Of a stretch of 64,000 nt of DNA, positions 1 through 64,000 are shown one piece after another; within the stretch, counting starts at the first letter, position 1; each line of letters begins with the position of its first letter. The translations under genes were made by a program, and so were the position numbers. The notes beneath the pieces were generated by a model, which was not told the origin of the DNA, ran no database searches, and worked only from the letters and a program-made list of their open reading frames with translations. This DNA comes from Iphione sp. A-MEVVRFRX5. Its lineage: Eukaryota. The stretch is from NCBI GenBank assembly GCA_976226885.1, contig OZ320323.1, positions 2,914,001-2,978,000 on the forward strand, written 5' to 3'.

Positions 1-236
1 TTTCTCTCTCTTCTAGAACGTTCTAGAAAGGCACTGGAGGAAAATAACACAAGCAGAAGCAAAGGGCACAGCATTCGTTTCTTTTTACATCCAACATGGT
101 TTCCAGTGAATCCAGAAGTATGGATGGTACACTGGTAAACGACGGAGGGTTTGATTGATGTCCATCATTCTGTTTTAATCATAGCGTGTAGAAGAGCTGC
201 AATATCCACTCTTTAAAGGAGACTTTTGCAACTTAC

Positions 237-302
237 CGGCGTAAGAAACTTGTACGTAAGATGTGCATTCTCTGCTAAGACATCTGCTGCCAGGTCGTAG
301 TA
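237..302 (-). CDS. TTC30: IFT70 exon 8 (YYDLAADVLAENAHLTYKFLTP)
   Basis: 66 nt, CAG acceptor, GTAAGT donor. Confidence 0.93.
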
Positions 303-2881
303 CTGTGAAAAGGATGTAAATGCATGATATACATGTTGTATTCTGGATTTGTACATTTAATCACACATGCACAGAATATGAACCACGCTTATCATACTAG
401 CTAGCATGTGCATATGGTATGAAATAATAAAAGATAAATGATCGTCTTTAGGAAAACATATTACACGGAATAGTACACGACAATATACAGCCAACACTCT
501 CTAGCTTAATGGTATACATTACATATATATGCATTATCATTTAGAGATTAAGTTTATTTGGACACTGAATCTTCTTTAGATGCTCAAAAGAGAATTAGCA
601 TACTTGACGTGAAGTAGATGTAAGTCGGTAAACTGATGAGGCATTAGACATGCACTCATCTCATACTTAACATAAAGTAGATGTAGGTCGGTAAACTGAT
701 GAGGCATCTGGACATGCACTCACCTCATACTTGACGTGAAGTAGATGTAAGTCGGTAAACTGACGAGGCATTAGACATGCACTCATCTCATACTTAACAT
801 AAAGTAGATGTAGGTCGGTAAACTGATGAGGCATCTGGACATATATTCGCCTCATACTTGACGTAAAGTAGATGTAGGTCAGTAAACTGACGCAGCATCA
901 TGTCACACACTATCGTCATACTTGACTCAAAGTAGAAGTAGATTGGTAAACTGACAAACACCAGGACATGCACTCACCTCATACTTGATGTAAAGTAGAA
1001 GTAGGTTGCCGAATGTTTCAGGTGGGAATGGATTTTGTTGAAGCAGGAACTGCAGCTTCTCAAAGCCTTGTGTGGCATTGTTCTCCATATTCATGAGAGC
1101 CTGGTTATGCAGTGTGACTGCATCGAGCTCCTCTTCTGCTCGGGGAGGCATGTCGGTGAGTGCCTCACATGCTGCCTCATCTGTGGAAGTGATGGAAAGA
1201 ACAAGATGATTTACATGATAGACTATTTCAGGACAGTCACAGCTCATTAAAAGGGCCCCACTACTTGCTGCAATGGTCCCTGGAGCACAGGTATACTTCT
1301 ATTAACAGAACCTCTTTACAATGAAGTTGGCTATAATTTTTGTGGCCTGCAGCCAGTATTGGCCAATCCTTTTTGAAAAAAAAGTGACAGAAAAAGAAAT
1401 GGACAAATAAAATTTTATTACTCAATAAAATACACATGAATAGTTAATAAACAATAAGCCTTGACAAATACTGCTCAACAACAAATTAATCTCGGAGAAC
1501 ACATCGACTTCATTAACAGAGGTATACCTGTACATATTTGATACATCCATCACTGTTGGCATCCCCACAGGTGGCCAATTAGTGTAAATATCCCCTAATG
1601 TATACTTATAAAACTGCACAACCTCCACAGCACCACAGTCAAATACACAATTTATATATATACATATAGATGTATCTCATGCTGGCCCAAAAGGGAGAAC
1701 AACTTACTAGGACCTATTGTTTCAGAAAAGTATTGAAATGCTTTTCCTATGCCACTCATATTTATCTTAAGGATAACAGTACCGGTTTGGATTACGAAGA
1801 ACAAGAAAGTACAAACTTTCTAAAAGATCTGCTCTTACAGTATTTAAATATTTCCAACACAGCTATGAATAGCCAGGAAGGATGTGTTACCAGGGTGGGC
1901 CTAAGGCAACACTTGAACTGTATTCACATGGTGAAGAGAAAAGTTAATGTTGGTCAACTCCAACTGGAACATAAAAAGAACACTAAAATAAAAAAGGTCC
2001 AAACACCACTTACTCACAACAGGTCCTGGTGGAGTTGCTACAACTAGTATTAACATACAGAAGGCAAGATAATTTTAAGGAAAAAGCCCAGAAAAAGTGG
2101 ACAAAGACAGACACAGAGAGAGATGGAGACAAAGCATGGATATCCTCACTATGTTTCATCATACTCGCGTGAATGTGGGTGCTCAAGTCAGTGAACAGGG
2201 AAGGGGGCTGTCTTAGTAAAGTCAGAGGAACACTTCAAGTCAACTGGAGCAAATTGAACTGTCGAATAACACCAATGTGTTGAGGAGAACTGTGCCAACT
2301 ACTTGGGATGCAGATTGATTCTGGGTCACATAATTGGAACACCTCATAGTTGTAAACACGGAGGAGAGGGCTGTCTTAGTAAACTATGAGAAACACTTCA
2401 AGTCAACTAGAGCGAACACAACTGTCAAATAACACCACCATGCTAAGGAGAAATGTGCCAACTACTTGGGGTGCAAATTCTTTCTGGGTCACATCATTGG
2501 CACACCTTAGAGTTGTGAACAGGGAGGAGGGGGGGTGGCCTGTCTTAGTAAACTAGGAGGAACACTTCAAGTCAATTTGAGGGAACAAAACTGTCAAATA
2601 ACACCACCGTGCTAAAGAGAAATGTGCCAACTACTTGGGGTGCAAATCCTTTCTGGGTCAATGGCACACCTCACAGTTGTGAACAGGGAAGGGGGGGGGC
2701 TGTCTTAGTAAACTAGGGGGGCACCTTAGTAAACTAGGGAAGAACACTTCAAATCAACTTGAAGGAACAGAAAACTTTCAAATAACAGCAACATGTTCAG
2801 GAAAAACGTGCCAACTACATCAGGTGCCGATTGATTCCGGGTAACTTGAGTCATTAGCGCATGTTCTACCCACCAGTATTT

Positions 2882-2920
<39 letters not shown>

Positions 2921-5900
2921 TTTTGTTTTTTTTGGGGGGGGATTGATAAGAAAAAACATTTTTAAAAAACTTCAAATAACATCAACAATGGAATATCGGG
3001 GACTATTGATCCCTTTGAGAGGAAAATCTCACCTGGCAAAAATGTAAAATAGCTTTCAGGAGATACTGTAGATAGATATATAATATTAACTCTCAACGGT
3101 AAGTAAGGCCTCATAAATTCAAATAAATTACCTTTCCTTCCTCACAATATTGAGATTTATGCTCTATCTGTCTCTCTGTATCTATAAATCTAAGTTTTTA
3201 TATATAGTAATGTATAAATACATGTATATATAGTCAGTACCACAAACTATACCAAAAATACCCTATTTTTTATCTTACTATAGTTTAACCGAACTCCCTG
3301 ATTGAACAATTTTGATAAACACACCCAAACTGGTTACCTTGGGCTGACTGTATATCACAATATTATATATGGACCAGTTATTTTGGGCTGACTGTATATA
3401 TCGCAATATTATATACTGAACAGTTATCTGGGGCTGACGGTATATATCACAATATTATATATGGATATCTAGATTGCACTTCTCTTATCATGAAGTTGTC
3501 AAACGTTTGATTAACTGGCTAACCAGGAGGTTAGAAAAAAAAACAGTACAGCAAGAAAGAAAACCCAATCTGAGTGGAGGCAAGTTAGTTCGACAGGCGG
3601 AGAGAAGGCAACCTTCACTTACGGTCATTAACCAGATACATGTAGGGCACTGTAAGAGGCAAGAAAGGGTTATCAATAGCATGGTGCAGGGAAGCCAAGC
3701 GAGAACATGGGTTAAACACTGCAGGTTATGTATTCGGAACATGGGAGAAACAAATTTTAAACTAGACACTTGTCGTTATTACGTGCTACCTATGACTATC
3801 TTACAACAAGGTTATCACAATAACAAATGGTAGAGAGAGAGAACAACATTGTGGTGGTGGGCGGAACATGATCATCAAATGAGGGACGCTACTAGACGAA
3901 GACCTACAGAGTCACCTGCTGACCAATGGACTGATCACTTCTTTTGAGTAGCAGCTGAACCTGAACAATCACCAGCATCCTGCCCAAAGTGTGGGAATTT
4001 GAACTATAGACAAACAAAGCTGTCCAGCATTGCAGTCAATGAGAAGGTTAAATATCTCTGTTAATATTACAGATAGAATTATTTGCTTTTAACAGCATTA
4101 AGAGTTTATATTAATCATGATTCTGACCAACTTTTGTATTTTTCCATCAATTAGACTCTTAACTTCCAAGCAGTCAAAGGTGAATATTTTAACATTGAAA
4201 AGGCCTGGGAACCTTGCAGCTTGTCTATGCCGGAAGCATGTGNNNNNNNNNNNNNNNNNNNNNNNNNNNNNNNNNNNNNNNNNNNNNNNNNNNNNNNNNN
4301 NNNNNNNNNNNNNNNNNNNNNNNNNNNNNNNNNNNNNNNNNNNNNNNNNNNNNNNNNNNNNNNNNNNNNNNNNNNNNNNNNNNNNNNNNNNNNNNNNNCC
4401 ATATTATTCAAAGATCATTTGTCTAAGTTGTGCTCCGCTCGCCCTTTCACTCCCAGACACGCCCATTTCCTCCCATGTTCCCTCCAAAGTCAATGCCATA
4501 AGCCCGATACACTCATTTCCCTAGTAGTGGAGGTCAACTAACCTGCGACTGGACAACACTGACTTTAGTCTGATCTCCACTGATAAATTCATCTATAATC
4601 TTATAATATATCTATAATATATAAAATCCTCAGTAGTACACCTTGCTAGTGTCAAATCCTTTTATAACACACTCTCCACCATTCCTTCAGATGTTCATCT
4701 GATCCCATCTAAGTGCTATACTCTTTCCTCAAACCTCTCCCAACCTTCCTTGAGATATTCATCTCACCTCCTCTAAGTGTCATATCCTTTCATAACACTC
4801 TCCAACATCCCCTCAGATGTTCATCTCACCCCATATAACATACACCCTTTCCTCATTTCATGCAAAAAATGAAAGACATCCATGAAAAATTAATTTTGTG
4901 AGCCCTGCATTAAGAAAAATTGATCATATATGATCGATTTGAATAGGAGTGGTCTGGAAAGAGTAAACTACCATACCCTTTACTCATACATTCCCAGACC
5001 TTCCCATAGAGATATTCATCTCACGACCTTCCCATACAGATATTTATCTCACCCCCTTTAAGTACCATACCCTTTACTCACACATTTCCCAACCTTCCCA
5101 TAGAGATATTCATCTTACCCTGTCTAAGTGCTATACTCTTCCCTCAAACCTCTCCCAACCTTTCTTTAGATGTTCATCTCACCTTCTCTAAGCACCACAT
5201 GCTTTACTCATGACTACCCACATTGTCATTACATATCCGGGGGGGGGGGAGTTCCATTACTGTGGCCCTTTCAACCCAATTATCAATTAATTGCAGCTAA
5301 ATGAGGGAAAATGTATGATATAAAAGGCAAAACTTCGCCAATATCTACAGTAGAGTCACCCAAAGACTGTCTCAGCTATTTCCACCACCCAGAGTTGGCT
5401 GATCACTTGTATCCTTGTACACCTCGTGGTTGGCGCTAACACTGTGGTGGATTGTTTAATTATGACTGTGCTATTCTTTTGCTTTTTACATCAATGAGTC
5501 AGTAGTGGACTGGTAGGTAGAGATCTTCATCTAGGCAAACATATACCAATGCATTTACTTATCAATATATTCTCTCAAATTCTTCCACGACCTAAATTTA
5601 ATGAACTAAAATATTCCCACAAATGTTCTCCTCTGTTTAGTGTAAGACACCGACGACTTTCTACTCTGGGTTTTATGTCTTAGTGTTAATCATGTTCAAT
5701 GAAGTCAACATTAATCAACATTACAACTATCTCCTACATTACAAAATCCCCACGGGACACTCTAGTAGTTGTGCGTAAAATAAAACCAATAAGAACGAAT
5801 AAGAATCCTCATAGAAAGGATTACATTAGTAGAAGTACTTATATCGGCATGTATGTCATATTTAAGCTTTAAACTGAGTAGCATGTTTGTTGTTTCATAG

Positions 5901-8900
5901 CCAATTAGAAGGAAATCTGAATATTAATTATTCTAGCAAAATTAAAAATTATTTGGGCTTAAATGATAAAGCAACTCAACGAAAAAAACAGGACCCTACA
6001 CCAAGCAAAATGTCAGAAGTGTGCAAGAGCATCGAACATTTAGTTGGGGGAACGATGACCAATACGGTATGTCCATCTGTCCAGTTATACATTGGTATGT
6101 GTGGGTTGTGTAGTTATATGATCTAAAGGCGACCCCTGGCGACAGATAGTGTTCGAACACAGGAAACGTACGTGGCATATATGTATTGTGCTTTTCTCAG
6201 GAAATGGACATGGAGGAATAAATAAATGTTTACAGTTAACATACAATGTATGACCATACACAAGGGCTCTCTAGCTCTCTTAATTACATGTGTATACGCC
6301 GAAGACAAAACCCCCGAATTATCACCATATACGTTTAACCGGACCCATGGACGATACCCTTAACATGTGGAGAAATGGGGTGACTTCAAGGCAGGGCTAT
6401 TGAAAGACAGGGGCACAGCTGCGGGTAAACATTCAGCTAACTCCGAGCTACTCACAGTTCTTGAGCTGATACTCAATGGCTGCCTTCAGGTTGAAGGCCT
6501 CGATCAGCGCCGTCTCGTGGAGCGTCAGGGTGTTCCCCACGCTGCGGACGTCGATTCCTTCTGTGGTCATACCCACACTCAACTCTACAGGACAATAGAA
6601 GAGAATGACAAAACAAGGGGTCAATCAGTATATACAGATCCCTTCCGCGGTCATACCCACACTCAACTCTACGGGGCAACAGAAGAGAAAACAATGTGTC
6701 AATCTCATCAAACTACTCAACACCATGCTGCTGTACAGATACAGATCCCTTCCGTGGTCATACCCACACTCAACTCTACAGGACAATAGAAGAGAACGAC
6801 AAAACAAGGGGTCAATCTCATCAAACTACTCAACACCATGCTGCTGTATATATACAGATCCCTTCCGTGGTCATACCCACACTCAACTCTACGGGGCAAC
6901 AGAAGAGAAAACAATGTGTCAATCTCATCAAACTACTCAACACCATGCTGCTGTACAGATACAGATCCCTTCCGTGGTCATACCCACACTCAACTCTACA
7001 GGACAATAGAAGAGAAAACAATGTGTCAATCTCATCAAACTACTCAACACCATGCTGCTGTATATATACAGTAGCAACTCACCGTGTGGGCAAATCAACT
7101 ATGAAAAACGACACTCTAACAAGGACAACCCTTTTTTATAGGAACGAATTTGCTGGTTACTTAAATGGTCGCATTACAGGTATTTTACTACATGTAGGTC
7201 AAAAAAGTAGGGAGGGAAAATATTCATTCAACTTGCATGGTTTTAGTGTCAACGTTTAAGGTACAGTAGGAGCTCGCCCGAGAAGTCAGCATTTGTTCCC
7301 ATCAATTTACAACCAGTGAGTGAGGTAACTACTGGGGAGAGGTAATTCCCTGTATATGATATAGAAATTGGCTCCAAAGCTATTGACCATTGGACGCTCT
7401 GGGCAGATGTGGGCATTATGAAAGTTCTACTGGATCTCAAGTAACAGGCACTGCGATAGAGGAAGCATGTACTGCATTTTACATATTTGTAACACTTAAA
7501 TAGAACGGGATGCTTACCTGGGTGTTCGCGAATACCTCGTTCAATGATATCAGCGATGTGCTTCAAGGCGGGTGCGTACTGTTTCAGCATATAGTGGCAC
7601 AGAGCGATGTTGTATGAGAGGTCGGGCTTGTAGCCTAGAATCTGCATGGCTGTGGTAAACTTCTGACAGGCTTCTTCATACTGACCTTCCTGTGAATGAG
7701 ATGGAAAATTATATCAACTACAGTATAAAAGAAACCCCCAACAACATTGCATTACGGAGAATCTGTTTCTAGATTTACTGCATAATGGGATGAATTTTCA
7801 AGGAATAAAGTACCATTTTTCCCTAACATTTATGTTTTTCTCAGTATTTTCTGGTATACTGATGAAAATTAGCAGAGACAGAAGTGCTGGGATATAGGCA
7901 CATGAGATTACACAACTACAGCACAACCGATAATTCCACGAGGAATTTGTGTCAAATCTTTGAAATAAGCGACATAATTCATGCATAAATATATTTATGT
8001 ATATGTATGTAACAGACCTTTATATAAAGACAAACTCAAATAACCTGAACAATAACAATCTTAAGACAATAATTTTGCCCTGTTTTCCTCTGTGTCCTCC
8101 ACCACGACAGGGTGGAACCAGCAGCACGCTACAGCCTGGCAGACAAAGGACTGACAAGGTCTACTCACCCCCGCCTGCTGTTATTTAAGATAATGTTAAG
8201 TACACAAAATTAAACCAGTAAAGGAATCAGCTCGTTTGAGTAGTTATAGGAGTCAAAATATCATGTCGGGGGGTTGGACAGTCAGACCGCAGTATTCGTA
8301 GGTCCCCCAAGCTCTTTAGAGCCCGAGGACAATTAATCTTGTTACATAAGCTGCTTTTTACCATGAATATATTCTTTGTCAATCAAACCTTGAAGAGAAG
8401 GCATCCCAAGTTGATCTCTGTGTCTGGATCATCTGCTGGACACTGCTCCACCAGACTCTGCGCCCCAGGTAAATCCTCCTCTCCGTATTTGATAGCTGCT
8501 TGCAGTTTGGTTATCTGAAATTATTTTAAATGTTTTCCTTATTTTTCGTCACAGCTGTAGGTTGAAAACAGAAGGTTCAAATACAATGAGTTAAACATGA
8601 CTAATCTTTATCATTATTACTGACCTATCCTTGCGAGGTTTGGACATTGTCTAAGTGTGTCTTGTGTTTGATTGCAACAACTGATGACACCTCCGCAAAA
8701 GGTGTGTAGGTCAGGAAATAATGGAATGTACAGCTACAGCAGCAATGGGTTAATTAATACCACCAACACTTTTGGACATCTACTTTGATCATCCCAAACC
8801 ACTTTCTGCTATAGAGCTGAGAAATGCTATGTGATATACTGAGAAATTAAATTTGAAAATCGGATTAAACAAGGTGAAATATGCAACAGAGCACTTACTC

Positions 8901-10848
8901 GGGTGGCATATGATGGGTTGTCCATCTGACATGACACTTTCATGGCTTCTTCGTACAGACAAGCTTTGTACAGGGACTGTGCATAATACAGTTTGTAGTC
9001 TTCTACTTCAGGGTTGTTGGCTGCCAGCTGCTCATAACAGTCGGCCGCATTCACGAAGTCCTGTAGCTGGTAGTAGCAGTAACCAAGGAGGGAGAGCGCT
9101 GCACGAGACTGCAGGAGTTGATAAATGATAAGATGAAATCAGGATTCATAAGCACACATTTCATCATGAACAAGGATTAAGGAAACCTATGATGTCTCTT
9201 GTCTCCCACCAGCCATTCATTAAATCTCTCTGGGTGCGAGCGTGTGTGCATGTGTATGTGAAGGAGAAGACCGACAGAGCTAGTCTGAAGTGAGCAAACG
9301 TGGTGGTCAATATGATCCGCCATACATGACAGACAAATAATGTATTAGTTTATGGATATTTATCGTGTATAAATGTAAATAATTTGGCGAAAAGCTCAGG
9401 GGATCTAAAGTTTGAGGTACCAATCTGGATTTTAACAATGACCCATTCAATATATCGTATATACGGGCCTCACATCTGTAAAAGATGTATTACAACACAG
9501 GATGATTTTGTCATCTGAAAAGCTCAACCACAGATGGATACACTAATACAAATATGCTTTTATCGTGACAAGGTTATTACTTGTACTTCTAGCTGAAGTA
9601 CAGATGGTGAAGTACATCCAACTTTCGTCATGTTATGAATACTTTCAACTCCACATTCGTGGTCACTGAAAAGTGATGCCCACTCAGTTCAGTGAAAGGC
9701 GAACTGTCCATGGATTTTGTCGTTGACTATAATACCATGCCTCTAAGTTACATTGACAGAATACGTTTCATGTCTCTGCATGGGTACTGAGATTTTAGTA
9801 GAAATAGTGACAAGGACGTTGATCTGCTATACGAGATGCCCGTTATTAGCCAACAATGCCAATAGCTGACAGTCAGTAGCCAACAAATTTTCATGGAACC
9901 AAGTGTGACAGGTCCCCGGTGCAGACTTTGGGTGAGGGGGTTGTCAAGGTGCATGTACAGGAGGCATAAGACTGTCTACGAGCAGTAGTTCCAACACTCT
10001 GGTGGCGGAATATGGACCAACTCATATTTTTAATGGGTGAATGGAAGGATATTATAGCTTCCCATTGAGGGAAACAATTTTTGAAGGCCTATGAATTTAG
10101 TTAAGAATGGAGACAGTATTGTATCGGGCGAGTATAACTTGGCCGGGGGTGTTGGCCCTAAACCTGGTAGGGACTCTCTCGTCCCCTGGCATGCCTGCCC
10201 ACTCTCCCTGCTGCCTCCACCACCATTAGCGCTTAACCCAGGGGGACCATGAAAAGACGTGGCCGGGAGTGTTAGCGCTAAACCTGGTAGGGACTCACTG
10301 TAGGCTAATGACTGTTGGCTACTGTCATTGTTGGCTAATGACTGTATACCGCTACACGCATATACTCTGATACAGTGCTAAAGAAATCTATAGACACACT
10401 AAGAAGTCGTAAGAATTTCAATAAAATCTTGTCCTCAGACAGCAATATGTCAATTGGTCATAGTGCATTTGGTTGTCCCACGACAGTCATTGTACAAAGA
10501 GATCCTAAAATGAATTCCTACCTTGTTGTAGGTCTGTATTACGTTGTTCAGAACTTGAATCGCTTCTCCATATCGCTGATCCTTGATCTGGCCGAAATAA
10601 CAGAAAAGAGTATTAGAACAGTAATCCATATAAAATATATATCCTTAATTTGTAGTGCCAACCATGAAACTGCCGAAGAACTGGGGATGTTCTTCGAAAA
10701 CGCTATAAAAACAATCTGGCCTCTCGGTCCATCATCGGTTTGACAGCTGACTGCAACTGTTAAAATAACATAATTTCGAGGAGAACTTACTAACCATGCC
10801 ATAAATTGTCGAGGTCACCTCTCCCTCCTTCATCTGAAGAGATGCCAT
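237..10848 (-). CDS. TTC30: Intraflagellar transport protein 70 / tetratricopeptide repeat protein 30 (5' part, 8 coding exons; 3' end lies left of the window)
   Basis: Exons 10795-10848, 10522-10587, 8899-9108, 8389-8514, 7518-7689, 6456-6584, 978-1180 and 237-302 all have GT-AG ends and compatible phases. The peptides match IFT70/TTC30 as I recall it: SRAALSLLGYCYYQLQDF, KLQAAIKYGEEDLPGA, LKHIADIIERGIREHPELSVGMTTEGIDVRSVGNTL, LTDMPPRAEEELDAVTLHNQALMNM, FLLQQNPFPPETFGNLLLLY. Confidence 0.96.
598..1004 (-). repeat. 63/64-bp tandem array of the IFT70 exon 7 3' end and donor
   Basis: Unit ctacttctactttacatcaagtatgag|gtgagtgcatgtcc...; about 6.5 copies. Confidence 0.9.
978..1180 (-). CDS. TTC30: IFT70 exon 7 (YEAACEALTDMPPRAEEELD...LLLLYIKYE)
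   Basis: 203 nt, phase 1/0, CAG acceptor, GTGAGT donor. Confidence 0.95.
2195..2860. repeat. ~165-bp degenerate tandem repeat, about 4 copies
   Basis: gctgtcttagtaaacta.gaggaacacttcaagtcaa... recurs at about 2207, 2369, 2540 and 2699/2722. Confidence 0.85.
3338..3470. repeat. ~45-bp tandem repeat, 3 copies
   Basis: gggctgactgtatatcacaatattatata recurs three times. Confidence 0.8.
4243..4398. other. Assembly gap (others at 12999-13145, 14581-14830, 17203-17377, 17497-17719, 49846-50005, 51539-51825)
   Basis: Runs of N. Confidence 0.99.
4655..5215. repeat. Degenerate C/T-rich tandem repeat
   Basis: agat(a/g)ttcatctcacc...ctaagtg...caaccttcc recurs. Confidence 0.65.
6456..6584 (-). CDS. TTC30: IFT70 exon 6 (ELSVGMTTEGIDVRSVGNTLTLHETALIEAFNLKAAIEYQLKN)
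   Basis: 129 nt, phase 1/1, TAG acceptor, GTGAGT donor. Confidence 0.95.
6555..7075 (-). repeat. 84-113-bp tandem array of the IFT70 exon 6 acceptor and first ~30 exon nt
   Basis: cttct.ttg.cc.gtag|AGTTGAGTGTGGGTATGACC occurs 5 times. Confidence 0.92.
7518..7689 (-). CDS. TTC30: IFT70 exon 5 (EGQYEEACQKF...GIREHP)
   Basis: 172 nt, CAG acceptor, GTAAGC donor, ends phase 1. Confidence 0.95.
8389..8514 (-). CDS. TTC30: IFT70 exon 4 (ITKLQAAIKYGEEDLPGAQSLVEQC...GCLLFK)
   Basis: 126 nt, CAG acceptor, GTTTGA donor. Confidence 0.95.
8899..9108 (-). CDS. TTC30: IFT70 exon 3 (SRAALSLLGYCYYQ...NPSYATR)
   Basis: 210 nt, CAG acceptor, GTAAGT donor, TPR sequence typical of TTC30. Confidence 0.95.
10522..10587 (-). 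CDS. TTC30: IFT70 exon 2 (IKDQRYGEAIQVLNNVIQTYNK)
   Basis: CAG acceptor, GTAGGA donor, 66 nt, phase 0/0. Confidence 0.9.
10795..10848 (-). CDS. TTC30: IFT70 exon 1 (MASLQMKEGEVTSTIYGM)
   Basis: ATG at 10848, 54 nt, donor GTTAGT; resembles the TTC30 N-terminus (xxGExTxxIY). Confidence 0.88.
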
Positions 10849-11790
10849 TGTGAGTATTTCAGGCCTCAGCAATAATATAAAGTGAAGTTTAGTCCCGGTT
10901 CGAGCTGACGAGTGTGTTTCCGGAAGTTATGGAGGTATGCGGTAGAGCGCATGCGCATTGTTTACAGAGATCGCTATGGTTTCAGGTATCGCAATGACAT
11001 ATTTGTTATTCCGAACCGACGAGCAAAACTTTGTCGTAGTTGAGATAAATAACTTAAGTTTACATCGAAAGGTCCACAGTTAGGTTATATATGGGGTGTT
11101 TAGTTGGTTGAACTGCTGCTATTTGATCACTTTCCTAAGTATTAATATTTTGAAAATTTGGGACAAGTTGGCGCAGTAGTACTTGTAGCAGGTGCCCTTT
11201 TGGGGAATGATCCCAGTGCAATTTTCTTGCAAATGTTTAACATTTCTGTGAGTTTCGTCGAATAGCTACAACTAAACGAACTCAAACTGTTTTTTAATCA
11301 GTCTTCCGACTTATTATTTTTTATGACCAGAGAGACAGCGCTAGAGCACTACTCCTCACTCTCCTCTAATTCTCAGAAAAAATATTAATTCCCAGCCTCA
11401 TGCCAACAGCAATATTAAAGCTCTTTGCTCATTCACATAGACCAATGAGTGCAGTCGGCTGACATGTAGCCTCGCGAATAGAATTCGCTGTATCGACTAA
11501 TTATTATTTAAACAAAAATCGAATGAGTCAAAATGTTGCCATAAAAAATACTATCCATTGTTGGACGTTTTGCAAAAACAAAAATGCATACATATGCACG
11601 CAAGTGTAATGGAAGTCGAAGTCGAGTTTATGTCAAAATAAGATAATGAAGAAAAACTTGACTGGAAATGCCACATCTAGGCCGGTTGAAACATGTGCTA
11701 GTAGTATAGTGGATGTAGGCTTTTCAGCTGGCTACTGATTGGGCAGCCTCCGCATCATCGACTATCGGTGCCGAACAGTAGCTAAACATC
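10849..11790. promoter_or_regulatory. Head-to-head (bidirectional) promoter region IFT70 / FAM234-like
   Basis: Start codons at 10848(-) and 11791(+). CCGGAAGT (ETS/GABP type) at 10920-10927, GCGCATGCGCA (NRF1 type) at 10947-10957, CCAAT at about 11442 and ATTGG at about 11738; CpG-richer than the flanks. Confidence 0.6.
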
Positions 11791-11824
11791 ATGGCCGCTT
11801 TGGGAAGCATATTGCGAAAAGGAG
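11791..11824 (+). CDS. FAM234B: FAM234-like exon 1 (MAALGSILRKG)
   Basis: ATG in a CpG-containing region, strong GTGAGT donor; phase 1 fits the exon 2 acceptor at 19720. Confidence 0.72.
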
Positions 11825-14800
11825 GTGAGTTCTTTCTTGTTCTCTGATTCCGTATGTTAGGATTAAATTGCTTCTATACAAGTACAGTTGATATCCTTTC
11901 TTGAGTATGTTTACATAGTCCCTGGAAACATCTTAGTACCGCTGTAGGAGGAGACTCTTTGAGTAAACAAACATCCATATGTTTGCTTTGACTTGCTGTT
12001 TCAGAGGAGTTATTTATTGGCGTTGTGGTTTTCTACGCTGTGCCCCGGAATGTGTACCAATAGCTTCATATTTGTGCTATTCATTTTGGTTATCATATAT
12101 CCAAACAGAGGCAAGCGATAAGGTTTAAATGTACACAACATTATATATTTTCGCTTGAAGCCGAACAGTATTTTGTGCAGCTGTAGTTGCCATTCAACGA
12201 GGCTCTACCACTGTACCAGCCCACTTTGCTGCACCCCAGCTTGGGTTCTGATATATGATGTGGTGTGATCTGAGACTTCCGAAAATCGTTTTGGTAAGGA
12301 CAAGTCGTCATGACAAGCCTGATAGTTTTATACGGGGAGGGGGCATTTCAGGCGTAAAGCTTGTAGATGTGTTATGTGTGTGTCAGTGTGTGTTGGGCAC
12401 AAAGACCGACCAGGTACCAATACTGGCCCGCTGGACGAAAGTGTCCAATGAGTGCTGCAAAAATAATTTTTTGTTCTGTTTGCCAGCAACACACACTTAA
12501 CCACATTCGCTGTTTGAGTGTTGTATTTCGGCTCATAACGGCGTATAGTATGGTACACTGGCAATAGACAAACGTATCTGTAATATTGTTATTGGGGACA
12601 GTACAATTTGCCTCGGGGCCAAGGTATAGTGGATATTAGGGTGTCTGGCGATTTCGGACCGCGACAGTTTCGGACCAGTGACCTCGGACTGGAATGGTAA
12701 ATTCGGACCACACGGTGACAGTGATTTCAGACCGCCGAGTGTGTACCACGAAAACCGACGACTGTAGCGCGAATATCATAGGTTATAAATAATTAAACCT
12801 CTCCACGTGGTGTTTGCGAGTAATGTGACACTCAGTGTGAGTAACACCTTTCAACTCTGACCTCTGAGTACTCACCTTCTTCATTGGAGCGCGGAAATCA
12901 CCGAAATCGGCGACTGTAGCGCAAAAATCTTGACACTGAATGTGAGTTGCAAATAAACTTCAGTGGATATTTTCCCCTTGTCACGACACTACTGCAAANN
13001 NNNNNNNNNNNNNNNNNNNNNNNNNNNNNNNNNNNNNNNNNNNNNNNNNNNNNNNNNNNNNNNNNNNNNNNNNNNNNNNNNNNNNNNNNNNNNNNNNNNN
13101 NNNNNNNNNNNNNNNNNNNNNNNNNNNNNNNNNNNNNNNNNNNNNACTGGTCCGTAATCACCGTGTCTGGTGTGAAATCACATGGTCTGAACTTAACAGA
13201 AAGGTGCGCAAATATTAATATTGTCTATCCATGTGAGGTATTTCTGGTACTTTGGGTTGAACTCCAGATTCAGTCCAACCAGTTTTCTCCTGTGTCATAG
13301 GTACCTTAAGCATTAGGCCTCTGGCCATTGCTAAGTGATGCCCTGTGCTGTGCATGGAAATTCTATGAGTTAAGTGTAAAACACGTAGATATCTCCTCTC
13401 AGCTGTCACTGTGACCTCCTGATGATTGAACGGTCAGTCTTAGTGAAACCTAGTAGAGTTCATATTCTGATCTTAGTGGGGATCAGCCCGGCTTAGACCA
13501 GGCCTGGCGAGTAGGAGTGTCACATCATAGATGGTTGTAGGTGTGTGGGCACGGAGATTGGAAGGGGTTTAGGTGCTGGAAACTGAGAGCCGTATAGGCA
13601 GCGAGGGAGACGGGGTGACAGAGGGAGTGTGATAGTCGTAGTAGATAAGGAGTGGGCTGGTAGGGATGAGGGGGAGGTTAGAATTTGACCCTCCTTCACC
13701 TTAATGCACATTCCAGTGTTGTTATCAGTGTTTTTCGGCAGAGATTATCTGGGAACAATATTTATTTTCCCCAAATAGCTCTTCACAGATAGTAATGCCA
13801 CCACATATGCAGGCCCTTTGAGTAGGAGATTGAGAATAACACCCCAGTGTTTTTTTCATCATTTACACCATAACCAACAAGTGCCACTGGATCATTTCCC
13901 GAGTGGTCACAAATATCTGTGAAGTTTTATGTATCATAGTGAAATAGGAAGTCATGGCATTGTGGAACAGATGAGATCGCGTGTATTTTGTGATGCAGTG
14001 GCTAAAGTACACAGGCAATCACTTGGAAACAGTTATTCCACCCTTTCGATGAAGCGTTAGCTTACACCACGGCACACCATGGCTGTTTCTCCCACCTGTA
14101 CTTCCTGTAATTTACACCTATCATGCCAGTGTGTTTTAATCACAGGTGATACTTTGCCAGCACGCACAACCGCTGCGCCACCTGTTGGCTCCTTTAAATG
14201 AATGAGGCATTTTTAGCTAATTTGATAAGCACCTTCAGTGTCCTAGACAATCCTGCTATTTTCACATCGCACAGATGTCTATCGACCCTTATGTCACACA
14301 ATAATGTTTCTGTAGATTTATTAGAAACCCGACAGTAACCGTTGTACCGGTGTTTTCTGTGCTGTACGTTACCTATATACCATCTGCCCCTTCTCAATAT
14401 ATTCCTGCACTATAGGAGCTCGTTGTAAGGAATTAGGATGAAGTATTATCTGTCAACAAACAGAATACTTCTCTCCATAGGTACTTACACAGGAGGCATG
14501 ACAACCACGTTCTGGTGGTCGTAATAGGGTAGTGTCTTTGCTCGTTCGTTTTCTTGTCAACTCATATAACCCGTAGTAACNNNNNNNNNNNNNNNNNNNN
14601 NNNNNNNNNNNNNNNNNNNNNNNNNNNNNNNNNNNNNNNNNNNNNNNNNNNNNNNNNNNNNNNNNNNNNNNNNNNNNNNNNNNNNNNNNNNNNNNNNNNN
14701 NNNNNNNNNNNNNNNNNNNNNNNNNNNNNNNNNNNNNNNNNNNNNNNNNNNNNNNNNNNNNNNNNNNNNNNNNNNNNNNNNNNNNNNNNNNNNNNNNNNN

Positions 14801-16562
14801 NNNNNNNNNNNNNNNNNNNNNNNNNNNNNNAAAAGTGGTTGCATTTGAGACGGGGTTGCCTTGCAGATAAACCATATGGCAGTTTTGCACATGTGTGTAT
14901 ATGAGCTACTCTTTGAATGCCTCTTCGGTGGCCGTTAGACCTGTATTCTTGTGCAACCTCAGAGTATAGACAGTGAAGTACACAGGCTAGGTCTGAAATA
15001 ATTGGTTTTGTATGTTGGGGACTTTCACTGGCATATTTATCGCACCTGCTTTGTATAAAACGAGGCAACGTTGATCTTCTGACTATCAAATGAATGGTAC
15101 AGGGGTAACTGGTGGGTGCTAGCTTAAAATATACCGGAAACAATTCTCAAAATAGGTCGAGCACTCCTGCCCAGTCCCTTCTTTTTATAATCTGGTAGAT
15201 AAAACAGATCACATAACAATTTAAAAAAAACCTTTACCATAAATATGCGTACCATTTGCTCCTATGAGAGTTATTCTTGTTGTCATAGGCAGGTTTGAAA
15301 ACCTCATTAATGATTGATATTTAACATCACGATGCTTTTAATAGAACATCACTAGGATACATGCGATCGGTCATTTGGGGCAAAGTTTCATGTGGAGAGT
15401 TGATTGTATTATTACTCTGAGGGCAAATTTTATCTCAAAACATAGAAGACCATTTTAAATTTGATATGTACCAGTTAGCTATTATCTCTTCTTTGAGCGA
15501 ACATATACTTCATTAGGTGCACCCATTTTCTTCTTACCTTATGGAAAATTTCCGCCCCAGCATAATGAACTACTATCACTGAGTCATAGTTGGCTATATT
15601 GTAACTGTGGGTTTAGCCTAAGGATTTACTCATCATTCTCTGTGGGAGCAGCGTATAGCTGGCTATATAGTAATCTTGGGTTCAGCCTAGTGATTTACTC
15701 ATTATTCTCTGGGAGCAGCGTATAGCTGGCTATATAGTAACTGTGGGTTCAGCCTAGTGATTTACTCATTATTCTCTGGGAGCAGCGTACAGCTGGCTAT
15801 ATAGTCACTGTGGGTTCAGCCTAGTGATTTACCCATTATTCTCTGGGAGCAGCGTATAGCTGGCTATATAGTAATTGTGGGTTCAGCCTAGTGATTTACC
15901 CATTATTCTCTGTGGGAGCAGCGTATAGCTGGCTATATTGTAACCGTGGGTTCAGATCTACTCATTATTCTCTGTGGGAGCAGCGTATAACTGGCTATAT
16001 AGTAACTGTGGGTTCAGCCTAGTAGTCTACTCATTATTCTCTGTGGGAGCAGCGTATAGCTGGCTATATAGTAACTGTGGGTTCAGCCCAGTAATCTACT
16101 CATTATTCTCTGTGGGAGCAGCGTATAGCTGGCTATATTGTAACTATGGGTTCAGCCCAGTAATTGACTCATTGTTCTCTGCTCCTCATACCATTGTTAG
16201 CTGGTCCATCAGCTCTCTGACTCGGCGCTATTTAATTGGGGACGTACAGGTATACTTGTGCTGACTAAGTAGATTGGTTCCATGATACCACTTCATTCTT
16301 GGAGGTTTCATTATCACAAAACTTTACTTCGGCCTAAAAAAATATCTGTGTTTCCAGTAACACGACTGACCCTGATTTTTCCTGCTTATGATTTTTTTGT
16401 AAATTGTTTTTTTCCCTAATATGTTGGAAATGAGTAAAGCTGTTTTTTCCTTAGGTCCTTGGCTTTTATATGGTTTCATTACACTCCAAGCATCAGTGTA
16501 GATTCAGGCTTGGACGATACTGTCAAGCTATTTCAGGCTTCCTTGACAACGACAACAACAAT

Positions 16563-16605
<43 letters not shown>

Positions 16606-19600
16606 GAACACCTGCCCACAGACCCTACATTTTTTCCGACCTGTTCCCAGAAGCAGATATTTTTGTCGTCCTTACTGTGATGGGTGGGATTACCTCCGCG
16701 TTGTCTAGATGTATTATGCAGATCAGGAAGCCCTATCCTATCGATGCAATATTAAACTTTTTAAGTTATCCTGAAAGAAGGGAGAAATTCACTCTGCCCA
16801 GATGTGATGAGACTTCAGGTGTGGCATTTCATCCAGCAAGCGCATTAGGAAACAAATAGTGATTATTATCAGAGGAGGCCATCAGATGCAAATCACCGAG
16901 TGGGGGGGGGGCCGGGGGGGTGTTGAGGAGACGCCCTCTGTAGGCAATGAAGTAGACAGCCCCACTCCTGTTCTAATGATAGAAGATTGGAGACAGGGCC
17001 TGGGAAGAACTGCCCGGAGGGCGGGGGCGAGGGGGGGGGGTTAATAGAAGATTGGAGATAGGGCCCGAGAAGGACTGCAAGGCTGGGGGTGGGGGGCGAG
17101 GAGTGGATGGGGAGAGAAGGGCTGCTGCTCTTTGCAGCTCTCAGATGCTCAATGTTGTTTCATTCATTCAAGCAGTGTCGGATCTATAAGATGCATAATT
17201 AANNNNNNNNNNNNNNNNNNNNNNNNNNNNNNNNNNNNNNNNNNNNNNNNNNNNNNNNNNNNNNNNNNNNNNNNNNNNNNNNNNNNNNNNNNNNNNNNNN
17301 NNNNNNNNNNNNNNNNNNNNNNNNNNNNNNNNNNNNNNNNNNNNNNNNNNNNNNNNNNNNNNNNNNNNNNNNNNNNNCTCTCACCCTCTTTCTTTCCTTT
17401 CTGTCTCTCCCTCCTCCTCTACTTTCTCCCCTCCTCTGTCTGTGTGTCTGTCTGTCTCTGTCTTCTCTCTTTCCCTTTCCTGTCCCTCTCCGCCTCNNNN
17501 NNNNNNNNNNNNNNNNNNNNNNNNNNNNNNNNNNNNNNNNNNNNNNNNNNNNNNNNNNNNNNNNNNNNNNNNNNNNNNNNNNNNNNNNNNNNNNNNNNNN
17601 NNNNNNNNNNNNNNNNNNNNNNNNNNNNNNNNNNNNNNNNNNNNNNNNNNNNNNNNNNNNNNNNNNNNNNNNNNNNNNNNNNNNNNNNNNNNNNNNNNNN
17701 NNNNNNNNNNNNNNNNNNNCAAGTGTAAGCTAGTCACGAGTTATTTTACGACCCTAGACCTCACTGTTGCAGATCGCCAGCTGCGCGAGGAAGAACTAGT
17801 TGTGTAGACCGCGTAAAAACTCACACAGGTTGAGAGTCACTATTAGATACATACAACATTTAAATATAAGGCCAGGACACTAGCATTCACAATGTATCCA
17901 GTATTCAATACTTGTACTTATATAGGCGTGTTGGTCTACAGTTTTGGTCTCCCTCGTAATAATTTTGAGCCAGGCAGTCAGCATAGATAGTTCCCTATTG
18001 AAACGAGAATTTCTGGTGAACAGAAAATTGTGTTGGTCATTACTTTGATGGGGGTTATTTACACTGATTGTCACAGTTCAAAAACGTGAAGCTGGATCCC
18101 CGCTGTGTTTCTGTACATAAAAACGTCCTCGAGCAGGCGTGCAGTAACACTGTAATGAATCATATATATATATATATATACTGTATATATACATAAACTG
18201 TGTTACTGTATAACTGTGTACCTACTCTCTACACTGTGAAAATCACCTCCTTGAGGTGACAAGTGGATAATAAATTATTTCTCATCTCATGTTTTCTAAG
18301 TAACAACTCAGAATCAAGACCAGAAATAAGATGAGATAACTTTGCCCTTCAATGTGAGTTTCTCTGCTCCCTGAATCGATTATATAGTAGGAAAGAAAAC
18401 CCATTGGGACCTGCCATCTGTGCCCTTAATTCTGAGTTGCTCTCCTAGTTGAGTCGACCACAAGTTGAGTAGCTCGGAGGGTTTTTTTATAGGCTGGGTT
18501 GAATAATAAAAGAGCGGATCGGTTCGGTTGTTATGTACCCGCCACCGATGTACATCTCCATGGAGACCAGCGTCACCGCCGCCGCCGCTGCTGCCAGCAG
18601 GAGGGAAAGATTGATAGTTAGTGTTACGTCTGCAATGTTGGCTGTCCAATCTAGGCATCTAAAGCAGAAGGTCAAAGGTGAACGGGGCCAATCCAGGCTT
18701 GTCTAGCAACGTCCGTCCCAGGCACCATGCACATGATTACAGGAAACGAGAAAAAAGATGTTTTGGCCTATGTAAGGCTGTTCTTTGTTTTAAAACAGGT
18801 GTTGATTCGAAGTTCTGGCAGATGGTTTAGGTTGCTGTTAAACGGCATTTTTTACTTGCAATATAGACAGGTTTTTGTGTTCACAAGTGTTTATTTGTAG
18901 GAAATGGTAGGGAAATGTATGGAATAGAAAATGTTGTTTCAGTAAATTTTACTGGCCGCACTGAGAGCTTTACATTACAGGAGATTTTTTTCTTAGTTTT
19001 TTTATAAATATACATATCTTCCCAGCATAATAATTTTCAAAGGAGACAAATTAAGGGCACTCCAGAACAAGACAGTAGGCATGACAACAACATTCTTTAT
19101 GTTATAACAGGGAAGCTTTTCTGTGCACCAACAGGCCAGATTTTTCGCCTCCTAAGTAGATTACAAGGGAAAACCACCTTAAATACGGTCCACTCTTAGT
19201 TAAAGACCAGATCACAGAGAAGTTTTGATTGAACCGCAATATTGTTTCTATTAAAAAGACAAAATACCACAGAGGAGACCAGACCGCAACAGAGACCAAA
19301 TTTCTCCACTTTTCGGGTTGTCTCCCAGGTGAGAGTGAACTAAATACGTCTCGAATAGGGACGTGCCTCTAATAGTGGCACATGTATATTGAGGAGTTGT
19401 AAGGTGGCCAGATGTCCCCTGCCCTTTAGAAATGCGTTAGAGTGTGACAGGGGGTAGATGTTCTTGTACTACTTGAATGGTATGCTACCCATAACAAAGT
19501 TTCTTAGTACGAATTGATTTTATAGAAAACATCGACAGTAGAAAACTGTAGTGCTCCCTGGACAAACCTTAGGAGCACACATCCACGCCTCTAATAAGGA

Positions 19601-22600
19601 CACTCTCGGAAGGAACATATTGTATATGTGATAGGAAAGAACCAAGGGTGTCCTGATTAGCAGTGCCTTCCGACAGGTACTTCATTCACAGAGGAGAGCG
19701 TGTACATCTGTGTTTGCAGCCAACAACCCGTCGGCTCACCGCACCACGCAGTACGAGAAGCTGGCCCAGGACCCCAGCGACAACGAGGAGGAGGACGACG
19801 TGCTCTTCCGCCAGGGCAACGGCCTGGAGGTCACCGGGGTCACCAAGTTACAGAACGGCATCAGCAAGAACAAGCACGCCACCAGCAATGGCAACCAGGT
19901 AAGGAAATCTCCTGAAGGGGAGGCTCGAAAGGAACGTCTATATGATTTCTCCTTTTTTCCCATTATTTCTCTCAAACAAGGTTGATAGAGAGTGGCCTCA
20001 GGAGATAAAACAACTAAGAAAACCAGCTGTCCAGAAGAGGTTTCCTTCTCAGTGGATTCATTAACACAGGTGTACCCCGTACCAATGTGGTGTGGTTTGG
20101 TTACCAGTGGTGTGGTTTGGTACCATCATCTTACCATTGTTAGCTTCCCCAAGTGATTGTCTTTACTCTTCTTGCTTCATTGTATCATGAAAAGCTCCCT
20201 CTATTTTATCTATACGGAGATGATCAATAAACTCAGTTTCAATTATTCCTAGGTACCTTCACCTTACCACTGACACCCTCACCCCATCACTCCATGGTAC
20301 AGTTACCTTTACCACTGTCACCTTTCTCCCTAGGAAACCATCGAGATGGACACCATGCCTACCATTCACACAGCCCGGCGGGTCAGGAGTGACGTCAAGG
20401 TGCGTCTTGTACAAACAGGCCTCCTGACGCGCACGCGCATTGCCTGCTTCATCACTGTCCTCCTGACTGGGATCGGTATCGCCTTCGGCTTCGCCTTCAT
20501 CCTCCCCTACTTCACGGTGGGAGTCCAGCATCCCATGCTGAAGGCCTTCCATCGCAGTGCTCCCTGGACACACCTCCTGTCTGAGCTAGGTAAGGCTGAT
20601 TCATATACGCGCACATGCCTTCATACTCCCCACTTCACGGTTGGAGTCCAGCATCCCATGCTGAAGGCTTTCCATCGCAGTGCTCCCTGGACACACCTCC
20701 TGTCTGAGCTAGGTAAGGCTGATTCATATACATGCACATGCCTTCATACTCCCCTACTTCACGGTGGGAGTCCAGCATCCCATGCTGAAGGCTTTCCATC
20801 GCAGTGCTCCCTGGACACACCTCCTGTCTGAGCTAGGTAAGGCTGATTCATATACATGCACATGCCTTCATACTCCCCTACTTCACGGTGGGAGTCCAGC
20901 ATCCCATGCTGAAGGCCTTCCATCGCAGTGCTCCCTGGACACACCTCCTGTCTGAGCTAGGTAAGGCTGATTCATATACACGCACATGCCTTCATCCTTC
21001 CCTACTTCACGGTGGGAGTCCAGCATCCCATGCTGAAGGCCTTCCATCGGAGTGCTCCCTGGACACACCTCCTGTCTGAGCTAGGTAAGGCTGATTCATA
21101 TACACATACACACCTTCATACTTCTCTACTTCACGGTGGGAGTCCAGCATCCCATGCTGAAGGCCTTCCATCGGAGTGCTCCCTGGACACACCTCCTGTC
21201 TGAGCTAGGTAAGGCTGATTCATATACACATACACACCTTCATACTTCCCTACTTCACGGTGGGAGTCCAGCATCCCATGCTGAAGGCCTTCCATCGGAG
21301 TGCTCCCTGGACACACCTCCTGTCTGAGCTAGGTAAGGCTGATTCATATACACATACACACCTTCATACTCCTCTACTTCACGGTGGGAGTCCAGCATCC
21401 CATGCTGAAGGCCTTCCATCGGAGTGCTCCCTGGACACACCTCCTGTCTGAGCTAGGTAAGGTTGATTCATATACACATACACACCTTCATACTCCTCTA
21501 CTTCACGGTGGGAGTCCAGCATCCCATGTTGAAGGCCTTCCATCGCAGTGCTCCCTGGACACACCTTCTGTCTGAGCTAGGTAAGATTTGTACATGCGCA
21601 TCCTTTCGCTGAAAAGGGAGAGCCCAGTCTACATACATAGCTTCTCTCCAAAATATGTAAGGGTAATTTATATACATATATACACCTCCTGTCTGAAATA
21701 GGCAAGACCAGTTGAAAAACACACATCTTTTTGAAATAAGTGTGGCTAGTTTACATTCACAAATTCTGTTCAGAATAGGCAAGGGTAATATGTGTACGCA
21801 ACTTATGTTTCCTGTCTCATGTGATCTGTATGATTCGTAAGGAACTGAGCTGGCTACGCAGCTGCTTGGCATTGATGGTAACAGTCATATTTGTTTGTTT
21901 TAATTATTTGAAATGACTTATTTTTATTTATGGCGTGTAAAAGGACCTAGTTGGCAGGGTGTCTGCTGGAGTTGTGGTAGTCTTGTTTACTTGCTTTCCA
22001 GGTGTCGATGGTGATGGTCATACTTATGTATTTAAAATGTTTTTGAGTATGTATTTCTTTTTATTTCATTTTGATTTCTTAGGGACCCAGTCTGCTGTGT
22101 GACTGCTCAGTGTCGATGGTGATGGTCATGTTTACTTATATAAATTGTTATTAATCTATTTTTATATATGTTTATTTATGATTTATTAGGAACTGAGTCT
22201 GCTGTGCGACTGCTTGATGTCAATGGTGGTGATGATCATGTTTACTTATATAAATCATTATTAATTTATTTTATATATGTTTATGTGTGATTTATAAGGG
22301 ACTGAGTCTGCTGTGTGGATGCTCAATGTCGATGGTGATGGTCATGTTTACTTATATAAATTGTTATTAATTTGATTTGTGATTTATAAGGGACTGAGTC
22401 TGCTGTGAGACTGCTTGATGTCAATGGTGATGGTCATGTTTACTTATATAGATCGTTATTAATCTATTTTAATATATGTTTATTTGTGATTTATTAGGGA
22501 CTGAGTCTGCAGTGCGACTGCTCGATGTCGATGGGGATGGTCGTCAGGACGTCCTGTTTGGTACCATGCAGGAGTTTGGGTTTAGGGTCAGCACCACAGA

Positions 22601-25600
22601 CATGATGGAAACCCTCTGTAAGCAGAAAAGTAAGTCTGAACGCCATTAACGGTTACTTTTCTACTCTTATTACTTATTAGTGAACAAGGACAAAACATTC
22701 ATCTTATCAGTAATCATACGTTTTCAAAGGCCTTCAGTTTTCAATGTATAATTTAAGTTCATACCTTTTCTTTCATTGAAAAAAACAACTCATTTCTAAC
22801 TTTTTATTGTGTTGTGAGCTTCACTACTGGAGACAGCTCGACCCACGTGACCTGCTTGTTTTCAGACCTGCCCTTTCCCTGCGTGGGGATGATCATTGCC
22901 TTGCGGGGCACAGATGGCACTGAGCTCTGGCGTCTCATGACGTACTCCGGCGTCACAGACCTGGACTGTGACGTCATTGACGTCAATTTGGACGGCCGCA
23001 AAGACTGTATTGCCACTGGGCGAATGGGAACCTTGATGGCGTTCGATGTCAGAAATGGTGAGAATAAAAACCAGACAGCCCGTCGGTTTTCCTGTCAGTC
23101 AGTCTGTCAGTCTGTGTGTCTGTCTGTTTGTCTCTCAGTCTGTTTGTTTGTCTTTTGTCTGCTTATTAAGTTACGTAAATTATGTTTCTTTTATTGTGAG
23201 TTGAAGGTTTAACGCCAAACCTCAACAACAGAGCATTATTAGATTCCTCTATTCATTCTATTATTTTTTTTCATGGGTATTACATGTATACTTTTCTAGT
23301 CAACCATATGTGCATGTACTGCAGAGGTCTGAGGTCAGAGGTCAGGTTAATTCTACCAGACAATCTGTTGTACCCCAGATAATGAAGTTTCTGGCAGTGA
23401 AGCTTTTTGCACAGAACACATTCACTTTGTTAACGGAGGGTGTACCTCTATTCAGTAGGCCCTATTGCATCTGTCTCCACCCACCAGTGGACATCATAGA
23501 AATCTGTCAGCCAGTATGTTTTCATCTATGCAGGTACGGTTCTCTGGCACGGCGACTCAAAGAACCTCTTCCGGACGTGGAACTTTTATAACCCAGCAGT
23601 GCTGCCTGACCTTGATCAAGATGGCGTGCCTGAGCTGCTCGTTACCCATGGTGGAGACGATGCCTTCCCACACGCGGTGAGTAAATGCACTTAGACTCAT
23701 CTGTCAGTAGACCGTGACTGCTTGGTGTACTTGATTGGCCTCACTGCCTCTTCTGGATGGTAACCTCCTTCACCACTGTACTGTGACTACTAGTGATAAT
23801 AGGCTCTTTACCTCTCGGGCCACTGGACCGTAACCTGCTGGTATGAATGTATGTGTACCACTAGTGATACTAGGCTGGCTAACTTTCAAAACACTGGACC
23901 GTGACATGTTTGTATGAGTGTATATGTACCATTAGTGATACTAGACTGGTTTAAGTCTAGAATCACTGGACCATGACTTGTTTGTGTGAGCGTGTGTGCA
24001 CCACTAGCGATACTAGACTGGTTTAATTCTAGAATCACTGGACCATGACTTGTTTGTGTGAGCGTGTGTGCACCACTAGCGATACTAGACTGCGATACTA
24101 GACTGGTTTAATTCTAGAATCACTGGACCATGACTTGTTTGTGTGAGCGTGTGTGCACCACTAGTGATACTTGGCAGGTTACCTCTCAATTCACTAGACT
24201 GTGATCTGCTTATGTGAGTGTATGTGTACTACTAGTGATCATTTTAATGTGAATTATATCTTTCCATTTTTATACTGAAATCATCCTGATTCACCGAAGT
24301 GATTTGCTTTCAGTTGGTTAAAGTCAGTGTTTCTTGCACGGAAGCCACAAACAATATTATTTAGGTTATTTTAGAACTTAAAATCCTAGTGCTTCGACTC
24401 CATTTAGTGACTCGATTGAATTAGCAATACTGTAGTGTGTTTGTTTTGGTGTTTTAGCTTTGTAAGTAAAGTTTGGTTTGTGAATAATGTTGCGAGTGTT
24501 TTTACATTGTTGTGTATGTGTACCTAGAAATACACACGTTTTTCATGTGTAGTGTTCATGTAGTCATGTTTTGTTTTATGAATGTTGTATTGTTTGCTAG
24601 CACGCAGTCTTGTGTCGTCATATTTATGATTTATGTTGTTTTTGTCACATCAGCCTGTCTTTCATCCGTGGCGGTTTCAGAGGTAAATATGCCATCTTAA
24701 TGGTCGCCATCGTTTCATCGCTTTCTGTTAAGGTTCCCTAGAAGAAATTAACATCATTTGTTGAGAGTTCCCAAACTAATTATGTGGTGCACTGTTAGTT
24801 TTGATGTGTTTGTTTCTCTTAGAATCTTCCTCCACATGAAACATACTTCAGAAAAGCATGCTGGGTTGATATTGGTGCTTTTCTCTAGTATTAACTTAAT
24901 TAATGGGGAGAATAAGGTGGTAGTTTTCTTTAGTAACATGCTTATTGTCTCCGCACTCCAAGATGAGTTTGGATCCTTAGGATAACTACTGTCTGACCTT
25001 CCATCACAGCATTGTGGGTCTTATAACTTCTCTTAAGTCAAGTAAATCAAACGTTGGATACTATGCTTATACTCATATAGACACTTGCTACTAGCTTATT
25101 TCTAATCCATTTGAAGTAATTTAAAAGTAATTTTAATTTAAAATATTTCAACATATTCTGCCCACCAACACACACACAAATACACACTCACCGTGTGGGG
25201 TGTAACATTGTGCACTCAGGCATATGATTCATTATGCAAGTGTGGTGGTGATAGGTAGTAGAAATGTGTGGGACAATAGACCTTGAAGGTTCACTCTCTT
25301 GTCTATCCGGGGATTGGACTTTAGAGACCACAAGGATACAGAGACTCATTCATATATAATCCATATAACATAGGCTGTAACCTCCTTGATATTACCTCCT
25401 ACAGATACTGTCACTCCCGTCTGTGAGCCGCCAAACACCCATTTCCATGCCCCCCCCTTGATAAAATGTACGCTGAGGCCGTAATTCACTATAAAATCCT
25501 TTATCACCCAGGGTCCCTGCTCAGCCAGACTGAATTCACTGTAAACATTTTGGTCAAACCGGACTTGAACTTCGGGATGTTACGTCCTTAAAATGCATAT

Positions 25601-27311
25601 ATTGTAAATAGTTTAATGAAACTTAATCATTTGGATAAAACGACTATAATAATTATCATTTATTTTGTAAACATTCTTTTGTGTAATACTGTATTTAGTA
25701 TTATTGTTGATTGTTACTTTTTATTTTTCTCCACAGAAATTAATGGCTCACAAATCGATGGTAAATATAAACTTTTTTCTTTATGTGCTGTAAAGTTAAA
25801 AGGAAAACAGGTTCATTTTAATAGATTCCTTACAGCAAAAATTATATGTTCGAAGTAATAATCTGTGAAAAAAAGGTTGTTTTAAGTGTTTCATATTTTG
25901 AACAAAGATTTCAGTGATATGTCATGATATTCTGATTCCCTCTACTTGACCTAAGCAGTTTACTATAATCTACATGAAAGGTCTTTCACTAATTCACGGT
26001 GTCTGGGAGAATGGTGCAGTTGTCACGCTAATCTAGTACAGGTTCATGTATACCTCTGTTAACGAAGTGGATATGTTTCGAGATTTCACTTCCTTGTGAA
26101 GCATGTAATTCTAGTAGGGATTTTTACCAATATTTAATGCCCCTACATGTCATTTATTTTACATGTATGTACATGTATTTGTTACCTCTCTTTTCGTTGA
26201 ATGTTAAAAAGAATTGATCGATCAGAGTGTAATGGGGCAAACCAATTTTACACAGATAACCAGCTGTATTATCAAGACATTTCATTTTCAGAGGATTTAT
26301 TAATCAACGTATACCTGTATTACCAGTATCTTCTCTGTAATGACTAAACTTGAATAAGTTTGCCCGCTAACTCATGCTCTCATCTCCGCCTTACTCCCGC
26401 AGTCTCGCCACAGGGCCGGTCGCATGCTGCTGCTGAGTGGCAGGACAGGCCAGTCCCTGGGCCGGGCGCTACCTGTACCTCAGACCCGCCAGACCTACAT
26501 GCCGCCCATTTTACACACCACCAAAGATGGCTCCATGTACATCCTGTTCGGTACGGGCGAGGCCATGGTGACAGGTGAGGCTCAGTGACAGTATATGTAC
26601 TCAGGACTTACAGAGGTCATTGTGACAGGTGAGACTCAGTCGCAGTATATGTACTCGGAACTTGTAGAGGCCATGGTGACAGGTGAGACTCACTGACAGT
26701 CAGTCTCACCCTACGATCAGCTGCCTTGGGCGACCATTTGCCTTAAGAGACCACTTTTGTACAGAACAGATTGGTTCTCTCTATATTTATAACCAATGCC
26801 TTTGGAGACCATTTGCCTAAAGAGACCACTTTTCTTAAGTCCCTCTGGTGGTCGCATAAGGCGGAGGCAACTGTATACGTACTCGGGACTTGTAGTGGCC
26901 ATGGTGACAGGTAAGGCTTAGTGAGAGTATATGTACTCGGGACTTACAGTGGCCATGGTGACAGGTAAGGCTTAGCGACAGTATATGTACTCGGGACTTG
27001 TAGAGGCCTTGTTGACAGGCAAGGCTCAGTGACAGTATATGTACTCAGGACTTGTAGAAGCCATGGCGACAGGTGAGGCTCAGTGACAGTATATGTACTC
27101 GGGACTTGTAGAAGCCATGGCGACAGGTGAGGCTCAGTGACAGTATGTATACTCACAGCTTATAGAGACCATGGTAACAGATGAGGGTAAATGACAGTAC
27201 ATATGCACTTGGTAATTGTCGAGGCCATGGTGACATGTGAGGCTCAGTGACAGTACATGTACACTTACCCATGTATTCCCCATGCACCATCTCTTCCCCT
27301 GTTTCTCTGTC

Positions 27312-27348
<37 letters not shown>

Positions 27349-30300
27349 TTATCTGTCTCTTTTTCTCCCTCCCCTCCCTCTCTGTCTGTGTCTCTGTCTC
27401 TCTTCCTTCCTCTCTCCCTCTGGCTCTGCCTTTCTGTCTCCCCTTCCTCTACCTCTCGCCCTCCCTCTGTAACTGCCCCTCATCTTTCTCTGTCTCCTGT
27501 CTTTCTCTCTGTTGGCCTTTTCACCTCTGATAGAATTAACTAGACAAGCTGTATTGTTGGTTCTCGCTCTGTTCTAGGCTCCCTCTTCATGATCTCGGTG
27601 CCGGACCTGTACCGCTATGTCCGCAGCTTGAACGCCACTGCAGAGGTGCCCAACACCAACGGTACATACAAGGCATGGTCAAATCTCATCTGTGATGCCA
27701 CTGGCGTGTGTGAAATCTTCAGGTATGTCCCTCTTTTACTCAAGTAATGTCAGCTCTCGGTATCCAAACACTCCCCGTACAAGTTTACCTCACATCTCAA
27801 TGCATTTTTAGGGAACGGTTTGTCTTCCAATCACTTATTCCTGTTTCGTTGAGGTAATTAGGGCTGCCTGTGCCATAGTGAGAGAGACCTTGGAGGTCAT
27901 ATGGTATGTGCAAGTCTTGTGAGCGGGAATGTGAACAAGTTCAGTAAACATTGAAAACATTCACAAGCTGTCATCTTTCCATGAAGATATATTGAGACAA
28001 CATGAGACGTCATGTGGTGAGTTGTCCTGGATGAATTCTTGGTGACTTCTATTGCGTACGAGAGAAATAGTGAAGATTACTGGTAAATAACAACAACTAG
28101 AACATACAAACATGATCTTTCAGTTGAGGGGGAGGTGGGTTATAAACACCATCCCTAGAGGTAGTGATTGAACTGTGAGGATCTTGCAGTTCTACTGATA
28201 TGTGTGGACCTCACTGGGGATGGTGTTGTGTTTTGGTTTGTTACAGTGATCATGATATAACTGCACATTCATTTCTTGGTGACAGTGGCAACATGAAGAA
28301 TCTCGTGGTTCTTGGGATGTCTGTAGACCAACCAGGGACAGTATTTTGTTTTGGTTTGTTACACTGATCATGGTATAACCGTATGTTCATTTGTTGGTTA
28401 CAGTAGCAGCATGAAGGGTCTCATGGTTCCACCAGTTTGTGTAGACCTCACCGGAGACGGTGTTCGAGACATTGTGATGGCTGCCTACGATGGCACGGTG
28501 GAGGTGTGGGATGGGCAGACCATGACTGAGGTATGGAAGAAAGCCTTTACCAACTACGAGGCACACAGGTGAGCTGGCAGACCATCGGCTACATTACATT
28601 TCTATCATACTAGACCCAAGCTGGAACTGGATCTGTTGCTGAACCATACATGTAGGGGAGAAAGACTAACGATGCATACTTTATTTATTGAAATTGGTCT
28701 TTTTCTGATTAAAACCGTTTGAATGCTATAATTTATACTAAAAATCATAAGAGCAATATACTGTCATTTCTTGATATCCAAATGGTCCTTGCCTTTCGGA
28801 AATTGAGTATATTTTCTTATATTGAGTTGTAACTGTATCGTTTGTACACAGTTTGCTGCGACTAATTTTCTTCGGAAATCACATATATGCAGATGCTAAG
28901 TGTGTGTGCCCTTTGGGTCTGTACTGTATAATATTTATTCTTCCTTCTAGTGCACCTGCACCTGCTTATTTCAACTCAGATGGAACACTGGACCTGATGT
29001 TACATCTCAACCATGGTTCTTGGCCCCACTTTAACCATTCCAAGGTACGGTAGCCACTGCCTGGTAGAATCAACCCCTATTATCTGAGACCTCCTCTCAG
29101 ACATCCTTATTGACTGATATCTCACTCTCTGAAAGCTTATCTGCTGCCTGGTTTAATCAGGTCCTATTATCTGACACCTCCTTCTCTGACAACTAGCCAC
29201 TGCTTGGTATAATCGACCCCTATTATCTGACACTTCACTCTCCGACAGCTTAGCTACTGCAAGGTTTAATCTAATCCTATTATCTGACACCTCCTTCTCT
29301 GACAACTAGCCACTGCTTGGTATAATCGACCCCTATTATCTGACACTTCACTCTCCGACAGCTTAGCTACTGCAAGGTTTAATCTAATCCTATTATCTGA
29401 CACCTCCTTCTCTGACAACTAGCCACTGCTTGGTATAATCATCCCCTATTATCTGACACTTAACTCTCCGACAGCTTAGCTACTGCAAGGTCTAATCTAA
29501 TCCTATTATCTGACACCTCCTTCTCTGACAGCTAGCCACTGCTTGGTATAATCATCCCCTATTATCTGACACTTCACTCTCTGACAGCTTAGCTACTGCA
29601 AGGTTTAATCTAATCCTATTATCTGACACCTCCTTCTCTGACAGCTAGCCATTGCTTGGTATAATCGCCCCTTATTATCTGACACCTGACTCTCCGACAG
29701 CTTAGCTACTGCAAGGTTTAATCCAATCCTATTATCTGACAGTTTCCTCTCCTACAGCTAGCCACTGCCTAGTATAGTAAACCCCTTATAATCTGACACC
29801 AGACTCTCCGACAGCTTAGCTACTGCAAGGTTTAATCTAATCCCATTATCCGACAGTTTCCTCTCTGACAGCTAGCCACTGCCTAGTATAGTAAACCCCT
29901 TATAATCTGACACCTCACTTTCCGACAGCTTAGCCACGATATGGTTCAATCAAATCCTGTTATCTGACACCTCACTTTTTGATAGCTAACCACTACAATT
30001 TTCAATCAAAGTCTATCATTGGACACCTCACTCTTTATCATCCTTGTTTCCTGACCTATATATATATATATATATATTTAGTCACTCCAGTCAACTGATT
30101 GTCGATGTATTTTATTATGTATGGAATACATAACTTTGCTACGACAGCTGAAACAGTAGGAGAAATTTTCATGGCCCCTCTGTATAGTTTCCGTGTAATA
30201 AATGAGCTTTGTCATAAGATGCCAGAGTCGGTGATGTAAGGTAAGGTATGGTAAGGACTCATTGTCAGACATGCCTCTTTATTTTACCTTCATTGACGCA

Positions 30301-33300
30301 GCTGCATCTGTCACTGGCCAGTGTTACTGAATTTACTTCTAAGACCTCTGCATAGTAGTAAATACATGTATATTGCTGCCCACACTAATCTAACTCAAGT
30401 CTATTCTTTATGGATGAAGGTTACACGAAGTGTGCAGTTTCTCGGCTGAGTGATAAGTAACTGATAGTATAGAGGAAGTAACAATTATATGGGATGGATT
30501 CATGACTATTGATAAGTATCAACAATTTATAAGTTGTAATCAATCTAGGCTTTCCGCGTAAGACTTCTTCCTCCTATCTGATATACTTTTTACCCTAAAA
30601 CAGCCCCTGTTCTACAGATATAGCAAAGACTTCGCTGACCCCTCCCCAGCGACCAGCATTCACTGTCGTCACATGATTCTGGTACACATTCCTATTTTAT
30701 TTTTTTTTATATTTTATATTTTTTATACACAATCAACTACCTCCCACTAGTGGCCACCTGGCTTGCTTTGGTAGTTGATTTGCTGGAACCGGCCATGACT
30801 GCTAGCAAGAGTTCCCACTGTACATCCATGTCCTCAACTGGTGTATTCAGTGTGTTGTATTCCCTGCATCTGCTCCAGGTGATAATTCTGGATGGTACGA
30901 ATGGTGATATGAGGTATTGAGAGTTCCCGCTGTACATCCATGTCCTCAACCTGTGTATTCAGTGTGTTGTATTCCCTGCATCTGCTCCAGGTGATAATTC
31001 TGGATGGTACGAATGGTGAGACGCTATGGAGTTTGGATACTGACCAGCATGAGATGACATCAGACCTGGTTATCCGCACGGTGGCGCCACATCGAGATGC
31101 CTACGTCTTCCGCATACAGGGTCGGCGGGGTAAGAAGCCACTGAATGCTGGGACGACGACGACGACCCCATCCATGAAGAAAACTGGAAGACAACAGCGG
31201 CAGCGGAGGGACGCTGGGGTGGCCCCACCTAAGGTAGATATAACAGCTAATAAGACTTTATACTGGTACAAAGTCTACACATTGCTGGCAAGAGGATAGC
31301 TTGTTAAAACTCAGGAACGAGAACTGTTTTCTGCTGACTTGAATGTCATACCATCACATAATGTCAGATTGATAATCTGGTACGGGAGAGGTTGGGACAG
31401 GGGTTACAGCGATTATTTGTTGTACAGATTTGTTGGGTTTGCTGATTTTGGTTTTGAGTCTCTCTTTTATTACTGTAAGTAAAACATGGCGCCCAGGCCG
31501 CTGTAAGATGTAGCAGACAAGGATGGGCTCACTTCCTCAATCTGTTGATGCTATATCGAAAGTGGATTAAAACAGTTTCCATTTTATATGGCTCACTAGT
31601 ATATCAGCATAGTTGGTGAAGAATAATAAGAAAGAGAAGATTAGTGAAATTATTTGTTGTTCTCTCTCTTGAAGGCTCCCAGTGACTATGAGGACTACCA
31701 TTACAATGACTATGGAGGTCACAGGGACTACGGCGACTACCAGTATGTCCCCTTGAATGGGGGTTACTCCCATTACCAGCAGGTGAGCTTCTCAGAAAGT
31801 ACCTATTTACAATGGCGGGAAGATGCAGTGACTGTGGGTTGCTTTGATTATTGGGCCCAGTGCAGTATAACAGGTCAGCGGGACTACGGCAACTACCAGT
31901 ACGTCCCCCTGAGTAGGGGTTACTCTTATTTCCAACAGGTGAGCTATTCAGAAAGTACCTAATTATAATGGCAGGAAGAGGTGGTGACTGTGGGCTGCTT
32001 TCATTATTGGGCCCATTGCAGTCTAACTTAGGTTAGTGGGACTACAGCAGCTGCCAGTACGTCCCCCTGAGTAGGGGTTACTCTTATTTCCAACAGGTGA
32101 GCTATTCAGAAAGTACCTAATTATAATGGCAGGAAGAGGCGGTGACTGTGGGCTGCTTTCATTATTGGGCCCATTGCAGTCTAACTTAGGTTAGTGGGAC
32201 TACAGCAGCTGCCAGTACGTCCCCCTGAATGGGAGTTATTCCCATTACCAGCAGGTGAGCTTCTCAGAAAGTACCTATTTACAATGGCAGGAAGATGCGG
32301 TTGGTGCAACTGTGGGTTGCTTTCAGTATAGCGCCCGGTATGATATAACTTTATTTGATATACATGTATGTTGTAGGTGTGAGAAAGAATAATCTCTCAC
32401 AATCTCCTCACCTCTGCTTTCTTCTTCTTCTTCTTCTTCTTCTTCTTCTTCTGCTGCTTCTTCTTTTTCTATTACCCATCCTCCTCCTTCCTGTCTTGCT
32501 CCCCCTCTTCCCACCTGCCTCAGAGGAGGTTGCCCATGCGCAAAGGAATGCATACAGAATTGATCGTGTGATAATATCGAAATAACACCAGGCACTTCTT
32601 CAGCAGAATGTAAACAGTGTCGTGGTGTCATTTCTACATTATTACATGAAGATCAGTTAATTTCCAGAGGTCCTGTGGTCACCAGTGGTGCCTCCCTCTT
32701 CCTGACAACCGACCATAACCACCACTGTTTTACAGCCAGTGTGCAGCGAACATTTGCACCTTTTTTTTTATTATTTCTTTGAAAACAGTGAACCAGCATC
32801 AGCCAGACAGGCTGGTTTCCAGTCGGGGTTGTTGATGATACATTACATCAAGATAGATAGCAGCAGTTGTAGCTTAAAAACCTGGAATATTAGTCCAACA
32901 TAGTATACCTATTCTAATCTAATCTGTTCTGCCAGGCCAAATAACATTAATCATACATCAAAATGTCTATGGTATTATGTCAGGTTGAGGAGATTTTGCT
33001 TCCATTGTTGTAGAATGTCCCATTTGAAGTGTGATCTCTTATTTGTTCCATTGTTTTATTGTCCTGCTAAGTGTTGTTTTGTTCATGTATGCACTATGTG
33101 GAGCAGTGTTCATTCTGAACCTGTCTGTGTAATGGATGGATCACTGAATGTTGAAGTAACGGGTACTGCTGATGTCACTTTTACGAAATTGCGACATTGT
33201 CTCAATTTTAAACGATTTGATTGGTCGATTTTGACCATGATGTAACAATTAGTAAAACTTACATCCGCACTACCCGTTTCTTTTGCCACTGGCGATCAGT

Positions 33301-36300
33301 CCATTTTCTCTGAGATGCATTTTGTTGTAATTGGAAATGTTGTTGACTGTATTGTGGATGTAGTGGTAGGAATGCTTTGTTATCCTGTATTAATCAGTGT
33401 AGGTTTATTCTCTCTGATACCATCATCATGTTAAGCTTGTTGTGAGCTTCTGTTGTGGATGTTCTCATGTCTCTCAAGTGTATTGCCCTTTTAATACCTC
33501 TGTTTTGCAGACGTTGAATTTATGCTATCTGTTTGGAATACTGGACCAAATAATGTCTTAATAATCTCTTTACAGTAGTGTTAGACGTTTGTACAGTAAT
33601 AGACTTGTGTTGTTATCTACATACTTATTTACCAGGTTCAGTGCAGTTAGTGGTGTGTTCAATGTCTTTGATAGGTATGTTATGTGGTCCTTCATGGGCA
33701 GACTGTTATCTAGCATTAGTCCAAGATATTTGTAGGAGGTAGCTTGTCTTGATGTTGTGTTGGCTAGCGGTAGTGTGGCTGTTTTCCTGATGCCATTGAT
33801 GTTCTTGTTGGAATCAAATATCATGTTGGTATCAAATATGTATTGTGTTTTGCTTATGTCTAGAGTGTGTTTCGTGCTATTTGTACTGCTGTTGTGAGTG
33901 TTTTGTGTGTGCAGAGGATTATTGTCAAAGAGATTCTGCGCATGCGCGGGACATGGTGAGACTGGCCTAAACTGCGCTCCGCAGGATTACGGAAATAATT
34001 TGGGGTAACTGAAGAATAATTAGATCCAAATGAGTCTCACATGTGCAAATAGCATTATAGATCACGATATACATGATTGAAATGTGAATGATCTATTATT
34101 TGCTATCTAATCCGTCCCCCAAAAATTGACAGCAGCTAGGGTGACCAGAGGTTTGTTTACAGTATCCAAGGAACAACTGTGCTTGACAACAGCAATTTTT
34201 ACTGCAATATAGTCCATAATACCGATACAAAAGGCACTTAATTGACATTCTAAGAATAATTCAATATGCCACTGCGAGTTTTTAAGTCCAAAAAGGGCAA
34301 AAACCCAACCAAAGAGCAGAGTGACTCTGACAGCTCCTCTACGTCCTTCAATGGTTTTACCAAAGAAGAAATCGAAAAGAGTGAGGCTGTATCTAAGGGC
34401 ACTACACCTGGCACAAGTGGTATCAGCAACAAGAAAGGATCTGAGAAGTCGATGACTAAGACTAAAACACTGGAATCCAGTAATTCCAGTGTATCTATGG
34501 TCTCAACAGTCTCAAGAATGTCCAACATCTCTACCAACAAGAAAGAGCTGGAAAGAATCATCAAGTCAGCTATAAAATCTTCGTTGGATGATGCCATGAA
34601 CAGATACGAGGATCGATTTGATTGTATCGAGAATCAAGTGTCAGAAATTACTAATGCCACGATTGACAATATTCAGAGGACGGAGGATATTGAACAAAGG
34701 GCGAGAAATAGAGCTATTAGAATTGTTGGCATGAGGGAAACGAATGAGTCTGATGTGGATGAACTGCTCCATCTATTTGAACAAATGGACATAAACCCTC
34801 AAGTCACTAGACAGGACTTTGATCAGGTTTATAGAATAGGGAGGAAAGACAATAACAATGTAACCAGGCCCCTCTTTGTATCGTTCATAAGAGAATCTAC
34901 TAAGCAACTCATTTATTCTAAAAGAGTTACACTAGGGAGAATCGCTAAAGGGGTCTTCTTCAACGAAGACCTATCCGAAGTCAATCGCAAGAAGTACTAT
35001 AAAGCTAGAATGGAGGTAAAATCTGGCAAATACTCAAGTACATGGACGGTAAATGGTAAAGTATTTGTCAAAGCAACACCTACTAGCAATCCAGTATTGT
35101 ACTCGGATGACAACTAACTCAGCAAGGCAAACAGCAAGGGACATTATCAGTACGAAATTTAATGTATCGAGTTGTACGTAACACCAGATGTATAGCTTTC
35201 GTACTGCTCTATTCTCAAATTTTTCCTCCGGAATTACTGTGACATACGTTTATTTCAACTTACAATTTTTATTTCAGCTCTATCACTTGAAATTTGTACC
35301 CACACAATTACATGACAAAATATATAACACAGATACGCAACATTGCACAGTACGTCATAACACCGGAAATACATCACAATAACCCAACTAAACCGGAAAT
35401 CGTGACACAATTTCTGGATATTGCGAACAACTGACTAAATTTTGCCACACTACTCAGACATGACTCATAATACAATGCACTTATAGCAAATATCCTGAAA
35501 GCAATAGAATCGGTATAGATTACCCTCATAATAATAATATTACAGCACAAGATATTTATTTAATTTACCCCAGTCAGAAATAACACATACAAACGCAATA
35601 CATCCTGCTTTAGCAGAGACCTTTCTTACCGCTGCCTACGGATAGGCACCTATAGGATATATTTTAATAGTTTTTATTTATGGTAGTAAATAAGACTCTA
35701 AACTCAGTAAGAGACCTCAACAAGCGTGGACTAAATATCATCCACGCAAACCTTAGAAGTTTACGGAACAAGGTAGAGAGACTACAAGTTGAACTTGTAG
35801 AAGGAAATATAGATATTTTGACTGTCTCTGAAACATGGCTCCACAAAGACATTCACAATAATGTACTGAATATTGATGGCTATAACTTATTTAGGTTAGA
35901 TAGGAATCATTCAGACAGGAAACATGGGGGTCTAGCCCTATACTACAGTTCGAAAATAGTACAAAATGCAATCATTAGTTATGATACCGAACTCAGTCAA
36001 TCCAATCCTAATATTGAAGTTATGATATGTAAATATCACCATAAATTTTTACGGGACATAAATATTTTGACAATATATAGGCCTCCGACGGGCAATATTA
36101 ACTCCTTTTTTGAGACTCTACAAGATATCTTAACTGAAATACATGCCGATATTACTGAAACAATTTTAATAGGTGATTTTAACATTGATTATGGTAAGCA
36201 TAGAACACCCCACTTTAGGAAATTAAGAACTTTTGAAAATAATAATAATTTTAAAAATTTGATCAACACTCCAACTAGAGTTACAGACAGGACAACTACC

Positions 36301-55387: not shown

Positions 55388-57404
55388 TGAAAGAGAGATG
55401 AATGTCAAGTTCCTCGTTAAAGATATGAGAAAATGAATAATGTTATCAGTGCGAATGTGAAGGCCTAGAATAATACTTGTTTTGTGAAAATGTTCTTGAT
55501 GTCAAAACTTTAAACATGTTCACGGCTGCACAATATAGCGCATTGTTCTCCAATCTGTAGACATCTCACCATGTGTTAGTATTCTCTTTACGAATAAATC
55601 TACGCACTGTGTTATGGTAGGACGACAATTTATTGTTAGAAAGAGTCCACACGAACAAGCATTGCATGTAATTGAGAAGTGTAAGTATATGTAGATATAC
55701 GTGTATAGGTCAATAATAAATTCATGTTTTCCACATTAAAAATCAGTGAGGGCATTGGTTGCAGTACGTCTGACGTTTCAGTGAATACACCTAATTTATC
55801 ATTTATCTTATAGATGCCTAGAATCTGCTTAACTTCGATTTAAACCTAGGTTCAAAACAAATTGGTTTAAAGGGTTCTTATTCACATTGTATGCATTGTA
55901 ATTACGCTGAAGAGCATCACTGTTAACAAAACAACAAGATGACTGGTAAACTTGTTATTGTTGAGGATACTTCTTTTAAGAGCACACGAATATGCAAAAC
56001 GTTGATATCGTTTATCGATTTGCGGGAAGATATGTAGTCGTCGACAAACAGGCTTGGATAAATAGCTGACTGCCTATAAGCCTGCTAAGAGAGGCTTCCA
56101 TGGGGAGTTGAGTATTGGTAAGCACCTCACTTTGCAAGGAATCATAAATTCCCATAAGTTTAAAAAACAATTTTCGATGATAAGTTCCTAGTAGGAAAGC
56201 ATATAATTTTAATAATACGAAATTTTCATTTGAAAACAGGTTCCTATATCGTGAGTTCACCGTGGAAAAGCACATCACTTCGCAATGAATGAGAACTTTT
56301 TCATTTAAAAACGGGTTTCTATGGTGAGCTCACAATGGGAAGACGTAACTTTGTGATCAATCCTAGGCGACTCTCATTTATTAGATAAACGGTTTCATGT
56401 GGCCGTCAAGTGGAGGGGGGAGCACTGTGACTGTCAGTTACTGATCTGGTATCAAGCCCATGGAAATAGAATTGTCCTTAAATACTGATTCGCAGATATA
56501 GCAAGTCTATTTTCTCTGCTATGTCATAGTGACAATATGTGCACGTTTATAAATGTACATTGTTCAAAGTTAACAGCTCTTATTCAAGAATGTGTTAGTG
56601 GCAGTTTTTTTCCTTTTAGTGTCCCTTGTTATGATCGGTGAAACCTATGCCACCTAGCTGAGGTTCCAGTACTGCAACTCGGTGTATATCCTCAAAGGCA
56701 TAATGCCTCACAAACTCACTCAATGTACTGTATTAATTAGGAAGTGCAGGCGACTTGATCCCACCATTGTCTATACCATGTATGTATATACACACCATTC
56801 AGTAGCATGTTACCATTGCCTTCTGTCTCGATGGCTGGTCGTAGGAACAGACCTGTTACTTGTCTTCGTTAGGGTGATCATTACAAACAAATGTACTTCT
56901 TAGTCTTATTCACATCGTACAAGGTTTGGGTGATTATTTTTGTATATGATTGTTGACCCTATGATGACCATTACCTATTTTTGAAATGAAATATTGCATG
57001 GGGCATGATGGTAATACGATAATAAACATAAATAAAAAAGGTCTTTTGTTTGTTTTATGTCACGTGGCATCAGTATATATAGGTGAACATGTACACCATA
57101 GTATTTCAACTTAATGCAGGCTCTGAAGTAATTCATGTACAGTCGATTCATTATCATCATAATAATATCCCTCGCCCTTAAGAAGGATATCTAACCAGAT
57201 ATCCTCGCCCTGTAAGGCAATTACCTCATATGAGTCAATTCTCCATTACCAGCCGCATCAATTTGCGACCAAATTGGCTATTGCGACCATTTGAGCTCAG
57301 AACCTAAATTTTGCCTACACATAATGTATACATAATTAAGACCAATCAATAAAAGATCAATTCTGGTATATTTTACTATCGATTACCGACCATAGCAATT
57401 AGCC

Positions 57405-57557
57405 GATCGCTGAATGTTGAAGTAACAGGTACCGCAGACGTCACTTTTACAAAATTAACACATTGTCACAATTTAAAGCCCTGTGATTGGTCAATTCTCA
57501 TTAAGACGTCACAATTCGTAAAAATGACGTTGGCACAACCCATTACTTCTACATTCA
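57405..57557. mobile_element. ~150-bp palindromic MITE, copy 3
   Basis: tgaatgttgaagtaacagg...cccattacttctacattca inverted ends. Confidence 0.65.
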
Positions 57558-57623
57558 ACAATCCGTTAATTGAAAGAGTGGTTGGGGGAGACCAGAGGAG
57601 TCAACGGGTGGGGAGTTAGCTCA

Positions 57624-57900
57624 GGGTGGGCAGTTAGCTCAGTGGTAGAGCACTGGTCCACTAAATGAGAGGTCACAGGTTCAATCCCAGGCTTGGGACT
57701 CTTCATCAACACCAAACAGATTTACTATAACCCAACCCAGAGTGGTCCACAGCTCATAAAAAGGCTGTGGGTGTATAGGATTCTGTCCTCCATGTGCAAA
57801 AATATTCCAGAAACCTATTTGAAATTTAAAGTAGGGGCAACCCCAGGTATTCTGGTCTCTTCATTCTCAATGATAGACAGTAATATGTGACCCCAGGAGG
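57624..57900 (+). mobile_element. tRNA-derived SINE
   Basis: Pol III A box TAGCTCAGTGG (57634-57644) and B box GGTTCAATCCC (57677-57687), followed by a ~200-bp body shared with 55101-55387. Confidence 0.75.
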
Positions 57901-58369
57901 ATATAGAAGAGCCCTGTCATATGATAGGTGAATATCTAGTTCCTGGTAAAAGATACAATGAAATGAAATAAAACGGCAAGCCTCTCTGATGTTACTTACA
58001 CCCTTGAGAGGCTGGTGGGAGAGACCTCTCTGATGTACCTCACACCTGGGATAATGATTGAAAGAGTGGAGGGCTGGCCAGGGGAGACAAGGGGCATCAA
58101 CTGTATTTTTAAGTACTGACATATACATACAGTATTGACATACATACCATACACCCAAGGGTCGGCTAGGAAGCACCTGTTATCCAGTGTAGGAGCTCAG
58201 CAGGTACCAGGTGGCGCCAGCAGTCCCGCCGGCGTTGCCTCGAGTCAATATTCTCCGTAAAAATGAAAAATAATCGACTTTAAAAGAAAGATCATCAGAA
58301 AAAAAACTATCTTACTTTTAACTACAACTATGTATGATTTGTTTCCGTATTTCATGTAATTTTTTCTAT

Positions 58370-58413
58370 GTTGACCGAGGCAACCTCCAAATACCAATCT
58401 TGTTGACAGCAAC
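58370..58413 (+). promoter_or_regulatory. Two RFX X-box-like motifs
   Basis: GTTGACCGAGGCAAC (58370-58384) and GTTGACAGCAAC (58402-58413) fit GTNRCC-N0-3-RGYAAC with one mismatch each, 35-80 bp upstream of the putative CLUAP1 ATG. Confidence 0.55.
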
Positions 58414-58447
58414 AGTAACAGACGGTTGGCGCTTCGATCCGTACACA

Positions 58448-58469
58448 ATGTCTTACAGAGATTTAAGAA
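58448..58469 (+). CDS. CLUAP1: Probable first coding exon of clusterin-associated protein 1 / IFT38 (MSYRDLR, phase 1)
   Basis: ATG TCT TAC AGA GAT TTA AGA A|GTAAGT. Matches the conserved CLUAP1 N-terminus MSFRDLRN(FTEMMRALGYPR) in 6 of 7 residues, with a perfect donor and X-box-like motifs upstream. Only 7 codons are visible; downstream exons would lie beyond the window. Confidence 0.6.
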
Positions 58470-59227
58470 GTAAGTATCACGTCGTTTATTTGATAACAGT
58501 GGGCGTAAACTATAACATGGGTAGATATTATCGTATCATTATGTTACAAGTAATATTATGAGTACAGTTAGCGATAATACTATCAGTTGCATTACCACTG
58601 TTCAGACTGACAACATAACTACAAAAACAAACTAGAAGGACAAAAAGTGAAGTCAAACGAAGTTATTATCTTGATGGGATGGCGTTTCTGACTTCAAATT
58701 AGTAAGGTTACAGTAGTACTAAACGGAAAATTGGGGAAAGAAAATTGTGAATGATCGTACACGGGTGACATGTAGTACCTGAAGTTGAACTGATGCAGGT
58801 CATTCTAGTCAGGCAGACAGACAGTCGGGACGGCCTAAAAAAAAGCAACTCTGATTTAATTTACCAGCCCAGTCATGTAGTAGTAGTTGCCCCTTACTGT
58901 TTTGCCAGCTTTACACATGAAAAACCCGAAGATGGTTTGGCAATCACTGCTGAAATAAAAAGTATCCAGATGACTGACACCCCAGACGATTGGGCTTGGA
59001 CAACTGAGCAAGAACTTGACCTGTCCCAATAGTTCTTTTAAAACCCAAGAGTTAATAATAGTCTGATTTCGATGCAACAAAATACATTCGAAAGCTGAGG
59101 TTAGGGCAAAGACATGCAGTGGTGTATACTATGTGCATATATTCATTATTTCTTAGAGAATTATGACAAAAACTCAGTCATAATTTGTGCAGCCATGGAT
59201 AGTGGTGGTGGTGGTGAGAGGAAGAGG

Positions 59228-59267
<40 letters not shown>

Positions 59268-59592
59268 ACATGAACAAATCATAGCAAGAAGTAGAACATA
59301 CACTTCCCTGCCCTTCCTGGGTCTGAAATTATCACCAGATTTGTGTTAAATTTCAGAGCTAGGACCATTGTCACATTTGTCACCCAAAAATGTCCAACAC
59401 TTTCATTTGGTGAAGGTTTCATTAAAATTGGACAACTAGAAATGGGTGTGTTTTGCCTGAGAAGACACCGCCTATCCTGCCCTTTACCAGTAACGCAGTT
59501 TGACCCAAGGTGTCCTAGCCTGATTAATGATGTTGTGTATGTGTGAGGAGATCAGAAATGTCTGTTGTGGTGCAACCCTCCAACTTTCTTAC

Positions 59593-59837
59593 TGTTACGG
59601 TGTTTACCGCTCCTTAAACTCATGACGCCAAGAACACAGAGGTAAGTTGAAAAGATGTTTATTCCAACAGAACTGGTCTTAAACTGAGCCGCCCCCCATC
59701 TCCTGCTCACCCTTATATAATGTTACTGAGGAGCTTCCACGCACAGATGCGCTCGCACAATCACCAACGCACGACCACAACCTCGCACAACCAAGCTCGC
59801 ACACTCTCATCACAATCACCACCACACGCGCGCAACA
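59593..59837 (-). repeat. Gypsy 3' LTR (245 bp)
   Basis: The minus strand begins TGTTG and ends TAACA; it contains TATATAA and AATAAA and is immediately preceded by PPT AAGAAGGGGGAAG (59838-59850). Confidence 0.85.
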
Positions 59838-60608
59838 CTTCCCCCTTCTTAGTTTCTACCGTCTCGGTAGAACAACGACACTAACAACAGGTCTGCACTA
59901 GCTCAGACCAACTTCAAGAGAACTCCATTCCACAGGAATGGTAAGAGATGTAACCGCACAGTACAGTGCTAGGCTTAGGAGAGTTACTGGAATAGTTTGC
60001 CAGAACAGACATGATGAACACTTGTACCAACTACAATCTTACAGTAATATTTCCAATATGGAAAATCACATCAACTTATAGCCCAAGTACATGAGCTTAC
60101 TGGCCTACAGTGGCCCAAGAAAAGGAGATGCAACATACTCCATAAAAACTTTAACAAGTCCTTATCCTTCCTCTTATGTAAGGTCAGAATCCACTAGGAT
60201 CCCCAGTACAGGGGAAACTTAGTCTGGTTACCTCCACACATCACAGGACACCACAACACTACCGAAAATAAAACAGTGCAAAAGGCACCGGAGCTGAGCT
60301 CTACACATTACAGGACACACAACAGAATTCACGCGACATTCAAGGTACCCTCATCAATAGGCAACAAGGTAACAAGCCTAACGTTAAGCTCAACAACTCC
60401 TTAGCCTAAACACATGAGGCAATTTTGTATGCTAGGGGTACATACATCATGGACATGAGAAATACAAAGACGTGGTCTGCTAACCAGAGCCACGGCCAAG
60501 GGGGACCCAGCGGTCTGGTTTACGACTCTCCCCTCAGATAAAATTAACCAAACTACCTCCCGGAGAGGAAGGAAAACAACCCATAAGGGGTCGAGAGAAT
60601 ATTCCCTA

Positions 60609-63600
60609 TTACTTATCTAGCAGGTACTCGAACTCCTCTGACATGGTGAAAATCCGCATATTTGGGCCATCGCTAGTGTGTCCCCACTGTTCTTTGACCA
60701 GCCGGGGCTGGCGACCTTCCAACATGGCCGACCGTTCGTAGTACCAAACGCGTACGCCAAGGATAGTCCCTGCGTCCGTTCGCTTCAGGGTCATGGACTG
60801 CTCCACGGTCAGTGTCACCACTCGCCCTTCGACCCGGGTACGAGTAAGTCCCTCGGTTTCTTGGATTAACCAGCCTGGTGGAGGGGCAACATCGGGGGTA
60901 ACCAACCTGGCCGTCTGCCAAAGAATGAGGAGCTGGGGAACCACCGTGGGCTCTCCAGAAATGGTGAAACGCTCACTCTTTCTGTTGACCTGCACTAGCA
61001 GTCCAGCTTCTTCCCCAGGGTCCAAGTCTGAACCCAGGTTGGCACCTTTTCTCGGACTGTTGGCCCGGGGACGCACAGGTGACCCTTGTGGAGTAATCCG
61101 GGGTCGCACAGGTGACCCTTGGGGGGTAATCCGGGCCACCAGATCGCGCCGATCCACGGGTTTCCCCGTCGTCGGTCCTCCCGTCCTGGTCGGCGTCCCA
61201 GGGGGCAGTGCAGGGGGAGCCGCACCCGCATCCGCGATGATGGTGATGTCGCTGTCACCGTTCGGCTCCTTCTCCTCTGCGGTCTTGACTACGAACTCTT
61301 GCCCCGGTAAGAGGGCCACCCCGTCACACACGAACTCCTGGTCCTTTCCCGACACCCGGATCTCTTTGTTGGGTACACGGTAATCCAGGCGTGGGGTCTG
61401 GGCCACAGTCTCGGTGGTGAGTCCCTTGGGCGGGTAACTGGCCTCGACCTCTGAGGCCGACGAGATGTCCTCGTAAACCGGGGCCTGTACAGTTGCCACC
61501 GAAGAAGGAGCGGACGCCCGGGGGGTCTGAGTGTGAGGAGGTCGCATGTCCGGCTCCCGGAATCCTCCAGCAGGTATCGTACCAGTCACAGCGGTCGTGC
61601 CAGTCACAGCGGTTCCCGCTCCCGTCGGGGTTGGGGTGGGGACCGCAGGGGGGACTGGCATGTCCCGGCGTCCCCCACTGGAAGACACCTGGTCCCCATG
61701 CCCAACCCCTTCGTCCAACTCCATGAGGCAGGTCTGGTCAGGGTCAGTTCCCTCAACCCCCGGGGCCACCCGCACGTCTCCACCGCCGGGAGCCATCGTC
61801 CCCTGACCTGTGATGGACTGAGTGTGCGACTGCCCCACGTCCCCGGTGGTAGTGGTCACGGTTACCACCGTGTCGGTCGCTGTCGTCGGCGGGCCTGAAT
61901 CAGAACCTGACAACCCCTGCAGATTCCCAAGTCCTGCCAGGAATTCAGAAGGGCTCCAATCTGAGTCGGCTGGGGACCACGCGATCACCTTCTTGGGCGG
62001 CGCCCCACCCTCGTCACTGGATATGAGGATGACACTGGTCTTCTTCTTGCCTCTAGGCCCCAGGGAAGAGTCGGAGGACGACGAGCCAGGTGTGGCTCCA
62101 CTGGAGGAGTCGCCCACCCGTAGTTGCCCGACGCGCAGAGGGGGGAGGGCCTTCTCTGACTTTCGGCGGGAAGCGAGTCCTTTACCCTTGGTTACCTTCC
62201 GTACGGCCGTATCCGAACTGGGTACCCGTCGCACCGGCGGACCCACCTCGCTGTGGCTTCCGCCCTTGCCTTTCTGGGGAACGACTACCCCTGAGGGGCC
62301 TGGGACCGGCTGGGCAACGGGGGTGGGAGCCATCCCCTCACCGGAAGGCCCCGGCATAGGAGCAGGAGAGGGCCTAGGCGTCAGAGGGGGCGGCACACGA
62401 GTAGCCCCCGAGTCCCCTGTCTCCCGCCGTTGTCGTGCCTCCTCTTCCATCTCGGCCCGCTCTTTCCGCCGCTTCTTGGCCTCCATGATACGCTGGTACT
62501 GGTATTCTTCTTCCAGTTCAGCGGGCATACGTTGAGGGTAACCCCGCGTGGGGTTTGAGCCCTCAAACATCAGATACTCGATGTCTATCTTCTGCCCTAA
62601 CTCCAGGCCATGATGGACTAGGCGGAGATGGCGGACCAGGTCGGATCGTCGATGGAACGCTTGACTCCGGCAGGTGGGCGTGGGACACCGGCGCCCAAAC
62701 CCCACGATCTCATGCTTCTCCTCGATATGTTTAAGGAGACGATACTTGTTGGGGAATGCCCGGTCGCAATACTGGCACTCCCACTTCGCCTTGGTTGACG
62801 ACATGCCGGCGCCGAGGAGGTGCGAAGCAAGCCCGCATGAGTCGCTCACAGAAGCGGTAGATGCCCGCACGGGAAACTCGCACGACTGGTCTCCAGGAGC
62901 GGTCAACCCGCAGGGTGCGATCTTGCCACGCGCGCGAAGCTGAACGGAGAACCCTCGCACAGGTGCGGTAGTGATTGCACTGGCCGGTCCCGGAGCAAGT
63001 TCGATAGTGCGGTGGCGCCCTGCAGCGACAAGGGGTAATCCGATAATCGCTCGAGCACCGTAATCCAGATCGAACGATCTTCCCCCCAATCCATAATTCC
63101 CCGCATGAAATCGATCCAAATGCCAGCCAACATGATCTAAACAGTTACTCACGAGGATAGTCCAACAATTTTCGCACAGGGGAGGCCGTTTCCCTTCGGA
63201 ATTCCAGTTATTCCTTCGTAGCGACGCTAATCGGCACTTTCCTCCAGCAGATTTCAGTTCCTCCAGCGTCCTTCCAGGAGGCGCCCTAATCGCGCGCTCA
63301 TGGTAGTGCGTTCGTTCCTCGCTAGAGGGCGACTCTGTTCGACCGCTATCGCACGCACTACGTGCGAGGCCCATTCTTTCAGGTGGCGCTCCACTCGTGC
63401 GCTCTTGTTCGTGCGCGCACTTTCCGCTAGGTGGCGACTCGCTCCCGTACCAGCTGTCCTCGCACGACTCGTGCCCGCCTTCCGCGCACGAACATCGGCC
63501 GACGACGTCCTCCGCTAAGCGCAGCCTCCTCACCACCGCCAGACTTTCTGCCGATTCCTGATCTTCTACTTCAGTGGGAGCATCCATAATTGCCTTCTTC

Positions 63601-64000
63601 AAGAGATCACCATGGACTATTTTTGTAGTCCTGCCTTTCTTGATGCGGAAGACCACCAGAGACAGTTGCTGGTCAATAATCCAGGGGCCTGTCCACCAGC
63701 GCTCCAGCTTCGGTGAGCGACCAGGCTTTTTCACAGGTTGAAACAGCCACACTGATTGCCCCACCTCCAACTTTTGAGGACGAACCCGGTTATCATACCA
63801 GTCAGCTTGCCTTTTTGCCACTTTCTTCAATTGCTGGGCCACCCCTCGGTACGCCGATTGCGCCTCCTGGTGTAAGTCCTGTGCGTAGAGGGGGAGATCA
63901 AAATCCTCTCTTTCCGGGCCCCCATACATCACCTCCACCGGAAGCCTGGTTTCACGCTGCGTCATCAGCCAGTTCGGGGTGTGACCAGTGCTTGCATGGG
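60609..64000 (-). CDS. Gypsy pol C-terminus: integrase tail fused in frame to a ~990-aa extension with C2H2 zinc fingers
   Basis: Uninterrupted ORF of at least 1118 aa, open to the window edge. The first ~125 aa are the integrase C-terminal region (GPF/Y-type motif KLERWWTGPW). Later come CQYC-x12-H-x4-H and CPTPTC-x13-H-x4-H fingers. Confidence 0.85.
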   Translation of the reverse strand, partial: HASTGHTPNWLMTQRETRLPVEVMYGGPEREDFDLPLYAQDLHQEAQSAYRGVAQQLKKVAKRQADWYDNRVRPQKLEVGQSVWLFQPVKKPGRSPKLERWWTGPWIIDQQLSLVVFRIKKGRTTKIVHGDLLKKAIMDAPTEVEDQESAESLAVVRRLRLAEDVVGRCSCAEGGHESCEDSWYGSESPPSGKCAHEQERTSGAPPERMGLARSACDSGRTESPSSEERTHYHERAIRAPPGRTLEELKSAGGKCRLASLRRNNWNSEGKRPPLCENCWTILVSNCLDHVGWHLDRFHAGNYGLGGRSFDLDYGARAIIGLPLVAAGRHRTIELAPGPASAITTAPVRGFSVQLRARGKIAPCGLTAPGDQSCEFPVRASTASVSDSCGLASHLLGAGMSSTKAKWECQYCDRAFPNKYRLLKHIEEKHEIVGFGRRCPTPTCRSQAFHRRSDLVRHLRLVHHGLELGQKIDIEYLMFEGSNPTRGYPQRMPAELEEEYQYQRIMEAKKRRKERAEMEEEARQRRETGDSGATRVPPPLTPRPSPAPMPGPSGEGMAPTPVAQPVPGPSGVVVPQKGKGGSHSEVGPPVRRVPSSDTAVRKVTKGKGLASRRKSEKALPPLRVGQLRVGDSSSGATPGSSSSDSSLGPRGKKKTSVILISSDEGGAPPKKVIAWSPADSDWSPSEFLAGLGNLQGLSGSDSGPPTTATDTVVTVTTTTGDVGQSHTQSITGQGTMAPGGGDVRVAPGVEGTDPDQTCLMELDEGVGHGDQVSSSGGRRDMPVPPAVPTPTPTGAGTAVTGTTAVTGTIPAGGFREPDMRPPHTQTPRASAPSSVATVQAPVYEDISSASEVEASYPPKGLTTETVAQTPRLDYRVPNKEIRVSGKDQEFVCDGVALLPGQEFVVKTAEEKEPNGDSDITIIADAGAAPPALPPGTPTRTGGPTTGKPVDRRDLVARITPQGSPVRPRITPQGSPVRPRANSPRKGANLGSDLDPGEEAGLLVQVNRKSERFTISGEPTVVPQLLILWQTARLVTPDVAPPPGWLIQETEGLTRTRVEGRVVTLTVEQSMTLKRTDAGTILGVRVWYYERSAMLEGRQPRLVKEQWGHTSDGPNMRIFTMSEEFEYLLDK

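What the first reader, a model, noticed from the sequence alone, without database searches (positions are those of the whole stretch)
598..32320. Systematic amplification of exon-intron boundaries: at least 8 splice sites in two genes expanded into tandem decoy arrays
Seen: arrays whose unit is part exon, splice site and part intron occur at IFT70 exon 7 donor and exon 6 acceptor, and at FAM234-like exon 3 donor, exon 4 acceptor, exon 7 donor, exon 9 acceptor, exon 11 acceptor and exon 12 donor. That is 8 of the 45 exon ends modelled here. Donor arrays extend downstream and acceptor arrays upstream, so the exon is left intact. Units are 54-158 bp and mutually unrelated, so this is not one transposon family. 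Five units carry AG|GT at the junction (CTAG|GTAAG, ACAG|GTGAG, CCAG|GTGAT, GCAG|GTGAG, TGAG|GTGAG). Established: AG|GT juxtapositions are the substrate both for recursive (ratchet) splicing and for the tandem-duplication model of intron gain. Inference: this lineage either generates duplications preferentially at splice junctions or tolerates them there, and the arrays form an age series (perfect to decayed) for watching decoy splice sites being silenced or recruited.
Basis: partly seen in the sequence, partly recalled or inferred. Interest (0 to 1): 0.75.

Follow-up and report, generated by a model that had tools for sequence, protein, structure and literature searches.

The report
Minisatellites that copy splice junctions
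Eight tandem repeats in two neighbouring genes are built from an exon edge, its splice site and a piece of intron, a known oddity ("mirage" minisatellites of amphioxus) seen here at unusual density in a different invertebrate, leaving about 35 look-alike splice sites whose use could not be tested.

Summary
All eight arrays exist at the stated junctions of an IFT70/TTC30 gene (minus strand) and a FAM234-like gene (plus strand). In each, the repeat unit is exon end, splice site and intron piece.

- **Junctions are old.** Orthologous loci from a related species (L001, L002) have every one of these splice junctions at the same codon and no array there. The arrays are therefore young additions to old introns, and no intron was gained.
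- **Units are local.** They are unrelated to each other and occur nowhere else in the 1.18-Gb genome.
- **More than chance.** On array-collapsed gene models, 8 of 14 minisatellites span a junction against 2.2-2.7 expected (P about 3e-4 to 1e-3, on a window picked for this feature). Genome-wide, tandem triplets of the donor motif AGGTRAG are 2-3.7 times commoner than same-composition control motifs.
- **Decoys are mostly intact.** 29 of 35 keep GT or AG, so there is little sign of silencing.
- **Untested.** No RNA or read data could be obtained, so splice-site use and copy numbers are unverified.

This is the "mirage" minisatellite class known from amphioxus. This scan already reported it in three other genes of this same genome, with a fourth first-reader note not followed up. 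It is a new member of a known kind.

The parts
978..1180 (-). IFT70/TTC30 exon 7 (authentic donor GAG|GTGAGT after base 978)
   Evidence: 93% aa identity to the L002 ortholog with the exon end at the same codon. Sequence read.
599..1009 (-). Donor array of IFT70 exon 7: 64-bp unit (about 32 nt exon + 32 nt intron), authentic unit plus 5 decoys. Only 1 decoy keeps GT.
   Evidence: TRF; copy table.
6456..6584 (-). IFT70 exon 6 (authentic acceptor ...CCTGTAG|AGT before base 6584)
   Evidence: The transcript-derived relative P0003 and spider TTC30A P0018 run REHP|ELSVGMTTEGIDVR straight across this junction. L002 ortholog.
6552..7071 (-). Acceptor array of IFT70 exon 6: 107-bp unit (74 nt intron + 33 nt exon), 4 decoys, all with pyrimidine tract and AG.
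20334..20589 (+). FAM234-like exon 3 (transmembrane segment), donor CTAG|GTAAGG
   Evidence: The ortholog L001 has the same donor at the same codon. Phase check.
20493..21585 (+). Donor array of exon 3: 124-bp unit (97 nt exon + 27 nt intron), 8 decoys 96-98% identical, all with TAG|GTAAG. The first decoy lies +123 nt on, in frame and open.
22498..22629 (+). FAM234-like exon 4 (FG-GAP-type repeat)
   Evidence: 79% aa identity to L001 10620-10748. Acceptor and donor conserved.
22003..22541 (+). Acceptor array of exon 4: 107-bp unit (63 nt intron + 44 nt exon), 4 decoys, all with AG.
26403..26574 (+). FAM234-like exon 7, donor ACAG|GTGAGG
   Evidence: Pfam PF23727 positions 149-202. L001 donor at the same codon.
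26559..27262 (+). Donor array of exon 7: 54-bp unit (16 nt exon + 38 nt intron), 9 decoys, 7 with GT. Split by a 173-bp dispersed element at 26704-26877.
   Evidence: The element has many copies genome-wide.
28404..28568 (+). FAM234-like exon 9
   Evidence: 78% nt identity to L001 16550-16726. Acceptor conserved.
28229..28464 (+). Acceptor array of exon 9: 118-bp unit (57 nt intron + 61 nt exon), one full decoy (84%) plus a partial copy upstream.
29051..30036 (+). Intronic array (113/56-bp unit) starting about 6 nt after the exon 10 donor. It copies no exon sequence.
30991..31233 (+). FAM234-like exon 11, acceptor ...CTCCAG|GTGATA
   Evidence: 66% aa identity to L001 17795-17968. Acceptor conserved.
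30808..31031 (+). Acceptor array of exon 11: 112-bp unit (71 nt intron + 41 nt exon), one decoy, 97% identical.
31675..31782 (+). FAM234-like exon 12 (Tyr-rich tail), donor GCAG|GTGAGC. This is the least certain junction.
   Evidence: GT at the same point in L001, where aa similarity ends. No downstream exon was found.
31724..32339 (+). Donor array of exon 12: 158-bp unit (59 nt exon + 99 nt intron), 3 decoys, all CAG|GTGAGC. The first decoy lies +156 nt on, in frame and open.
2203..5197 (-). Four purely intronic minisatellites in IFT70 intron 6 (2203-2717, 3333-3465, 4648-4838, 5017-5197). Counted in the permutation test as the arrays that do not span a junction. An assembly gap lies at 4243-4398.
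23777..24171 (+). Purely intronic minisatellite (72/85 bp) in FAM234-like intron 6

Best explanation
These are 'mirage' minisatellites.

Shown:
- In each case a short local tandem duplication (54-158 bp) straddled a pre-existing, conserved splice junction.
- The duplicated unit was then amplified inside the intron. Shared variants among neighbouring copies and period-doubled sub-blocks point to unequal exchange or replication slippage.
- The arrays arose after the split from the related species, in introns that are much older. They now make up about 30% of the FAM234-like gene's length.
- Using the exon-contiguous sites gives an unbroken, conserved reading frame.
- These arrays span junctions about 3 times more often than uniform seeding predicts. 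Genome-wide, tandem triplets of the donor motif are 2-3.7 times commoner than same-composition controls. The cause is unknown.

Inferred:
- The copy contiguous with the rest of the exon remains the site used, that is the first donor or the last acceptor.
- The choice would follow from 5'-to-3' donor selection, as in the human F7 intron 7 repeat, and from exon definition for acceptors, because only the last acceptor is followed by a whole exon and a donor.
- Decoy use would be removed as premature-stop transcripts.
- The decoys are mostly neutral passengers.
For: - Arrays and unit anatomy.
- Gene identities: Pfam PF23727 (FAM234A/B beta-propeller), 38.8 bits against a cutoff of 26.4. Solved IFT70 chain 8bd7_C, E 4e-19.
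- Orthologous loci L001 and L002 are collinear exon by exon. Exons are 68-78% identical in DNA and introns cannot be aligned.
- Every junction is at the same codon in the related species. No array lies at any of these junctions there.
- Phases chain across FAM234-like exons 2-12 when the exon-contiguous sites are used.
- Nearly all decoy uses give a frameshift or an in-frame stop.
- Units are unrelated to each other and were not found elsewhere in the genome.
- Enrichment in the window: 8 of 14 against 2.2-2.7 expected, P 3e-4 to 1.3e-3.
- Enrichment genome-wide: triple AGGTRAG at 52-82 nt pitch gives 4651 matches against 1244, 1971 and 2359 for three same-composition controls. At 102-132 nt pitch it gives 3705 against 1051. 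Single-copy frequencies of the four motifs are equal, 53 against 55-68 in 200 kb.
- A randomly drawn 10-kb stretch holds a further acceptor array in a transglutaminase gene (L009 1547-2102).
- Literature: PMC3087553 (mirages in amphioxus Adh3 and globin genes) and PMC1557585 (F7 intron 7 repeat).
Against: - No RNA data: no sequencing run was listed. Which sites are used is inference only.
- The window was chosen because of these arrays, so the in-window P value is post hoc.
- The genome-wide motif counts are per match, not per array. Dispersed repeat families inflate them, and one control motif (GARGTGA) is itself partly donor-like.
- In the random 200 kb only 1 of 17 arrays was a verified junction array. 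That number is too small to test anything.
- The assembly has many gaps, about 1 per 9 kb in this window. Copy numbers of the 96-98% identical arrays (exon 3, exon 11) may be wrong.
- The exon 12 donor lacks a known downstream exon.
Confidence: 0.85

Rival explanations
1. There is no junction preference. The two genes are simply saturated with minisatellites and are compact, so many founding duplications hit an exon end by chance.
For: Minisatellite density is 0.60 per kb in the two genes against 0.085 per kb in 200 kb of random genome. A random 100-bp unit has an 8-31% chance of spanning a junction in the FAM234-like gene. The window was selected post hoc. IFT70 alone is not significant (2 of 6, P 0.10).
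Against: The Poisson-binomial tail for 8 of 14 is 3e-4 to 1.3e-3. The genome-wide excess of donor motifs in tandem triplets is 2-3.7 fold at two pitches. Purifying selection should remove junction-spanning duplications, so it cannot account for an excess of them.
Confidence: 0.12
2. A mutational process aimed at splice junctions seeds the duplications. One example would be transcription- or splicing-linked DNA breaks repaired with fill-in. It would act mainly in certain genes.
For: Junction excess in the window and genome-wide. Arrays cluster in the two genes at 7 times the random-sample density, while the rest of the window is at the average (0.10 per kb). The junction lies in the middle part of every unit, with an exon share of 0.30-0.78 in all 8. 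A ninth array starts 6 nt from a donor.
Against: No mechanism is shown. The central position of the junction is only marginally unusual. I computed about P 0.02 by hand, assuming 10 nt are needed on each side for detection. An alternative is that amplification, not seeding, is biased: 12 of 14 arrays are richer in G+C than the non-array intron (41-53% against 38.6%), and exon-adjacent seeds are G+C-richer.
Confidence: 0.25
3. The decoy ladders are functional. They could be regulated alternative or recursive splice sites, or intermediates of intron or exon gain kept by selection.
For: 29 of 35 decoys keep GT or AG. The first decoy donors of exon 3 (+123 nt, where the array period is 124) and of exon 12 (+156 nt, where the period is 158) are in frame and open. 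Five units carry AG|GT.
Against: The arrays are absent from the related species, so nothing is conserved. Intact sites are expected anyway in copies 84-98% identical. Most decoy uses give premature stops. The array-bearing introns are old and short. There are no RNA data.
Confidence: 0.08
4. The arrays are assembly artefacts of a gap-rich assembly.
For: Seven N gaps in 64 kb. Two arrays are 96-98% identical over 0.2-1.1 kb.
Against: Six of the eight arrays have copies that differ at 5-22% of positions in a fixed order, which mis-assembly does not create. A transposable element sits inside one array. No gap touches an array. The same architecture occurs in a randomly drawn locus and in amphioxus, where it was checked at the bench (PMC3087553).
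Confidence: 0.03

Closest known systems
'Mirage' minisatellites of amphioxus (Adh3: Canestro et al. 2002, PMID 12087171, cited through PMC3087553; globin genes BflGb6 and BflGb9: PMC3087553)
   Same: Tandem, minisatellite-size units (10-160 bp there, 54-158 bp here) that span an exon-intron boundary. Both 5' and 3' boundaries are affected. Many copies keep AG/GT. Units are locus-specific. Copies are 81-100% identical there and 78-98% here.
   Different: The host genome differs: 1.18 Gb in 11 chromosome-size pieces of 56-179 Mb, which from my own knowledge is not amphioxus-like. Earlier notes of this scan call it an annelid-type worm, which I did not verify. Density is much higher: eight junctions in two adjacent genes. 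Normal splicing and length instability were shown at the bench in amphioxus and could not be tested here.
Human F7 intron 7 37-bp repeat (PMC1557585)
   Same: The first repeat element spans the exon-intron boundary, so the authentic donor is followed by identical 5' pseudo-sites. This matches the exon 3, exon 7 and exon 12 donor arrays.
   Different: In F7 it was shown by experiment that the most upstream site is chosen and the pseudo-sites stay silent. Here that is only inferred. F7 is a single locus, and half of the arrays here are acceptor arrays, for which F7 gives no precedent.
Intron gain by tandem duplication across an AG|GT (Rogers model; examples in PMC2891723 and PMC4974935)
   Same: A tandem duplication that yields two copies of a splice signal. 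Five units carry AG|GT.
   Different: In that model the duplication lies inside an exon and creates a new intron. Here the duplication spans an existing junction of an old intron, and no new intron position results.

Membership tests
Mirage minisatellites | Head-to-tail tandem repeat with a minisatellite-size unit | tested here: met
   TRF: periods 54-158 bp, 1.9-8.8 copies.
Mirage minisatellites | The unit spans an exon-intron boundary and carries the splice signal. Donor and acceptor sides both occur. | tested here: met
   Copy tables. Exon ends fixed by orthology and phase. Four donor arrays and four acceptor arrays.
Mirage minisatellites | Locus-specific origin, not a dispersed element | tested here: met
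   Units contain the gene's own exon sequence, have no cross-similarity and have no other genomic match. In those searches only the best 39-40 candidates were scored.
Mirage minisatellites | Regular splicing is not disturbed | not testable with these tools
   No sequencing run was listed. Only the reading-frame argument is available.
Mirage minisatellites | Length instability or polymorphism between haplotypes | not testable with these tools
   No second haplotype copy in the assembly and no reads.
Intron gain by tandem duplication (Rogers model) | The intron is absent at that position in relatives | tested here: not met
   All eight array-bearing introns lie at identical positions in L001 or L002.
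Recursive (ratchet) splice sites | A full 3' splice site (pyrimidine tract and AG) directly followed by a 5' splice site (GT) | tested here: inconclusive
   AG|GT is present in five units. Only the exon 11 acceptor decoy has a full pyrimidine tract plus AG|GTGAT, and its GT context is weak.
Recursive (ratchet) splice sites | Located in very long introns, with RNA evidence of stepwise removal | tested here: not met
   Host introns are 0.4-5.3 kb. RNA evidence could not be obtained. The length criterion is from my own knowledge.
F7-type 5' pseudo-site repeat | The first element spans the exon-donor boundary, followed by identical pseudo-donors | tested here: met
   Exon 3: 8 identical TAG|GTAAG decoys. 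Exon 12: 3 identical CAG|GTGAGC decoys. Exon 7: 7 of 9 decoys keep GT.
F7-type 5' pseudo-site repeat | Pseudo-sites are silent and the most upstream site is used | not testable with these tools
   No RNA data.
FAM234A/B (Pfam PF23727 beta-propeller) | Score above the Pfam gathering threshold | tested here: met
   Exon 5 stretch: 38.8 bits against 26.4. Exons 6 and 7 match the following profile positions below threshold. Exons were searched one by one.
IFT70 / TTC30 | Sequence match to solved or named IFT70/TTC30 proteins | tested here: met
   8bd7_C IFT70, E 4e-19. 81-95% identity to TTC30 fragments, including a named TTC30A.

The most novel reading that the evidence does not exclude
This lineage has a mutational process that makes short tandem duplications centred on splice junctions. 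It could be linked to transcription or splicing and concentrated in particular genes. It would produce thousands of natural ladders of competing splice sites. Some proximal decoys, such as the in-frame +123-nt and +156-nt first decoys of exons 3 and 12, would be used as alternative donors.
Probability: 0.2. Interest if true: 0.75.

Novelty: new member of a known kind. Interest (0 to 1): 0.42.

Why it matters
A genome that carries large numbers of exact or near-exact copies of its own splice sites, right beside the authentic ones, is a natural large-scale version of the F7 minigene experiment. It could show how the spliceosome picks one site among identical competitors, for acceptors as well as donors. 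If the junction excess reflects where duplications arise and not merely which ones survive, it would point to DNA damage or repair tied to exon-intron boundaries. For genome annotators, such arrays are a practical source of mis-called exons. For intron evolution, this case is a negative example: many junction duplications and no new intron.

Tried and rejected
- **Genome sample.** I planned a 2-Mb random sample. Only 200 kb was allowed, too little for a direct test: 17 arrays, 1 verified junction array.
- **Random-sample candidates rejected.** L007 3311-3486, L014 2030-2139 and L003 645-1090 carry splice-like motifs but no coding evidence next to them.
- **Exons 1 and 13.** Neither exon of the FAM234-like gene was found by comparison with L001.
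- **Synteny.** IFT70 is not within 10 kb of the FAM234-like ortholog in L001, so synteny is unconfirmed. L001 and L002 are contigs with different coverage labels, so they may not come from the same organism.
- **Organism.** The listing of cluster members gave no names.
- **Primary paper.** The Canestro 2002 paper (PMC117041) is not held.
- **Two-motif pattern.** AGGTRAGT twice (1535 against 974) is contaminated by a dispersed element that carries two such motifs. I used the three-motif version instead.
- **Silencing of decoys.** The loss of GT in 4 of 5 IFT70 exon 7 decoys is not significant once shared ancestry of copies is allowed for.
- **Spliced model.** Exons were searched by reference one at a time and phases were checked arithmetically.
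- **Costly searches.** The large protein search, the structure tools and the complex tool were not needed.


Full report

Tandem Repeats Finder reports 18 arrays with a period of 40 bp or more in the 64-kb window. Fourteen of them lie inside two genes. I read each of the eight flagged arrays base by base and aligned every copy to the copy that adjoins the exon.

In every case the unit is an exon end, the splice site and a piece of intron:

| Junction | Unit | Exon + intron |
|---|---|---|
| IFT70 exon 7 donor | 64 bp | 32 + 32 |
| IFT70 exon 6 acceptor | 107 bp | 33 + 74 |
| FAM234-like exon 3 donor | 124 bp | 97 + 27 |
| Exon 4 acceptor | 107 bp | 44 + 63 |
| Exon 7 donor | 54 bp | 16 + 38 |
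| Exon 9 acceptor | 118 bp | 61 + 57 |
| Exon 11 acceptor | 112 bp | 41 + 71 |
| Exon 12 donor | 158 bp | 59 + 99 |

The units share no similarity with one another.

The assembly gaps were checked first, as asked. The N runs at 4243-4398, 12999-13145, 14581-14830, 17203-17377 and 17497-17719 touch no array and no exon. The first lies in IFT70 intron 6 and the others lie between the genes. Nothing below depends on continuity across a gap, and none was filled.

**2. Are the exon ends right?**

- The stretch around exon 5 of the plus-strand gene matches Pfam PF23727 (FAM234A/B beta-propeller) at 38.8 bits against a cutoff of 26.4. Exons 6 and 7 match the next profile positions.
- The minus-strand gene matches solved IFT70 (8bd7_C, E 4e-19) and TTC30 fragments at 81-95% identity.

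A word search with exon 3 returned a 70%-identical open reading frame on a 368-kb contig of a public metagenome assembly (locus L001). The same search with IFT70 exon 5 returned a 130-kb contig of the same sample (locus L002).

Both loci are collinear with the window exon by exon. Exons are 68-78% identical in DNA and introns cannot be aligned.

Every splice junction that I compared sits at the same codon in both species, including all eight that carry arrays. A transcript-derived relative (P0003) and a spider TTC30A (P0018) read straight across the IFT70 exon 5/6 junction.

With the exon-contiguous sites, the phases of FAM234-like exons 2-12 chain without a break. I checked this arithmetically.

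The weakest junction is the exon 12 donor. GT lies at the same point in both species, exactly where protein similarity ends, but I found no exon 13.

**3. What are the arrays?**

L001 and L002 have no tandem repeat at any of these junctions. IFT70 intron 5 is about 100 bp in L002 and 933 bp in the window, and about half of that is array.

Array copies are 78-98% identical to the authentic unit, while the surrounding introns have diverged beyond alignment. So the arrays are much younger than the species split and sit in old introns.

Whole-genome DNA searches found no copy of any unit elsewhere. In those searches only the best 39-40 candidates were scored. The dispersed sequences in the gene are:
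- a 173-bp element that has inserted into the exon 7 array (26704-26877);
- a repeat of about 360 bp at 24939-25309;
- a CT-rich family at 27290-27512.

The arrays are therefore local duplications that straddled a junction and were then amplified. The exon 3 array has two sub-blocks with shared variants, and several arrays have a doubled period in TRF. Both fit unequal exchange. After collapsing arrays, the FAM234-like span shrinks from 12.7 to 8.9 kb.

This is the structure named 'mirage' minisatellite in amphioxus Adh3, later found in amphioxus globin genes (PMC3087553). The human F7 intron 7 repeat is a single-locus donor example (PMC1557585).

**4. More than chance?**

I collapsed every array to one unit, placed a unit of each array's length at random in its gene, and required at least 10 nt on each side of a junction. 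Result: 8 of 14 observed against 2.2 expected (P 2.8e-4). Counting edge cases the expectation is 2.7 (P 1.3e-3). Conditioning on tolerated classes it is 2.4 (P 4.8e-4). The FAM234-like gene alone gives 6 of 8 against 1.8 (P 0.002). IFT70 alone gives 2 of 6 against 0.6 (P 0.10). The window was picked for this feature, so these values are post hoc.

For an unbiased view I drew random stretches of the genome, but only 200 kb was allowed.
- It holds 17 arrays with a period of 40 bp or more, or 0.085 per kb. The two genes have 0.60 per kb and the rest of the window about 0.10 per kb.
- One of the 17 is a six-copy acceptor array in front of a transglutaminase exon (L009 1547-2102; I recognised the exon as transglutaminase by eye from its translation, without a database search). 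Three other candidates had no coding evidence.

I then used whole-genome pattern counts, which need no annotation.
- Three AGGTRAG motifs at 52-82 nt pitch occur 4651 times. The same motif read backwards occurs 1244 times, and a permuted motif and its reverse occur 1971 and 2359 times.
- At 102-132 nt pitch the counts are 3705 against 1051.
- As single copies the four motifs are equally common: 53 against 65, 55 and 68 in the random 200 kb.
- By distinct loci among the first 100 listed matches on the largest chromosome, I counted by eye about 48 in 46.7 Mb for the donor motif and 26 in 79.2 Mb for the permuted control.

These counts are inflated by dispersed families, and one control is partly donor-like. 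They agree in direction and size with the in-window test, at roughly 2-4 fold.

**5. State and likely fate of the decoys**

There are about 35 decoy sites. All 10 acceptor decoys keep AG and their pyrimidine tract, and 19 of 25 donor decoys keep GT. Only the IFT70 exon 7 array has lost most GTs (4 of 5). That is not significant once shared ancestry of copies is considered.

Using a decoy would almost always shift the frame or meet a stop within 5-81 codons. There are two exceptions. The first decoy donor of exon 3 lies +123 nt on, in an array of period 124. The first decoy donor of exon 12 lies +156 nt on, in an array of period 158. Both are in frame and open. This may be chance, roughly 0.05-0.1 each by my estimate.

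No RNA data could be obtained. That the exon-contiguous site is used is therefore inferred from the reading frame, from conservation and from the F7 precedent. For acceptors it is inferred from exon definition.

**6. What it is not**

- No intron was gained. All array-bearing introns are shared with the related species.
- The one intron difference I saw is an extra 118-nt intron in L002 that splits what is a single IFT70 exon 4 in the window. It has no duplication signature.
- The host introns are 0.4-5.3 kb, unlike the very long introns where recursive splicing is known (my own knowledge).
- Assembly artefact is unlikely for the six diverged arrays. Copy numbers of the two youngest arrays remain unverified.

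**7. Organism and novelty**

The genome is 1.18 Gb with 11 chromosome-size pieces of 56-179 Mb. From my own knowledge that does not fit amphioxus. It is compatible with an Eisenia-type earthworm (PMC7253469), but I could not establish the species.

Earlier notes of this scan on the same genome describe the same phenomenon in three other genes (BLTP3, a WD40 gene and a giant gene), with a fourth first-reader note not followed up. They also call it 'mirage' minisatellites in a worm. I treated them as leads.

My window adds:
- checks of every junction against orthologous loci;
- a permutation test;
- a density comparison with random genome;
- the genome-wide motif test.

In the held literature, only one paper combines 'mirage', minisatellites and splice sites. 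A genome-wide excess outside cephalochordates therefore appears unreported, but the kind of element is known.

**8. Verdict**

This is a new member of a known kind. Interest is moderate, mainly as a natural test bed for splice-site choice and as a possible hint of junction-linked duplication.

Noticed in passing
L002:9486-9603 versus window 8389-8514 (-): The related species has an extra 118-nt GT...AG intron splitting what is a single IFT70 exon 4 in the window. It is AT-rich and has no similarity to the flanking exon, so there is no tandem-duplication signature. Whether it was gained or lost is undecided.
   Followed up: partly
window 26704-26877: A 173-bp dispersed element (85-93% identical copies on many chromosomes, 2728 first-look candidates) has inserted inside the exon 7 donor array. 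The array therefore predates that insertion.
   Followed up: partly
window 20590-20712 and 31783-31938: The first decoy unit of two donor arrays has a length that is a multiple of three (123 and 156 nt), while the array periods are 124 and 158. Both are open in frame, so use of these decoy donors would insert 41 or 52 residues without breaking the frame.
   Followed up: partly
L009:1547-2102 (G000:C17:26644001-26654000): A randomly drawn stretch holds a six-copy, 92-bp acceptor array in front of a transglutaminase exon (2052-2283). A second, purely intronic 56-bp array lies in the next intron (6954-7164).
   Followed up: yes
window 237-10900 and 19720-32377 versus the rest: Minisatellites with a period of 40 bp or more are about 7 times denser in the two genes (0.60 per kb) than in 200 kb of random genome (0.085 per kb) or in the rest of the window (0.10 per kb). 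The arrays cluster by gene.
   Followed up: partly
all eight junction units (window) and L009: The splice junction lies in the middle part of every unit, with an exon share of 0.30-0.78. This is mildly more central than uniform placement predicts.
   Followed up: partly
window 27290-27512 and 24939-25309: Two further dispersed repeat families lie in FAM234-like introns. One is a CT-rich unit of about 220 bp that is itself tandem at other loci. The other is an element of about 360 bp, about 70% identical to many copies.
   Followed up: no
window 33500-47000 and 60612-63998: The second half of the window is mostly mobile elements. There is a 976-aa open frame at 35671-38598 that I took for a retroelement without a domain search. 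A G+C-rich element at 41641-46603 has an 81-bp tandem repeat inside its open frame (42131-42407). A gypsy-type open frame runs off the window end.
   Followed up: no
window 48785-49201 (+): A stop-free stretch with an FG-GAP-like 'GDVDGEGSLDLV' motif, possibly an exon of another FG-GAP-repeat gene. Arrays at 50459-51106 and 54234-54485 lie nearby and were not classified.
   Followed up: no
L002:10537-11927: The related species has a 15-bp x 93 array inside IFT70 intron 6, more than 100 bp from either exon. Arrays occur there too, but not at junctions in these two loci.
   Followed up: no

Follow-up and report, generated by a model that had tools for sequence, protein, structure and literature searches.

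A Pol-fused C2H2 finger pair in Ty3/Gypsy retrotransposons of Iphione sp. as the probable reader, and likely activator, of a family-specific word in the element's own promoter

The general view of LTR retrotransposons is that they depend on host transcription factors. C2H2 zinc fingers, for their part, are known as a host weapon against these elements, being deployed in the KRAB-ZFPs (PMC6719617). Two described systems offer the closest parallels to the locus considered here. In the foamy viruses, the Tas protein binds both an internal promoter and the LTR and thereby sets up a positive feedback (PMC3798896, PMC4929722). In the VANDAL transposons of Arabidopsis, the VANC proteins are sequence-specific anti-silencing factors that co-evolve with motifs in their own transposon (PMC5735166, PMC6719617). 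A further point of reference comes from accessory domains, among which the available parts of the literature name the chromodomain, env, exonuclease, helicase, methylase, AlkB, OTU, Ulp1 and PHD (PMC9289625, PMC6338049, PMC2836005, PMC13524379). The literature searched, a scope outside which lay Repbase, GyDB, supplements and most subscription journals, yielded no Pol-fused C2H2 regulator in LTR retrotransposons, and the available parts of PMC8556966, PMC13269885 and PMC13547354 hold nothing similar; the two-finger domain that we describe is thus apparently undescribed.

The element lies on the minus strand at the end of the window, by which we mean the whole 64,000-nucleotide stretch of DNA analysed (G000:C26:2914001-2978000, in a searched genome of 1.18 Gb), and spans 8364 bp (G000:C26:2973593-2981956). 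Within the window, a stop-free minus-strand frame of 1129 codons (60609-63998) is open at the window end and forms the 3′ part of a pol ORF that continues outside. It terminates 756 bp from the polypurine tract (59838-59852, minus strand), in agreement with the roughly 760 bp of the initial annotation. The 245-bp 3′ LTR (59593-59837, minus strand) is 100% identical to its 5′ counterpart, and a 4-bp target-site duplication, reading TTAC on the plus strand (59589-59592), recurs beyond the 5′ LTR outside the window. A TATA box was recognized in the LTR sequence (59712-59719, minus strand), and the U3 upstream of it (59720-59837, minus strand) carries five GTGCG words (59740, 59754, 59768, 59784 and 59798). 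The LTRs have TG..CA ends, and a primer-binding site, which resembles tRNA-Leu, accompanies the polypurine tract and the duplication. In sister copies, gag is followed by pol in another frame with the order PR-RT-RH-IN (Pfam; four Pol and two Gag proteins), and GGGAAAC at the end of gag in families A and B is, we assume, a slippery site. The closest solved relative of the RT-RNase H is that of the yeast Ty3 (Ty3-G, PDB 7q5b; E 2.5e-111). Domain order, LTR features and RT thus all identify the family as Ty3/Gypsy. It shares with the yeast Ty3 the domain order and separate gag and pol frames, and differs from it in the 4-bp target-site duplication, in the tRNA-Leu-like primer-binding site and in a Pol that, with its extension, reaches about 2150-2740 aa, the addition alone accounting for about 1000-1500 aa. 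Neither a separate ORF of at least 300 aa between the pol stop and the LTR nor an env Pfam match was found, and no chromodomain was matched in the four Pol proteins (E≤0.5) or the window ORF (E≤1). The window copy is young, given its identical LTRs, but not autonomous: it is without about 860 bp that sister copies have, covering the protease and the start of the RT.

Beyond the integrase C-terminal domain (aa 78-135; 63594-63767, minus strand; Integrase_p58_C, below cut-off in the window copy) the frame runs on for 994 aa, bearing out the stop-free extension of about 990 aa originally reported. All parts of it are on the minus strand. A linker (62805-63590), open and weakly constrained, bears a candidate protease site (63525-63548) and 17 GTGCG words on both strands. 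A Met codon (aa 399; 62802-62804), a candidate second start, precedes finger 1 (62712-62777) by nine codons; finger 2 (62613-62687) is followed by a conserved segment with a charged helix (62415-62612), a disordered region of about 470 residues (61005-62414) and an orphan C-terminal alpha/beta domain of 131 aa (60612-61004). Where the initial annotation had seen a charged coiled coil, the charge was confirmed (21 of 36 residues are E, K or R) and the coiled-coil label was not. Its Cys/His cluster, CENC-x10-H-x3-H, is likewise present (63105-63176) but not conserved, recurring in 0/26 other family-A copies and 0/12 other families; as a functional module it was discarded, being private to the subfamily of the window copy and probably incidental.

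Genome searches were run from the finger region, from the terminal domain and from three Pfam families, and the best 40-150 matches per search delineate at least about 16 related finger-bearing Ty3/Gypsy families, named A-M, P, Q and R. Their Pol is laid out alike, the integrase being followed by a variable linker, the C2H2 finger pair, an extended disordered region and the orphan terminal domain. The span from the integrase end to finger 2 was readable in 106 of 113 fetched loci, many of which had been picked for long ORFs: 100 are open, four are in frame with stops and two are frameshifted. Among the seven loci that the pattern did not read, L107 is frameshifted, and L141 and L142 are open by separate reading. 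Family-A copies taken by similarity alone are open in 27 of 30 cases, and 41 different lengths, between 729 and 1971 nt, occur among the open spans. The finger pair was present in 10/10 elements with long ORFs that had been picked by way of the integrase C-terminal family. The fusion of integrase and fingers is, hence, confirmed as real and conserved, which settles the question about sister copies that the initial annotation had raised. RT trees, restricted to this genome, unite the finger-bearing families in a single clade to which 13 finger-less Gypsy loci do not belong, and no finger-less close relative that might serve as a near control emerged among the genome loci sampled. The families are many and of recent origin, the two LTRs of a copy mostly sharing 98-100% identity. 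One copy (L087) has its gag replaced by an internal duplication.

Pairwise dN/dS between real copies (16 pairs) sets the parts of the extension apart: the integrase gives 0.02-0.12, the fingers 0-0.19, the terminal domain 0-0.25 where computed (synonymous sites being saturated for the fingers and this domain in two family-C pairs) and the disordered region 0.14-0.35 (six pairs). The linker reaches 0.48-0.85 in 12 of the 16 pairs and 0.16-0.42 in the other four. The fingers and terminal domain are thus under purifying selection as proteins, answering the dN/dS question of the initial annotation in their favor; the linker is barely constrained as protein. No alignment is obtained between the linkers of families A, B and C, and 32 stop-free linkers of distinct length contain 295 and 355 stops in their other two sense frames. 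Given the weak protein constraint and the non-aligning sequences, the linker is selected mainly for staying open. As a separate observation, dS between L083 and L084, elsewhere about 0.2, steps up at the fingers to 0.35-0.6, which suggests recombination between subfamilies near the linker.

Both fingers were found as originally quoted, at 62613-62777. Finger 1 is detected by Pfam below cut-off only (zf-C2H2_4, E 0.0011), none of the eight Zn ligands varies across 19 aligned copies, the finger helices were modelled with a pLDDT of 68, and the best matches are generic, to CTCF-type fingers. In ligands, core and modelled beta-beta-alpha fold the pair is classical C2H2, and DNA binding is predicted for it; the spacer between the fingers exceeds the canonical length. 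The finger profile recovered 25 poly-finger proteins of a generic kind, and an integrase domain is annotated in none of them. The terminal domain, present in every family aligned, was modelled as two helix-strand-strand units (pLDDT 82, pTM 0.72). It has no Pfam or PDB sequence match of note, nothing at E≤0.001 in Foldseek and no match among 1.84 billion representatives (7-sequence profile from families A-C); a phage neck protein (9mu2_D), the best structural candidate (Z 8.1, rmsd 3.5, 101 aligned), was rejected as within the chance range. The ESM Atlas returned generic C2H2 clusters for the fingers and nothing usable for the terminal domain, metagenome and viral contigs held no relative, and the protein databases held none of either region, in word searches covering entries of up to 2000 aa, below full Pol length, which makes these negatives weak. 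The HMM and structure searches advised by the initial annotation have thus been run and matched generic C2H2 proteins only, with no described Gypsy accessory protein among the matches. Within the disordered region, short motifs occur at 62010-62033 (VILISSDE), 61929-61961 (DWSPSEFL) and 61458-61475 (YEDISS), all on the minus strand; the first is a SIM-like motif. SIM-like words occur in 8/13 families and xDIS/VS words in 9/13.

A link between the fingers and the DNA of the element was suggested by short words. In families A-C the U3 holds a GTGCG array upstream of TATATAAG: six family-A copies have 5-7 GTGCG in the U3 (1.3-2.0 expected), and four have 12-17 in the linker over both strands (2.3-2.8 expected), the window copy showing five and 17, respectively. 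No GTGCG cluster occurs in the pol, finger-to-stop region or 3′ UTR of family A. When the top U3 pentamers of each family were taken blind and counted in all linkers, they were enriched in the family's own linker in 13/14 families (z≥4.2), with a mean z of 5.9 in the own linker versus 1.9 in those of other families (permutation p=5e-5); the integrase core (p=0.40) and the disordered region (p=0.96), as control regions, gave null results. Hexamers led to the same overall outcome, though the enrichment was weak in families G (z 0.1), E (2.1) and F (2.4). By family, the leading words are TGCGAG in A; TGCGGG in B, C, D and H; (T)GCGGC in G, K, L, M and P; TGCGGC and TGCGGA in F; GGCGGA in I and J; and GCGGAG in Q. 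In 13/14 families the U3 and linker thus share a family-specific GCG-core word. As the words lie on both strands, their target would be DNA rather than RNA; and, since the longest exact match between U3 and linker is 10-16 nt, the U3 was not simply copied into the linker. A third cluster is seen in the 5′ part of gag in 6/14 families by hexamer (p=0.011) and in family A by pentamer. Retention of CpGs between subfamilies is higher inside the words than elsewhere in the linker in 6/6 subfamily sets (0.90 versus 0.71 in A), from pairs that are non-independent. GCG[GA] occurs at 2.5-8.0 per 100 bp in 14 U3s versus 0-1.1 in the LTRs of three finger-less Gypsy elements, which are distant, were scored over whole LTRs and include one with a TGCTG array of its own. 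The linker (62805-63590) is a candidate internal promoter or enhancer.

The words can be compared with the finger helices. Finger 2 has R at -1, D at +3 and R at +6 in every family, which by the C2H2 code table used here would read GCG; finger 1 differs among families and has N, R and K at these positions in the window copy. Such codes draw on four helix positions, with Arg nearly always reading G, and prediction from them is unreliable, as described in PMC4627083. We applied the table in a form written after the U3s of families A-I had been seen and fixed thereafter. For the three finger-1 positions, the real pairing of helix and word exceeded shuffled pairings both in the U3 (p 0.023, 0.002 and 0.019) and in the linker (p 0.008, 0.008 and 0.020) over 17 lineages; these amount to three clades, so that real independence is well under 17 and the permutation p-values overstate it. 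Before or as their U3s were printed, GCGGAn was predicted for J and GCGGAG for Q, and both U3s carry GCGGAG. E and E2 are without the basic +6 residue and without GCG-G. In family E (L121, L171-L175 and L180), the basic residues of finger 1 were lost under purifying selection, the U3 has a GTGCA/GTGCT array and the linker cluster is absent (L121); the family may represent a natural switch of specificity or function. The code misses at the fifth base, where N at +3 predicts A: the base is C in G, K, L, M and P and mostly G in H, with R mixed. The word, then, partly follows the finger helices of each family, and binding of the finger protein to the words of its own element is, on this sequence evidence, likely.

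We therefore favor, at a probability of roughly 0.6, the reading that the Pol-fused two-finger protein binds the GCG-core word in its own LTR promoter and linker and likely switches on its own transcription. Activation, as opposed to binding, is our best guess for what the bound protein would do, and it is the somewhat better bet. Whether the whole clade runs a Tas-like private circuit, with a particle-borne Pol-fused C2H2 activator whose helix drifts together with the word of its own promoter and whose response element lies inside an ORF, we put at even odds. Two routes to the protein can be envisaged. A small amount of Gag-Pol would be made by -1 frameshifting and would bring the finger protein along when it enters the particle. 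There the protease may free the finger protein, probably by a cut just after the integrase, so that it would arrive with the new, unmethylated cDNA. The initial annotation had called for a search for cleavage sites, and a candidate was found: the pattern [VI]xx[VLIMC], which resembles that at the RH/IN junction, follows the integrase in 14/16 representatives versus 53/206 background windows, the pattern having been chosen after looking. The linker likely has a second role as internal promoter, driving a shorter RNA on which the protein would start at its own Met, and positive feedback would result. Of 16 representatives, 15 have a Met no more than 38 codons ahead of finger 1 (chance 0.21 each) and 14 have a purine at -3 (0.57 background, p=0.009), three of the 16 being subfamilies; position and context fit a separate start served by an internal promoter in the word-rich linker. 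Neither a TATA box common to the linkers nor, by inspection, a splice acceptor common before the Met was found. Since read-through is strict, the fused form presumably matters too, besides the separate start. The disordered region and terminal domain would then recruit host transcription or chromatin factors, and the activation exerted by a family would be largely confined to that family and to relatives sharing its word. The earlier reading of the extension as transcription-factor-like cargo, possibly processed from Pol, fits a fusion that is conserved, selected and predicted to bind DNA; what it missed is the word clustered inside the element, in U3 and linker, and changing with the fingers.

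The first alternative, that the fingers bind these same words but repress or limit the element through SUMO-binding and co-repressor motifs, as a form of copy-number control, is unlikely. It would draw on the same word evidence, on the SIM-like words in 8/13 families and on signs of methylation throughout the elements, private CpG transitions being 2.3-7x the non-CpG ones across the coding regions of 18 family-A and 11 family-B copies. Activators usually bind directly upstream of the TATA box, and this is the place that the words fill in the U3; the youth, abundance and nearly identical LTR pairs of the families also speak against a repressor. The mutation spectra bear, moreover, on anti-silencing. 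CpG transitions are no rarer in word-rich regions (66/7674 versus 135/20013, p=0.11, in the wrong direction), so that lasting protection from methylation by the finger protein is not supported, and the elements appear to be CpG-methylated without durable protection. A transient effect on new copies may still occur, and Asp at +3 tends toward unmethylated C.

Still less likely is that the extension stays on the integrase and steers insertion to host sequence or chromatin, or beside older copies. Its appeal lies in the strictly kept fusion, in the precedent of the chromodomains of chromoviruses (PMC9289625) and in two loci: one of 48 insertions (L072) lies inside the linker of its own family, and one flank of L064 has 13 words. 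The initial annotation had offered sequence- or promoter-directed insertion as one of its readings, pointing to an X-box promoter nearby, and X-box-like sites are indeed present at 58370 and 58402 (58370-58413), about 1.2 kb from the LTR. Yet the 41 of 67 loci with a clean 4-bp duplication and enough flank (the rest failed boundary calling or coverage) have RTAY target sites in 36/41 cases and a central TA in 41/41, and these sites lie in AT-rich DNA. The 300-bp flanks of 48 insertions match the background in GC, in CpG o/e (0.52 versus 0.50-0.53) and in X-boxes (four in 28.5 kb versus six in 60 kb), and 81/96 flanks are without the finger word; GTGCG is at about twice the background (35 sites), with 22 sites contributed by two loci, one of them nested in its own family's linker. 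As the flanks match the background in CpG and X-boxes and mostly lack the words, the X-box near the window insertion looks like chance, at low power. An unconserved linker of 220-550 aa and the candidate cut site also intervene between integrase and fingers. Sequence or promoter targeting is thus not supported, and what the element encodes is likely a means of turning itself on, not a guide to insertion sites. The nested L072 (G000:C2:89391000-89400999) is a family-B element, inverted, within another family-B copy.

Less probable again is a role outside transcription altogether, in which the protein would attach to its own cDNA within the pre-integration complex and serve nuclear import, the assembly of the intasome or a safeguard against auto-integration: this would accommodate the kept read-through, the words in both LTRs and the basic helix, but leave unexplained a separate Met in good context and the dense cluster directly upstream of it. 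The least probable reading, that the words are host-factor sites and the fingers do an unrelated job in protein or RNA binding, can point to the code misses in 6-7 lineages, the sharing of words by descent among related families and the long finger spacer. Against it stand the joint change of the word in U3 and linker from one family to the next, a fit to the helices closer than that of shuffled labels, and a weakening of the word where the basic residues of finger 1 were lost.

The favored reading, in which the finger protein is an activator of its own element, invites a closer comparison with the described systems, and the element belongs to neither the Tas nor the VANC systems. As with Tas/Bel1, going by the available parts of those sources, the element encodes a predicted DNA-binding regulator 3′ of the core genes, and its candidate response words lie in the U3 and just upstream of the regulator's own gene, a layout with shared sequence words in 13/14 families. 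Unlike the foamy viruses, these are Ty3/Gypsy elements in which no env was seen, the C2H2 pair is an in-frame extension of pol, the open linker rather than env houses the internal region, and binding and activation are only predicted. The likeness to VANC, as far as the accessible text describes it, consists in a family-specific accessory protein and short motifs gathered in the element's own regulatory DNA, which co-vary, with misses here at the fifth base. VANC differs in belonging to Mutator-like DNA transposons, in being a separate gene and in causing demethylation; here the motifs lie partly inside a translated frame, and the mutation spectra are without lasting demethylation. The chromoviruses and Ginger1 (OTU/Ulp1/PHD) similarly place an extra domain behind a Gypsy-type integrase in the portions available (PMC9289625, PMC13524379, PMC2836005). 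Chromodomain, OTU, Ulp1 and PHD have no match in our extension, which differs in being a sequence-reading module aimed, by prediction, at its own element, with no insertion bias beyond RTAY. If the favored reading is true, a retrotransposon with its own C2H2 reader would reverse the role of these fingers as a host weapon. It would parallel VANC in an animal and, among retrotransposons, the transactivators of complex retroviruses. Each family would then have its own switch, making a natural series of finger-site pairs; with about 16 families that differ in their helices and have matching words, short peptides and oligos would suffice for a direct test of the co-evolution of protein and site. 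The linker, moreover, is DNA selected simultaneously as an open frame and as a motif cluster.

Further elements were noted in passing. Other Gypsy lineages (L161-L168 and L170) have 445-545 aa after the integrase core without a C2H2 pattern, and distant Gypsy elements (L136-L138) have long env-like third ORFs, L136 with a TGCTG array downstream of its TATA box. Within the window, a tRNA-like stretch at about 57620-57700 has the appearance of A- and B-boxes and is probably a SINE, ARAGORN reporting no tRNA within the window. Stretches at 7249-7713 (minus strand), 22757-23212 and 48785-49204 (both plus strand) are presumably host exons, resembling IFT70/TTC30 and a FAM234-like gene. A GC-rich element at 41641-46606 (plus strand), with gag-like, RT, RNase H/methylase-like and tyrosine-recombinase-like ORFs, we take to be DIRS-type. 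A LINE at 34260-38601 (plus strand) has an ORF1 and a 976-aa endonuclease-RT ORF, and a related broken copy (L012:5042-9064) lies about 3 kb beyond the 5′ LTR of the finger-bearing element.
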